From an uncultured Alphaproteobacteria bacterium (GTDB lineage: Bacteria; Pseudomonadota; Alphaproteobacteria; Rhizobiales; Rhodomicrobiaceae): a stretch of DNA of 64,000 nucleotides. Of the stretch, positions 1-64,000 are shown piece by piece. The position numbers and the translations under genes are program-made. Position 1 is the first letter of the stretch. Every line of letters starts with the position of its first letter. The notes beneath the pieces are model-generated. The model was not told where the DNA came from. It worked only from the letters and a program-made list of their open reading frames with translations, and ran no database searches. Location: NCBI GenBank assembly GCA_963757195.1, contig CAVWQG010000004.1, positions 502,044-566,043 on the forward strand, written 5' to 3'.

Positions 1-1474
1 ATTGCGGAACCTGGACGCTCCGGTGCGCGCGATTGAAAACGCTACCGCTTACGGTGAGAACAGGTTTGTTGTCTGAAAGCGACCATCGATATTGAACCGA
101 CTCAAAAACCAGAGGCTGCACCTTCACAGGCATCCCCAAGGTGCGGTAGAGCGAAGCCAATCCTGGAGCAGCATCGGCGATAATGTCCCGGAAAGCGAAA
201 AAGCCAACGATAAGCCCGCTTGCCACACAGATGAACAGTCCCCATGCCGCCGCCAGCGCGAGGCCTCCCCGGCGTCTGCGGCGCGGGATATCGCCCGAGT
301 TTTCCTGTGTTTCTTCGATTTCGCGATAGAGACGCTGATCGAAAGCGGTGTCATCGTCCCTGGCGTCAACGGGCTCCTCCGCCGCTACTGGCTCAGGCTC
401 GAACATTTCCTCGTCGACGCTTCGGGATGATTTGCCCCAAAGGCCAGCTATGCCGCTCGGCTTGGCCTGTTCTTCGGTAGCGGTCCCGGCTGCTGATTTA
501 AGATGCGTTTCAAGTTTTTCGGCAAGTTCTTCGTCCGCAAGCGAAGGCGCAACGTTCGCTCTGCTGGCTGAAGATAAAAAGTGCGCCCTCATCGCCTCGC
601 GCAGGGCGGAGTCAGGGTCGCTGTCATCGCTTGCATCGTCTTTCTTGTCTGCGAGCCACGCGTTATCCGCTCCCGTGACACCGCGCTTCCGGTCAGCCTC
701 AGACAAGCCCCGATCGCCGGCTGCGTCGCTCGCTCTTTTGAAGCGGTCTGACGCCGCCGCAAATTTTTCCGCCCAGCCATTGTTGCTTTTAGCCGGCGCG
801 AGGCTCTCCTCGCCATCTTCGGACATTGCAGCCGTTACGACGGACCGGCCGCGGCCCAAACCGGAAAAAACGCTTTGAACGGCATGCCGCGCTACATCAA
901 GCGTGTGCTGCTCCTCTATAGTTTCCGTTCCCTGCGGCGCAACGGGAAGACTCGCGCGCGGAAACGGTATTGTCTCTGCGCTTGCCTGCGACAGCGTCTC
1001 CGTCGCAGCCTCTTCGCCTTCCTCTGTTTGCTTCAATTTCTTTCTCCGTCTGAAGCTGCTGAACCAGCTTATTTTCCCGGAATTTTCGTTTTCCTCGAAG
1101 GCATCGTTCTCGCCAGGGCCGGATTCGTGGTGAGGTTCGCCAACCTCTTCTTTAAGACTTGTTTCCTCCTCGGCAGCAGGTTCCTCCTGAACCGCCACGG
1201 CTTGGTGCGATGGCCAGTCGCGTTCCTCATCGCCTCCCGCAACCGCGAAGCCGTCGTGGACGGTCGGCCCTGCGGGGGCCTCATCCTTCGTTTCTCCGGT
1301 CTCTCCGGACGGAGCGACCCAGGAGGACTCGTTCGCCTCAAGCTCTTCCCCGCCGCTTTCCGGCATGGCGCGCCAGACGGTCCCGCACTTCGCGCAACGG
1401 ACCGTGCGGCCCTCTGGCGGCAAATCGGCCTTGATATCATAGCGGGTTGTGCAGGCAGGGCATTCAATGATCAT
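1..1474 (-). CDS. MJ0042-type zinc-ribbon / TM / DUF3426 protein (ZitP-like), runs off window start
   Basis: Hand translation from ATG at 1474: MIIECPACTTRYDIKADLPPEGRTVRCAKCGTVWRA, then a long acidic linker, TM segment GLALAAAWGLFICVASGLIVGFFAF and DUF3426-like VLTVSGSVFNRAHRSVQVP. No in-frame stop found. Divergent from ftsE as in Caulobacter. Absent from the ORF track because it has no stop in the window. Confidence 0.85.
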   Translation of the reverse strand, partial: MIIECPACTTRYDIKADLPPEGRTVRCAKCGTVWRAMPESGGEELEANESSWVAPSGETGETKDEAPAGPTVHDGFAVAGGDEERDWPSHQAVAVQEEPAAEEETSLKEEVGEPHHESGPGENDAFEENENSGKISWFSSFRRRKKLKQTEEGEEAATETLSQASAETIPFPRASLPVAPQGTETIEEQHTLDVARHAVQSVFSGLGRGRSVVTAAMSEDGEESLAPAKSNNGWAEKFAAASDRFKRASDAAGDRGLSEADRKRGVTGADNAWLADKKDDASDDSDPDSALREAMRAHFLSSASRANVAPSLADEELAEKLETHLKSAAGTATEEQAKPSGIAGLWGKSSRSVDEEMFEPEPVAAEEPVDARDDDTAFDQRLYREIEETQENSGDIPRRRRRGGLALAAAWGLFICVASGLIVGFFAFRDIIADAAPGLASLYRTLGMPVKVQPLVFESVQYRWSLSDNKPVLTVSGSVFNRAHRSVQVPQ

Positions 1475-1594
1475 TCGATAAACTCTATTTCGTGGCTCTT
1501 TTCGCTACCGCCGTCTCGCCTTTGTCTCAATCGATTGCTAAATCGCACGCGCTTTATCATCAGACCGGGCGAGAACAAGCAGCAGGGTGGGGTA

Positions 1595-2272
1595 GTGGTA
1601 TCGGGTCATGCGCTTATTCGTTTCGAGAATGTCGGCCTCCGTTACGGAGTCGGGCAAGAGGTTTTGCGCGATATCAACTTTCATTTGCTGCCTGGGTCGT
1701 TTCATTTTTTAACCGGAGCTTCGGGCGCTGGCAAAACCACGCTTCTCAGGCTCCTCAACATGTCGCTCCGTCCCACGCGCGGACTTGTATACCTTTTCGG
1801 ACGAAATATAGCCAAGAATACGACAGGCCAGCGTGCTGACCTGCGGCGGCGCATCGGAATCGTTTTCCAGGATTTCCGGCTGCTGGATCATCTCACCACC
1901 TGGGAGAATGTTGCGCTTCCTCTCCGCGTGATGGGCCGCCACCAAAGCGATTACCAGGAAGATGTCACGGAACTTCTCAAGTGGGTGGGGCTCGGCGACC
2001 GGATGCACGCTTTTCCTGCTGTGCTTTCCGGCGGGGAAAAGCAACGCGCCGCTATTGCGCGCGCCGTGATCGCCAAGCCGGAGCTTCTCCTAGCCGACGA
2101 GCCGACGGGTAACGTCGATCCGCAGATGGCGCGCCGTCTGCTTCGCCTCTTCATCGAACTGAACCGGCTCGGCACCTCCATTATCATCGCAACGCACGAT
2201 TATCAGCTCATGACGCAATTCCCGGCTGCCCGTATGCAGCTCGAGAACGGCCGGCTTGAACTGCAAGAGTAA
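1595..2272 (+). CDS. ftsE: cell division ATP-binding protein FtsE
   Basis: LIRFENVGLRYG, Walker [29 protein letters not shown]; followed by FtsX. Start (GTG 1595) approximate. Confidence 0.92.
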   Translation: MVSGHALIRFENVGLRYGVGQEVLRDINFHLLPGSFHFLTGASGAGKTTLLRLLNMSLRPTRGLVYLFGRNIAKNTTGQRADLRRRIGIVFQDFRLLDHLTTWENVALPLRVMGRHQSDYQEDVTELLKWVGLGDRMHAFPAVLSGGEKQRAAIARAVIAKPELLLADEPTGNVDPQMARRLLRLFIELNRLGTSIIIATHDYQLMTQFPAARMQLENGRLELQE

Positions 2273-2290
2273 GAGTGAAATTGCCCCGTC

Positions 2291-3262
2291 ATGAGCAGTG
2301 TAGAAACGACGCTTCCGGTTCCTTTCAAGGCGCGCCCGCAACCCGCGGTCAAATTCGCGAGGGGGAACGCGCCTATCGTCCCTCCAGGCTCCGTTACGGG
2401 CAGCTCTCTCACGCTCGTGGTAGCCATCATGTCCTTCCTGGCGTCTCTGACGGCGGGCGGCGTGTATGTTGTTTTCAATGCGGCGAACGTTTGGACGAAC
2501 AAGATCTCGGCGGAGATTACCGTCCAGATCCAGCAGCGCCCGGGAGACGGCGGCGATGACAAGACCGCCGAGATCGCACGCTTTATCTCCGATCAGAACG
2601 GGGTGCGGCGCGTCACGCCGTTCACGCGCGAGCAATCACTGAAGCTCGTGGAGCCCTGGATCGGAAAGTCCGAGGTGCTGAAGACATTCGCAATCCCAAG
2701 GCTCATCGCGGTCGAGATCGACCGGGACAATCCGCCGGATATTTCCACGCTCAAAAAAGTCCTAGAGGCGAAATATCCTGGAGCCCTGCTGGATGACCAT
2801 GGGCATTGGCGCGCCGAAATACGCCGGCTTACAAGGCTACTCGAACTCGCCGGCATGGGTATGCTTTTCCTCATGGCCACTGCAACCGGCGCTGTGATCA
2901 TCGCGGCGGCGACCAGTTCGCTGGCGTCCAACCGTGAAATCGTATCCGTGCTGAACTTTGTCGGCGCCGAGGAGAAATTCATCGCCCGGCAATTCGAGGC
3001 GCATTTTCTGTGGGTGGGCATCAAGGCCGGAATTTTGGGGGCTGGCTTGGCCGCAATTGTGTTTCTCTGCCTCCCTTATCTGACCGAAGGGGTCAGTAGT
3101 TCCGTCACATCACAGGCGGAAATTCGCCGGCTCGTCGGCGCGGGCTCGCTCGACCTGTACGGGTATGTCGTTCTACTCTTCGTTGTTATTGCGGTCGCGG
3201 CTATTTGCAAAATGACGTCGCGCTACGGGGTCCGGCGCATTTTAAATCAGCAGAATGCCTAG
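2291..3262 (+). CDS. ftsX: cell division permease FtsX
   Basis: 4-TM permease pattern (LVVAIMSFLASL..., NREIVSVLNFVGAEEKFIARQF) directly after ftsE. Confidence 0.9.
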   Translation: MSSVETTLPVPFKARPQPAVKFARGNAPIVPPGSVTGSSLTLVVAIMSFLASLTAGGVYVVFNAANVWTNKISAEITVQIQQRPGDGGDDKTAEIARFISDQNGVRRVTPFTREQSLKLVEPWIGKSEVLKTFAIPRLIAVEIDRDNPPDISTLKKVLEAKYPGALLDDHGHWRAEIRRLTRLLELAGMGMLFLMATATGAVIIAAATSSLASNREIVSVLNFVGAEEKFIARQFEAHFLWVGIKAGILGAGLAAIVFLCLPYLTEGVSSSVTSQAEIRRLVGAGSLDLYGYVVLLFVVIAVAAICKMTSRYGVRRILNQQNA

Positions 3263-3267
3263 CTAAG

Positions 3268-3397
3268 CTAGCACGCCCCGCGGATAAGGCGTGCTAGCAA
3301 CTCTCTAGTATCTATAGTATCTATTACAGCTTACGGCCGGAAGTTCGCTTGAGCGTTTGCGGCAATGGGAGTGCGAACTTCCGGCCGGCTTTACTAG
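3268..3397. repeat. bipartite CTAG-ended palindromic element, copy 1
   Basis: CTAGCACGCC-ccgcgg-ATAA-GGCGTGCTAG (3268-3297) plus tattacagc...AAGTTCGC...GCGAACTT...ttactag (3322-3397); homologous to 11702-11830 and 30493-30659. Confidence 0.8.
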
Positions 3398-4220
3398 GCC
3401 CTGTGGACGGATTGCTGCAAGTTGAACGATTGTGGATTCCCAAATCAGTTTTTCAGTGATTCATGGGTGGCCGGCTTCGGGAGGGCCGGTCATGCTGACA
3501 CAGATGACGGAGCGGGATTGGGACATTGCTATCGAGGTGTTCCGGGCGGTGCGCTGCAAGCGGGGCGAGCCGGGCCACGATGATCGCAAGTTTTTGGAAG
3601 CGCTGCATTATTTTACCGTCCACAACATCACCTGGCGGGCTTTGCCCGCCGAGTTCGGCAATTGGAACAGCGTGTGGAAGCGGTTCTGGCGGCTCAGCCA
3701 GACAGGCACGTTCGAGGCGTTTTTCGACGCGCTGGCGAGCTTAAGCGAAAGCGCACATCTGGTGCAGATGTTCGATTCCACCGTCGTGCGGGCGCATGTG
3801 TCCGCGGCGGGCGCAAAAGGGGGCAGGACGTCCAGGCGCTCGGCCAATCGCGTGGGGGCTTCTCAACAAAAATCCATTTAAAAACAGATAAGGACGGGCT
3901 TCCCATCGCCTTTCATCTGACAGGCGGCGAGGCCCACGATAGCCGCTCCTTCGAGACGCTGCTCGACATCGGCCCGGAAATCGCGCCACGGGCGGCCGTG
4001 GCCGATAAGGGATACGATGCGGCGGCCAACCGCGCGGCGACGCGCAAACGCGGCATCTGCCAGGTTATACCCTTCTGGTCGAACACCAAGAAGAAGCCGG
4101 CTTTCTTCGCCAAAATACTGTATAAGGCCGCGCCCGCATCGAACAGGCCTTCGGCAAGCTCAAACGCTTCAAGCGGGTCGCTATGAGATGCGAGAAGACC
4201 GCGCAGAATTATGCCTCGCC
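3398..4220 (+). mobile_element. IS5-family (IS427-like, two-ORF) insertion sequence, degenerate, right end missing
   Basis: OrfA DDRKFLEAL..WRALPAEFGNWNSVWKRF..FDSTVVRAH; AAAAGGGGG slip site 3815-3823; OrfB SRGGFSTKIH..ADKGYD; further frameshift near 4125 before RARIEQAFGKLKRFKRVAMRCEKTAQNY. Left end GGCCCTGTGGAC follows CTAG; no matching right end seen. Confidence 0.85.
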
Positions 4221-5047
4221 CTGGACAGCCTTGCCGAAAAACTGAAGGAAGGCGGGCAAGAGGAGAAGTTCCGGCCATCGCGCATTTCGAGAACATGTGC
4301 CGCCGCGCGAAGCTTGCCGGGAGCGCCAAGACCAACAAGGGCAATCGCGAGGAACTGGACAAGGTTCTATCCCGCATTCAGGCGCTGCGTGGCAAAACCG
4401 TGGCGCAGGGTTGCACCGAGGCGGAAGCCCTGCCGGCTGCGGGCAAGGTCGCCGAACTGCTCGACCAGTATGGTTTGACGCTCAGCGAGATCGACATGAA
4501 GTCGCAAAGCTGCGCGGGCGAAGGCATTGAGACCAACCGCCGCCGCCGGTCGCCGCTGGACGAATGCGCGGGCGCGATCGCCGGTTTCTGCGATTGCCGC
4601 ACCTGGTACGAAATGACGCCTCAGAGAAATATCCGGCATATTTTTTTCGGCCTGCCCGCCGACGTAGCGGGCGCGCGCTATCTCTACGAGAAGATCGACG
4701 AGGCCTTCGAAACCGAAACGGCTCAATTCAAGCGAAGCGAGCTTTACGACTCGCACCCTTCCGCCAAGCGACGCAGCGCCACGACGTCGTTTCAAGCAGG
4801 CCTCGGTCACGGCATCTGCGCCAAGCTCGACAGGCTCAAGGCGGAACGCGCCGCGGCCTTCAGCGCCAGCGGCGGCCGGGATCTGGTGCTCGTCAAAAGG
4901 GATGTGATCGAGGACGAACTCGCCGCCATGGGCATGCGGCTTAAAATTCTCCAGACCGGCCGGAAGAACCTCCTGGCCAAGGCCTACAAGAAGGGCCGTG
5001 TTACCGGCGAAAACCTGGAGTGGGAGGAAAAGCTCGCGCCGGCATGA
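4211..5047 (+). pseudogene. DUF2786-domain protein, 5' end lost at IS junction
   Basis: KVLSRIQALRGKTVAQGCTEAEA..AGKVAELLDQYGL is the DUF2786 signature; N-terminus abuts the truncated transposase. Confidence 0.65.
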
Positions 5048-5178
5048 GGGGTTCACCTTGCTTTGTTACACCGCCAAGCCGTCAATGTTGACGACGCCAG
5101 CCGTAGCCTAAGCCTGGCTTTGACGCGGGCGGCGTAATGATATTAAAAAAGTAACCGGCGCCGCGTAATTTAGGCGGG

Positions 5179-5256
5179 CTAGCGCGGTGAATTTTACATT
5201 TGACTCACGCCTGCAACGGGCTCTCTCGTCAAATGTAAAATTCTAAACTGCACTAG
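5179..5256. repeat. CTAG-ended hairpin element (REP/MITE-like)
   Basis: Perfect 16-bp inverted repeat GAATTTTACATTTGAC (5189-5204) / GTCAAATGTAAAATTC (5228-5243), inside outer arms CTAGCGCGGT / TAA-ACTGCACTAG. Confidence 0.75.
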
Positions 5257-5366
5257 AAGCAATGTGTTGCCAGTGCTCTTGAGGCGCATACGTTTGCTTG
5301 AGGGCGTGCGGCCATGTGGAGCAAACGCATGCGCCAGAGCACTAGCGTCGTTTATGGGTTCGTTTC

Positions 5367-6575
5367 GTGATGCAGTTTGTCTTGGACGTCCTGCCCTTCG
5401 TCCCTCCAGTAAGCTCCGATCCGGTTCCACAGTTTTCTCGGCCGTACCTTCCGCTGCCGGCCCGAAGAAAGCGGGTGACCGTTACCGCTTCGTCTGCAGG
5501 CGCCCTGATCAATTCCTGCCACAGCCTCATTCTCGACATGGTAAACCGTGGCCACAGCGTCTCTGCATTTGCGCCCGGCCTTTCGAACGACGACCTTCGC
5601 ATCCTTTCGCACCTGGGAGCGGAACCCTATTCACTGCCGGCGCAACTTGCGATTTGGGACAAGTACCGGCGCATGCGCGAACTCAGCGCGATCCTCGCCA
5701 ATGCCAACCCCCACGTGGTCCTTGTCGAATCCATACGGAACGGGGCCATCAGCGTCGCCGCCGCCAAGATCGCCCGTGTGCCGCACGTCGTCACAATAGT
5801 CCCCAGCCTGGGACCTGCGTTCATGGAAGGCGCGGGCGCGGCAGTCTGGGGACAGCGCCAAGCGCTGAAAACGGTCTACCGGACGATTTTCAACTGGAGC
5901 GACGCCGTCATCTTTCACAGCGCGCACGACCGCGCCTATGCACAGGAAAACAAGCTCGTGGCGGAGAAGAAACCACAGCTTGCCGTCGGAGGCTGGGGAG
6001 AAGATCTTCAACGCCATGTCAAGCGCCCCCTTCCTTCGCTTGATCGGGGCGTGCTCTTCCTCATGGCCACGCCGCTCGACCGGCTTCAAGGCGTCGTTGA
6101 GTTCTGCGAAGCCGCGAAGGCCATGCGCCTCAAGGCAAGGCGCGCGCGCTTCTTTCTGGCGAGCACGCCTGGCGACGCAGCCTCGCCGCTGCCCACCGCC
6201 CTTTTGAGAAACTATCGCGAATTCGTCCAGTATATCGGTCCTGTCGACGACCCTAGCCGGCTGATCGCGAGATGCCACGTCATCGTGGCGCCCTCCTACG
6301 GCAATGGCGCTCCGCGCTCGCTTTTCCAAGCTTTGGCGCTGGGCCGGCCGGTCATTACGACGAACACCCGCAGCTGCCGCGACTTTGTGCAGCAAGGTTT
6401 GAACGGCCACCTTGTCGCGGTCCGCGATGAGGCGGCTCTGGCGCGCGGAATGATCCAAATTCTGCATCGGCCAGACCTTATGCCCAAGATGGCGGAAGCG
6501 AGCAGACGCCTGGCCATGCGCTATTACGATATGAACACGGTGAACTCCTCGGTTCTCCAAGCGCTCGGCCTCTGA
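5367..6575 (+). CDS. glycosyltransferase family 4
   Basis: GT-B pattern: GHSVSAFAP, CHVIVAPSYGNGAPRSLFQALALGRPVITTNTRSCRDFVQQGLNGHLV. Confidence 0.85.
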   Translation: MMQFVLDVLPFVPPVSSDPVPQFSRPYLPLPARRKRVTVTASSAGALINSCHSLILDMVNRGHSVSAFAPGLSNDDLRILSHLGAEPYSLPAQLAIWDKYRRMRELSAILANANPHVVLVESIRNGAISVAAAKIARVPHVVTIVPSLGPAFMEGAGAAVWGQRQALKTVYRTIFNWSDAVIFHSAHDRAYAQENKLVAEKKPQLAVGGWGEDLQRHVKRPLPSLDRGVLFLMATPLDRLQGVVEFCEAAKAMRLKARRARFFLASTPGDAASPLPTALLRNYREFVQYIGPVDDPSRLIARCHVIVAPSYGNGAPRSLFQALALGRPVITTNTRSCRDFVQQGLNGHLVAVRDEAALARGMIQILHRPDLMPKMAEASRRLAMRYYDMNTVNSSVLQALGL

Positions 6576-6759
6576 ACAAAGTGCAAGCACACTCAGCCTT
6601 TTGTATGAGCCCGCGGCAGCGAAACGCTTATGTGCGACTCTACGGCACGCCGAAATCCAAAGGGTCGGACCTTCCTGCGACAATGCGCGAGCGCGATAAA
6701 AAGCGGGCGGTCTTTACACTCCCGGCGGGCAAGAAGACCTGATACAACGGAGTTGACCC

Positions 6760-8058
6760 ATGCGGGTTCTGGTCGTCGGCGCCGGCGGCTTCATCGGACG
6801 GCACATCGCCATCGAGGCCGCGCGGGCCGGACATGACGTCGTCGCCTGTGGACGAGACACAGCGCAACTTCGCTTCATGTTCCCTGCCTGGAAAGCGGTT
6901 CCTTGCGATTTCGCCAGAGATGGCGTCGAAGACTGGCGGCAGCGTCTGCAGGGCATCGACGTGGTCGTCAATGCTGTCGGCGTCTTCCAGGGCGACGGGG
7001 CAAACAGCCTCGAAACCGTCCACGTCATTGGGCCCCGGGCGCTTTTCGAGGCTTGCGCCGAGCTGAGAATGCAAAAGCTTATCCAGATCTCCGCTCTTGG
7101 AGCCGACGACAACGCGAAATCCAGGTTTCATCTCTCCAAGCGCAAAGCAGACAACCTTTGCTTGGCGCTCGCAGAGAGCCATCAGCTCCCCGGCTGGACG
7201 GTCGTCCGGCCCTCGCTCGTGATCGGCAGGGGCGGACAGAGCACCGCGCTCTTCGCAGCGCTTGGGGCGTTGCCGCGCCCGCCGCGGCTGGCGGCGGGGC
7301 GGTGGGAACTCCAGCCGCTTCATGTCACCGATCTTGCCTACGGCATTGTCCTTCTGCTGGAGTTGGAGGACTCGGCGCCGCGTGAATTGGATTTTGCCGG
7401 TCCCAAGCCAATGACAACCGACCAGTTGACGCACACGCTCCGCCGCTGGCTTCGTCTGCCGCCCGCCGGAGTGTTCACGGTGCCCGAGTGGTTTTTGAGG
7501 GGGGCGTCTGCGCTCGGCGGACATTTCTTCTTCGGCGCGCTGTCCCGGCAAAGCCTGGACATGCTTGCTCGCGGCAACACTGCCTGCATGACGCCCCTGA
7601 AAGAAGCCTTGCACTGGCTGCCCCGGCCGTTGTCGGAAGCGATGGCGGCAGACCCCTCCACGCAGGCAGACCTCTGGCATGCGCGGCTTTATTTCTTCAA
7701 GCCCGGTCTGCGAACCGGCCTTGCGCTCTTGTGGATTGCAACGGCGATCATATCCGTTTTCGTTTATCCGTTAGAAAAGAGCCTCGCCCTGATTTCAGGG
7801 CTCGGCGTAAGCGATAGCCACGCCGCGGCCCTGGTCTATGGGGGCGCGGCGCTCGACGCCGCTCTCGGCGCTGCCCTCCTTGCAAACATCCGTCCCGCCC
7901 TTGTGGGCGGCTTGCAGATCATCGCCATGCTGGCGTTTACGGTCCTCGCCACGATGGCCGTTCCGCAGGTCTGGAGCGACCCATTCGGGCCGCTGATGAA
8001 GAACCTTGCCGTCCTCTTGGCGACGCTGACCATGATCGCGCTCGAAGCGAGGCGATGA
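6760..8058 (+). CDS. NAD(P)-dependent SDR/epimerase with C-terminal DoxX-like membrane domain
   Basis: VLVVGAGGFIG Rossmann motif, QISALGAD, C-terminal TM helices ending WSDPFGPLMKNL. Confidence 0.85.
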   Translation: MRVLVVGAGGFIGRHIAIEAARAGHDVVACGRDTAQLRFMFPAWKAVPCDFARDGVEDWRQRLQGIDVVVNAVGVFQGDGANSLETVHVIGPRALFEACAELRMQKLIQISALGADDNAKSRFHLSKRKADNLCLALAESHQLPGWTVVRPSLVIGRGGQSTALFAALGALPRPPRLAAGRWELQPLHVTDLAYGIVLLLELEDSAPRELDFAGPKPMTTDQLTHTLRRWLRLPPAGVFTVPEWFLRGASALGGHFFFGALSRQSLDMLARGNTACMTPLKEALHWLPRPLSEAMAADPSTQADLWHARLYFFKPGLRTGLALLWIATAIISVFVYPLEKSLALISGLGVSDSHAAALVYGGAALDAALGAALLANIRPALVGGLQIIAMLAFTVLATMAVPQVWSDPFGPLMKNLAVLLATLTMIALEARR

Positions 8059-8522
8059 GCTACCTTCTCCTGAAGTACATCCACATCCTTAGTTCGACGT
8101 TGTTGTTCGGAACCGGCCTTGGGACGGCGTTTCACGGCTTTCTCGCCTTCAGGACAAAAGACCCGCGCGTGGCAGCGGCGGTGGGGCGCTCTGTCGTGCT
8201 GGCTGACTGGCTCTTCACAGCGCCCTCAGTCGTGATCCAGCCGATCACAGGGGTAACGATGGCGCTTTTGGCCAGCGTGCCGCTCACGCAAGGCTGGCTG
8301 GCGTTGTCGATCGCGCTCTATGTTCTGGTCGGCGTCTGCTGGCTGCCGGTTGTTTGGCTGCAAATCCAGCTCAGGCGCATGGCTGAGGGCTGCCTTCGGA
8401 GCGGCGATTCGCTGCCGCCCCTGTACTTTCGCTATCTGCGCGTCTGGTTCATCCTTGGCTGGCCCGCTTTCGCAGCCGTTCTAGGAATTTTCTATTTAAT
8501 GGTTTTCAAACCGGAACTGTAA
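8055..8522 (+). CDS. DUF2269 integral membrane protein
   Basis: YLLLKYIHILSSTLLFGTGLGTAF..ADWLFTAPSVVIQPITG..YLMVFKP; ATGA overlap with the SDR-DoxX gene. Confidence 0.88.
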   Translation: MSYLLLKYIHILSSTLLFGTGLGTAFHGFLAFRTKDPRVAAAVGRSVVLADWLFTAPSVVIQPITGVTMALLASVPLTQGWLALSIALYVLVGVCWLPVVWLQIQLRRMAEGCLRSGDSLPPLYFRYLRVWFILGWPAFAAVLGIFYLMVFKPEL

Positions 8523-8654
8523 TTTTCTTAAAATGCATAGTAGGTCCCTAACGATTTAATTAATGCAATCCTGTCCAATTTTCCCGTTGCAGCTTTGCTT
8601 CGGCTAAACTTCCCGTCAGCTTAAATAACATGCGAAGCATGTGGGGAGGATCAA

Positions 8655-8897
8655 ATGCGTAAACTGATTTTACTTGCTTTAGTCAGTGGCGCCTGGGTTG
8701 CAACATACGCTACGGAGGCATCCGCAGTCATGTGCGCGAAGGGCGTCTATCGCGCTGGTTGCGTCGGACCGCGCGGCGCTGTTGTGGGCCATCGCGGCTA
8801 TTACGGGATGGGCGGCACTACCGTCAGAGGCAGCGCGATGGTGCATCCTCGAACCGGCACAGTCATACGCCGGCGGACCACGGTTAGGCATTACTAG
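8655..8897 (+). CDS. small secreted Gly/Arg-rich protein
   Basis: RBS GGAGG; signal peptide ending ASA; CAKGVYRAGCVGPRGAVV. Confidence 0.7.
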   Translation: MRKLILLALVSGAWVATYATEASAVMCAKGVYRAGCVGPRGAVVGHRGYYGMGGTTVRGSAMVHPRTGTVIRRRTTVRHY

Positions 8898-8917
8898 TAT
8901 TAGTAAACTTAACCGGT

Positions 8918-9014
8918 TGACATCCAGCCAAGCGAAGCGCGAGCCGGGATCGTGAATATGCAAGCTTTTCAGTATATTGCGATCCCGGATAAGGGTTGGC
9001 CTTTCCGGCACGAC
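8918..9014 (-). repeat. double-hairpin intergenic repeat (gtcatcccggaaagg... family)
   Basis: Reverse copy of 15572-15667: catccagccaagcgaagcgcgagccgggatcg ... gatcccggataagggttggcctttccggcacgac. Confidence 0.8.
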
Positions 9015-9089
9015 GGGCGCGCGGCCCTTGGCGCGTCCGGCGAACTTTACTAAGAGGATTGAGACGCTCAGCGCCTCAGCCGGGAGTTC

Positions 9090-9752
9090 TTAAGCCTCCG
9101 GTTTGGCATTTTCCTCAACAGCGGGAACTTCGTCCGCCGTTGTCTCGGCCAAGAGCTTCAGCGCCTGGCCGGGCCAATCCTCGCGCTCAAGGCGGCCGCC
9201 AAGCTTGAGGTAGTCATCGACCAACGCGATCTCTTCGTCCGAAAAATTCGCGAGCTGCTCGAACTTGATCACGTTGATCTCGCTCAGGCGCTTCTCGTCG
9301 GCGGCCTCCAGCCCCTTGATAAGCTTGAGATTGTCAGGATTGCCCTTCGGCCGCTTGAAGCCCTTGAATTCCGCCTTCAGCGCCTTCGCGCGGCTATCCG
9401 TACGCTCGGGAATGCGGGCCGCCTTGCCACGCAGACCGCGCAGATAATAAAGCTTCGCGCGGCGTACCTTGCCGCGGCGCACGACCGTAATGCTGTCGAT
9501 GAGCGGAGAGTAAAGCGGAAACACGCGCTCGACGCCCTCGCCATAAGAGATCTTCCGGACCGTGAAGCTTTCATTGAAGCCCCCGCCGGAGCGCGCGATG
9601 CAAACGCCTTCATAGGCCTGGACGCGCTCGCGGGTTCCCTCGACGACCTTGACGTTGACGCGCAGCGTGTCGCCGGGCTGAAAGGTCGGAATGCGGCGCT
9701 TCGTCTCAAGCTGCGCCATTTGCTCTTTTTCGAGCGTTTCGATGATGTTCAT
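9090..9752 (-). CDS. rplS: 50S ribosomal protein L19 with C-terminal HhH-like extension
   Basis: [38 protein letters not shown]; extra ~90 aa [34 protein letters not shown]. Confidence 0.95.
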
Positions 9753-9962
9753 ACCTGAATTCCTTCTGCGGCACATCAAATGGGCCTTCATGCCGCGCTG
9801 AAAAGAGAGCGCAAGCCCGCCGCGCCAGTTGAGCTGGAATTGCGATTACTTAAGGCAAAAAAGTGAGCTTGTCGATTGCAACATTTCCCCAGCCGCCTGA
9901 TTTCCGCGCAAGTTGCGGCGAATATGTTGACGGACAGGTCCCTTAACCGCAACATCACGAAC

Positions 9963-10574
9963 ATGATACGCAAACTCACACTTAAAAGTTTTGCCGCCGG
10001 GCTATTCGCATTAACAATCCCGGTCTCGGAGGCATCCGCCGGAGATCAGGCGAAAGCGATCGTGAATGCCCTCGATCCGAAGACCATGAATGAGCTATTC
10101 GAGGTCGCGCGCGGACAACCGGACGCCGCGGTCACGAATATCACCCCTGTTTCCGCAAACACGTTCCGGTTCCTGTTCATTTGGCCGGCCTCAAACCCGG
10201 CCATGACTTACGACCGGGTGGGGCGAAGCTTCGCGGAACGCTTTGCCTATTTCGCAGATCAATGGAAGCTCCTTGCGGCCGGGTTCTGTCTGTCCGGCCC
10301 CAACCTGATGTTCGGCACCGCGCCCTATGGCGAGGAAGAGGTCAACGTCGCCTATCGAGACATCGAAGTGCGCTATGCCTTCGGAAAGCAGGCTCCTTGC
10401 GACGGCCGGTATCTCTCGATCGCGGAAGTGGAACGGACTGTCAAGTCTTCAGCCGCCACGAATGGATACAGCATCGGTTCATTGCCATTGCCCTCACCCT
10501 CGCAGCAATTGACAACGCCCGAGGAGCGCCTCAAGCCCTTCCTCAACCCTAGCCCTCTCGCCCCGCCGGAGTAG
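9963..10574 (+). CDS. secreted hypothetical protein
   Basis: Signal peptide MIRKLTLKSFAAGLFALTIPVSEASA; no family recognised. Confidence 0.7.
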   Translation: MIRKLTLKSFAAGLFALTIPVSEASAGDQAKAIVNALDPKTMNELFEVARGQPDAAVTNITPVSANTFRFLFIWPASNPAMTYDRVGRSFAERFAYFADQWKLLAAGFCLSGPNLMFGTAPYGEEEVNVAYRDIEVRYAFGKQAPCDGRYLSIAEVERTVKSSAATNGYSIGSLPLPSPSQQLTTPEERLKPFLNPSPLAPPE

Positions 10575-10576
10575 AC

Positions 10577-11656
10577 TTATTGCGCACTCGCCGATGAGCT
10601 CTTTTGAGCAGTTGCGGGCTCACGGAACAGAACATCCACGCGCATTCCCGGAAGCAGCGGCACGCCTTCCTCAAGGTCGAGAACGACCTCGAGAACATCG
10701 ACGTCCGCCTGCTTGCGCCGGTTCCGCGACGAGAGCTGCGGCGCGCCAAGCGCTTTCGCGATCGTGGAAACTCTTACATCGAACGTCCGGTCAGGGAATG
10801 CGTCCGACTTGACAATGGCCGGCTGTCCTTGGTGCACCTTGGCGACATCGCGCTCGCCCACTTCGGCGCGCACTTGCAAGTGGTCCGTATCTCCCAAGGT
10901 TAGCAACGGGTTCTCGGCGGCGACGCCTGCCATTTCTCCGGTCTTTGCATTCAGTTCAAGAACAGCGGCATCCATCGGCGCCCGGATACGCATGCGCTCG
11001 ATACTCGCGCTGACAACGGAAACATCTGCACGTGCGGCCGACAGCGCGGCCTCCTCGCGCTTGAGCGCGGGCAGATCCTTTGCGAGCACTTTCTTGAGCT
11101 TTTGCTGGTCCTGCTGCACCTTCTCGTTGGCGGCGGTGACGGCGTCCCGGGCGTTTTGCACGTCAGCCAGGGAGGCCTTGCCTTCTTTGGCCTCCGAGAT
11201 CACGCGATCCAGGTCCATTCTGGCGTCGAAAGCGGCGCGCTCGGCATTGTAGAGATTATCCTCAGCCTTTCGCCGTTCCCTGGCTGATTCGGAGGCTTTC
11301 ACGTCATCTCGATCGGCGGTTCTGACCGCGACCTGCGCCTTTGCGGCGGCCAGTTTCGCCTTCAGTTCTTCATCATCGAGCCGGATCAAGAGGTCGCCCT
11401 TTTGAACCCGGTCATTCAACCCGACGAGAACCTCCTTGATGACGGCAGGGGCCGGAGCGACGACGCGAAGCGCGCGCCCCCTCGGCTCTACACGGCCGGG
11501 AGCGGCAGCCGCCCAGATCGCCTCGGGGCTGGCAGTCTGTTCCGAGTGCGTGGGCATGGCCCCCAGAACAAGGACCACGGCCGAACCTACGAGCGATGCT
11601 CCGATGGCAGTGAGACCAAGAAGACGAATCCAGGAAATGGATGGGATTTTACGCAT
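10577..11656 (-). CDS. HlyD/membrane-fusion adaptor (DevB-like)
   Basis: N-terminal TM, AAAPGRVEP, lipoyl half-motifs, coiled coil, IRAPMDAAVL, LLPGMRVDV. Confidence 0.88.
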   Translation of the reverse strand: MRKIPSISWIRLLGLTAIGASLVGSAVVLVLGAMPTHSEQTASPEAIWAAAAPGRVEPRGRALRVVAPAPAVIKEVLVGLNDRVQKGDLLIRLDDEELKAKLAAAKAQVAVRTADRDDVKASESARERRKAEDNLYNAERAAFDARMDLDRVISEAKEGKASLADVQNARDAVTAANEKVQQDQQKLKKVLAKDLPALKREEAALSAARADVSVVSASIERMRIRAPMDAAVLELNAKTGEMAGVAAENPLLTLGDTDHLQVRAEVGERDVAKVHQGQPAIVKSDAFPDRTFDVRVSTIAKALGAPQLSSRNRRKQADVDVLEVVLDLEEGVPLLPGMRVDVLFREPATAQKSSSASAQ

Positions 11657-11701
11657 GAACCTGCTGCTTTCTCTGATCGCTGTCCGGCGCGTTCTCACTC
11701 C

Positions 11702-11830
11702 CTGGTACAGCCGGAGGCAAGTTCGCCCCCCATTCGCCGCAAGCTCTCGAGTGAACTTGCCTCCGAAAAGCTGTACCAGAGTCTAATCAATTGCTAGTAC
11801 GGGGGCGGGATCTCCCGCGGGGCGTACTAG
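11702..11830. repeat. bipartite CTAG-ended palindromic element, copy 2 (reverse)
   Basis: ctggtacagc..gcaagttcgc...gtgaacttgc..gctgtaccag (11702-11779) and CTAGTACG...CGTACTAG (11794-11830). Confidence 0.8.
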
Positions 11831-12553
11831 AGTATTGGCAGCTGCAATCCGCACAAATTGCCCGCTCTTTTTTTGTTCGAGGATTTTGCCATCCTCGATT
11901 TCAATGACGCGGTCCGCGTATGGAATCGTCCTCGGATCGTGCGTCACGGCCAGGATCGCGCACTTGTCCTTCTTCGCTATTTTCGCGAGCAGTTCCATGA
12001 TGGCCTGACCGTTTTCCGTATCGAGCGCGGCCGTGGGCTCGTCGGCGAGGATGATCGATGGCGATGAGGCGATGGCGCGCGCAACCGCCACGCGCTGTTT
12101 TTCACCGCCGCTCAAAGTTCCGGGATAGCTGCGAAGGCGGTGAGCGATTCCCACATCGTGAAGCGCGCGAAGCGCGCGTCTCCTGCGCTCCGTCCCCGAA
12201 AAACCGCGGACATCGAGACCGATCTGCACATTGTCGAACGCATTGAGCGTCGGAAACAGGTTGTAGGATTGAAAAATGAATCCGAGATGCTTGCGGCGAA
12301 GGCTGGCGAGTGTTTCCGGCTCACTTCCTTCCACGCTCTCTCCGGCAAGCGTTACCGACCCCGAGGTCGGGGTCAGGATGCAGCCCAGGATCGAAAGAAA
12401 CGTCGTCTTTCCGCTCCCCGACGGCCCCATGAGAAGGGTGAACTCGCCCGGATAAAGAGACAGACTCACGTCGTTCAGGGCGACAACCTTGCCGTCGCCT
12501 TCGCCAAGTTCCTTGACGACATGGTGCGCTTCGAGAATAGGCCCCCCTGTCAT
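11783..12553 (-). CDS. ABC exporter ATP-binding subunit (DevA/LolD-like)
   Basis: GPSGSGKTT, LSGGEKQR, LADEPTAALD, VTHD. Confidence 0.92.
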   Translation of the reverse strand: MTGGPILEAHHVVKELGEGDGKVVALNDVSLSLYPGEFTLLMGPSGSGKTTFLSILGCILTPTSGSVTLAGESVEGSEPETLASLRRKHLGFIFQSYNLFPTLNAFDNVQIGLDVRGFSGTERRRRALRALHDVGIAHRLRSYPGTLSGGEKQRVAVARAIASSPSIILADEPTAALDTENGQAIMELLAKIAKKDKCAILAVTHDPRTIPYADRVIEIEDGKILEQKKSGQFVRIAAANTLVRPAGDPAPVLAID

Positions 12554-13686
12554 CGGGCAAACACCATCGCAGGGTCGATTTTCGTTACCTTATATATGGA
12601 TGCGATCGCGGAAATGGCGCACATCGCAACCGTCGCCCCCAGGAGCAGGACCGCTAACAGCGGCGTCAACACAATGGGCATCGGCGTCACCTCGCTGAAC
12701 TGGGCCACAACCAGCGAAACCGCAATGCCGATGGCAAAACCAATGATGGCGCTTACGATCGCTTGCACGAGTATCACCTTGTGGATGTAAGAGGAGGATG
12801 AACCAAGGGCCCTCAATGTGGCGAATTCGGTTAGATGGTCTTTTGTGCTCGAATAAAGCGTTTGAGCAACGATAACCGTTCCAATGACAAGGCCCAGAAG
12901 TGCGCCGCCCAGGAGCGCGACGCCGGCGCCGGTGCCAAAGAGCCAATAATCGAGATTGAGTTTCAAGAATTCCGCCTTGGTGTAGACGGACACATCCGGC
13001 AGTTTTGCCGCCAGCTCCTGCTTCACATGGGTTGGATCGGCGCCTGGCAGAACGTTGACAAGGTAGAAGGTGGCTTGATCAGGCGGCACGGATAGAATGT
13101 CTCGCGCCTTTTTCATGCTCGTGAAAATAAAAGGAGATGTGGTGAAGGACCGAATGCCGTTCGTGAGACCTTCCACCCGCACCCGCTGGCCGGCGATTTC
13201 CGCATCCGCGCCGAGGCCCGATATGCCGAGGATCTTGGCATAGGTCCGGTCGACGATCACCCCATCCTGCAAGGCGGGCGCCGCGGCGCCTTCGACGATA
13301 TTCCACGGCTTGAGGCTTGCCTCGCCCTTTTCGGCGCCGATAACAATGACATTCACCGTGCCCGAGTCAGGCTTGCGCCAGCCCGAGAAAGCCACGACAA
13401 GTGGGTTCACGGATTCGACGCCGGGCACGGACAGCGCCAGGAAGCGTTCACGTCCGGTCAGGGGCGGAGCCTGTTCGAAGCTGTTGGCGCCATAGGCGGC
13501 GATCCATATGTCGCCTGTCGTGTGCGCAACCATGCCCACGATCATCTTGCGCGCGCCGAGATAAAGCCCAAGCTGTACGGCGAGGAGCACCACGGCAAAG
13601 AGGACGCCGACAAGGGTTACAAGAAAGCGCGCACGGTCGTGCAGCAGGTTGCGTATCGCGAGTTTAACAATCATTGGTACAAACAA
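12550..13686 (-). CDS. ABC exporter permease (DevC/MacB-FtsX-like)
   Basis: KLAIRNLLHDRARF, EFATLRALG, KIDPAMVF; operon with ATPase and adaptor. Confidence 0.9.
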   Translation of the reverse strand: MFVPMIVKLAIRNLLHDRARFLVTLVGVLFAVVLLAVQLGLYLGARKMIVGMVAHTTGDIWIAAYGANSFEQAPPLTGRERFLALSVPGVESVNPLVVAFSGWRKPDSGTVNVIVIGAEKGEASLKPWNIVEGAAAPALQDGVIVDRTYAKILGISGLGADAEIAGQRVRVEGLTNGIRSFTTSPFIFTSMKKARDILSVPPDQATFYLVNVLPGADPTHVKQELAAKLPDVSVYTKAEFLKLNLDYWLFGTGAGVALLGGALLGLVIGTVIVAQTLYSSTKDHLTEFATLRALGSSSSYIHKVILVQAIVSAIIGFAIGIAVSLVVAQFSEVTPMPIVLTPLLAVLLLGATVAMCAISAIASIYKVTKIDPAMVFAR

Positions 13687-13966
13687 CGACCCAGGTTACA
13701 AGGGGAAAATGGACTACTCGCGAGGGCGCGAACGTTTAGGGCACTATTACGGCGATGTTATGTCTAACTTCCAATTTCGGTCAATCATTGAACAAAAAAC
13801 TATGGCAGGATCCGGTCAAAGTCGAGGAGCGAGCGCTGATTGCGACTTCTTGACTTGGAAGGCATTGGAGGTCATAACGCTTTCAATCAGTGCGATAGGG
13901 AGCTTTTTAAGTGTTGATCCGTTCTCGCTATGATCAGTAGGGATGTTCGTGCGAATAGGGGGCGAC

Positions 13967-14383
13967 ATGGGCGGCCTAGATCTGCCTCCAGATTATAAGC
14001 CGTCTGAAGACGAACCATTCATGAATGAGCGCCAGCGCGCTTACTTTAGAAAAAAACTTATCGCTTGGCGGGACGAGATCCTTCGAGAGAGCAAGCTAAC
14101 ACTCGATAATCTCCAGGAGTCCGCGCAACACCCGGATGTAACCGACCGGGCGAGCTATGAGTCCGACCGGGGGATCGAGCTTCGCGCCCGCGACCGTCAG
14201 CGCAAACTAATCGCAAAAATAGATGCGGCTCTTGAACGCATCGAGGACGGCTCCTACGGTTATTGCGAAGAAACCGGCGAGCCGATCGGCGTGAAGCGCC
14301 TCGACGCGAGGCCGGTGGCGACGCTGAGCCTGGAAGCCCAGGAACGCCATGAGCGCCGCGAGCGCATCTATCGCGACGATTGA
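13967..14383 (+). CDS. dksA: RNA polymerase-binding factor DksA
   Basis: YKPSEDEPFMNERQ, HPDVTDRAS, ELRARDRQRKLIAKID, YGYCEETGEPIG. Confidence 0.95.
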   Translation: MGGLDLPPDYKPSEDEPFMNERQRAYFRKKLIAWRDEILRESKLTLDNLQESAQHPDVTDRASYESDRGIELRARDRQRKLIAKIDAALERIEDGSYGYCEETGEPIGVKRLDARPVATLSLEAQERHERRERIYRDD

Positions 14384-14433
14384 CGGCGGCCTCATTTTGA
14401 ACAAGTCGATGCGGGGCGTTGCCTTTTAGGGCG

Positions 14434-14613
14434 TTAGACCGCCGCCTTCTTGTGCAAGGGCGGAAGAAGAAATACGGCGATGACTGCGAAGGGGCCAAAG
14501 AGAGCGCCCATCCAGTACCAAGTCTTAACCGCACGTCCACGGCTCACCGCAAATTCGCCGCTTACATAGGTACAAAGAACAGTAATCACCAGAACTATAA
14601 CAACGTCGATCAT
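14434..14613 (-). CDS. small membrane protein
   Basis: RBS AGGAG; two hydrophobic segments; RGRAVKTWYWMGALFGPFA. Confidence 0.65.
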   Translation of the reverse strand: MIDVVIVLVITVLCTYVSGEFAVSRGRAVKTWYWMGALFGPFAVIAVFLLPPLHKKAAV

Positions 14614-14670
14614 GGTGTCTCCTAGACTACAGGTTACTGAAATTAGGCTTAGACCATTGAAATCGCACCA

Positions 14671-14742
14671 CCTCATCCTGAGCTTGTCGAAGGATGAGCC
14701 TGGATTTCCGCTTATTTTAGCATCCTGCTAGGCCTCAGCGTG
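14671..14742. repeat. degenerate ctcatcctgagcttgtcgaagga-type palindromic repeat
   Basis: cctcatcctgagcttgtcgaaggatgag; single copy in window. Confidence 0.4.
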
Positions 14743-14752
14743 CTGCGACATG

Positions 14753-15523
14753 TCAGCGTGTCGCCACGATGAAAAGCCGCGGGAACGGAAGGATGACCGT
14801 TCCATCGGCGAGCGGCTTGTAGTTCTTGGCCAGCTCGTCGCGATAGGCCGCCAGATATGCGGCCCGCTCCTCTTCCGAAAGAGGCTTTAGGAAGGGTATG
14901 AGTCCCGTCCCCTTCAGCCATTCGACGATGGCGTCGACCCCGCCAGCGAGCGGGTGGTAGTAGGTCGTGCGCCAGATGTCGACGCGCGCCGAAAGCGGCT
15001 TCAGAAGCGTGTAATACCAGGTTTCGCTGTTAATCGCGGTGCGGGCCTTGGAAGCCCTGCCGAGCTTAGCGGCGAAGGGAGCGGTCCGCGCGACCTCGCA
15101 CATAGCCAACTGGCAAGGCTCGGCAAGGTTGTCCGGTATTTGGATTGCAAGACTTCCTCCTGGGGCGAGGCGCTGCATCAGCCGCCGCAGGAGCCCCTCG
15201 TGATCGCCGACCCATTGCAGGGACGCGTTCGCGAACAGAAGATCCCACGGCCCAGGCTCGCTCCACTCCTCGATGGAGCCAAGCCGGAATTTCACAAAGG
15301 GAAGCCGTTTTTGCGCCGCCGCGATCATGTCCGGCGAATTGTCGACGCCGGCGATGCTCGCATCGGGGTAATGCTCGACGAGCAGATCCGTGGAGTTGCC
15401 GGGGCCGCATCCAAGATCGGCCGCGTGCTTTACGCTTGCCACCGGAACCGCCTGCAAAAGATCGCGCGCTGGCCGTGTGCGTTCGTCCTCAAATTTCAGG
15501 TACTGCCGAGATGACCAAGTCAT
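14753..15523 (-). CDS. tam: trans-aconitate 2-methyltransferase
   Basis: WSSRQYLKFEDERTRPARDLL, DLGCGPGNST, FANASLQW, FPRLFIVATR. Confidence 0.93.
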   Translation of the reverse strand: MTWSSRQYLKFEDERTRPARDLLQAVPVASVKHAADLGCGPGNSTDLLVEHYPDASIAGVDNSPDMIAAAQKRLPFVKFRLGSIEEWSEPGPWDLLFANASLQWVGDHEGLLRRLMQRLAPGGSLAIQIPDNLAEPCQLAMCEVARTAPFAAKLGRASKARTAINSETWYYTLLKPLSARVDIWRTTYYHPLAGGVDAIVEWLKGTGLIPFLKPLSEEERAAYLAAYRDELAKNYKPLADGTVILPFPRLFIVATR

Positions 15524-15571
15524 TGCGACCCTCGTTTGCTAAGAATTCGCTAGCCGGATCGCCCCCAGGGC

Positions 15572-15725
15572 GTCATCCCGGAAAGGCGAAGTCTTGTCCG
15601 GGATCGTAACGCATTGAACCGCTACCTCTTTACGATCCCGGCTCGCGCTTCGCTTGGCCGGGATGACGACGTGGAGCGAGTGCGCCGGGATGACAATCCG
15701 TTGGCCAAATTGGCGGCGTCTGCCT
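15572..15725 (+). repeat. double-hairpin intergenic repeat with partial second unit
   Basis: gtcatcccggaaaggcgaagtcttgtccgggatc ... gatcccggctcgcgcttcgcttggccgggatgac, then gatgacaatccgttggcca shared with the 43869 copy. Confidence 0.85.
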
Positions 15726-15752
15726 AGAGGGTGATGCGGGGGCCGGGCAGGG

Positions 15753-16310
15753 TCAAGTCTTGCGAAGGAAATGGAGCGCCGTATCGCCGTAGGTGCGGAC
15801 ATCGACTTCAACGAAACCTGCCGGAACGACTGCGGCGATGTCCGCACGCTCTTCCAGCACGCAAACCGCGCCCGGCGAAAGCCAGCCGCCCTCCGCCGCT
15901 GCGCTAAGCGCCAGTTCGCTGAGCCCTTTCCCGTAGGGAGGATCGGCGAACAAAAGCTGGCAGGGCTGCATCGGCGCGGCTGGGCCAAGTTTGGTTGCGT
16001 CGCGCCGCCAGACCTTGCTTGCGCCGGTCAGAGCGAGCGCCTCGATGTTCTCCCGGATCGCGCCGCGCGCATCGGCGTCGTCTTCGACGAAGAGGCAATA
16101 GGCCGCGCCCCGCGACAGCGCTTCAAGACCGAGCGCGCCGGAGCCTGCGAAAAGGTCGAGCACGCGCGCGCCCTCGATGCTGAAGCCTTTCACGCCATGC
16201 GCGAGGATGTTGAAAAGGGACTCGCGCACCCGGTCCGACGTCGGGCGCGTGAGCATGCCTGAAGGAGCGGCTATCGATCGCCCGCGAAAGCGCCCGCCGA
16301 CAATTCTCAC
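15753..16310 (-). CDS. rsmD: 16S rRNA m2G966 methyltransferase
   Basis: MRIVGGRFRGR, TRPTSDRVRESLFN, LDLFAGSGALGLEALSRGA, ADPPY. Confidence 0.95.
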   Translation of the reverse strand: MRIVGGRFRGRSIAAPSGMLTRPTSDRVRESLFNILAHGVKGFSIEGARVLDLFAGSGALGLEALSRGAAYCLFVEDDADARGAIRENIEALALTGASKVWRRDATKLGPAAPMQPCQLLFADPPYGKGLSELALSAAAEGGWLSPGAVCVLEERADIAAVVPAGFVEVDVRTYGDTALHFLRKT

Positions 16311-18550
16311 GGGGTGTCCTCACCGGTTTGCGGTCTCGGTTTGCGCGGTCCGCCTGGGCGCGGCTTTTGCCCGGGTCCAGGCCGGCGCTTGAAAGGTTTG
16401 CCGCCCGCCCCGCGCGCCGGCGCATCGCGCCTTGGCCCTTTGAAGCCGGGCTTTCCGAATGACCTCGGTTTCCCCGCCTCGCTCGGACCCCCGTCTTTTC
16501 TATACGGACGCCCCGCCGCGCGCTGCGGCCGTTCTCCTGAAGCATCGCTCCCGGGTGCGCGCCGTTCGCCGCCTTCTCCACGCGTCGATGCTTCGCGCCT
16601 CGGCCCTTTGAAGCCGGGCTTCCCGAATGACCTCGGTTTCCCGGCCTCGCCAGCACCGCCGTCTTTTCTATACGGACGCCCCTCCGCACACTGCGGCCGT
16701 TCTCCTGAAGCATCGCTCCCGGGTGCGCGCCGTTCGCCGCCATCTCCACGCGCCGATTGTTCGCGCCTTGGCCCTTTGAAGCCGGGCTTTCCGAATGACC
16801 TCGGTTTCCCGGTCTCGCCCGCACCGCCGTCTTTTTTATACGGACGCCTCTCGGGACGTTGCGGACGTTCTCCTGAACCTTCGCTCCCAGGGGCGCGCCG
16901 TTCGCCGCCATCTCCACGCGCCGATGCTTCACGCCTCGGCCCTTTGAAGCCGGGCTTTCCGAATGACCTCGGTTTCCCGGCCTCGCCAGCACCGTCGTCT
17001 TTTCTATACGGACGCCTCTCGGGACGCTGCGAACGTTCTCCCGGACCTTCGCTCCCAGGGGCGCGTCGTTCGCCGCCCTCACGGTCGCGCCAGGGCGCCC
17101 GGCCTGTTGAATCACCGTCACTATCCCGGCGGAATAACTTCCCGAAAGACCTCGGCTTTTCCGCGCCGCCGTGCTCGTCGCGTGCTTGATAAGGACGCCT
17201 TTCCGGGCGCGCCTCGCCGCTGCGTTCAGGGCCGCGATCTTGCCTGAAAGGCCGGTCTCCGCCTTCACCCGAACGGCATCGAGACCTCGGCCGTTCCTCG
17301 CCTTGTTCCGGGCGCGATTTCCAGCGGGGGCGTTCCCCGGATTCCTGCCCGGTCTTGTTGCGCGCGGAAAATGAGGGGCGTTCGCTGGCGGCGCGGCCTT
17401 CTTCACGGCGCGGCGGGCGATCCCCCCCTGCGCGCGCTCCCCGATCCGGCGCCTTCCTCCACCCCTGCCCGCCCTCGCGGCTGGCGGGCCGATCCCGGTC
17501 CTCGCGCTCGGGACGGTCTTCCCGGCTGCGGCGAGAGGGTCTTTCAGAAGCGGGGCCACCCTTGCCGAAGCGATCCGGCTTCTTTTCGGGGATAAACTCA
17601 ACCCGCGGAGCCTCCGATCCATCCATCGGGAGCACTCGGCGGCGCTTCAACCGTGTTTCTTCCGCCGGCCTTTCCGGTCTTTCGGGGCCGCTCGGCTTTC
17701 GCCGCAGATAGGTCGGCTTCGAGCGCGTTGGCGCGAGCTTCCGCTCTTCCCGCATCACCTCGCGCCTGACGCCGAGTTGCCGGGTAAGGCGCGGGCCGAG
17801 TTGATCCTTCAAGACGCTGGTTTTCACTTCCTCGATCTGGCCGGGCTCCAGATCGCCCAGCACGAACGGCCCGAAGGAAACGCGGATGAGCCTGTTAACG
17901 GTGAGGCCCAGATGCTCCATGATGCGGCGCACTTCGCGGTTCTTGCCTTCGCGGATCAAGAGCGTGATCCAGACGTTGTCGCCCTGCTCGCGCTCGAGCT
18001 TGGCTTCAATCGGGCCGTAATTGACGCCGCCCGTTCTCAAGCCTCCCGCAAGCTCATCCAGTTTAGATTGCTCGATCTGCCCGAAGGCGCGGACGCGATA
18101 ACGCCGGGCCCAACCCGTGGAAGGGAGTTCGAGATGCCTCGCGAGATCGCCGTCGTTTGTGAGAAGAAGAAGACCCTCCGTGTTGAAGTCGAGCCGGCCC
18201 ACCGAAATCAGCCGGGGCAGGTTTTCCGGAAGGGCCTCGAAGACGGTCGGCCGCCCTTCGGGATCTTTATGCGTCGTCACCCTGCCCTTCGGCTTGTGAT
18301 AGCGCCAGAGCCGGGGCGGCTCCCGCGCGGCGAGAGGCTTCCCATCGACAAGCACCTTGTCAGCGGGCGAAACATCGAGCGCCGCGCTTTCGATGACGGC
18401 GCCGTTCACCGATACCCGTTTTTCCCCAATCAAGACTTCGGCGTCCCGTCTCGAGCAAAGCCCTGATCTCGCAATGACTTTTGCAATCCGGTCGCCCTGC
18501 GCCGTTCCATCTTCTGGGGTTTCGTTAAGTGCAGACATGATCATGACCAA
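16307..18550 (-). CDS. rluB: S4-domain 23S rRNA pseudouridine synthase (RluB-like) with long repetitive tail
   Basis: RIAKVIARSGLCSRRDAE, SVGRLDFNTEGLLLLTNDG, EGKNREVRR; start may be 18538. Confidence 0.9.
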   Translation of the reverse strand: MVMIMSALNETPEDGTAQGDRIAKVIARSGLCSRRDAEVLIGEKRVSVNGAVIESAALDVSPADKVLVDGKPLAAREPPRLWRYHKPKGRVTTHKDPEGRPTVFEALPENLPRLISVGRLDFNTEGLLLLTNDGDLARHLELPSTGWARRYRVRAFGQIEQSKLDELAGGLRTGGVNYGPIEAKLEREQGDNVWITLLIREGKNREVRRIMEHLGLTVNRLIRVSFGPFVLGDLEPGQIEEVKTSVLKDQLGPRLTRQLGVRREVMREERKLAPTRSKPTYLRRKPSGPERPERPAEETRLKRRRVLPMDGSEAPRVEFIPEKKPDRFGKGGPASERPSRRSREDRPEREDRDRPASREGGQGWRKAPDRGARAGGDRPPRREEGRAASERPSFSARNKTGQESGERPRWKSRPEQGEERPRSRCRSGEGGDRPFRQDRGPERSGEARPERRPYQARDEHGGAEKPRSFGKLFRRDSDGDSTGRAPWRDREGGERRAPGSEGPGERSQRPERRPYRKDDGAGEAGKPRSFGKPGFKGPRREASARGDGGERRAPGSEGSGERPQRPERRPYKKDGGAGETGKPRSFGKPGFKGPRREQSARGDGGERRAPGSDASGERPQCAEGRPYRKDGGAGEAGKPRSFGKPGFKGPRREASTRGEGGERRAPGSDASGERPQRAAGRPYRKDGGPSEAGKPRSFGKPGFKGPRRDAPARGAGGKPFKRRPGPGQKPRPGGPRKPRPQTGEDTP
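16420..17090 (-). repeat. 168-bp in-frame tandem repeat (about 4 units) in rluB tail
   Basis: ggccctttgaagccggg at 16434, 16602, 16770, 16938; unit GKPRSFGKPGFKGPRREASARGDGGERRAPGS...RPY.KDGGAGE. Confidence 0.95.
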
Positions 18551-18611
18551 TGAAAAGAGCTAGCATCCGCGAAGCGCGAAGTGATTCGGGCCAGGGGAAG
18601 GAGAACAATAC

Positions 18612-19685
18612 ATGCGGCGCGAGAGAATTATCAAAGCCGTCAACAGTTTGCGCGAGGCCCTTCATGCCGCGCAAATTCGTGAGTTGTTGCGCGTCGCCAG
18701 AACCGGACAGCAAGCCGACAGCGTGAACCGCACGCAGCGTATCCTTCTCGCATATAATGAGTTCACACGCCACTATCAGCAGTTCGGCGAGGAAGAAAAA
18801 GACCTGATGACGTTCTTCGGGCTGACGCCGCTGCTCGATCTCGGTTTCTGGTCGGGACTGATTGACGGCGAGCAGGCCGTAAACCGCAAGCTCATTTCCG
18901 ATGTGGATGTCGGCGCTTACAATGTCATCTTCGTCATGCCGAAGCTGCGCGAGCTTCTGACGCGTGAAACGGACAGGGGCGAACTCATTATAACCGACAG
19001 CCAGGGGACGGAGCGCGAAATCAAGCGCGTCCGCGTGCTGATCGCGGAAAAGGAACGGTCGCTGACCGATCCGCAGATCATCGTCAACGTGATCCGCTCC
19101 ATGGATGAGCTGTACTCCTCCCTCTCCGCCTTGCATCTCGACGGGGGAGTGAATCTCGCCATCGGCTCCATCGACTCGGGCAGCGCCAAGTCCCTCGATT
19201 TCTTCGGCGCCAGCACCATCATGGAAGACATCAACTCGCTTCTGATCAATGTCTGGGATCGCATCAAATATGCGACGGAGGACAATTTCCGTTACCAGAT
19301 CGAGGTCGCGATGATGGCGGCCGGGTTCGTAGCGCGGATCAAGGAAGCGCAGGCCCAGCAGATGATCGGGGAAGAGCAGGCCCAGCGCACAACGCGCATC
19401 GTGGCCAAGTCGATCGAGACGCTGTTCCGGTCGGGGGCTTACACAGAGGATATGGACGCGCCCCGCGACATCCGGGCAAGTCAGGTGCTGACGCCCAGAA
19501 CACAGCTGATCGAGTTCAAGCAAGAGGAACGCGCGGCCGAAGTAAAGCGCGAGGAGTTGCGGCCTGCGCTTGAGCCTGTGGCGGCTCCATCGGCGGCTGA
19601 CGCCATTTCTTCGGCGCCAAAGGCCGCTGAAATCCTTCGGGATCTCAAGGACCAGCTTGAAATGAAGGAAACCGCCAAGGTCTAA
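18612..19685 (+). CDS. hypothetical protein (357 aa)
   Basis: Long ORF with RBS-like GGGGAAGGAG and host-like codon style; no family recognised. Confidence 0.75.
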   Translation: MRRERIIKAVNSLREALHAAQIRELLRVARTGQQADSVNRTQRILLAYNEFTRHYQQFGEEEKDLMTFFGLTPLLDLGFWSGLIDGEQAVNRKLISDVDVGAYNVIFVMPKLRELLTRETDRGELIITDSQGTEREIKRVRVLIAEKERSLTDPQIIVNVIRSMDELYSSLSALHLDGGVNLAIGSIDSGSAKSLDFFGASTIMEDINSLLINVWDRIKYATEDNFRYQIEVAMMAAGFVARIKEAQAQQMIGEEQAQRTTRIVAKSIETLFRSGAYTEDMDAPRDIRASQVLTPRTQLIEFKQEERAAEVKREELRPALEPVAAPSAADAISSAPKAAEILRDLKDQLEMKETAKV

Positions 19686-19835
19686 GCGGCGCCCGCTGGT
19701 TTCGAAACCGATGCGAGCGCAGCAGGATTTTGAGGAAGGCGCTCTGTCCGCGTTAGCAGTGATCCATGGCTCGCCCGCGAAGGGCGCAATGAATACGCTG
19801 AAGCGGGTTGAGTTTAGACGTGTCTACTCCCACGC

Positions 19836-19925
19836 GTTATCCCCGAAACGCCGCAAGGCGTTATCGGGGATGCAGGCGTTGGCATTACGGTCCCGGATAA
19901 GCACTGAAGCGCACTCCGGGACGAC
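19836..19925 (+). repeat. variant of the double-hairpin repeat
   Basis: gttatccccgaaacgccgcaaggcgttatcggggat ... ggtcccggataagc..gcactccgggacgac. Confidence 0.6.
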
Positions 19926-20042
19926 GGCGCCCCGGCCTCAACCGGCGCACAGAAATCGCAACCGAGCGTTAGGGTAAAAACTATGCCACGCCTGTCTGTT
20001 GGCGCGGCGAGGGTTGCGTTTCGTCCCCTGAATTGGCGCCTC

Positions 20043-20098
20043 TTGACAAAGCCGATGTCGCGACGCACCTATGTTAATGTAACTTACATTTACATAGG
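20043..20098 (+). promoter_or_regulatory. promoter (-35 TTGACA) with 31-bp palindromic operator upstream of DUF2852 gene
   Basis: TTGACA 20043-20048; CCTATGTTAATGTAA-C-TTACATTTACATAGG 20068-20098 (15-bp arms, 1 mismatch). Confidence 0.7.
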
Positions 20099-20109
20099 GA
20101 GTTACGCAT

Positions 20110-20538
20110 ATGCACCTGGCCGAAAGGCTCGACGACATCGGCAAACCCGCATGGGTCGCGCTGACGATCGTTTCCTTCATCATCTGGTGGCCGATTGGGT
20201 TGGCCACCTTGGCTTTCTTATATTGGAGTGGACGCATGGGGTGTGGACATCACGGGCAAATGAGTTGGCAGGAGCGTCGCGAACGCTGGCGCGAGGCGCG
20301 CGACGAGTGGCGGGCCATGAAGCGCGGCGGCTATGGGATGATCGGGTCGAGCGGCAATGCCGCCTTCGACAATTATCGGGCCGAGACGCTGAAGCGCCTT
20401 GAGGACGAGCAGAAGGAGTTCACCGGCTTCCTGGACCGCTTGCGCCGCGCGAAAGACCAAGCCGAGTTCGATCAGTTCATGGCCGAACGCCGCAACAAGC
20501 CCGCAGACGAGAACAAGCCAGCGGGCGAGCCTTCATAG
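20110..20538 (+). CDS. DUF2852 protein
   Basis: LDDIGKPAWVAL..IWWPIGLATL, GNAAFDNYRAETLKRLEDEQKEF..LRRAKDQAEFDQFMAER. Confidence 0.92.
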   Translation: MHLAERLDDIGKPAWVALTIVSFIIWWPIGLATLAFLYWSGRMGCGHHGQMSWQERRERWREARDEWRAMKRGGYGMIGSSGNAAFDNYRAETLKRLEDEQKEFTGFLDRLRRAKDQAEFDQFMAERRNKPADENKPAGEPS

Positions 20539-20557
20539 GCTGCGCCAACGGCCGCCG

Positions 20558-20647
20558 CGGCCAAGCAAAGCGCGAGCCGGGTTCTAAAAAAGGGTAGCTG
20601 TTTGAATGTGTTAGGTCCCGGAAAAGGCTTCGCCTTTCCGGGACGAC
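20558..20647 (-). repeat. double-hairpin intergenic repeat (reverse)
   Basis: cggccaagcaaagcgcgagccggg ... tcccggaaaaggcttcgcctttccgggacgac. Confidence 0.8.
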
Positions 20648-20705
20648 GTCGCGCGGGGCGAGCGTCTTCCGGGGCAATCCGAAGGCCAAGCTTGGCGGCA
20701 CTTGG

Positions 20706-21440
20706 TTAGGCGCCGGGCGCGCCAAGGACCGTTTGCTCCGCGCTCCATGAGCCCGAAACCTTCTCCTTGGGTGCGGGAGCGTGAACAATGACCGTTCTGA
20801 CAAGCAGGAAGAGCACAGCGGCGTTGAAGAGATGCCAGAAGTAGTGCATCCCGATCGGAAGAACGCCGCACATAGGCATATCGAGGGTTCTCGCGGTGAA
20901 AGACAGCACGAAAAGGCCGGCGGCAGCGTAAAAGGCTCTGCCCGCGCTGGCGTTGCGCCGCCAGATTCCGGCGCCTGCGGCCATCAGGAAGACGAGCGTC
21001 GGCAAGTACATAGCTCCGCCCCAGAGGACTTTCTCGAACTCATCGGCCTCCAGGTAGAACGTGGCCGCAAAGAGAAGAAACGCCGCTGGCGCCTTCAGCC
21101 ACCACGGCCATTGGAAGAACGCCGTCAAAATCACCCAGCAATAGACGATCATGAAAATGAGGATCGGAATAACATCCGCCCATTCGGCCCAGCGGGTCGC
21201 ATAGATATGCCAAGTCAGGCTGCCGGCGCCCACCACCGCGATGATGATGCAGAGCACCCGGATCGCGCCGCCGAGCGCGGCATTCGGATGACGCTGCTGT
21301 AACCGCCAAGCCGCCCAGGCCGCGATGAAGAACGCGATATTAGAGACGGCGTTGAGCGGTTCCGCGTCCCAAGCGGCGCTCCCTCGCTCGCAATACATAT
21401 CGATCTGGCGGGTCATATCGCCGAACCAGGAACTCATCAT
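20706..21440 (-). CDS. ceramidase-domain (CREST superfamily) membrane hydrolase
   Basis: IDMYCER, EPLNAVSN, GSLTWH (SxxxH), WADVIP, HYFWH (HxxxH); about 7 TM. Confidence 0.8.
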   Translation of the reverse strand: MMSSWFGDMTRQIDMYCERGSAAWDAEPLNAVSNIAFFIAAWAAWRLQQRHPNAALGGAIRVLCIIIAVVGAGSLTWHIYATRWAEWADVIPILIFMIVYCWVILTAFFQWPWWLKAPAAFLLFAATFYLEADEFEKVLWGGAMYLPTLVFLMAAGAGIWRRNASAGRAFYAAAGLFVLSFTARTLDMPMCGVLPIGMHYFWHLFNAAVLFLLVRTVIVHAPAPKEKVSGSWSAEQTVLGAPGA

Positions 21441-21552
21441 GACGCAATCCCCCGCCGGCTTTGCCTTCCATCAGCGCTGGAGCTTTAGCTCAGGCTCCGA
21501 CGCTGAGCAACTACCAACGGGACATGGGCTTTTTACGGTTCATCTGAAACAC

Positions 21553-21581
21553 AAAAGCGGAGCGCGACGCGCTCCGCAAAA
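21553..21581 (-). terminator. intrinsic terminator
   Basis: GCGGAGCGC-gac-GCGCTCCGC flanked by A4 runs; gives stem plus TTTT on minus, just downstream of the gene ending 21602. Confidence 0.75.
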
Positions 21582-21601
21582 TCAGGCTCTAAGAGCGATC
21601 G

Positions 21602-22330
21602 TCATCTGAAGTCGCGACGCAGCCTCTCCAGAGCTTCGAAAGTTGGATAGCCGTCATCGCGCATCCCAACCCTGCGTTCCCAAGCGCTAAGAGCATCTCT
21701 CGATTCGTCGCCAAAAACCCCGTCAGGGTGAACGTTGTAACCTGCGCGACTTAACAGGTGCTGCATCTCACGAACCTCTTGAGGGTTGAGGTCTCTCGCC
21801 TCGATACGCTCATCCCTTCTCTCCGCGGCACGCTCTTCGTGTCTCTCTTCCCTGATGGCTTCCCTTCTTTCCTCGTGCCTTTCCTCGACACGGCGGAAAT
21901 CGTCGGGCAGATTCTGGTCATCGAGCGACGCCAGGCGCTCAACTTGCGCTTTTTGGGGTTCGCCCATGTCAGACGCACAGGGGTAGGCAGAAATCGTGCA
22001 GCGTTCCGTGCCGCTAACCGCGCCCTTCACGCAGAGAACGTTTTTGCAGGCCGCGAATTTCAAATCTTGGAATCGCTCGCCATACTTCGTCAAAACTTCG
22101 CGCTGCCAGGAAGCCTCGGCAATGCTGGATGCCTTACGGAACACACCGAAGCTCAGTTCGCCGGAGGCCTGAATCCGTTCCCTCTGGCAGCCTTTGGGCA
22201 GTTCAGGCAAAAACGGCCATACATTTGGCGGCGGACCGTCACAAAGTGGCGCCGCGCTCGATGGCGCGGAAAAGCTCCCCAAAGTCACGCTCGCGGCAAG
22301 AACACACAACAATCGAAATCCTACCTTCAT
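21602..22330 (-). CDS. secreted Cys-rich protein with C-terminal peptidoglycan-binding domain
   Basis: Signal peptide; six Cys; C-terminal VREMQHLLSRAGYNVHPDGVFGDESRDALSAWERRVGMRDDG (PG_binding_1-like). Confidence 0.8.
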   Translation of the reverse strand: MKVGFRLLCVLAASVTLGSFSAPSSAAPLCDGPPPNVWPFLPELPKGCQRERIQASGELSFGVFRKASSIAEASWQREVLTKYGERFQDLKFAACKNVLCVKGAVSGTERCTISAYPCASDMGEPQKAQVERLASLDDQNLPDDFRRVEERHEERREAIREERHEERAAERRDERIEARDLNPQEVREMQHLLSRAGYNVHPDGVFGDESRDALSAWERRVGMRDDGYPTFEALERLRRDFR

Positions 22331-22785
22331 AATCACCCCTCCGTCCGTTTCGAAACAAAAAAGCGGCCTGCAACGCATCAATGAGATTGCCTCGGCGCGC
22401 GATACTTAGTTTTGTGCTCCTCTGTGAGCACAGGCTGGGCGGTTGAATTGCACCTGAGATCCTTTACTGGCAGGCATTCAAGCGGACGAAAATTGCACAG
22501 TCAAGGAAGCATTAACGATTGTTAACGACCTGGGGATTCGGTGTCACTACTGTGTCCGAACCTCCCGATTTGTTCAGCCTGAGATCAGCTTCATTTTTTG
22601 GGATGGACCGCGCTCGCTCCGCTGTATTGATCTGCAATAAATCGTGAGTTGCGCGACTGCGAGAGAATCACGAGTATAAAATCAGTATCCCCTAAGATGC
22701 TTTCCCCATAAGCCAGAAGCTGAACCTCGCTCTATCCCCATAGAGCGAGGTCTTTTGCTTTCCGGTACAATAAAGCGTTTAGGGG

Positions 22786-23001
22786 CTAAGTCCGCACACT
22801 GCGCCGAGAAGCAAAAGTGTTTCTCCCGCGGCGCTCGTCTTTGGAAAGTTCACGCAATGGCGTGGCGGCTTCTGCGAGCGCCTCGTTCTGTTGATACCAG
22901 TCGTCGGCGCAGGCCACACAGCAAAACCGGCGCCCTGCAAGAGTGATATACTCAAATTCGACGACTTCACCGGAGCAAAAAACGTTGTCGCATAGGACCA
23001 T
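22786..23001 (-). CDS. small Cys-rich metal-binding protein (TRASH/MYM-like)
   Basis: RBS GGGAGAG 5 nt before ATG; CDNVFC...RFCCVAC. Confidence 0.6.
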   Translation of the reverse strand: MVLCDNVFCSGEVVEFEYITLAGRRFCCVACADDWYQQNEALAEAATPLRELSKDERRGRNTFASRRSVRT

Positions 23002-23316
23002 GTCGTCTCTCCCGTTGTGCGCGCGTACGCTAAACAAGAGACTGGCTCTAGAACAGCCCGCGCGGACGCGGGTAGATGCTCTAGCACGTTAGAATCGATG
23101 GGCTTTTCTGTCCTTAATCGATTCCGGTCTGGGCTCGCGCTCTATACCTCGAATCAGGCAGGTAATATTATAGCGGATATCGCGGCGCTTTTCGAAATAG
23201 ACGCTCCCGCTTGGGCGCTGCTTTGGATGCGCCGAGCGTTATTTGCTTTATTTGAATGCGATTTTTCCCCGTGGAGCAAGTTTGACATTCGAGTCCCGTC
23301 TGCGCCAGGAGTCTAG

Positions 23317-24195
23317 CTAGAGGAATGCCGCAACTTCACTTCGAGCCGGAATAGCGGAGCGCCCTCCAAAGCGCGAGCATTTTATGGAGGCGGCGGCGTT
23401 CGCAAAGCGCACCGCCTGCCTTGGTTCCTGCCCCTCCAAAAGAGCGACGGCAAGCGCTCCGTGCCAGACGTCGCCGGCTCCGTTCGTATCGACGGCGGGG
23501 ACGTCCAATGCGGGCTCATGCGCGAGGCTGCCATTTTCCGTAAACCAGGCGCCGTTCGCCCCGTCGGTAACCGCCAGCCAGCCCGGCCCCTGAGTTTGGC
23601 GCGAAGCCAACGCTTCTTGCAGGTTCTCAATGCCCGACTGTTCGCGCAAGCCCCGCGCCGAGAACCCGATATGCGTCGCGCTTGCCAAGATGCGCGGCGA
23701 TGTTTGACGATCCGCATCGAGGATCGCAGGCTTTCCAGCTTCGCGGGCGAGACGAAAAAAGTGCTCTGTCCCAGCTGCCCAGTGATGGTCGCCCAGGACG
23801 CCATCGATCTCGGCCGGCAGCTTTTGTGGAAGCCAGTCTGTACCGCTGTCGATGCCGGGGTCCTTGAAGTTGACGAGCATTCTTTCGCCGCTTCGGTCGA
23901 TCATGACGGCGGAGACGGAGGACTGGCGGCCAGCGCACTTTCGAACCAGCGTGCAGTCGACGCCCTCTTTTTCCAGCTCATCGATGATGGCGGCGCCGAA
24001 GATGTCATCGCCGACACGCGCGGCCAAGGCCACGTCTAGCCCTAACCGCCTCGCGGTTACAGCAGCGGTTGCCGCCGTTCCGCCTCCGCGCAGGGCGAAG
24101 CTTTTCGCCCTGTATTTCTCTGCCGCGGCCGGAAGCTCATCCATGGTGTAAACGCAGTCCATGACTGCCGCGCCGACGACGAGAAGTTTTGGCAT
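23317..24195 (-). CDS. PfkB-family sugar kinase (YihV-like)
   Basis: GGTAATAA, VDTNGAGDVWHG, ANAAASIKC. Confidence 0.9.
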   Translation of the reverse strand: MPKLLVVGAAVMDCVYTMDELPAAAEKYRAKSFALRGGGTAATAAVTARRLGLDVALAARVGDDIFGAAIIDELEKEGVDCTLVRKCAGRQSSVSAVMIDRSGERMLVNFKDPGIDSGTDWLPQKLPAEIDGVLGDHHWAAGTEHFFRLAREAGKPAILDADRQTSPRILASATHIGFSARGLREQSGIENLQEALASRQTQGPGWLAVTDGANGAWFTENGSLAHEPALDVPAVDTNGAGDVWHGALAVALLEGQEPRQAVRFANAAASIKCSRFGGRSAIPARSEVAAFL

Positions 24196-24420
24196 TCAAA
24201 CCCCGGCTTTTTGCTGATGCGCTCTGGCAAACATTAGATCGAAATTCGCAAAATCAGAACGGGTTGCGACGCAGCGCTGCGGCAAAGCCTTGGCATCCCG
24301 GAACGGCGCTTGCGCCGTGTCAAAAGGCGTTCCGATTTGTAACGGCCCCGGACATGCGCCCAGGCACATTCCGGGGCGACGATCATCGAGACCGCCCGCG
24401 TCCGATCAAACGCGCGTTGC

Positions 24421-27400
24421 TCAGCCGATATGCACAACGCCGGGCAGCGTTTTCAGCGCGGAGAGCTGCCGGGTCGATATTGAGAAGTTGTTCCCAAGCA
24501 GGATTTCCACGGCCTTGCTCGCCTCGCGCAGTTCGACCACCAGCTTCAGTTCGAGCGAGCCGTCGCGGCTTAGATGCTTCAGGAGATCGCCAACCTGGAG
24601 TTTCTCCGTCGCGGTGATCGACATCTGCCGCGTGCCCTTGCCGAAAACCTCATCGAGCGTTTGCACGGTCTGGACGCGGACCTTGATCGCCTCCCCTTCC
24701 GCTTCGCCCTCGACCTGGATCAGCACGTTCTTGCCCGCTTCGAGCTTGTCCCCTGCCGACGCCAGCGTATCGGCAAAAATCACGGCCTCGAATTGTCCCG
24801 TGGGATCGGAAAAGCCTGCAAAAGCAAAGCGGTTCCCGGATTTCGCCTTGCGGTCTTGCTTGTAGGTGACGGTCGCGGCGAGGCGTGCTTCGGCGCGGCC
24901 ATGGGCTTCGGCGCGGGCGGCGAAATCGGTCCAGCGCATGACGTTCAGGCGCGAAAGCTGATCGGCGACGTCATCCAGCGGATGCCCCGAGAGGTAGAAG
25001 CCCGCTGCCGCAAGCTCGTTGTCGAGCTTTTCAAGCAAGCCCCAGGCCGGGGCATCCGCCAAATCGAGCGGATGGGCGGCTTGCCCGGATGAGGCGGCTC
25101 CGAACATATCCACCTGACCCGCCGCGCGGTCCTGGGCGATGCGCGCGCCGAACTCGATAAGGCGCTCCACGTTTTTTGCCACCTTGGCCCGGTTCTTCTC
25201 CAGATCCTCAAGCGCGCCCGCCGCGTTCAGCGTTTCAATCGCGCGCTTGTTCACGGCCTTCGGACTGACCCGTGACATGAAATCGGCAAGATCGCGAAAC
25301 GCTTTGTCCCCGCGCTCCTCGACGATGGTGGCGGCGGCCGCGTGTCCCATGTTTTTCAGTGCGGCAAGGGCATAGCGTATATCGCGGCCCTCCGGCTCGA
25401 AATCGACCGCCGATTTGTTCACCGAAGGCGGCAGGATCGCGATGCCGTGCTGCTTCGCCTCGCGCGTGTAGCTGTACAGCTTGTCGGTGTTGCCCATGTC
25501 GAGCGTCATGGACGCGGCGAGAAACTCCTGGCAGTGGTTCGCCTTGAGGTACGCCGTCTGATAGGCGATCAGCGCATAGGCAGCGGCGTGGCTCTTGTTG
25601 AAGCCGTAGCCTGCGAACTTCGCCACAAGTTCGAAGATGTAGCGCGCCCGGGCCTCCTCGATGCCCTTCTCCATTGCGCCTTTCACGAAGTGCGCGCCCT
25701 GGGCGTCCATCTCGGCCTTGATCTTCTTGCCCATGGCGCGGCGCAACAGGTCGGCTTCGCCGAGGCTGTAGCCGGACAGCACTTGCGCGAGCTGCATCAC
25801 CTGCTCCTGGTAGATGATGACGCCGTAGGTCTCTTCCAGGATCGGCTTGGCGAGCGGATGCAGGTAATCCGGTTCTTCTATGCCGTGCTTGCGGTTGATA
25901 AAGGTCTCGATGTTGTCCATCGGGCCGGGGCGATAAAGCGCGTTGATAGCGACGATGTCGCCGAAGCGGTCGGGCTTCAGCTTGCGAAGCGCCTCGCGCA
26001 TGCCCGTACTTTCGAGCTGGAACACGCCGCCGGTATCGCCTTTCGCAATCAGCTCATAAGTGGCCGGATCGTCGAGCGGGAGTGCGCCCAGTTCGATGGG
26101 CCTGCCCGCCTTCTCCAAAAGCGCGCACGCCTTTTGCAGCACCGTCAGCGTTTTAAGGCCCAGGAAGTCGAACTTCACAAGCCCCGCCTGCTCGACCCAC
26201 TTCATATTGAACTGGGTCACCAGCATATCTGAGCGCGGATCGCGGTAGAGCGGGACCAGTTCGACCAGCGGCCGGTCGCCGATGACGACGCCCGCGGCGT
26301 GCGTGGAGGCGTGGCGGTAAAGCCCCTCCAGCTGTTGCGCCGTGTTGAGAAGCTGCTTCACGATTGGCTCGCGGTCTCGGGCCTCCTGCAGCTGGGGTTC
26401 GCCTTCGATGGCCTGGGCGAGCGTCACCGGGTTCGCGGGGTTGTTCGGCACCATCTTGCAGAGCCGGTCAACCTGCCCATAGGGCATTTGCAGAACGCGG
26501 CCCACGTCGCGGAGCACGGCGCGCGCTTGCAGCTTTCCGAAGGTGATGATCTGCGCAACCCGGTCCGCGCCGTATTTCTGGCGGACATAGGCGATCACCT
26601 CGTCGCGCCTGTCCTGGCAGAAGTCGATGTCGAAGTCCGGCATCGAGACGCGCTCGGGGTTGAGGAAGCGCTCGAAGAGAAGCCCGAAGCGCATCGGATC
26701 GAGGTCCGTGATAGTCAGCGACCAGGCCACGACCGACCCTGCGCCCGATCCGCGGCCCGGCCCGACGGGGATGCCTTGCGCCTTTGTCCATTTGATGAAG
26801 TCGGACACGATCAGGAAGTAGCCCGGAAACTTCATGCGGGTGATGACATCGAGTTCGAAGGCGAGGCGCTTCTTGTAGTCCTCCTCGCTTGCCCCGCGCA
26901 GATGCTCCGGGATCGCGGCGAGACGGCGGGCGAGTCCCGCTTCGGCCTGTGCCTTCAACTCGGCGGCTTCGGCCGCTGCGGTGTCTTCCACGCCGGGCAC
27001 GAAGCTTGGCAGAATCGGCTTGCGGGGCCGCGGGCGGAAGGCGCAGCGCTTGGCGATCTCGACCGTGTTCTCAATCGTCTCCGGCAGATCGGCAAACAAA
27101 GCCGCCATCTCGCTTTGTGACTTGAGATAATGCTCGGGCGACAGGCGGCGCCGGTCGTCCTCCGCCACGTAGCGTCCTTCCGCGATGCACAGAAGCGCGT
27201 CGTGGGCGTCGAAAACATCGCGCTTTTTGAAATAGGCTTCGTTCGCAGCGACGAGCGGCACGCCATGGTCATAAGCCCAGCGCAGAAGCTGAGGCTCAAC
27301 CGCGCGCTCGCGCGGCAAGCCGTGCCGCTGGATCTCGATATAAAACCGGTCGCCAAAGATCGATGCCAGCGCGGAGAGCCGCGACTCGGCCAAAGGCGCG

Positions 27401-27870
27401 TTCCCGGCAGCATATGCTTTGTCGGCCGGTCCGTCGGGACCGCCCGACAGCGCGATCAGGCCTTCCGCGCATTCCTCAAGCTGCGCCAGCGTCACATGCG
27501 GCGCGCCTTCAGCCGCGTGATCGAGGAAAGCCTGGCTGGAAAGGCGCATCAGGTTCAAGTACCCGGCTGCATCCTTTGACAGCAAAACTATGGAGCCGTG
27601 ATGTGCGGCGCGCGTTCCGGGGCGCGGGCTTTCATCGGCGGCTAGCGGAAAAGCGACCGTCAGCGTGCATCCGAGGATCGGCTGAACCCCTTCGGCGGCG
27701 AGCGCCTCGGAAAATTCGAGCGCGCCGAAAAGATTGTTCCTGTCGGTGATGGCGAGGGCGGGCTGGCCGTCGGCGGCGGCAAGTTTCGCCAAAGCCTTGA
27801 CCGGCAGCGCGCCTTCCAGCAGCGAGTAGGCGGAATGGACGTGAAGGTGAATAAAGGTGGGCTTCGTCAT
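24421..27870 (-). CDS. dnaE: DNA polymerase III alpha subunit
   Basis: FIHLHVHSAYSLLEG (PHP), GPGRGSGAGS, RVSMPDFDIDF, FNKSHAAAY. Confidence 0.98.
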   Translation of the reverse strand: MTKPTFIHLHVHSAYSLLEGALPVKALAKLAAADGQPALAITDRNNLFGALEFSEALAAEGVQPILGCTLTVAFPLAADESPRPGTRAAHHGSIVLLSKDAAGYLNLMRLSSQAFLDHAAEGAPHVTLAQLEECAEGLIALSGGPDGPADKAYAAGNAPLAESRLSALASIFGDRFYIEIQRHGLPRERAVEPQLLRWAYDHGVPLVAANEAYFKKRDVFDAHDALLCIAEGRYVAEDDRRRLSPEHYLKSQSEMAALFADLPETIENTVEIAKRCAFRPRPRKPILPSFVPGVEDTAAAEAAELKAQAEAGLARRLAAIPEHLRGASEEDYKKRLAFELDVITRMKFPGYFLIVSDFIKWTKAQGIPVGPGRGSGAGSVVAWSLTITDLDPMRFGLLFERFLNPERVSMPDFDIDFCQDRRDEVIAYVRQKYGADRVAQIITFGKLQARAVLRDVGRVLQMPYGQVDRLCKMVPNNPANPVTLAQAIEGEPQLQEARDREPIVKQLLNTAQQLEGLYRHASTHAAGVVIGDRPLVELVPLYRDPRSDMLVTQFNMKWVEQAGLVKFDFLGLKTLTVLQKACALLEKAGRPIELGALPLDDPATYELIAKGDTGGVFQLESTGMREALRKLKPDRFGDIVAINALYRPGPMDNIETFINRKHGIEEPDYLHPLAKPILEETYGVIIYQEQVMQLAQVLSGYSLGEADLLRRAMGKKIKAEMDAQGAHFVKGAMEKGIEEARARYIFELVAKFAGYGFNKSHAAAYALIAYQTAYLKANHCQEFLAASMTLDMGNTDKLYSYTREAKQHGIAILPPSVNKSAVDFEPEGRDIRYALAALKNMGHAAAATIVEERGDKAFRDLADFMSRVSPKAVNKRAIETLNAAGALEDLEKNRAKVAKNVERLIEFGARIAQDRAAGQVDMFGAASSGQAAHPLDLADAPAWGLLEKLDNELAAAGFYLSGHPLDDVADQLSRLNVMRWTDFAARAEAHGRAEARLAATVTYKQDRKAKSGNRFAFAGFSDPTGQFEAVIFADTLASAGDKLEAGKNVLIQVEGEAEGEAIKVRVQTVQTLDEVFGKGTRQMSITATEKLQVGDLLKHLSRDGSLELKLVVELREASKAVEILLGNNFSISTRQLSALKTLPGVVHIG

Positions 27871-27993
27871 CAGCTCCCGCGCGGTCGTTTGAGCCGAAGC
27901 GGAAGATAGCGTGCGCAGCGCCGATTCGGCAGGGATGGCGGCCGAGTTATCCCGCCCTTAGCGCCCGAAATCATAGATCCGCGAAACGTCAAA

Positions 27994-28204
27994 CCCCTCA
28001 CCCCCACCCTCTCCCGGCGAACTCGCCTTGGCGAGCTTGCAACTTAAGATGACCGCATCCGCCAGCGGATGCGGTTGGGAGAGGGAGTATGCTTGCGCTT
28101 GCAACGCCGTTCCTTCTCCAATCCGCATCCGCTAGCGGATGCGGCTGCTCAGAGAAGCAAGCTCGCCTTGGCGAGCTTGCGCGGGAGAAGGACAGGATGA
28201 GGGG
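27994..28204 (-). repeat. BoxC-like CCCTCACCC..CTCCC/GGGAGAGG element with both loops expanded by nested palindromes
   Basis: Outer arms match 40608-40705 in reverse; inserts ctcgccttggcgagcttgc and ccgcatccgcYagcggatgcgg each occur twice. Confidence 0.85.
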
Positions 28205-28229
28205 CATGCTGGATGACGTATGCGTCAGT

Positions 28230-28997
28230 CTAGCCGAAAGACGATGACGCTGCGTGAGCCGCTTCGGGTTTGGCCGCGCCGGGCTTTTGGCCCACCTCGA
28301 TAAGAAGGCCTTCATTGAGTTGTAGAATGCGATCCATGCGCGCGGCGAGATCGAAATTATGGGTTGCGATCAGGGCGGCCACGCCGGTCGCGCGGATGAA
28401 ATAGGTCAACTCCTCGAAAACCCGGTCGGCTGTGTGAGGATCGAGGTTCCCCGTCGGCTCGTCCGCCAGAAGGACGCTCGGGCTGTTGGCGACGGCTCGC
28501 GCGATCGCCACGCGCTGCTGCTCGCCGCCCGATAACTCGGGCGGGCGGTGCGACGTGCGCTCCTCAAGCCCGAAATTTGTCAGAAGCTCCAGCGCCCGCG
28601 CTTTCGCATCCTTTTTCCGCACGCCCGCCAGAAGCTGGGGCATCATCACATTCTCAAGGGCCGAGAACTCGGGCAGCAGGTTGTGAAACTGGTAGACGAA
28701 CCCGATCTCTGTCCGCCGGACGCGGGTGCGATCCTTATCGGAGAGTGAGGTGCAATCGACGCCGTTCAGGATCACACTCCCGCCACCGGGCTTTTCAAGA
28801 AGACCGGCAATGTGAAGGAGTGACGACTTACCGGAACCGGAGGGACCGACAAGCGCGACGGCCTCGCCATCGTAAATATCGGCGCACGCCCCACGCAGGA
28901 TCTGAAGCACGCGATCGCCTTGGGAAAAAGTGCGCTCAAGCCCGACGATCTGAAGGACAGGCTTCGTCCCCGCGAAATCGCGCATCATTTTGGTCAT
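28230..28997 (-). CDS. lolD: lipoprotein-releasing ABC ATPase
   Basis: [31 protein letters not shown]; downstream of lolC/E. Confidence 0.92.
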
Positions 28998-29095
28998 GCC
29001 GCCTCCGCTCGATTGCGCTTGCCGTTCAGCAACTCGAAGCCCTTCTCTATCGCCCTAAACGTGCCTGTTCCTTTTCGCCGAAAGCCGCCAGCGTC

Positions 29096-30370
29096 TCACT
29101 CGTAACGCAAGGCGTCGACGGGATCGAGGCGAGCCGCAGCCAGCGCCGGATAAAGGGTAGCCGCCATCGAGAGCGCGAGCGCAACAATCACGACGGCCAG
29201 AACTTCCATCGGGTCCGTCTGCGACGGAAGGCTGGACAGAAAATACACCTGAGGATCGAACAGGCGCGTGTTCGTCAGAAAGGAAACGAATTGCCTTATC
29301 TCTTCCATATTGAGACTAATGAGAACGCCGAGAATAAGGCCGGCGAGTGTGCCGATGAAGCCGATGCTCGTCCCGCTGATGAAGAACACGCGCATGACCG
29401 ACCCGCGCGTCGCTCCCATCGTTCTCAGCACGGCAATGTCCCGTCCCTTGTTTTTCACGAGCATCGTAAGGCCTGAAATGATGTTCAGCGTCGCCACCAG
29501 GACGATCAGCATAACGATGACGAACATCACGTTCCGCTCGACCTTCAGCGTGTTGTAGAAGGTCGCGTTTCGCTGACGCCAGTCGTTCAAAATGAGATCG
29601 GGTCCGGCGGCATCCTGAAGGCTTGGCCGCATGGCGTCGACATTGTCCGGATTATCGACCACCACCTCCAAAACCTGCACGGCCTCACCGAAGTTGAAGA
29701 AGGATTGCGCCTCCTTCAGCGGCATGAAGGCAATCGTTCCGTCATATTCGGACATGCCCATTTCGAAAACGGCCGTTACCGGATACCGCTTCACCCGTGG
29801 CGCGGTGCCGAAGGGCGTCGATGCTCCGCGAGGCGCGAGCACGGTCACCTCTCCGCCCACGAAAACATTCAGCGTATTGGCAAGCCGCGTCCCTATGACG
29901 ATTCCGCCAGACTCGTCGAAGTTGGCGAGAGACCCGTAGCGAATATTTCCCGAGATGGCTTTCAGGTGGTCAAGGTCCTGCGCTCTCAATCCGCGCACGA
30001 TCATGCCGGTCGAGTTGGACGGCGAAGAAGCCAACACCTGCCCTTCGACCACCGGCAGAGAGAACTTCACGCCGGGCACGGCGTTAAGCCGGTCGGCGGT
30101 CGCGAGAAAATCGTTGAAGGGGCGCGCGAGGGGCCTGATGATCACATGCCCGTTGAGCCCAAGGATCTTGTCGAAAAGCTCCTTGCGAAACCCGTTCATG
30201 ACCGAGAGCACGATAATCAGCGTGGCGACGCCGAGCGCGATGCCCAGTATGCAGAAGAAGGCGATGACGGACACCCCGCCCTTCTTGCGCCGCGCGCGCA
30301 GGTAGCGGAAAGCGAGCAGCCATTCGAATGGCGCAAAAGCCATCGGTTCCCGTGCGGCTTTGACTGTCAT
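29096..30370 (-). CDS. lolE: lipoprotein-releasing permease LolC/E
   Basis: FEWLLAFRYLRARR, VLSVMNGFRKEL, MLVKNKGRDIAVLRTMGAT, LDPVDALRYE. Confidence 0.95.
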   Translation of the reverse strand: MTVKAAREPMAFAPFEWLLAFRYLRARRKKGGVSVIAFFCILGIALGVATLIIVLSVMNGFRKELFDKILGLNGHVIIRPLARPFNDFLATADRLNAVPGVKFSLPVVEGQVLASSPSNSTGMIVRGLRAQDLDHLKAISGNIRYGSLANFDESGGIVIGTRLANTLNVFVGGEVTVLAPRGASTPFGTAPRVKRYPVTAVFEMGMSEYDGTIAFMPLKEAQSFFNFGEAVQVLEVVVDNPDNVDAMRPSLQDAAGPDLILNDWRQRNATFYNTLKVERNVMFVIVMLIVLVATLNIISGLTMLVKNKGRDIAVLRTMGATRGSVMRVFFISGTSIGFIGTLAGLILGVLISLNMEEIRQFVSFLTNTRLFDPQVYFLSSLPSQTDPMEVLAVVIVALALSMAATLYPALAAARLDPVDALRYE

Positions 30371-30492
30371 GCGCTGATCCGCGTCCTGGCCTAGATCAAC
30401 CCGCCTTTAATCGGAATCGATTGAAGGCGGAAAGTTGATCGATTCTAAAATGCTAGAGCAGCTTATCCGCGTCCAAATGGACGCGGGCTGCG

Positions 30493-30659
30493 CTAGTACG
30501 CCCCGCCGGAAGTCCCGCCCCATTTCCCGCAAGCTCGCACGGGACTTCAGGCGGATAAGGCGTACTAGCAAACTATTGAATTTAGTACAGCTTATCCGAG
30601 GCAAGGTCGCTTGAGAGCGTGCAACGAAGTGAGTGCGAACTTGCCTCGGGCTGTACTAG
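30493..30659. repeat. bipartite CTAG-ended palindromic element, copy 3
   Basis: CTAGTACGCC..gaagtcccg...cgggacttc..ATAAGGCGTACTAG (30493-30568) plus TAGTACAGC..GCGAACTTGCCTCGGGCTGTACTAG (30583-30659); the last CTAG is also the proS stop. Confidence 0.85.
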
Positions 30660-32017
30660 TTGCTGGATTTCGGCGGTGCGCCTGCAGCCCCCGTTGCCTT
30701 TTGCTGCAACTTATTTATGGCCGCATCAAGGGCGAGAGTGCTTCTTTCCCCGGTTGCGCGGTCCTTCACTTCAACTTCACCCTTCGCCAAGCCTTTTGGC
30801 CCGACGATCACCTGCCAGGGCAGGCCGATCAAATCCATGGTCTTGAATTTGGCCCCGGCGCTCTCGCCCGTGTCGTCGTAAAGAACGTCGTCGCTCTCGC
30901 CCCCGAGCGCCTCGTAGAGCTTGGCGCAAGCGGCGTCGCAGGCGCTCTCGCCGGGCTTCAGGTTGATCAGTCCGATCCGGAAGGGCGCGACCGGCTCCGG
31001 CCAGACGATGCCTGCACTGTCGTGGCTCGCTTCGATGATCGCCGCGACGAGGCGCGACACGCCCACGCCATAAGACCCGCCCTGCAGCGTAATGAGCTGC
31101 CCATCCGGGCCCTGAACCTGGCACTTCATCTTCGCGGTGTATTTCGTGCCGAAGTAGAAGATGTGTCCCACCTCGATGCCGCGCGCCGAAAGCCGTCTCT
31201 CTTTCGGCACCTCTTGCTCGAAGCGCACTGCGTCGTGCATCTCGCTCGTCGCCGCATATTTCGAGGTCCAGCGCTCAACGACGGCGCGGAGGTCCTGCTC
31301 GTAATTCGTCGTGTCGTCCGGGACGGGCATCTCGATCATATCGCGGTCGCAGAAGACTTCCGACTCGCCCGTATCGGCCAGGATGATGAATTCGTGGCTG
31401 AGGTCGCCGCCGATCGGCCCGGTGTCGGCCTTCATGGGCACGGCCTTCAGACCCATGCGCGCGAACGTGCGCAAATAGGCGACGAACATGCGGTAATAGG
31501 ATTGCCGCGCGCTATCGGCGTCGAGATCGAAGGAATAGGCGTCCTTCATCAGGAACTCGCGCCCGCGCATGACGCCGAACCGCGGCCGCACCTCGTCGCG
31601 GAACTTCCATTGGATGTGGTACAGGTTCTTCGGCAGGTCGCGATAGGACTTCACCGCATCCCGGAAGATCTGCGTGATCTGCTCCTCGTTCGTCGGCCCG
31701 AACAGCATGTCGCGCTCATGCCGGTCCTTGATGCGCAGCATCTCCGCGCCGTAATCGCCGTAGCGCCCGCTCTCCTGCCAGAGCTCCGCGGACTGAATCG
31801 TGGGCATCAAGAGCTCGATGGCGCCAGCCCGGTTCTGCTCCTCGCGAACGATCTGCTCGATCTTTTTCAGCACGCGAAAGCCAAGCGGCAGCCAGGAATA
31901 AATCCCGGCGCTGGCCTGGCGGATCATGCCAGCCCGCAGCATGAGCCGATGGGAGACGATTTCAGCCTCTTTGGGATCGTCGCGCAAAACCGGGAGGAAA
32001 TAACGGCTGAGTTTCAT
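30656..32017 (-). CDS. proS: proline--tRNA ligase (short alphaproteobacterial type)
   Basis: [49 protein letters not shown]. Confidence 0.98.
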
Positions 32018-32222
32018 GAGTTTGCTCCGCGGGTCGCCTGCCGTGGCGGCCTAAGCCGAGGGACATAGACCTTTCCAAAAGCGAGTGCAATGCAGGGGGC
32101 GGTTTTATCAAAAGATGGAAACGCGTTGCCGCTCTTGCGCCTGAAAAAAAGATCATATCTACAAACCTGAATATAAAAAGCCCCGACCACACACGGGCTG
32201 TTTCATACCGCTTACTTCGCGT

Positions 32223-32732
32223 TTACCTAAGAATAAATCGGAAAATTAGAAACATTAAAAATAAGAAAACAATTAAGCATCCAACCCATGGGCTACCTTT
32301 TCCTTTAGCAACGATACTAGATATATCGAGTGTTATATTTTTTATGAAATACGCCTCATTTCCTAGAAAATATATATTTATCTCATCTTGTGCACGCATT
32401 TCAAAGTCATTATCATATGCACAGTCGTATTCTATTAACTCTTCAATACCATCGTAAATCACACGAATTGAAACATGTCGGCTGTTCGCTTGCTTATCAC
32501 CACGTGACCTTTTAGCTCTAACTCTTCCATTGAATGCTTTGAAGGGTCTGTTGCATTCAGAACAGGTAAATATATTCCATCCCCGCCGGATGATTGATAT
32601 AAATTGCTTTTGGCAGATAGGGCAAATATGCGCCGTTCTCCGATCGTGAATTGCGTTACTGGAATACACGGTTCGCACTCCCGTCACCGTTGCGGCAGGC
32701 CAAAAAAGCGTGGGAAGCGTCACGCTATGCAA
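32223..32732 (-). CDS. zinc-ribbon protein with C-terminal membrane anchor
   Basis: CPIC...CSEC; C-terminal WVGCLIVFLFLMFLIFRFILR; very AT-rich; start uncertain. Confidence 0.6.
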   Translation of the reverse strand: MHSVTLPTLFWPAATVTGVRTVYSSNAIHDRRTAHICPICQKQFISIIRRGWNIFTCSECNRPFKAFNGRVRAKRSRGDKQANSRHVSIRVIYDGIEELIEYDCAYDNDFEMRAQDEINIYFLGNEAYFIKNITLDISSIVAKGKGSPWVGCLIVFLFLMFLIFRFILR

Positions 32733-32798
32733 CCATGCATGTAAAGAGAAAGCTCTGGATTATACACATACTTTACCCAGCCGAAGCGGGCTCTGTGA

Positions 32799-33023
32799 TT
32801 AGCGTACCGTATCGAAAAGACCACTGCTAGCGTTGTTGCTAACTACTGCTACCGGCCGCCGACCAATCGTCTGCACCGGCCCTGGCTCACGCTCGTGCGT
32901 GTGCTGGTCAGGGTCAACGACCGCCTGGCATAACTCTTCCGGCCCACACTCGACACTCGGCTGGACGCTGCTTACGGCCAATCCACCAACCGCAACAAAG
33001 ACTCCAACATTTATCAATCTCAT
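32799..33023 (-). CDS. small putatively exported peptide
   Basis: MRLINVGVFVAVGGLAVSS hydrophobic leader, ECGPEELC, HTHE. Confidence 0.35.
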   Translation of the reverse strand: MRLINVGVFVAVGGLAVSSVQPSVECGPEELCQAVVDPDQHTHEREPGPVQTIGRRPVAVVSNNASSGLFDTVR

Positions 33024-33428
33024 CCTTGACGCCTTTCGCACTCACTGCCAACGAGCGCAAAAATCTACCGATTCGCCCATCAAGCGCAAGCTGGTCGCGC
33101 GTCATTCCACCACAGCGGGGTGCTCTCTTCGAAGCCTTGTCCCGCAGGTCCCGCAATTTTGCTATGTGAATCTCTTTGCGCCCGTCCAGGATGGTGATCC
33201 TTACCTTGCTGGGGTTCCGTTTTTCGCATCAATAGGGGGCCTTTCAACTTGTAAAAGGCTCCAGTGCTCTTGTTCACGAAGTTGCCGCGCCCTTCGTGGC
33301 TGTCGAAAAGCAATGCACTCATTCCGCCGCAGTTCCGGAAATCACATGCTGTCGGGTACGACATTCCAAGCTCGATATAATCGTTTTCTAAAAGGGCTCG
33401 CTTCAGCAAAGTGAGGATTTGCGTAATC

Positions 33429-33887
33429 ATGACGTTCAATGCATCCGATGCTCACTCGATTGAGACCCTTGCCGCCGTGGCCACGGCGGCGCGTGAGGCT
33501 ATGGAGGCGTGCGGCCCCGAATCAGGAGACCCTTGGCTCAAGAGCTTTCCCCACAATGCCTGCGGGCACACTTGCCATCTGCTTGGGCGTTATTTCGTTG
33601 AAGTCCTCGGCGTTAACGCACGCTACGTGGGCGCCGAACAGGGTGAACGGACGCACGCATGGCTTGCCGTTGGCGACATTATCGTTGACATAACTGCGGA
33701 CCAGTTCGGGCAGCCGCCGGTGATCGTTTCGCGCGAGTCTGCTTGGCACGCCCAATGGAACGCCGAAGAAGGAGAGCCTCCAATTTGCTCGCAGGAGCAA
33801 TGGCCGATGTATCCGCTTGCCACGTGGCAAGCGTTTGTCCAGGGCATGAACGCACGGGTCCTACCCAGCTTCGCTTTTTGTTCGTAG
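33429..33887 (+). CDS. transglutaminase/papain-like fold protein
   Basis: FPHNACG (Cys), THAWL (His), VDITADQF (Asp). Confidence 0.7.
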   Translation: MTFNASDAHSIETLAAVATAAREAMEACGPESGDPWLKSFPHNACGHTCHLLGRYFVEVLGVNARYVGAEQGERTHAWLAVGDIIVDITADQFGQPPVIVSRESAWHAQWNAEEGEPPICSQEQWPMYPLATWQAFVQGMNARVLPSFAFCS

Positions 33888-34343
33888 TCGTTCTGCTGCG
33901 TCGAGATCTTCCGGCGAAAGTCCCATCACGATCATATCCGCGACGCGGTGCGCAACTGCGCGTTTTAAGCAATCGCCGAAGTTTAGGTCGCCCAACGACG
34001 TGAGTATGTCGACGCGTTCTTTGATGCCAATTTCTTTTGGCTGCCCGGAGCGATTGATAAACCAAACGCCGTCATTTTCAGGGAACGCTAATTGCATCCC
34101 ACTCCGCAACCCAAGCGGTAACACCAAGTTTCGATTACTGTGTTGTGGATGTTCACGCCCCCAAGCAATGATTGATCGCTCAAGAGTTGGAACATCTTCT
34201 GGAACAAGGCGGACCCAAACATCGAGATCGCTAGTTCGATGGCTGGCATCCAATAACCAGCGCGCCTGACCGCCAATCACCAAAAAAGTCACTTTGCGAC
34301 GAAGCAAATGCGAGAGGAACTGGATGTGATAGTCGTTCAGCAT
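33861..34343 (-). CDS. Pol-beta superfamily nucleotidyltransferase (DUF6036/NTP_transf-like)
   Basis: FLVIGGQA, RTSDLDVWV (DxD), VDILTS..F..C..RA, SPEDL. Confidence 0.75.
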   Translation of the reverse strand: MLNDYHIQFLSHLLRRKVTFLVIGGQARWLLDASHRTSDLDVWVRLVPEDVPTLERSIIAWGREHPQHSNRNLVLPLGLRSGMQLAFPENDGVWFINRSGQPKEIGIKERVDILTSLGDLNFGDCLKRAVAHRVADMIVMGLSPEDLDAAERLRTKSEAG

Positions 34344-34449
34344 GAGTTGCCTTTATGCAGGAGCCGATTTCCCTGCCGATGCTAAAATCGCTTTGGTTGC
34401 CATTCTGAATAATGGCGCCTTATTGTGCGTCGCTAGGCGGCGGATTATG

Positions 34450-34875
34450 TGTTAACGGGGGTTTGGTTAACGGAAGTGGGCCCCGAATTATTTCTGGTCC
34501 ATTTTCGACCTCGAAATGTGCAAGAATTGTGGCAGCCTCTTTCGGCCTCGAGAGTGGCGATGCGTCTATCACTTTGAAATTGTTGGTCCTTTTTCCATTT
34601 ATTGGACCAATTCAAACAAGGTTAATTAACTGTATTTTTCCCAGAAATGGGCGCGCAAAAGTCCGTTAAATATATTCCGGACGCGCCGGTTAACCATGCT
34701 GCAGTCCGTTCGCGCCTTGGGCGGCGCACGCTATGAAAAATTTTCTCCATGTATATCAATGACTTGCCTAAGTTAACCTCCCAGTAAAGCGCATTTGTCT
34801 AAAATGGCGGCGCAGGCCAAGTAAGGAGTTTTGACGACAATGCCGCCTTCCTTGACGTTCAAACAGGAAATTGGT
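34450..34875 (+). promoter_or_regulatory. AT-rich TTAA(C)-box regulatory region upstream of ccrM, paralogous to 58865-59320
   Basis: GGTTAACGGAAG 34465; GCAAAAGTCCGTTAAATATATT 34655; TTAACCAT 34690; TTAA-N7-GTAA within GTTAAC-N7-TAAAGCGCATTT-N3-TAAAAT 34772-34805. Confidence 0.6.
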
Positions 34876-35079
34876 CCAAACTCGATTTCGCCGATGGAGA
34901 GCCGATCGGGGAGGACGCCCGGTTGCACGCGCGCGCCTTGTCCGGGGGAAGCCCTCAGCGCCCGCAGAAATGACTGTTCGATGCATTTTCAAGGCGGTTG
35001 TAAACTCCGCATTTACGTTAACCCTTTATGCTCAAGCTTCTGATAAAGAGGTCGCAGTACACGTTGTAAGTCATGGTAA

Positions 35080-36204
<1,125 letters not shown>

Positions 36205-36296
36205 AGGAGGCGCTCACCGAGTTGACCACGAACAACGACAACCTCGACGACTGCGGTTGGACAGCCTGGCGGCGCTTGCTTTGGCAGCGGCGGGCT

Positions 36297-36551
36297 TTAT
36301 TCGGCGGCGTGGAAGGCGGCGCCTTCGGTCTCGCCAGCGTTCTTGACAGTCACGCCGGTGAACGCGCCGCAGCAGCCGCACGAAATGTAGCGCTGAACGC
36401 CCCTGTCATGGCCAAAGCCATATTCAACATCCCTCACGCTGAGAGAGGTGCTGCCGCAGCAGGGGCAGGCCACGGTTGACGCGGAGTGGCTGGCGAGGTG
36501 ATTTGCAGTCTCAACCCAATCTTGAAATGCTGGCTCTGTTTGTTCCGCCAT
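36297..36551 (-). CDS. small zinc-ribbon-like protein
   Basis: RBS TAAGGAG; CPCCG...CGCCG. Confidence 0.65.
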   Translation of the reverse strand: MAEQTEPAFQDWVETANHLASHSASTVACPCCGSTSLSVRDVEYGFGHDRGVQRYISCGCCGAFTGVTVKNAGETEGAAFHAAE

Positions 36552-36830
36552 GCGCCAGGACTCCCTTATTTATAGAGTTTCTGAGACGTAACCCGAGGCT
36601 TCCAAAATGCCTTGTATTTGCACGCGACGCGCGGCGCGTGCGTTGTACTCAGCTGCGCCTTCTTTGATGTGCAATCAGTGTCTCAAGAGGTCTTCGAACA
36701 ATCAAGGGTTTCTTTGCCGTTTTTATTGGTTTCTGTAAGTTACTGCGGAAGCAGGAATTTTCCCGGCAACAGCCTTTTGTCGCAGGAAACAGTACACGTC
36801 AGATTGCGCACTTTTTAGCCAAGATTGCAT

Positions 36831-36860
36831 AAGAAAGCCCCAGCGTGCCGGGGCTTCCTT
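36831..36860 (-). terminator. probable acnA terminator
   Basis: AAGCCCC-N8-GGGGCTT stem 20 nt past the acnA stop. Confidence 0.55.
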
Positions 36861-36879
36861 AAACCGGTTCTCGAATCGA

Positions 36880-39631
36880 TCAGGCCCCGGCAAGGTTCCG
36901 CAACACGTAATGCAGGATGCCGCCGCTCTTGAAGTAGTTGAGTTCATCGAGCGTATCGATCCGGCAGAGCAGCGGCACATCCTTCCTCCCTCCATCGGGG
37001 AGGGCTATGCTTGCCGTCATCTTCGTCAGCGGCTTGAGTTCTTTTATGCCATGAATTGTCACCGTCTCGCTGCCCTTGAGGCGGAGGTCTTTCCAGGATA
37101 TGCCCTCCTCGAACACGAGGGGGAGAACGCCCATGCCGACCAGGTTCGAGCGATGAATGCGCTCGAAGCTTTCAGCGATCACGGCGCGCACGCCAAGCAG
37201 ACGCGTGCCCTTGGCGGCCCAGTCGCGGCTTGAGCCTGTGCCGTATTCGCGCCCGGCGAAGATGACCAGCGGCACGCCTTCGGCCTTGTATCGCATGGCC
37301 GCATCGTAGATCGGCATCTGCTCGCCATCCGGGTAATGGACCGTGACGCCGCCTTCGACGCCTGGCGCCATCTGGTTCTTGATGCGGATGTTCGCGAAGG
37401 TCCCGCGCATCATCACTTCATGATTGCCGCGCCGGGCGCCGTAGGAGTTGAAGTCGGCAGCCGTGACATCATGGGCCAGAAGATACTTTCCGGCCGGCCC
37501 CGATTTGGCGATGGAGCCTGCCGGGCTGATGTGGTCCGTCGTGATCGAAGTCGAGGAAAAGGCCGAGAACGCGCGCATCCTCGATGTCGGAAAGCGGCGC
37601 AGGCGCGTCGCCGGTCAGATCCTCGAAATAGGGCGGGTTCTGGACGTAGGTCGAGCCGCCGTCCCACTCATAGGTCTGGCCCGTCTTCGAGCCGCCGACA
37701 GCCTGCCAGCGCGCATCGCCCTTGAAGACATCGGCGTATCGCGTCCTGAACAAATCGGGCGTGACATAGGTGCGGATGAAGTCAGCAACTTCAGCGGACG
37801 ACGGCCAGAGGTCCTTGAGGAAAATGAGCGCGCCGTCCTTGCCGGTTCCGATCGCCTCCGTGGCGAGGTTGAGCTTCATTGTGCCTGCGAGCGCGTAGGC
37901 GACGACGAGCGGCGGCGAGGCGAGATAATTGGCGCGTACATCGGGGTTGACGCGGCCCTCAAAATTCCGGTTGCCCGAAAGCACGGCGGCGACCACCAGA
38001 TCGTTGTCGTTGACGGCCTTCGAGATCGGTTCAGGCAGAGGGCCGGAATTGCCGATGCAGGTTGTGCAACCATAGCCAACGAGTTCAAAGCCGAGCGCAT
38101 CCAGATCCGATTGCAGACCGGACTTCGTCAGATAATCGGTGACAACCTGGCTACCGGGCGCCAGCGATGTCTTGACCCAGGGCTTCGGCTTCAGCCCCTT
38201 CTCGCGCGCCTTGCGGGCAAGCAGACCCGCCGCAATCAGGACGCTCGGATTAGATGTGTTCGTGCAGGACGTGATCGCGGCGATGACAACGTGGCCGTCC
38301 GAAATCGCGTAGTTCTCACCTTCGACGGGACCGGACCGTTCAAGAGGCTCGACGCTGCCGCCGCCTTCGCTCACCATCTCCGCCGCTTGGCTTGCAGGCT
38401 TAACATTGCGCATCTCCGCCAAGGCGTCGAGAAATCCTTCCGAAGCGCGCGTAAGCGGAACGCGATCCTGCGGGCGGCGCGGCCCCGCGAGGCTTGGCTC
38501 AACCGTTGCAAGATCAAGCTCAAGCGTGCTTGTGAAAACGGGGTCCTGCGTGCCCGCGTCGCGCCAAAGCCCCTGCGCTCGCGCATAGCCCTCAGCCAGC
38601 GCCACACGATGCGGATCGCGTCCGGTCGCGCGGAGGTAGTTGATCGTGTCCTTGTCGACGGGGAAGAATCCACAGGTCGCGCCATATTCGGGCGCCATGT
38701 TCGCCATCGTCGCGCGATCCTCCACCGAAAGCGAATCGAGCCCGTGGCCGAAATACTCGACGAACTTGCCGACAACGCCTTTCTTGCGCAGCATCTGTGT
38801 GACCGTCAGCACCAGGTCGGTTGCGGTGACGCCTTCCTTGAGCGCGCCTGTAAAGCGGAAGCCGACCACCTCGGGAATCACCATCGAAATCGGCTGGCCG
38901 AGCATCGCCGCCTCCGCCTCGATGCCGCCGACGCCCCAGCCGAGCACCGAGAGCGCGTTGACCATGGTCGTATGGCTGTCCGTGCCGACCAGCGTATCGG
39001 GGAACGCCTGGGTGGCGCCGCCCTCGTCTTTCGTCCAGACCGTCTGGGCGAGATATTCCAGATTGACCTGATGGCAGATGCCAGTCCCCGGCGGCACGAC
39101 GCGGAAATTCGCGAAAGCATTCGATCCCCAGCGCAGGAACTCGTACCGCTCCTTGTTACGCTGATATTCGAGATCCACGTTGATTTCGAAGCTGCGCGGG
39201 TTGCCGAAGCTGTCCACCATCACGGAATGGTCGATCACAAGATCGACCGGGACGAGCGGATTGATTTTGGCGGTATCGCCGTGAAGGTTCGCCATCGCGT
39301 CACGCATCGCGGCGAGGTCGACGACGGCAGGCACGCCCGTGAAGTCCTGCATCAGCACGCGGGCCGGACGGAAAGCAATTTCACGCGTAGAGCCTTTTTG
39401 CAAAAGCCATTGAGCCATTGCGCGAATATCGTCCGCCGAAACCGTGCGCCCGTCCTCGAACCGCAGGAGGTTTTCCAGCAAAACTTTCAAGGAATAAGGC
39501 AATGCGGCGATGCCCGGCAGCCCGTTGGCTTCGGCATCCGGCAGCGAGAAGACCTCGTAGTCTTTGCCTTCGACTTTCAATGTTTTGCGGGAGTGGAAGC
39601 TGTCGAGAGAGCGCGGAGTCAGGGTTGCCAA
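36880..39631 (-). CDS. acnA: aconitate hydratase A, split by one +1 base (probable sequencing artefact)
   Basis: [39 protein letters not shown]; frames join at FLD|[11 protein letters not shown] if one A of GAAGTC (37547-37552) is removed. Confidence 0.95.
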
Positions 39632-39891
39632 AGCGAATTCTCCTTACTAGCGTGGCGTCTCGCAATTGCCTGCCACCTTCGCGGCAAGCTCTCATAGGCA
39701 ATTGCAAGACATAAGCCACACCAGCATCTAGTTTTTGCTAGTGTCCCTTTGTCTCCGAATTGCCGTGCGAGCATGCTGCAAAGTGAGCGCAACTCGGAGA
39801 CGGGACACTAGCGTGCGAAAATGCATCTTGTGAGCCTGCGGCAGACTAACATAAAGATGGGCAAGCCTGCCCTCTGACACGAGAATTTCAT

Positions 39892-40578
39892 TTGAAAACC
39901 ATCGAGCCGTTGGCCCGCTCCCGCACATCTATTTCTCGCGCGAAAGCCGTGACGGCGATCGCGGTGGAGGGGCTTGCCTGCCAGCGGGGCGGGCATATTG
40001 TGGTGCCGCCACTATCGTTCGAAGTGCGCGCAGGCAACGCGCTCATCCTTCGCGGCCCGAACGGCTCAGGGAAGACAACGCTTCTGCGAACGATTGCGGG
40101 GTTTTTGCCGGCTGCCGCCGGGCGCGTCCGCGTCAACGGCCCCAAAGGCGACACGACCACAGAAGGCCATCTCCATTACATCGGCCACGTAAACGGCATC
40201 AAGCCGCGGCTGTCCGTCATCGAAAATGTGAGCTTCTGGCAACGCTATTATGGCGGCGGCGGCGACCTGGAAGCAGCGGAGGCAGCGCTCGACGCCTTCG
40301 ATCTCCTCGATCTGGCGGACTATCGCGCAGCGCACCTTTCGCAGGGGCAGACGCGTCGGCTCGGTCTTGCCCGCCTTCTAGCCGCTCGCCGCGCCATCTG
40401 GCTTCTCGACGAGCCTTCGGTCTCCCTTGATACGGCATCCACGAGACGGCTCGAGACGGCTATCGCGGATCACCTTGCTTCGGGGGGCATAGCGATTGTC
40501 TCGACACATCTTGATCTGTCGGTGGGCGACGCGGCCATCCTCGAATTGTCGCGAGCGGCAAATATCCACCATTGGTGA
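39892..40578 (+). CDS. ccmA: heme ABC exporter ATPase
   Basis: GPNGSGKTT, LSQGQTRR, WLLDEP, STH; start uncertain. Confidence 0.93.
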   Translation: MKTIEPLARSRTSISRAKAVTAIAVEGLACQRGGHIVVPPLSFEVRAGNALILRGPNGSGKTTLLRTIAGFLPAAAGRVRVNGPKGDTTTEGHLHYIGHVNGIKPRLSVIENVSFWQRYYGGGGDLEAAEAALDAFDLLDLADYRAAHLSQGQTRRLGLARLLAARRAIWLLDEPSVSLDTASTRRLETAIADHLASGGIAIVSTHLDLSVGDAAILELSRAANIHHW

Positions 40579-40607
40579 AAAATGACCCATGCGTTGCTCA
40601 GCATCAA

Positions 40608-40705
40608 CCCTCACCCTGTCCCCCCTCCCTATGGGAGAGGAGACGCCGCTGCAACGGGCGCACCCGAACTCCCTCTCCCAGAGGGAGAGGGCTGGGGTGA
40701 GGGGG
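40608..40705 (+). repeat. BoxC-like double-hairpin element between ccmA and ccmB
   Basis: ccctcaccctgtccccctccc-tat-gggagagg ... tccctctccc-aga-gggagagggctggggtgaggg. Confidence 0.85.
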
Positions 40706-40748
40706 TTCGACGTTTCGTGGATCTGCGATTTCGGATACTAGTCCTGCA

Positions 40749-41408
40749 ATGAACGCTTTCCTCGCCCTCATTGAACGCGACCTTCGCCTCGCGCTTAGGC
40801 AAGGCTCTGCCATCGGGACGGCACTCGGGTTTTATCTGATCGCCGTCTCGATCATCCCGCTCGGCCTCGGCCCGGACCTTGCGCTGCTCACCCGCATCGC
40901 TCCCGGAATCCTCTGGATCTCGTTCCTTTTATCGGCGGTGCTGTCAGTGGATGCGCTTTTCCAGGAAGACCGCGATGACGGTTCGCTCGATGCGCTGGTC
41001 ATCGGGCCGCTTCCGTCCGAGCTGATCGCGGCCTCGAAAAGCATTTCCCATTGGCTCACCACCTGCGTGCCGCTCATCATCATCACGCCGCTCGCCGGTC
41101 TCCTCCTCAATATTGAGCTGGATGCTGTGCCTAAGCTGATGGCCTCGCTCGCCGCGGGCACCGTCGGCATCAGCTTTATCGCGGGCGCGGGCGCGGCGCT
41201 GACGCTGGGGCTGAGGCGTGGCGCTTTGCTCCTTCCTCTCCTGATCTTGCCGCTTTTTGCGCCATTCCTCATATTCGGCGTGGGCGCGATGGCAGAAGCG
41301 CCCGGCGCTTTTGTTCAGAGCATCCTGTTTCTTTCGGCGCTCTCGTTGTTCTCAATAGCGGCGATGCCATTTGCCGCTGCTCTTGCACTTCGGCTCAGTC
41401 TAGAGTGA
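40749..41408 (+). CDS. ccmB: heme exporter protein B
   Basis: RDLRLALRQG, APGILW, FQEDRDDGSLD, LLILPL. Confidence 0.95.
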   Translation: MNAFLALIERDLRLALRQGSAIGTALGFYLIAVSIIPLGLGPDLALLTRIAPGILWISFLLSAVLSVDALFQEDRDDGSLDALVIGPLPSELIAASKSISHWLTTCVPLIIITPLAGLLLNIELDAVPKLMASLAAGTVGISFIAGAGAALTLGLRRGALLLPLLILPLFAPFLIFGVGAMAEAPGAFVQSILFLSALSLFSIAAMPFAAALALRLSLE

Positions 41409-41441
41409 GCCTATATCAAGCCATGAATTGGAATATGATCG

Positions 41442-42245
41442 ATGGCCGAACTTTCTGAACCTCAAACAATGAGATCCTGGCGGGTCAGTACGCTCGCGAA
41501 TCCGACAGCTTTCATGCGCTTGAGCGGAAAGCTCCTTCCTTGGCTTATTGCGGTAACTTTGATCCTTTTCGCCATCGGGTTGACGATGGCGTTTCGCGCG
41601 CCGCCGGATTACCAGCAGGGTGAAACCGTCAAGATCATGTATGTGCACGTCCCCGCGGCATGGCTGTCGATGGCGTGTTATACGATTATCGCGCTTTCCT
41701 CTGCGGGTTATCTGATCTGGCGGCACCCGCTCGCGGACGTCTCCGCCAAGGCCGCGGCGCCGATTGGCGCCGTGTTCACGTTGCTTGCGCTCGTGACGGG
41801 GTCGCTCTGGGGCAAGCCCATGTGGGGCGCTTACTGGGTTTGGGACGCGCGGCTGACGTCTGTCCTGATCCTGTTCTTCCTCTATCTCGGGCTGATAGCC
41901 TTGCGGCAGGCCATTGACGAGCCGGGCCGCGCAGGGCGTGCTGCGGCGATCCTAGCTATCATCGGAGCCGTCAATATCCCAATCATCAAATATTCGGTGA
42001 ACTGGTGGAATACGCTGCACCAGCCGGCGAGTGTCATCCGCGCTGGCGGACCGACCATTGCGCCATCATTGCTTTGGCCGCTCCTCATCATGGCGTTGGC
42101 GTTTACAATTCTTTTTGTCGTCCTGCATTTGAAGGCCATGCGCGCCGAAGTACTAAGGCGCAGATGCGACGCCATGATCGCCGTCCACGTGCGCGGCGAC
42201 TCCCCGCCGGAACCCGCAGCCGGGGAGGCCGTATCCCATGTTTGA
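41442..42245 (+). CDS. ccmC: heme exporter protein C
   Basis: IMYVHVP, WGKPMWGAYWVWDARLT, SVNWWNTLHQ. Confidence 0.97.
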   Translation: MAELSEPQTMRSWRVSTLANPTAFMRLSGKLLPWLIAVTLILFAIGLTMAFRAPPDYQQGETVKIMYVHVPAAWLSMACYTIIALSSAGYLIWRHPLADVSAKAAAPIGAVFTLLALVTGSLWGKPMWGAYWVWDARLTSVLILFFLYLGLIALRQAIDEPGRAGRAAAILAIIGAVNIPIIKYSVNWWNTLHQPASVIRAGGPTIAPSLLWPLLIMALAFTILFVVLHLKAMRAEVLRRRCDAMIAVHVRGDSPPEPAAGEAVSHV

Positions 42246-42420
42246 TCTCGGACCTCACGCCGCATTCATCTGGCTTTCCTACCTCGCAGCGACGCTTTGT
42301 GTGATGGGCCTTGTCCTGTGGGTTTGGACCGACGAGCGAACCCAGAGACGGCGGCTCGCGGATCTTGAACGCCGGGGGATGCGCCGGAGATCGTCTCAGC
42401 AAAATCAGGACAGGCCATGA
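42238..42420 (+). CDS. ccmD: heme exporter protein D
   Basis: DLGPHAAFIWLSY, one TM, basic tail; between ccmC and ccmG. Confidence 0.85.
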   Translation: MFDLGPHAAFIWLSYLAATLCVMGLVLWVWTDERTQRRRLADLERRGMRRRSSQQNQDRP

Positions 42421-43037
42421 GCGAGACAACATCAACTGAAGAAAAACCGGCCCGGAAGAAGTCGAGGGCCGTGCTCATTCTGCCGCTTGTGCTCCTGGTT
42501 GCGGTCTTGGGCTTGCTGACCGTTGCGTTGCAGTCGGGCGATCCCTCGCACCTTCCGTCGGTTCTTATTGGAAAGCCGGTTCCGGAGTTCGACTTGGCGG
42601 CCATTCCCCGCCTGCAAAACGAGGCAGGAACGCCCATTCCAGGTTTTTCATCTGCGTCGCTGAAAAGCGGCAAGGTCAGCCTTGTTAACTTCTGGGCTTC
42701 ATGGTGCGCGCCCTGTTTAGCGGAACACCCGGAGCTCGTCGAACTCGCGAAGCAGGGCGTTCCTCTGTACGGGATTGACTACAAGGGCGACACTCCGGAA
42801 GCGGCGAGGCGGTTTCTAACCCGCCACGGCAATCCCTTTCTGGCCATCGGCGCCGATGAAACGGGCATGACCGGGATCGACTTAGGAGTTACCGGCGTTC
42901 CTGAAACCTTCGTCATCGACGGTTCTGGGCGCATCGTTATGCGTCATCAGGGGCCTTTGACTTCCGAAGTGATCGCCGAGAAGATAAAGCCTGCGATGGA
43001 GAAGGCCGGGAAGGAAAGCTCTGCTGCTCGCTCGTAA
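42417..43037 (+). CDS. ccmG: thiol:disulfide interchange protein CcmG/DsbE
   Basis: LPSVLIGKPVPEF, NFWASWCAPC, GVTGVPETF. Confidence 0.95.
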   Translation: MSETTSTEEKPARKKSRAVLILPLVLLVAVLGLLTVALQSGDPSHLPSVLIGKPVPEFDLAAIPRLQNEAGTPIPGFSSASLKSGKVSLVNFWASWCAPCLAEHPELVELAKQGVPLYGIDYKGDTPEAARRFLTRHGNPFLAIGADETGMTGIDLGVTGVPETFVIDGSGRIVMRHQGPLTSEVIAEKIKPAMEKAGKESSAARS

Positions 43038-43235
43038 GCAGGATCTGAAGGTCTTTATTGCAGTCGACGATTGAGCCTGCGCCGAATTTTCGGCGGCTGC
43101 GCGGCGCGCCTGCGGGATCTGCGTCGATTAGACAAAGCCAAGATGATAAGCGCAGTTTGACCCTCCCACGCTGTACAACTACGATCCCCATGAAACGGTT
43201 CGGCCGCTGCCGAAAAACGAAAAGGTCTTTACGCC

Positions 43236-43490
43236 ATGATGAGGTCTTTGGTCTCTCTTCTATTGATTTTAATAGGCGTCCCATTAACTATCTTCGCGCT
43301 GAATGGCGACAGTACGGTCATTGAAACTCAAGATGCGAGAATGCATGGCCTCTATGCCGGCGTCGCTCTCATCATTGTGGGCTTCATCATCGGCAAGTTC
43401 TGGTCACTGAAGTGGAAAATGAAGCGCTCATCACTGCCGGCCCAACAGCCGGAGCAGATCGATCTCTTCGAACCTCGCAAAGAGGCCTAA
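43236..43490 (+). CDS. small 2-TM membrane protein
   Basis: Two hydrophobic segments. Confidence 0.55.
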   Translation: MMRSLVSLLLILIGVPLTIFALNGDSTVIETQDARMHGLYAGVALIIVGFIIGKFWSLKWKMKRSSLPAQQPEQIDLFEPRKEA

Positions 43491-43497
43491 GCTGTCT

Positions 43498-43815
43498 CTA
43501 GTCCCCTATGATTTCCGGGGGAGGACGGCGATATCCTGCAAGGAAGATGAGAGCCCCGGCCGCTCCAAACAGGATCGAGACGGGTAGTACGAGCATCGGT
43601 TCTATGATGCCGTTCCACAGATAGGGCGGCGCGTGATTTAGGAAAAAGCTTTCCAGCGTCTCGCGGCCGTCAGGGATGTGGTTCAGGTGTATCGAAAGAG
43701 ACGTGAAAAGCAGCCCTTCCCCGGGGCTCGCTAAAATCCGTGCTCCGTCATAGGCCAAAGCCACAAATGCTGCGAAAAGCAGCGTCTTCCCTAACAGCCT
43801 AAGAAAAAGCATCAC
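43498..43815 (-). CDS. small membrane protein
   Basis: LFLRLLGKTLLFAAFVALAYDG, LWNGIIEPMLVLP; Rhizobiales-type conserved hypothetical by recollection. Confidence 0.65.
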   Translation of the reverse strand: MMLFLRLLGKTLLFAAFVALAYDGARILASPGEGLLFTSLSIHLNHIPDGRETLESFFLNHAPPYLWNGIIEPMLVLPVSILFGAAGALIFLAGYRRPPPEIIGD

Positions 43816-43868
43816 TCTCTTCCCTGCTATGGCTTCGGTTTCCCAAACAAAGTTTGACGGGGCGCGCG

Positions 43869-43995
43869 GTCGTCCCGGAAAGGCGAAGCCTTATCCGGGA
43901 ACGTAATATATTGAAACGCTTCCATCTTTGCGATCCCGGCTCGCGCTTCGCTTGGCCGAGATGACAATCCGTTGGCCAGATTAGCGACGTTTGCT
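43869..43995 (+). repeat. double-hairpin intergenic repeat
   Basis: gtcgtcccggaaaggcgaagccttatccgggaac ... gatcccggctcgcgcttcgcttggccgagatgacaatccgttggcca. Confidence 0.85.
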
Positions 43996-44130
43996 GAGAC
44001 TCGCAAAGGGCGCGGCGCAAGATTTGTTGCGCACTTGAGAATCTTGCCTGCGCCCCGTTTTCTGCGCAACCAGATACTGGCGCCCATCTCCTTCACAAAA
44101 AAGCAATAGACCTGATCCTATATCGATACA

Positions 44131-46093
44131 TTGTCGCTTGCCTTTGGCTGGCCAGCCCGGAGCGAAGGCTTGAATAGATCAGATAGAAATACCGCCCGGC
44201 GCAGCCTTCAAGCCCGCAATCGCCGCTTTATCCGGCGTTCCGGGCAGAAACTCAAGCGTGCGATAGCCGTCCTGGCTGCTGTCATCGTAATCGGAACCAT
44301 GCTTCTTTTGGGGTCGGTCGCTATTGAGCAGAGGGAAGCCGCCGAAGAGCGGGCCTGGAACGACGTCGACAATCTGTCGGGCGCCTTTGAAGAACAGGTC
44401 TATCGCGTCGTTGACGACGTGCGGGGTGCGATCGACTTGCTAAAGCTGCGGTTCACCGTTGAAGGAACCGCCTTCAATCTTGTCGACTGGGCGCAGCGTA
44501 TCCCTGAATTTGCGACATCCACCGTCCAGATTGCCTATGTCGGGCCGGATGGAAAACTCCTGGCCACGTCTCTCTCGCGAAACCCCCAGCACATCGATCT
44601 GTCGGATCGCGAGCACATTCGCGTGCAACTCACCGGCGAGCAAAAGGGCCTCTTTATAGGCAAGACCGTCATCGGACGCGTCTCCGGGCAGCCCACGATT
44701 CAGGTCACCGACAGAAATAACGACGCGGATGGAAAATTGGCCGGGATCATTGTCTTTTCGCTCTCGCCGGAATTTCTCACCACGCTTCATAAAGTCGTGA
44801 ACCTCGGCAAGACGGGCTCCATGATCCTCATGGGAGAGGATGGCGTCGTTCGAGCCTCCTACGGGTCATGGCAGAAATCGGACCTCGACTTCATCGGCAA
44901 GAAGGTTTCTGGGACGGAGGCCATAACCGATGCCCGCAACTCGACGTTGCCTGAAGGTCAGTATCGCGGCATCAATCCTCTTAGCGGCGAGCCCGCATTC
45001 CTGCATTGGCGGAAGGTGAAAGACTATCCCCTCGTCGTGGCCGTCAGTTTCGGAGAATCCGAGGTCTTCGCTGTCGCCAATCGGAGCGCGGTGATGCTTG
45101 CCGCGCTTGGAGCTGGCGTTCTCGTCATGACGCTAACAACAACGCTGATTCTCTACCGGGAAATCTCGCGGCGCGTTCATCGGGAGATCGCGTTGTTCGA
45201 CGAGAGCCGCAAACTCGTGCTTGTTAATGACAATCTGCAGCGCCGGCACCGGCAGCTCCTGGCTGCAAGCGCGGAGCTCGAACTCCGAGAGAACACGTTT
45301 GCAGCTCGTGAATCAGGAGCTCAAAGCGGCTAAGGAGCAAGCCGATCAGGCAAACCAAGCCAAGACTTCGCTTTTGATGAACATGAGTCATGAATTCAGG
45401 ACACCGATGCATGCGATTCTGAATTACACGAGCATGGGCCTGAAAAAACTCGACTCTGCTGAACGTGAGAAGCTGAAGAAATATCTTACCAACATCCAGC
45501 AATCGGGCCTGCGCCTCCTTGAATTGCTGAACGCCCTTCTTGACCTGGCCAAACTGGAGTCTGGAAAGCTTGAGCTGAAGCCATCCAGGGGCAATTTAGT
45601 TCAAATCATCCGTCAATCTCAAGCTGAAGTCGGTTCTCTCTTTGAAGCAAAGCGACTTGAACTTATCGTCGAGTGCCAGAGCAGAGATACGTGCGCTTTC
45701 TTCGACAAGGAAAGATTGATACAGGTCTTCATCAATCTCTTCTCGAACGCGATCAAATTTTCACCGCAAGAGAACACGATCCAGGTCACAATAGCGGACG
45801 GCAAATTACCTGAACGTGGCCCCGCCTTCCACTGCACCGTCTCAGACAACGGCGTCGGAATCCCGGAGGCGGAGCTGGAAGCGATCTTCGATAAGTTCAC
45901 ACAAAGCAGCAAGACCAACACGGGCGCCGGCGGCTCAGGCCTGGGTCTCGCAATCTGCCGGGAAATCATTCACCTCCACGGCGGCATTATATGGGCGGCT
46001 ACGTCTCTTTCCGGGGGAGCTTCTATCCATTTCGTAATACCGAAAGAAGCCGCCGGCGAAAATGCCGGTGGCATTCTGGTCGCTGCTGGCTAA
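44131..46093 (+). CDS. Cache-domain sensor histidine kinase, split by one +1 base (probable artefact)
   Basis: TM-Cache(IDLSDREH, GKTVIGRVSG)-TM; MSHEFRTP H-box; NAIKFS, DNGVGIP, GSGLGL; frames join as ELDSERTRLQ if one A of GAACTC (45280-45285) is removed. Confidence 0.9.
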
Positions 46094-46213
46094 GGCTCGG
46101 CGCTTGCATCTTTCTGCAAATTATACAATCCATAGTTGCAAAGCTTTTCCAGATTCTAACTAGATTTGCGATTACGCAAAAATGGCGCGCATGTCTCACA
46201 GAGTCCCAACACA

Positions 46214-47173
46214 ATGAAAATACCCAAGAAAATCCTCTCTGTCGACGATGACCCGCTCAACAGGGATATCCTCACGGAATATCTGACCGATGGCGGTTAC
46301 GAAGTCATCGAAGCAGACGACGGGGATACAGCGCTCAAGCTGCTTAACGATGTGGACGGCATTGACGCCATCGTTCTCGACCGCATGATGCCTCGCCTCA
46401 ACGGCATGGAGGTGCTGAAAGCGGTCAAGGCCGATCCGCGCTTCTCCGATATCCCCGTTGTCATGCAGTCTGCGGCGAGCGCGCGGGACCAGATCCTGCA
46501 GGGGATCAAGGCCGGGGTCTATTACTATCTTACCAAGCCCTACGAAGACCAGATGCTGCTCGCCATTGTGGGAGCAGCGCTGCAAGACGCGGCGACAAAG
46601 AAAAAGCTTCGGGAGGAGGTCAGCAAGCACAGGCGCGTGATGGGCCTCATGGAGCAATCGCGCTTCCGATTCCGCACCTTGGAAGAGGCGAGGAACATCG
46701 CTTTTCTGATCGCGAATTGCTTTCCAGAGCCAGAGGCTGCCGTCTACGGCCTCAACGAGATGCTGATCAATGCGGTCGAGCACGGCAATCTCGGCATTAC
46801 CTACGCCGAGAAAACGCAACTCATTCTCGAGGGAAGTCTATATGAGGAAATCGAGCGCAGGCTTGCCCTTCCCTCCAACCTGAACAAGTGGGCTTATCTC
46901 AGCTTCGAAGCGGATGAAAATACGCTTCGTGTGATCATAAAGGATCAGGGGGCGGGGTTTGATTGGCGGCAGTACCTCGACATCAGCCCGGATCGCGCCA
47001 CCCATCCCAATGGCCGAGGCATTGCTACATCCCGGCTCATGTCGTTCACCTCGGTGGAATACCGCGGCTGCGGGAACGAAGTTCTCTGTTCCGTGGCGAC
47101 TACTCGCCACGGAGTTCGGGATCACGGTGCTGCAGTTGCGTCTATTGAGGCTGGCCACGAAATCCCGGCATAG
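46214..47173 (+). CDS. response regulator with C-terminal RsbW-like HATPase domain
   Basis: REC: SVDDD, VLDRMMP, LTKP; output: EMLINAVEHGN, IKDQGAGF, GRGI. Confidence 0.88.
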   Translation: MKIPKKILSVDDDPLNRDILTEYLTDGGYEVIEADDGDTALKLLNDVDGIDAIVLDRMMPRLNGMEVLKAVKADPRFSDIPVVMQSAASARDQILQGIKAGVYYYLTKPYEDQMLLAIVGAALQDAATKKKLREEVSKHRRVMGLMEQSRFRFRTLEEARNIAFLIANCFPEPEAAVYGLNEMLINAVEHGNLGITYAEKTQLILEGSLYEEIERRLALPSNLNKWAYLSFEADENTLRVIIKDQGAGFDWRQYLDISPDRATHPNGRGIATSRLMSFTSVEYRGCGNEVLCSVATTRHGVRDHGAAVASIEAGHEIPA

Positions 47174-47459
47174 GCGAGTAGCCGAAAGGCACATTCGTAT
47201 TCGTCTGGTTCGAATTGAAGCCAGATGGACCGAATGGCTGCGTCGTGGGGCCGGCCGAAAAGTACAATCCGCTCTGCCCCGGGCTGCTCTTGCCGTCAAC
47301 TTTATCCTGAAGCGCCTTCAGCGGATCCTCTTGGTCCGCCAGATTTGCGCTGGCGCCGCCATTAGGGCTGGCCTGTTCTGTGGACCACGCCCAGACGGTT
47401 GCTGGAGCCATCATGGAAATCGCCAAGGCAGCAAGACCGGATAGAGCAAATGCGCGCAT
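47142..47459 (-). CDS. small secreted protein
   Basis: Signal peptide MRAFALSGLAALAISMMAPATVWA; Gly/Pro/Ser-rich. Confidence 0.65.
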   Translation of the reverse strand: MRAFALSGLAALAISMMAPATVWAWSTEQASPNGGASANLADQEDPLKALQDKVDGKSSPGQSGLYFSAGPTTQPFGPSGFNSNQTNTNVPFGYSPMPGFRGQPQ

Positions 47460-47660
47460 TGTTCCCCTCGTCAGAAATTCCCTTTCCACTGATTAACATA
47501 GCGCGCCCCGATTCGTACAGGGGTGAGGCAAGGCATTGAAAATCAAAGCGAGTTCTGGCGGGGGTGCGGCGAACAGCGTCAGGAATTCAAACTTCCCATT
47601 TAATATCAATGCGTTACGCCTGTGTTTGAATAGCAACTTGAGTAGCCTACTAATCTTTTG

Positions 47661-47674
47661 TTGACTTGAATCAA
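47661..47674. promoter_or_regulatory. FNR/FnrL/FixK-type box
   Basis: TTGAC-TTGA-ATCAA, one mismatch to TTGAT-N4-ATCAA. Confidence 0.6.
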
Positions 47675-47728
47675 CTTTTTGCACTGCACAAAATGTCAGG
47701 ATGACTCTTCTACTCGAAGGAGGATGAG

Positions 47729-47902
47729 TTGGCCTCTAAGCACTATCGTCCAGATACCCTCATGCGGCGAGCCAAAGAAACAAGATCGCATGCGAAGGAC
47801 GTGGATGAAATCTGGCTCAAAAAGGCGCTTGAAGATGTGGCTCAAGCCTATGAGTGGCTTGCATTGCGGCTAGCGTCTGCGCCCACCAAATCCATCAATT
47901 AG
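47729..47902 (+). CDS. 57-aa small helical protein (not in ORF track)
   Basis: RBS AAGGAGG then TTG: MASKHYRPDTLMRRAKETRSHAKDVDEIWLKKALEDVAQAYEWLALRLASAPTKSIN. Confidence 0.7.
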   Translation: MASKHYRPDTLMRRAKETRSHAKDVDEIWLKKALEDVAQAYEWLALRLASAPTKSIN

Positions 47903-48162
47903 GGGTTAGTCCCGCAGTCGGATGCGGTCTAACGGCCGGTAGTGTCCCAGATTGAGACACAAGGCGGAAACCTCGGGAGCGGCTATGAGCATATCGTTCC
48001 CGCGGCGATCCAATCGATCCGGCCTTGTGAGGCCCGCGGCATGCTCCACTCATTTTTACTTCGATAAGCTGTGCTGGAACGTTCATCAAGGGTCTATAAG
48101 GCCCAGGTCGTCGCGACAACCTGGGCATTCACTCTGTGAGAAGCAGGAGGGCGCGTCTCGAA

Positions 48163-49605
48163 CTACGGCATCGCTCCTTGCTCGACGGGAACGGCGGTTT
48201 CTCTTCGGAGAAGCGGATACATCGCGATCAGCGTCGCAAGAAGCAGCACGAGTTCGATCGAATAGACAGTGACATATCCGGTCGCAGGCCCAAGAGAGCT
48301 GTGCTCCCACACGCCAGCGACAACGTCCCGGATAATACCACCGAGCGCAATGGAAAGGCCGGCAGCTGTGGCTTGTACCGCGCCCCAAGCGCCAAGCGCC
48401 AAGCCTGTCTGATTTTTCGGCGCGAGGCTCATCGTGGCCGTCAACGTGCCATGCCCAAAGAGACCGGCTCCAAAACCGATAAGCGACGTCCCAATGACAA
48501 AAAGCGCTGTAGAGCCGAACGGCGCCGCGAGAATAACGAAGATGAACGCCGGGATACCCACCAGCGCCCCGCAAAGGGCCATCTTGAAGGGATCGAAGCC
48601 GCGGCTGAGAATGCGGGAGGCGAGAGCGAAGCCAAAAAGACCGCCTATTGCGAGAGTGGCCGTCAGCCTCGTCGTCTGGCTAACGCTCAAATGCAGAATT
48701 TGGCCGCCATAGGGTTCGAGAAGCACGTCCTCCATGCTGAACGCCATGGTGCCGAGGCCGATCGAAACCAAGCGGCGAACTGCGTTGCCGCCATGAACGT
48801 AGGCCGCCCAGGAATCTTTGAACAAGGGGCGCGGCGCGGTCTCTACCGCCAACTCTTCCGCCGTCAGGAGCCGTCTGGGTTTGCGCACCTCCTGTTTCCA
48901 TAACGCGATTGTATTCAGGATGAGAGTCGCTATGGCCGACCCTTGGATCACTCCGATCAGTTGCCCAGGGGGAAGGCGCTCCCACGATGGGTGCAAGAGC
49001 AGATAGCCAAAGAGAAGCGCGCTTACGACCATGCCAAGCAGCAGCATGACATACATGAGCCCGACAACCTTCGGCTGAGACTCCTTCGGCGCCAGATCGG
49101 TGGCTAGCGCAAGACCCACAGTTTGAACAGTATGCAAGCCCGCCCCGACAAGAAGAAACGAAATGGCCGCCGCGATCTGCCCGATCCATGCCGGGAGGTG
49201 GTCCGCTTCGCCCTGCCCAGCCAGAACGAGCACTGCAAACGGCATGATGGCGAGACCGCCGAACTGAACCAGCGTGCCTTGCCAAATGAACGGAACGCGC
49301 TTCCAGCCGAGAACCGATTTGTGTGTGTCGGAGCGAAAGCCGATGATGGCGCGGAAAGGCGCAAAGAAAAGCGGCAGGGAGATCATGATCGCGACGATTG
49401 AAGCAGGCACTTCGTATTCAACGATCATGACTCGGTTGAGTGTGCCGATTAGCAGCACCAACGCCATTCCAACCGAGACCTGGAAGAGAGACAGGCGCAG
49501 CAGCCTCGACAACGGCAATTCAGGCGTCGCGGCATCTGCGAAGGGAAGAAAACGTGCACCTTGGCGGAACCAGTAACCAGTTACGCGGTGGGCCATATTA
49601 GACAT
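48163..49605 (-). CDS. pucC: LH2 assembly MFS protein PucC
   Basis: FLPFADAATPELPLSRLLRLSLFQVSVGM, LNRVMIVE, GLALGAWGAVQAT; directly downstream of pucBA. Confidence 0.92.
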   Translation of the reverse strand: MSNMAHRVTGYWFRQGARFLPFADAATPELPLSRLLRLSLFQVSVGMALVLLIGTLNRVMIVEYEVPASIVAIMISLPLFFAPFRAIIGFRSDTHKSVLGWKRVPFIWQGTLVQFGGLAIMPFAVLVLAGQGEADHLPAWIGQIAAAISFLLVGAGLHTVQTVGLALATDLAPKESQPKVVGLMYVMLLLGMVVSALLFGYLLLHPSWERLPPGQLIGVIQGSAIATLILNTIALWKQEVRKPRRLLTAEELAVETAPRPLFKDSWAAYVHGGNAVRRLVSIGLGTMAFSMEDVLLEPYGGQILHLSVSQTTRLTATLAIGGLFGFALASRILSRGFDPFKMALCGALVGIPAFIFVILAAPFGSTALFVIGTSLIGFGAGLFGHGTLTATMSLAPKNQTGLALGAWGAVQATAAGLSIALGGIIRDVVAGVWEHSSLGPATGYVTVYSIELVLLLATLIAMYPLLRRETAVPVEQGAMP

Positions 49606-50054
49606 CGAAAGAGCAACTCCAACAGAGGGGCCCAAAGGCCTTGGTAAACCTTCGCCGAATTAGCGGCCAGAAGCTTCGCTTTTAAGGTCCGCTAAAAGCA
49701 AAAACAGCGCTGCCAGGCACGACTGCCTCCGCATCGCTTTGCATCCGTATCCCGTCGCAGACCACAAACCTGTTCAATTCAGAGATTATGCCTGCAACTG
49801 CCCTCAGGGGCTTGTCTTTTCCCCAGCACCATCCGTGCGGTTCACGCGATCGCCTGCGCGACAGCGGCAGCTCTTACCTCCGCGCAGGCAACGGCTTCCG
49901 GCTCATGAAAGCATGTCTTATCAGTTTCAAGCTGCCAGATCATGCATCACACCCGACTAGCGGTATTGCCGGAAGTTATCGCAGTTCCTACAACCCGAAC
50001 AGAGCGCGGCCAGGACCTAGGGTCCAGGCCGTCTGACGAGCTATCGAGACAAAG

Positions 50055-50252
50055 CTAGGCGCTTTTCACCATGCTTACGATCTCAGCGGACTTTTTGCCG
50101 CCTTCCCAGTACTTGCCAAACCATGTCGTGTGACCGATCAGAGCAGCATGAACGAGGATCGCGATCAGCGTGACGGTGCCAAGAAACAGGGGAAGACCGA
50201 CTTTGGGCGGAACGACCAACCAAATGCCAGCTTGTCCATCAACATCAGCCAT
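50055..50252 (-). CDS. pucA: LH2 alpha polypeptide (operon 1)
   Basis: [36 protein letters not shown]; RBS GGAG. Confidence 0.95.
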
Positions 50253-50282
50253 GTTCAATTCTCCTAGTTAGAGTGTTGGTTT

Positions 50283-50435
50283 CTAGTGCAGCCAAGGGGA
50301 ATAGACGTAAGCAAGGACGTGAGCGACGACAGCAATCGCGCCGAAAACGCGGGTGCCGTTGATCACATGACCGTGCAACTCCTCAGCTTCCGCCAAGGTC
50401 AAGCCCGTCGGATAGACCTTATTTGGATCAGCCAT
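50283..50435 (-). CDS. pucB: LH2 beta polypeptide (operon 1; not in ORF track)
   Basis: [50 protein letters not shown]; RBS GGAGG. Confidence 0.96.
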   Translation of the reverse strand: MADPNKVYPTGLTLAEAEELHGHVINGTRVFGAIAVVAHVLAYVYSPWLH

Positions 50436-50540
50436 AATTGTACCTCCTTAAAGGACCTGCTAGGTTTTTCGTGCTGAACCCGCACGTAGGTCGCTCATAC
50501 AGCTGCTGGTTCGAGCGAGTTTTCTTAGTCGCAGCTTGAG

Positions 50541-50584
50541 TGTAAGCATATGCTGACATTTGCATGCGTCAACTCCATTTGACA
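50541..50584 (-). promoter_or_regulatory. pucBA1 promoter with tandem PpsR/CrtJ boxes
   Basis: TGT-N12-ACA 50541-50558, 8-bp gap, CGT-N12-ACA 50567-50584; TTGACG-16-TATGCT on minus overlaps both. Confidence 0.85.
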
Positions 50585-51117
50585 CACCTTTGCATTTTGG
50601 GTCAATATGACGCAAGGTTGGTTCTGGCCGAATACTGCCGGTTTCCACCGTAGATGGCAAGAATAGTTGCGAACGCATCCATTTCACCCGGTTTTATTGG
50701 TATCCGGGCCAGAAAGGGGCGAAGGTGTCGCGCGACCTGGCGGAACCGGGCGCTTGCAAGTCTGTGGAAAATTACTGGATGAGCGACCTCACCGCTTAGC
50801 AATCGAGGCCAGCTGCGAACCCTATGCAGGGCAGGTTTCAATGGATGAGGAGATGGAGAGGTGGTGACCGTCTCAGCAAGGACTCCCTTCCTCGTGAAAG
50901 AAAGAAGCCGGATGCGATTAGGATCGCGAAAAATGATGCCCCTCTTAGAACCTAAAATGCCTGCGAGCAGAGCGAAGGGTGCTCTTGCGCGCAGGCCTTA
51001 TGCAAATGATAACGTCCTAGAGGCCTTTATGCCCGACCGCAGGGCAGGTGCACCGCGAGTTCGGAAGGGCTTTTGGTCAAGCTATTGGAGGTCTGCTACC
51101 AAACGGTAGCAAACGCA

Positions 51118-51333
51118 TTAACGAACAGCCGGAGCGGCCGCGCTTGGAGCGGGCATGGTCGCGGCAACCTTAGCGCCGCCTTCCCAGTACTTCGGGAACC
51201 ACTTCGTGTTGCCTACCAGAGCAGCATGCACAAGGACTGCGATCAGCGTGACCGCGCCCAGCATCAGAGGAAGACCTACGGCCGGCGGGACAACAAGCCA
51301 AATGCCGTGTTCGCCATCAGTGTAATCAGCCAT
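51118..51333 (-). CDS. pucA: LH2 alpha polypeptide (operon 2)
   Basis: [36 protein letters not shown] with Ala/Pro tail. Confidence 0.95.
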
Positions 51334-51354
51334 TTTCAGTTCTCCGAGTGGTAA

Positions 51355-51507
51355 TTAGTGCAGCCACGGGGTGAGGGCATAAGCGAGGAAATGCGCGAAC
51401 ACAGCAGCAGCGCCGAAAACGCGTGTGCCATTGATCACGTGGGAATGCAGCTCCTCGGCTTCCGCCAGCGTCAAGCCCGTCGGATAGACCTTATTTGGGT
51501 CAGCCAT
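51355..51507 (-). CDS. pucB: LH2 beta polypeptide (operon 2; not in ORF track)
   Basis: [50 protein letters not shown]. Confidence 0.96.
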
Positions 51508-51575
51508 ATTGTAACTCCTTCAAGGATCCGGTTTGTTTCATGTCTAGGGCCGACGATGCGCGGCTCTATAGCTCG

Positions 51576-51649
51576 ACCATATTCGTACCGACGAATGTGT
51601 CAATGCTAATTGACAAAGCAAATCCGATTTGTGTCAATCTGCCACAACA
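51576..51649 (-). promoter_or_regulatory. pucBA2 promoter with two perfect PpsR boxes
   Basis: TGT-N12-ACA at 51598-51615 and 51632-51649; TTGACA-17-TATGGT on minus (51604 to 51576). Confidence 0.85.
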
Positions 51650-51816
51650 AAAAGCTACGGCAATCCACTGCAACTGTTAACAAAACTTAAAACCGGAAAG
51701 CGCTGGAAGGGGATTATTCACGCTTGGGTGGCAAGAACAAAGCTTGTCCCCTCGCCCGCGAACACGCCGCATTTCGGTTCCGCTCCGCCTATTGTTGTCA
51801 GTGATCGCGAGCACTT

Positions 51817-52455
51817 CTATGCAGTGCGGCGCGACACCCAGGAGACAATGGCGAGCGTAACTTGCTGGAAGGCGCCATTCAGAGCTTGAATGCCGGCTCC
51901 GGGATCTTCGTTTGCTGCTGGAACACGGGCATGGAAGCGCTTGGTCGTGACAACGGAATTGTTCTTTTCGTCCACAAGCTTGACGTAAACGTCGACGACG
52001 GCCTCGGCCCCGCCAGGGGAAGACTCGATTTCAAAATCGCGAATTTCAATCGCGAGCGACAGATCGCCCGAAACCCGGTCCTGATTCGTCAGGATTGCGC
52101 GAAATGCACCCGAATTGGCGAGAGCCTCGACAAGCCGAGCCTGGAAAAGCCGCGGCAAGCGATCGCCCCAGGCCGCGCCGGAGTAATAGGCCACACGCCC
52201 ATTCGCTGACTTGACGAGGATTTCCTCGGTGTCGATGGTCTTGACGGCGACCGGCGGATAAATGGTCAGCTGCACAGCGCCGCCACCGCGAACTTTTTCC
52301 ACGGGCGGCGCCTGCAGGTCAAACGTCGCTGGAGGCGAGCCTCCGGCCAAGCCGAATGCACAGCCGCCAAGCATGATCGCGGCCGCAAGGGCTGCTATCT
52401 TACCTCTAAGCTGCATCGCACACCCCAGACAGGCCCTCGCCGCTCCGACGGACAA
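51817..52455 (-). CDS. ABC transport auxiliary lipoprotein (PqiC/DUF330-like)
   Basis: Lipobox LGGC, TFDL, AAWGDRLPRLFQARL; last gene of the MCE operon; start may be 52416. Confidence 0.85.
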   Translation of the reverse strand: MSVGAARACLGCAMQLRGKIAALAAAIMLGGCAFGLAGGSPPATFDLQAPPVEKVRGGGAVQLTIYPPVAVKTIDTEEILVKSANGRVAYYSGAAWGDRLPRLFQARLVEALANSGAFRAILTNQDRVSGDLSLAIEIRDFEIESSPGGAEAVVDVYVKLVDEKNNSVVTTKRFHARVPAANEDPGAGIQALNGAFQQVTLAIVSWVSRRTA

Positions 52456-52492
52456 ATGTTAACGCCGATGTTAAGGCCGATTCTTTTTCACG

Positions 52493-53424
52493 CTAGTATT
52501 TTGGAGATTGCTGCCCGCCGAGCAAAAATCCCGCTGGATTACGTTCGACTTTCTCGACAACGCGATCGAGGCTATCCGCTAAGCGCCTGCCTTCCTTCAT
52601 AAAAAGCTCGAATTCGCGTAGTGAGCGGTCCATCTGCTGCGTAAGCTCGCCGGACTTGTCGCCCAGTGATTTATCAAGTTTCTCCGAGAGCTGGCGAAAA
52701 GAAGTCGCGGCTTGTTGCACTTGCGACACAACGGAGTCAGGGTGATCGGAGGCTGCTCCCGCTAGGCGATCGACTGCGGCATCCACCTTCTGTGAGATCT
52801 CGTTCAAGTGAGCGGAAAGCCCACGCACATCCTGGACAATACCCGCAACATCGTCCTTCCGTTCCGCCATCATGGTCGTGAACGTCTCAAGATTTGCGAT
52901 CGTGTGGCGAATGGAGATCTTCGTTGTTCGCCACGAGATTGTTCAAGCGAGCCGCAAGCGAATTCGCCTGGCTTGCCGCATCGGACATGCCTGCGAATAG
53001 CGATGAGGCAGGATCGGCGTAAATCACCGGGTATTGTTCGCCCTGCTTGGCCTGTAGCATGGCGGCATCCGGGGTGCCGGGCGTGATTTCCATGGCGACA
53101 AGGCCCGCCAAACCCTGCTGCGAGAATTCGAGCGTGCGAGTTGATTCTCACCGGCGTTTCATCGCGGATAGTGATGAGAACCCGGACTTTCCGCGTATCC
53201 TCGGGGACAAGCTCTATGGAGCGGACGGCGCCAAAACGGATGCCGTTGAAGAGTACGGGCGAAGATTGGGCGAGACCCTGCACGGATCCCTCGAAAATGA
53301 CATTATAGTTCTTGCCCGACGATCCCGATGCGTCGTTCTTGATCCAATAAATGAAGCCCAGGAGCGATCCGAGAAGGCCAAGAACGAAGACGCCGATGAT
53401 GAAATAATTCGCTCGTGTTTCCAT
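52493..53424 (-). CDS. mlaD: MlaD/MCE substrate-binding protein, split by two +1 bases (probable artefacts)
   Basis: METRANYFIIGVFV, VQGLAQSSPVLFNGIRFG; continuous if one base is removed from GAATTC (53124-53129) and from GAGATC (52914-52919). Confidence 0.88.
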
Positions 53425-53426
53425 GC

Positions 53427-54245
53427 TTATGATGCCCTCGCAATAAGCCGGCCGCGCTCTCCGCAGAAATAGTCCCTGACCCAGGGGTGGCCGGGGTCCC
53501 GCACAAGGTCCAACGGCTGACCGAGGCGCACGACATGTTTGTCGGCAAGCACCGCAACCCGGTCGCACACGGCGAAGATGCTGTCGAGATCGTGCGTGAT
53601 CATGTAGACGGTGAGCCCCAGTGTTTGGTGCAGATTGCGGATAAGGCGGTCGAAAGCAGCAGCAGCGATCGGGTCGAGCCCCGACGTCGGTTCGTCCAGA
53701 AAGAGGATGCCAGGATCGAGCGCAAGCGCGCGAGCAAGCCCCGCCCGTTTACGCATCCCGCCGGAAAGCTCCGATGGGGCTTTGTAGGCCGCATTCGCGG
53801 GCAGGCCGACCATGGCGATTTTCAACAGCGCGAGTTCATCCATCACCTTTTGAGGCAGGTCGAGATGCTCACGCATGGGCACTTGTACATTTTGCAGCAC
53901 GTTGAGCGATGAGAACAGCGCGCCATCCTGAAACAGCACGCCCCATTGCCGCTCAATCGCAATGCGGTCCTGGCTCGACAGTGTTTTGAAGTTCCTGCCC
54001 AAGACCTCGACCGTCCCAGCCTCGAAAGGCAACAAGCCGAGAATCGTGCGCAACAGCACGGATTTCCCGGTGCCCGACCCGCCGGCGATGCCCAGAATTT
54101 CGCCGCACATCACATCGAGATCGAGGTTTTCGAAAATGACCTGCTGCCCGAAGCGCTCGGTCAGGCCGCGCACGCGGATTGCGTAATCGTCACGGCGGCA
54201 TGAGGCTGGAAACGGCGGTGGCGGAGAAGAGGGCGGCAGGCGCAT
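53427..54245 (-). CDS. mlaF: MlaF-type ABC ATPase
   Basis: GGSGTGKS, FQDGALFSS, PSELSGGMRKRAGLARALALDP, ITHDL. Confidence 0.92.
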   Translation of the reverse strand: MRLPPSSPPPPFPASCRRDDYAIRVRGLTERFGQQVIFENLDLDVMCGEILGIAGGSGTGKSVLLRTILGLLPFEAGTVEVLGRNFKTLSSQDRIAIERQWGVLFQDGALFSSLNVLQNVQVPMREHLDLPQKVMDELALLKIAMVGLPANAAYKAPSELSGGMRKRAGLARALALDPGILFLDEPTSGLDPIAAAAFDRLIRNLHQTLGLTVYMITHDLDSIFAVCDRVAVLADKHVVRLGQPLDLVRDPGHPWVRDYFCGERGRLIARAS

Positions 54246-54247
54246 CG

Positions 54248-55408
54248 CTATAACCCGATCGCCGAGATGAAAATCGCAAAGACCGCATCGAGCACCAGGA
54301 CGAGGAAGATAGCTTTAACGACAGCGGTGGTGACCCGCGTTCCTAGCAATTCGGCGCTGCCCTCAACGCTCATGCCTTCGAGGCAGCCGACGAGGCCTAT
54401 CGCGAGGGCGGCAAAGGGAGCCTTGATCAGCCCGGAGGAGAGATGCTTGAGCTTTATCGCGGTGTTGAGCCTTTGGAGATAGATCGGCAGGTCGATCGAG
54501 AGATAAAGTTTCGCCATCAAGGCCCCGCCCGCGAGGCACATCATGTCGGCGACGAAGACCAGAAGCGGCAAAACCACAATGAGCGCCAGAATGCGCGGAA
54601 CGACGAGCGTCTCAATCGGGTCGATCCCGATTGTGCGCATCGCGTCGATCTCTTCGCGCATTTTCATGGCGCCGATCTGGGCGGTGAACGCGGAAGCGGA
54701 CCGCCCGGCCACCATCACGGCGGCGAGAATGATGCCCACCTCGCGCAGCGCAAGGATGCCGAGTAGATCAATCGACATATTTTCCGCCCCGAAGCCGCTC
54801 AGCTGGTAAGCGCCCTGCTGGAGAACCACGCCGCCAATCAGGAAGCAGACGAGGGCTATGATCGGAACGGCAGTCAGGCCCGTCTGCTGGATTTGATGGA
54901 CGAATGAGGTTCCGCGAAATCTAGATGGCCGGACGATGACCCTGGCCATCGCGGCGGCGGTCTCGCCGAGGAAAGTGGTGAGTCTGATCGCGTCGCGGCC
55001 GATTGCCGTTGCGGCCGTGACGGTCCACTGCGCCATTTCGGCGAGCGGTCTGCGTCGCGGCGGGGCCACGGCGGTGGCCGGAGCGGCCCGCGCCACTTCG
55101 TCGAGCAGGATTCGATGCTCGCGGCGTTCGTTGACGAAAGCAGCCGGCACGCCGCCGATGCCGTTCCGCAGGTTGACAAGAGCGAGCGCGCCCGCCGTAT
55201 CGAGTATTTGCAACTGGCCTAAATCGATTTCCACAGGCTGGCTGCCCGGCCTTACTTCACCGAGCTCACTAATGGAGCTGCGAATTTTCCCCAGAGCCGC
55301 GAGCGTCCAATGCCCCGATACAACGATACGAACGACGCCGCCCTCCAGCTTGGCGCGGCAGGCAGGGGAAAGAACTTGGTTAAGAGGTGGTGCGGCGCTA
55401 CTCAGCAT
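54248..55408 (-). CDS. mlaE: STAS-fused MlaE permease
   Basis: N-terminal STAS-like LDTAGA; AGRSASAFTAQIGAMKMREEIDAM, LVVPR. Confidence 0.92.
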   Translation of the reverse strand: MLSSAAPPLNQVLSPACRAKLEGGVVRIVVSGHWTLAALGKIRSSISELGEVRPGSQPVEIDLGQLQILDTAGALALVNLRNGIGGVPAAFVNERREHRILLDEVARAAPATAVAPPRRRPLAEMAQWTVTAATAIGRDAIRLTTFLGETAAAMARVIVRPSRFRGTSFVHQIQQTGLTAVPIIALVCFLIGGVVLQQGAYQLSGFGAENMSIDLLGILALREVGIILAAVMVAGRSASAFTAQIGAMKMREEIDAMRTIGIDPIETLVVPRILALIVVLPLLVFVADMMCLAGGALMAKLYLSIDLPIYLQRLNTAIKLKHLSSGLIKAPFAALAIGLVGCLEGMSVEGSAELLGTRVTTAVVKAIFLVLVLDAVFAIFISAIGL

Positions 55409-55602
55409 TCGGGTGTTTCAGGGCTCGACAGTGAGCGATGGCCTGGATCACGGCAAAAATGTGCAGAAATCTGCCTCGCTCGCGAGCCCTGCCATGAAAC
55501 AATGTCGGCATCGCGGCGCCTGAAAGAGCCATTCAGCAAGTGTTTGGCAACGTTTCCCCGCTAATCTTTGCTGAAAGAACTCTTGCTTGACCGGCGGCGG
55601 TT

Positions 55603-56082
55603 ATGACGACCTTTTCAACGGCTTCCCTTTCCGAGATGGACTACTGCGCTCTTGAGGATGCCCTTTTGGCCACCGAGAAAGGCAGGCGCTTTTTGCGCAC
55701 GTATGTCGACCGCAATCGCGGGCTCGAAACGCTGCGCCTGCTGCGGTCTATCTCACGCATGCATCGCGCGGCGCTCGGTGTGCCGGGGGTCAACGCGGAA
55801 GTCTGCCGCGACTTGATGGGCGTACTGAAACTTGTTTCCAAGCGGCGTGAGCAATCTTCGGAATGCTCCGACGCGGCCGCCCGGTCCCAAAGTCTCATGT
55901 CCGGCCTCGAGGAGATCGAGGCTTGTGTCATTACTTTGATCGAGACGATCGAAGAAAGAATGGCCGGCCAGTTGCAGGAGGAAGTCTCGGCAACCCGGAT
56001 ATCAGGCGACGGCTACTCACCTGAACGCAACGCAAAGCTCTTCGGAGAGCTTTCCTCCTATTTTTCCGCCGAACCGCGCTGA
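55603..56082 (+). CDS. hypothetical protein with Rhizobiales CheZ-associated-type N-terminus
   Basis: SEMDYCALEDALLATEKGRRFLRTYVDRNR resembles the DYxAIExAVMETxRGRWFLxEYARRNR motif (from memory). Confidence 0.6.
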   Translation: MTTFSTASLSEMDYCALEDALLATEKGRRFLRTYVDRNRGLETLRLLRSISRMHRAALGVPGVNAEVCRDLMGVLKLVSKRREQSSECSDAAARSQSLMSGLEEIEACVITLIETIEERMAGQLQEEVSATRISGDGYSPERNAKLFGELSSYFSAEPR

Positions 56083-56360
56083 GCGATCGGCCAGCGAAAA
56101 CCTCCCTCGCCTGACAGCGTTCCGCCCCTGCTCCGCTATGTCACTCTTTCGAAAGCCGAGCACCTTTGTCCGGGCTTCGTAGTTGCTGGACCTTGCTTCA
56201 TTGCTTAGAATGGCGCCGAAGGCCGGGCGCCCGTAAAGCAGAGCGACCCTGCCTCCACGTCACACATTCTTCATTCACGCGTGAAAAACCTTAATTTCCC
56301 TGGCTAGCGCAGTCCAATCAGCCGGTGGCGTCGGCCATCTTATTGAGAGGAAACCGGAAG

Positions 56361-58799
56361 ATGAAAGCGGGTGAAGCAGTTTCAGCCCCAAGCGAAGGGC
56401 AATTGTCCCCCGATCTCCTCCGCAAGATGGACGCCTGGTGGCGCGCGGCGAATTACCTGTCGGTTGGGCAAATCTACCTTTTGGGAAACCCGCTCCTCAA
56501 ACGGCCGCTAGAGAAAGAGGACATCAAGCCCCGCTTGCTCGGCCATTGGGGCACGACGCCGGGCTTGAACTTCATCTATGTCCACCTGAACCGCGTCATC
56601 AAAGAGCGCGATCTGGACATGATGTATATCATCGGCCCTGGTCATGGCGGCCCCGGCATTGTGGCCAACACCTACCTGGAAGGCACCTACTCCGAAGTCT
56701 ACCCGAGCATTTCGCAGGACGAAGAGGGGATGAGGAAGCTGTTCAAGCAGTTCTCCTTCCCCGGCGGCATCCCGAGCCACGTCGCGCCTGAAACGCCCGG
56801 CTCGATCCACGAAGGCGGCGAACTCGGCTATGCGCTCAGTCACGCCTTCGGCGCCGCTTTCGACAATCCCGATCTCATCGTCGCGACCGTTGTCGGCGAC
56901 GGCGAAGCGGAAACCGGCCCGCTGGCCACGAGCTGGCATTCGAACAAGTTCCTGAACCCGGCCACAGACGGGGCTGTGCTGCCGATCCTCCATCTCAACG
57001 GCTACAAGATCGCCAATCCGACGGTGCTAGCCCGTATCAGCCACGAGGAGCTGGATCAGCTATTCCGCGGCTATGGCTATACGCCGATCTTTGTCGAAGG
57101 CAGCGACCCGGCGAAGATGCACCAGCTCATGGCGGCCGCACTCGACAAAGCCATCGGCGAAATCCGGCGCATACAGGTCGCCGCGCGCGCGAACGGCGTC
57201 ACGGAGCGCCCGCGCTGGCCGATGATTATCCTGCGCTCGCCGAAGGGCTGGACCGGACCCAAGGAAGTCGACGGAAAGCGCGCGGAGGACTACTGGCGCT
57301 CGCATCAGGTCCCAATGAGCGAGGTCCGCGACAACCCCGAGCATATCAAGATCCTCGAGCAATGGATGAAGAGCTACAAGCCGGAGGAGCTTTTTGACGA
57401 AAACGGCCGATTCAAACCCCACCTGGAGGAGATCGCGCCCAAGGGCGAGCGGCGCATGAGCGCGAACCCGCATGCCAATGGCGGCCTGCTGCTGCGCGAC
57501 CTCATCTTGCCCGACTTCCGCAAATACGCCGTCGAGGTTGAGAAGCCGGGCGGCAAGGATGCCGAGGCCACGCGCGAGATGGGCAAGTTCCTGCGCGATG
57601 TGATGAAGCTCAACCTATCGAGCAAGAACTTCCGCCTGTTTAGCCCCGATGAGAACAACTCGAACCGCTGGCAGGATGTGCTCGATGTGACCAACCGCGC
57701 CTGGATGGCGGAGAGGTTCCCCTATGACGATCATCTCGCGCCGGATGGCCGCGTGATGGAGATGCTGAGCGAACACCAGTGCGAGGGTTGGTTAGAGGGC
57801 TATCTGCTCACCGGCCGCCACGGATTCTTTTCCTGCTATGAGGCCTTCATCCACATCGTCAACTCGATGTTAAATCAGCACGCCAAGTGGCTGAAGGTCT
57901 GCAATCACATCCCCTGGCGGCGGCCCATCGCTTCGCTCAATTATCTGCTCAGCTCACACGTCTGGCGGCAGGACCACAACGGCTTTTCGCACCAGGACCC
58001 GGGCTTCATCGATCACGTCGTGAACAAGAAGGCCGAGGTCGTCCGCGTTTATCTGCCACCGGACGCCAACTGCCTGCTTTCAGTAACCGATCACTGTCTG
58101 CGCAGCCGAAACTATGTGAACCTCGTCATCGCCGGCAAGCAGCCGGCGCCTGTCTGGCTGACCATGGACGAAGCCATCAAGCACTGCACGGCCGGAATAG
58201 GCATCTGGGAATGGGCCAGCAACGATCGCGACGGCGAACCGGACGTTGTGATGGCGTGCTGCGGCGACGTGCCGACGCTTGAGACGTTGGCCGCTGTCGA
58301 CCTCATCCGCACCCATCTGCCGGAGCTGAAGGTTCGCGTGATCAATGTCGTGGACCTGATGAAGCTGCAGCCTGCAAGCGAGCATAAACACGGCTTAAGC
58401 GACCTCGACTTCGACACGCTTTTCACCAAGGACAAGCCCATCGTCTTCGCTTTCCATGGCTATCCCTGGCTCATCCACCGGCTCACCTACCGCCGCACAA
58501 ACCACAAAAACCTGCACGTTCGCGGCTACAAAGAGGAAGGCACGACCACGACACCCTTCGACATGGTGGTGCTGAACGAGATGGATCGCTTCCACCTCGT
58601 GGGCGACGTCATCGACCGCCTCCCCCAGCTTGGCTCGCGCGCCGCTTATGCGAAGCAGCGGATCCGCGACGCGTTGATCGAACACCGCCAGTACATCAAC
58701 GAGCGCGGCGAGGATCATCCGTTCGTGCTGAACTGGAAATGGGGGGAGAGCGGCTCGTCTGGAGCGAAACGTAGTTCCACGTCAGCCGATAATGTATGA
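56361..58799 (+). CDS. xfp: xylulose-5-P/fructose-6-P phosphoketolase
   Basis: [67 protein letters not shown]. Confidence 0.97.
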
Positions 58800-58864
58800 G
58801 CCAGGCGGTCTCCATGTGGTAATCCCGAGCGGCTTTTGTATGCACCGCAGGGCGGGAAGAAAGT

Positions 58865-59320
58865 CCGTTCCAATTTTTTCCTGTCACTGCCAGCGCCTCC
58901 CGCCCCATTTGACGTATTTTACAAAAATGCGCTTTATCGAGGCGTTAACGCGGGTGACCAAGACGAAATCGCCGGTATTTACAGGGAAATTTTGGCGGGA
59001 ACCGCCGCCGGAGGCGAGCTTCGGCTAGCGCTCCTCCTCCACCGGGAGGGCGCGCGCGCTTGGTAAATGTGCGAAGTCGAAATATATTTAACGGACTTTT
59101 GCTCGTCCCAGTAAATGAGAAAATTCCTGCATTTAGTTCCATTTAATAGGAGGTCACGGACGAATGAAACATGTTTATTTTCGAGGATTTAGCGGAATTA
59201 CTTCCCGCCGGGATTGGGCGTGGAGGGAAGTAATTGTGGCCGGAAGTAATAGCTTTTTAAGCATGATGGTGAACGGAAAAAATTCCGGCGCGCTTCCGTT
59301 AACCCTGTTCCGGTAAAGGC
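58865..59320 (-). promoter_or_regulatory. second copy of the AT-rich TTAA(C)-box region (reverse orientation)
   Basis: Reverse complements of the 34450-34875 blocks at 59293-59304, 59081-59102, 58916-58949, 58870-58884. Confidence 0.55.
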
Positions 59321-59662
59321 GCGGCCGGCGCGGCAAACGACTACGATCCGTTCACCTTTTGGAGCCAGATTTTGCGCCGTCAATAGTCACGGCCGCCGTC
59401 TGCCGTTGCTCAAAATCGGTAGTATTTGACCATCTCAGCCCTTTCAGGGAGTTGGTCAAACCACGGTGATGGGCGGCAAACGGACTTGTGCTAAGGGCGT
59501 TCAAGTCGATCGCGATGCCGAAATCCATAGGGATCTCAACTGAGGGAGCTCCCAGCGCGTCCAAGGGAGCGGTTGCATCGATCCCGTACCGGCAGCAGGA
59601 CCGTTGCAATTCCTCAGTCATCCACCACATCCTCAGCACATTTGCACAGGAATGGGTCGGCA

Positions 59663-60833
59663 ATGCCTCCCGGACTCTCTCGTCGTCATCTGCTGGCCCT
59701 GGCGCCGCTTGCCTGGGCGGGCGCGGTAATAGCCGGTGCGGCGTCGCCACGCGACTCCGGCAATGTTGTGCCAACCTTTGGGGCCGCCCCCCAACCCGGC
59801 CTGGTGTTGGCGCCCGGACCGGAGGGATGGTGGGATTCCTGGCGGGTTTCGGGCCCAAGCGTCATGCGGGGGGCGGACGGCATCTGGAGAATGTGGTACT
59901 ACGGACGAGATGCTTCGTTTGACCGGCAAATCCTCCTGCCCACCGGCCGCTGCGGTTTGGCAACCTCCGCCGATGGTGTGCACTGGGAACGGGTGCGTGG
60001 TCCTCTGACGATGGGGGCGGTGTTCGAACCCAGTCCCGATCCCGGCCGGTTTGAACTCGGCCCATGTCGGCGTCAGCGATGTCGGCGTCTTCGACGGGCT
60101 CTACTGGATGTGGTATTTCGGCGGCGATCAGACCGTTGTCGCGACAAGCGAATTCACGGCGAAAGGGCTCCAGATGCGGCCCGGCTGCGCCGTCTCCCGC
60201 GACGGTATCAATTGGGTGCGATTGGACGGTCCCTACCGGGGCGCCATGCTCGACGTTGGACCGGCCGGCGCGTTCGACGCACTCACTTGCGCCTGGCCCA
60301 AGGTGGTGCGCGACGAGTCCGGCTGGAAGCTCTACTACCACTCACTGTCCGACGGGCATTTTCACACCGGACTGGCGACATCGATCGGACTGGCGACATC
60401 AAGGGATGGGCTGCGGTGGGAGAAGGCCGGACTGCTGCTGGGTCCCGGCAAGCCGGGCAGCTTTGACGAACGCGCCGTTGGAACCCGCCACGTGCTCAGG
60501 ATCAACGGCGAGTACGTGATGTTCTACGAAGGCGTCGACGGCGCGGGATATCATTCCATTGGCCTGGCGCTTTCCGACGACGGCATCCGTTGGAGACGGG
60601 ATGGCGAGGGGGACTCCGGCCTGCCGGTTCTTTCGCCCGCCCCGAAAGGCTCCGGTCTCTGGGATGCGCGGGCCATCGGTACACCCTGTGTCGTGCCGAT
60701 GCAGGATGGCAGTTTTCGTATGTACTATGTCGGCGCAAGCGAAGGCGGTCTCGATCAAGCCTCATATCAGATCGGTCTGGCCGTGAGCGAGGGATCAGAC
60801 TTTCGCAGGTGGCGTCGCTGGGGCCAGTCCTGA
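59663..60833 (+). CDS. Tat-exported GH32/GH43-like five-bladed beta-propeller, split by one +1 base (probable artefact)
   Basis: Tat-like SRRHLL; repeated blades WRMWYYG/GLATSADGVHW, WMWYFGG, VMFYEG, RMYYVG; frames join as GRFDSAHVG if one A of GAACTC (60053-60058) is removed. Confidence 0.8.
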
Positions 60834-60910
60834 GCTCGAGCTTCCGCAACTCAGGCAGCGAGGCAAGCTCAAGCACTTCCATTGACCCACGGAAGGCGGC
60901 GAGGATGCCG

Positions 60911-61885
60911 ATGCGTATTGCCTCTTTCAATCTTGAAAACCTCGAGTTGGTGTCGCGGTCCGGCGTCACAATCGAGGAGCGCGCGGACATCCTTCGGCCC
61001 CAGTTCGAACGGCTCCGCGCGGACATCCTCTGCCTGCAAGAGGTGAACGGGCAGCGCTTGGAACACGAAGCGCAGCGGTCGCCGCACGCACTGGATTCGC
61101 TCCTCAAGGGAACGCCCTACGAGACCTTCCATCGCGCTACGACAAGCGGCCCTAGCGGAAGCGGCGTCGCCGATGTCCATAATCTCGTCATCCTTTCGCG
61201 CAAGCCGATCCTTGCTCATCGCGAATTGCGGCATTCGAGCCTGCCGCCACTAACATACCGTTCTGTGACAGCCGATCCTCCCGCGCCGGGGGAGCCCGTC
61301 CTCTTTGACCGGCCGATTCTCATGGCGGAGATCGAACACGCTGACGGCCGCAAGCTTTTCGTGTTCAACGTCCATCTGCGAGCCCCGCTGGCGACGCCAA
61401 TCCCAGGGCAGAAAAAATCGTCCGCCGTTTGGAAAAGCGTGCGCGGCTGGGCCGAAGGTTTTTTTCTCTCAGGCTTAAAGCGAAGCGCCCAGGCGCTGGA
61501 ACTCCGGCTCGCAATCGACGCGTTGCTCGACGCCGATCCGCACGGGGCAATCGCCGTCTGTGGCGATTTCAACGCCGAGGATCATGAAACGCCGCTGAAG
61601 ATCGTAATCGGAGCCGAAGAGGACACCGGCAATGGATTGCTCGCAAACCGATCGATGGTGGTGCTCGACCGCACGCTTTCGAAAGACCGCCGCTTCAGTG
61701 TGCTCCATCACGGCCGCCCGCAGATGCTCGATCACATTCTCATAAGCCGCAGCCTATACGGGCGCTTCTCAACAATCGAGGCGCACAATGAGACGCTTGA
61801 GGACGAGGCGATTGGAGGCGTAAAAGTCCAGCAGTCCCTATCCTCGTTTCACGCACCGGTCGTTGCCGAGTTTGTTTTCGAGTGA
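60911..61885 (+). CDS. endonuclease/exonuclease/phosphatase family protein
   Basis: RIASFNLENL, ILCLQEV, FNVHL, CGDFNA, LDHIL, HAPVVAEF. Confidence 0.9.
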   Translation: MRIASFNLENLELVSRSGVTIEERADILRPQFERLRADILCLQEVNGQRLEHEAQRSPHALDSLLKGTPYETFHRATTSGPSGSGVADVHNLVILSRKPILAHRELRHSSLPPLTYRSVTADPPAPGEPVLFDRPILMAEIEHADGRKLFVFNVHLRAPLATPIPGQKKSSAVWKSVRGWAEGFFLSGLKRSAQALELRLAIDALLDADPHGAIAVCGDFNAEDHETPLKIVIGAEEDTGNGLLANRSMVVLDRTLSKDRRFSVLHHGRPQMLDHILISRSLYGRFSTIEAHNETLEDEAIGGVKVQQSLSSFHAPVVAEFVFE

Positions 61886-61916
61886 GCGGCGGCTCGAAAA
61901 TGCCGGGCGGGGATCC

Positions 61917-62204
61917 TCAACTCTGGCAAGGGCTCATGCTCTTGCATCCGCGTTCCGCGATCGCAGCATCGAGATCTGTCAGCCTCTTATCGTAAGCGCG
62001 CTGCTTGCCCGGCTCGCAATGAATAACACCATCTTTCGCATCGGATGTGTGAAGGCTGCGGAACCGATACGCCTTGATCGCCAGTGCAATGCGCCTTTCA
62101 ACCAGTTCCTTAAGCGGAAGGCTTGTCAGAACGGCCTTCGGAGCAGAAAAGGCATCGAGAAACACGTCTGCTGGCACGACTGCGCCACCGTCAAACAACA
62201 TCAC
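61917..62204 (-). CDS. possible small hypothetical protein
   Basis: ORF fills the intergenic gap, RBS-like GGGGG; no family recognised. Confidence 0.3.
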   Translation of the reverse strand: MMLFDGGAVVPADVFLDAFSAPKAVLTSLPLKELVERRIALAIKAYRFRSLHTSDAKDGVIHCEPGKQRAYDKRLTDLDAAIAERGCKSMSPCQS

Positions 62205-62494
62205 GCAACCCCCGTTTTAAACATGCAAGCGCAGGCGCCGGCATGTTCTCGTTATAGTCAACCCTAAGTTATTGCGCAATGTGGTATAAAAACCATTACT
62301 CGCCGCGAAGTATTTTTTGCTTTGTGCACCGCGCGGGCGAACCCGCCAGCACTTATGCACCGGTTCCCGAACCCCGAGCGAATTCGGTGATAGAGACAAG
62401 TGGAAATCCGAATAGGGCGTGCTATGCGAATGCTGTCCTGATTGGGAAGAATCGGAAGCGGGGCTTGCCGCTGCCGAAGGCGGATTTATCCATC

Positions 62495-64000
62495 GTGGCT
62501 GACAACGGGTCGAGATACTGGCCGGGATTATCCGGCGAAATGGCTGGGCGCATCCGCGCACATGATTGGGCGTCGACGCCGCTGGGTCCGATCGAGGGCT
62601 GGCCGCAGAGCCTGAAGAGCATTGTCGACCTCATGCTCTGCGCGAGGCATCCCGCTTCCATCGCTTTCGGCCCTGCCCTCACATCGCTCTATAATGACGC
62701 CTACATCGCCATACTTGGAACAGGGCGCCCGAAATCCCTCGGGCAACCCTATTCGGAGGTGTGGCCTGAGCTTTGGCCCAAATTTAAGCCGATGATCGAG
62801 GCGACACTGGCTGGCGAGGCGCAGCATATCGCCGACCACCCGGTTTTTGCGGCCGGCTGCGCTGGCCGTCCCACGAGTTGGTTCACCTGCTCATGGACGC
62901 CGCTTCGCGATGAGGCCGGCGCGGTGAAGGGTTTCTACTGTTCCGCGGCCGAAACGACGGCCCAGGTCCTTGCTCAGAGGGCGCTGCGGGACAGCGAGGA
63001 GCGGCTTCGTTTCTCGCTGAGAGGTGCTGGCGCGGCGGCATGGCAGTGGGATTTCCTGACAAGGGAAATGGGCTGGTCGCCGGAGAGCTACGAGTTGCAC
63101 GGACGCGACCCTCGGTTTGGCAAGCCCAGCTACGAAGATTGGTTTCATTGCCTGCACCCTGATGATCGTCCCCGGGTCGAGAAAGTGGTCTTCGACGCCA
63201 TCCAGAAAAGATCGCCGGAGTACAGGACGGAATATCGAGTCGTGTTTCCCTCCGGCGACGTACGCTGGCTCGATGCGCTCGGGAATGTGGATTACGCCGC
63301 AGATGGCTCCCCGTTGCGCATGTCGGGCATCAACCTCGACATCACGGCGCGCAAGCGGGCCGAGGAAGCGCTGCGTGAGAGCGAGGAGCGGCTTCGTTTC
63401 TGCATGAAGGGGGCAGGCGCCGCCGCATGGCAGAGCGAAATCTCTACCAGGCAAATAATCTGGTCCGAAGTGTGCTGCGAGTTGCACGGGCGCGATCCCA
63501 GGCTCGGATCGCCACTGTATGACGACTGGTATCGATGCATACATCCAGAGGATCGTGATCGAGTTCGAGAAGACGAACCTCGATGCGCTTTTGAAGGGGG
63601 CGCCCGAAATCGGGATGCACTATCGCGTACTCCTCCCCACGGGCGAAATTCGCTGGCTCGAAGCGCTGGGCAAAGTGGAATACGCCGCTGACGGCAGGCC
63701 GTTGCGGATGTCTGGCATCACCCTGAACATCACCGAGCGTAAGCGGGCGGAAGAGTCCCAAAGACAAGAGCACCGCGAATTGGAAACGATTCTGGCCGCG
63801 ATCCCCGCTGCGGTTATGATCACGAAGGATGCCAGCTGCACTGAGATGACCGGCAATCCGGCAGCCTACGACCTTTTGGAACGTCCAGCGGGGGCTAATC
63901 TTTCGAAGTCGGCTCCCTATGGACAGGCCCCTCACAACTTTGAAATATTTCAAAGAGGATGCCGCTTGGCGCCCGCGGATTTGCCAATTCGGAAAGCCTC
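62495..64000 (+). CDS. multi-PAS sensor protein (probable kinase), runs off window end; one +1 base (probable artefact)
   Basis: GEMAGRIRAHDWASTPLGP N-terminal PAS-like domain; two PAS-PAC modules with 387-bp period (62993, 63380); frame restored to DRVEKTNLDALLK if one T of GAGTTC (63561-63566) is removed. Confidence 0.85.

Follow-up and report, generated by a model that had tools for sequence, protein, structure and literature searches.

Frameshifts at GANTC sites in an uncultured Rhodomicrobiaceae bacterium: a probable long-read consensus error at CcrM-methylated adenines

Six +1 frameshifts in the 64,000-nt stretch of DNA analyzed here (the window) probably reflect systematic errors in a long-read consensus, made at GANTC sites that CcrM methylates, and would not be present in the DNA of the organism, a reading to which we assign a probability of about 0.87. 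The breaks lie at the hexamers GAAGTC (37547), GAACTC (45280), GAGATC (52914), GAATTC (53124), GAACTC (60053), and GAGTTC (63561), each of which is the point at which one gene shifts into the +1 frame. These coordinates and frame changes match those of an earlier note on this DNA, which had named the six breaks and observed that deletion of one base from each hexamer leaves GANTC. The note was also correct that an A or T is doubled in five of the six, GAGATC at 52914 being the exception. By themselves, six sites are weak evidence because GANNTC is met roughly every 182 nt and one deletion turns any GANNTC into GANTC, and the significance therefore comes from genome-wide tests. Read in this way, the breaks belong to a type of sequencing artefact that has been described before, and they represent neither gene decay nor new biology.

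An intact ccrM gene, encoding a GANTC-type N6-adenine DNA methyltransferase of 373 aa, occupies positions 35083-36204 of the forward strand, where the earlier note had placed it. Its product carries a beta-class N6-adenine methyltransferase domain (Pfam N6_N4_Mtase, 1.4e-63, positions 1-220 of 221) and a CcrM-type C-terminal domain (RAMA, positions 12-104 of 107), and it resembles the Caulobacter CcrM structure 6PBD over its full length (E = 1.1e-155 across 349 residues, 18-366 on 15-363 of 366). The protein is thus confirmed as a CcrM orthologue, and orthology suggests that it is specific for GANTC. We propose that CcrM would N6-methylate the GANTC adenine on both strands, that the modified base would distort the single-molecule signal, and that the basecaller or polisher would then add one surplus base at a minority of sites, with C-GA-C/G-TC as the favored context. 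The surplus base would usually repeat the methylated A, giving GAANTC, or GANTTC when the error stems from the other strand. In coding sequence each such base would read as a +1 frameshift, and the affected genes should therefore be treated as intact. Methylation is the presumed cause of the insertions, and the platform was most probably Oxford Nanopore, as we infer; the assembly of 5.15 Mb in five contigs is compatible with long reads but is no proof of them.

The genome-wide tests relied on codon statistics learned from this genome under six-frame competition, with switch points localized from coding potential. At internal +1 switches, GANNTC ranked first of 256 XYNNZW patterns (85 of 287 versus 25.6 expected, p = 1.4e-23), and an independent per-site margin test concurred (153 versus 79 expected, p = 1.2e-13). 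At -1 switches across the genome GANNTC was not enriched (22 of 191 versus 17 expected). The excess resides in the hexamers that double the A or T, since GAANTC or GANTTC lay within 8 nt of 79 of the 287 internal +1 switches against 12.5 expected, whereas the other GANNTC hexamers were not enriched there (8 versus 15 expected); nor were homopolymers enriched at +1 switches genome-wide. In an unbiased 6-mer scan, GAACTC/GAGTTC came first (42 versus 3.4 expected, p = 2.5e-32). Every one of the four GANTC variants is hit, and it is the A methylated by CcrM, or its partner T, that is doubled. Copies of insertion sequences at least 99.5% identical to one another carry the same signature, with 8 of their 41 single-base differences consisting of GANTC versus GAANTC/GANTTC. 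The rate depends on context, with C or G favored at N and C favored at position -1, and the overall rate is at least 1% of sites, with GASTC at about 1.7% and GAWTC at about 0.3%. The earlier note had proposed counting frameshifts inside and outside GANTC across the genome; the genome-wide tests yield an enrichment with p from 1e-13 to 1e-32. Its assertion that every +1 frameshift sits in a GANTC site holds within the window as far as the scan sees, but "every" is too strong for the genome as a whole. The coding-potential scan also contains one further frameshift candidate at about 17.56-17.70 kb of the window, an interval that has no GANNTC.

A second class, GANTCT/AGANTC, is also enriched at +1 switches (19 versus 2.9 expected). 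It includes at least one site, in fusA, at which the assembly reads GGATTCTAT and seven relatives read GGAT[C/T]TAT. The true fusA site is not GANTC, and CcrM methylation of that site therefore cannot explain the insertion. This case bears on the possibility that the basecaller or polisher errs at GANTC-like k-mers irrespective of methylation, the match to the CcrM motif being coincidental, which we consider unlikely. That reading is favored by fusA, where the seven relatives have no GANTC and the false base creates GATTC, and by the strong dependence on C or G at N and on C at -1. It does not sit well with the involvement of all four GANTC variants, with the coincidence of the doubled base and the base that CcrM methylates or its partner, or with the intact ccrM in the genome. 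Moreover, a methylation-independent error at GACTC would show in every long-read assembly, whatever the organism, and in nanopore-only assemblies of agrobacteria the errors at GANTC have been tied to methylation and are reduced by methylation-aware models (PMC12710330).

Within the window, acnA (aconitate hydratase; 36880-39631, reverse strand) appears as two ORFs, with the Aconitase domain on the first (37469-39631) and Aconitase_C on the second (36880-37578). Coding potential switches at 37537-37545, and alignment with relatives puts the additional base within a GANTC that is conserved among them, now GAAGTC at 37547-37552. Here the window reads GATCGAAGTCGAGG, G012 reads GATCG-AGTCGAGG, and G001 reads GATCG-AATCGAGG, so that G012 (GAGTC) and G001 (GAATC) are each one base shorter than the window. 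The extra base recurs at this site in G009 (GAGTTC) and G008 (GAATTC), and the acnA ORFs of both are broken there. At a second site, the window has an intact GAATC (38733-38737), and here the assemblies of G012 (AGAATC) and G001 (GAGTTC) each carry one base more than those of the window, G009, and G008; the acnA ORF of G012 is broken. The same kind of insertion is thus seen at two conserved acnA GANTC sites in assemblies of four other species in the genus.

The mlaD-family gene (52493-53568, reverse strand) falls into three pieces, with three coding segments in three frames, and in the first piece the MlaD match ends early, at position 60 of the 81-position profile. The GAGATC at 52914-52919 represents a conserved GANTC lengthened by one base without doubling of A or T: five of six aligned relatives are one base shorter and have GANTC at the exact spot (GAGTC in G006; GAATC in G009, G005, and G010; GACTC in G012). 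At the second break, GAATTC at 53124-53129, the window exceeds all six relatives by one base; they read GAGATGCG (aligned as GAG-ATGCG) and lack GANTC there, so that this GANTC is specific to the lineage of the window. A multi-PAS signaling protein (62279-64000, forward strand) is present as two ORFs, the second extending past the window end. PAS_3 and PAS_4 match the first ORF; since the second picks up PAS_3 from profile position 40, the break falls inside a PAS domain. Alignment with orthologues and with the preceding PAS unit places an extra T in a GAGTC site, giving GAGTTC at 63561-63566; compared with five orthologues, and with the repeat unit just before it in the gene, the window has one base more, and G010 reads GAGTC. 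For four of the six sites, namely those in acnA, mlaD (both), and the PAS gene, relatives or an in-gene paralogue therefore show that the surplus base falls within the hexamer.

The other two sites are placed less sharply. The sensor histidine kinase (44131-46093, forward strand) is split into ORFs at 44131-45333, which bears dCache, and 45221-46093, which bears HisKA and HATPase_c, with the coding-potential switch at 45286-45302. The window exceeds eight aligned relatives by one base at 45280, probably an extra A in GAACTC (45280-45285), although the placement is ambiguous: the +1 can be written as GA[A]CTC, in line with the GACTC and identical L-D-S residues of G012, or as CT[C]G one codon upstream. 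The kinase is thus consistent with a GAACTC insertion but ambiguous. The beta-propeller, glycosidase-like gene (59573-60833, forward strand) is in two pieces, whose coding segments (59690-60061 and 60033-60791) differ in frame by +1, and GAACTC (60053-60058) lies inside the switch interval of 60033-60061. There is no orthologue among 20 relatives with which to place the base and no Pfam match, and 200 genomes from the order yielded one weak homologue when searched. A +1 at 60053 is supported by the coding-potential switch and by a beta-propeller blade motif on either side, which is common to both pieces and to a 332-aa ORF in G153.

Elsewhere in the genome, conserved genes are split in the same manner. 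Profile searches were run on the separate pieces of broken genes, and the two pieces align one after the other to a single NCBIfam model with no sequence lost for CarB (6-613 and 616-1057 of 1058), UvrA (6-292 and 295-941 of 943), ClpB (1-515 and 523-843 of 853), and citramalate synthase (2-292 and 293-520 of 526); aconitase is likewise split without loss, and fusA is split too, though at a site whose true sequence is not GANTC. We estimate a minimum of about 65 to 80 falsely split genes, and probably 130 to 200 given the limited sensitivity of the scan. In real frameshift pseudogenes and phase-variable contingency loci, the lesions fall mainly in homopolymers or simple repeats and in dispensable genes, with decay downstream. 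The present breaks resemble them in that single-base indels disrupt reading frames but differ in that homopolymers are not enriched, housekeeping genes are hit, and downstream sequence is intact. Sparing of essential genes and relaxed constraint downstream would be expected of real pseudogenes; instead, the breaks hit carB, uvrA, clpB, cimA, and acnA, and the profile matches flanking each break are complete.

These split genes weigh on the view that the bases are real, methylated GANTC being a hotspot of +1 insertion, perhaps because the polymerase stalls or slips opposite m6A, and the genes being recent pseudogenes. The deposited sequence does carry the bases, and motif specificity would also be possible for a lesion- or slippage-based hotspot; if true, this lineage and its relatives would have many recent frameshifts at methylation sites. 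Yet at least about 65 to 80 genes, including carB, uvrA, clpB, cimA, and acnA, would have been lost at once while their downstream parts retained full coding potential and full profile matches, with no matching excess of other types of pseudogene lesion. Five species' assemblies would need independent aconitase breaks at one of two GANTC sites, and the fusA insertion (GANTCT class) lies at a site that is not truly GANTC. We therefore consider a real hotspot, which the earlier note had offered as its less likely alternative, highly improbable. A chance association, resting on how common GANNTC is and on frameshifts usually being placed only to within tens of bases, has a negligible probability and is rejected by the localized genome-wide tests (a large excess, specific to +1 and to A/T-doubling hexamers, p from 1e-13 to 1e-32) and by the alignments that locate the extra base within the hexamer at four of six sites, even though the kinase base can sit outside its hexamer and two cruder tests were near null: interval containment without a localized switch point, which is too blunt (239 versus 220 expected), and merging of open stretches of at least 300 nt by a one-base deletion, which has no power with about 2% of all positions qualifying (GANNTC 4.1% versus a median of 3.9%).

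Consensus error at methylated GANTC has precedents. Nanopore consensus errors at Dam (GATC) and Dcm (CCWGG) sites are caused by the modification, are motif-specific, are typically substitutions, and persist with more coverage. The errors in the window are likewise motif-specific and would likewise arise from base modification, although motifs and enzymes differ. Closer parallels are the agrobacterial errors (PMC12710330) and the GANTC-linked errors in nanopore assemblies of Brucella (PMC12392509), which share with ours the GANTC motif, the CcrM target, the bacterial class, persistence in long-read-only consensus, restriction to a minority of motif sites, and a location mostly in coding sequence. 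The motif-linked errors of the agrobacteria were described as SNPs, whereas the signature seen here is insertion of one base, with the methylated A/T doubled, at about 1 to 2% of sites; the type of the two GANTC-linked errors in Brucella is not stated, and insertions at GANTC are reported in neither study. As in work deriving motifs from modification-induced nanopore read errors (PMC11610603), a methyltransferase motif can be recovered from a systematic error footprint, but that work used strand-specific mismatches at the read level, whereas here the footprint is read from frameshifts in a finished consensus. Three features of a motif-linked error are seen here: concentration on one motif genome-wide, an encoded methyltransferase with that motif as its predicted target (the CcrM orthologue), and recurrence in independent assemblies and in IS copies. 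Together with a motif pattern confined to insertions and the splitting of housekeeping genes, they support the reading preferred in the earlier note, in which m6A at GANTC misleads long-read basecalling while the genes are whole and CcrM works.

The value of the finding is practical, as a caution to annotators. At the affected genes, this and sister assemblies would give wrong annotation, wrong counts of pseudogenes, and wrong results in pangenome or dN/dS work. The signature can be flagged from sequence alone, as a +1 switch at GAANTC/GANTTC in a genome that encodes ccrM. For the organism itself, the error footprint provides indirect, assembly-only evidence that CcrM may be active and GANTC methylated in this uncultured lineage.

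The earlier note placed +1 frameshifts in six GANNTC hexamers of the window (C4:502044-566043), and all six are present where it put them: GAAGTC at 37547 in acnA, GAACTC at 45280 in a kinase gene, GAGATC at 52914 and GAATTC at 53124 in mlaD, GAACTC at 60053 in a glycosidase-like gene, and GAGTTC at 63561 in a PAS gene. Because every GANNTC can be "repaired" to GANTC, the CcrM target, and such hexamers are frequent (28,229 in the genome, one per 182 nt), the six cases prove little alone, and we therefore built tests on this genome only. A codon log-odds model was trained under six-frame competition, coding segments were called from it, same-strand neighbouring segments in different frames were paired, and the best switch point was found for each pair. 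The +1-type set (n = 287) was limited to pairs switching 30 nt or more ahead of the upstream stop, a condition that excludes most ordinary tandem genes; Shine-Dalgarno-like and stop-like patterns in the near-stop class provided a sanity check of the method. A second test computed frame margins from 150-nt flanks at each hexamer.

GANNTC lay within 6 nt of the switch in 85 of 287 +1-type pairs, against 25.6 expected (p = 1.4e-23), and ranked first among 256 XYNNZW patterns; -1-type pairs showed no GANNTC excess (22 of 191, 17 expected). The frame-margin test gave 153 versus 79 (p = 1.2e-13) and nothing for -1. Only hexamers with a doubled A or T are in excess, namely GAACTC (24 observed, 5.1 expected), GAGTTC (21, 4.9), GAAGTC (18, 4.5), GACTTC (13, 4.3), and GAATTC (10, 3.5), and the nine non-doubling hexamers combined are at expectation. 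In the switch-point set, the count was 79 for GAANTC/GANTTC (12.5 expected) and 8 for the remaining GANNTC (15 expected), so that the genome-wide GANTC enrichment anticipated in the earlier note is borne out, for +1 switches only. An unbiased 6-mer scan returned GAACTC/GAGTTC at the top (42 versus 3.4, p = 2.5e-32) and no outstanding motif at -1 switches, and homopolymers were enriched in neither indel class. The excess corresponds to ~1.7% of 2,999 GASTC sites and ~0.3% of 4,984 GAWTC sites, both lower bounds; affected sites are spread over all large contigs and tend to have C at position -1 and N = C or G. This genome-wide A/T-doubling signature sharpens the initial observation.

Alignment to relatives locates most of the window's insertions. 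The acnA gene is split into two minus-strand ORFs overlapping at 37469-37578, one carrying Aconitase and the other Aconitase_C, and the window reads GATCGAAGTCGAGG where same-genus relatives G012 and G001 read GATCG-AGTCGAGG and GATCG-AATCGAGG. In mlaD, GAGATC at 52914 is an insertion within a conserved site, since five of six relatives carry GANTC at the exact spot, each one base shorter, and here the inserted base doubles neither A nor T. At 53124 the window exceeds all six relatives by one base; they read GAGATGCG, confining GANTC there to the window's lineage. The PAS gene, broken inside a PAS_3 domain (Pfam), has one extra base relative to five orthologues and to its own preceding PAS unit, and relative G010 reads GAGTC at the corresponding place. 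The kinase gene is +1 against eight relatives, with an ambiguous position: GA[A]CTC (as in G012, GACTC, residues L-D-S) or, a codon further upstream, CT[C]G (as in G006 and G009). For the gene at 60053, no orthologue was found among 20 relatives and a Pfam search gave no match; coding potential switches at 60033-60061, and both sides of the break carry the beta-propeller blade motif of a glycosidase-like ORF in another genome (G153). Amid these broken genes, an 824-aa phosphoketolase (56325-58799, plus strand; XFP_N, XFP, XFP_C) is intact, indicating that the region is otherwise well assembled. At 16310-18559 (minus strand), a weakly coding +1-frame segment comes after an RluB-like pseudouridine synthase (S4 and PseudoU_synth_2); no GANNTC lies in the gap at 17559-17705, and the segment could represent either a low-complexity C-terminal tail or another kind of frameshift.

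The assignment of ccrM to 35083-36204 also held: the product has an N6_N4_Mtase domain and a C-terminal RAMA domain and aligns almost end to end with the Caulobacter CcrM structure 6PBD (E = 1.1e-155), which identifies it as a CcrM orthologue. GANTC is strongly under-represented in this genome of 5.15 Mb (5 contigs, 59% G+C), with 7,983 occurrences against ~18,700 predicted from its G+C content; such scarcity is typical of CcrM-carrying genomes.

Several observations argue that the extra bases are not real. Pieces of split genes align to consecutive positions of one full-length NCBIfam model per gene (CarB, 6-613 and 616-1057 of 1058; UvrA, 6-292 and 295-941 of 943; ClpB, 1-515 and 523-843 of 853; citramalate synthase, 2-292 and 293-520 of 526), and damage to conserved genes with no sequence lost favors an artefact. 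The same pattern recurs in assemblies of other species of the genus. The window's acnA site reads GAGTTC in G009 and GAATTC in G008, where the acnA ORFs are also broken, and a second conserved acnA site, an intact GAATC in the window (38733-38737), reads AGAATC in G012, whose ORF is broken, and GAGTTC in G001, each one base longer. It is not biologically credible that aconitase should be broken in five species, each time at one or other of two GANTC sites, and the +1 GANTC artefact is probably common to all the sister genomes. Among IS copies sharing at least 99.5% identity, 8 of the 41 single-base length differences are GANTC versus GAANTC/GANTTC, the insertion falling at different sites in different copies. 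Two multi-copy IS-like families (~1.5 and ~1.7 kb) include copies distinguished only in this way (C1:1597149, C1:2168106, and C2:1141586, compared with at least 10 others); further examples lie at C1:950642/950686, 1112450, and 1330894 and at C2:1823162. Still other copies disagree at C5/C6 or G5/G6 runs, and the assembly therefore probably contains some errors in homopolymer length as well. GANTC errors are documented in nanopore-only agrobacterial assemblies, where methylation-aware basecalling reduces them (PMC12710330), and in Brucella, which has ccrM (PMC12392509).

Together, these lines support the reading preferred in the earlier note, in which GANTC methylation would provoke a long-read error that leaves an extra base. 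One case from a second insertion class leaves room for a minor rival reading, in which part of the effect would be a k-mer bias independent of methylation. GANTCT/AGANTC occurs at 19 +1 switches genome-wide against 2.9 expected and at no -1 switches, as in fusA (C1:1356544), an aldehyde dehydrogenase gene (C2:1568637), and a sucA-like gene (C2:983291). The G012 acnA instance has an additional A adjoining a genuine GANTC. The fusA sequence is GGAT[C/T]TAT in seven relatives and GGATTCTAT in this assembly, so the false base creates GATTC where the true sequence lacks GANTC, and CcrM methylation of that site cannot account for the insertion. The frameshifts are most probably assembly artefacts of an already known kind, and the affected genes should be read as intact. 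The practical value is a warning for annotation, and, as far as sequence can indicate, the insertion footprint would be indirect evidence that CcrM is active in this organism.
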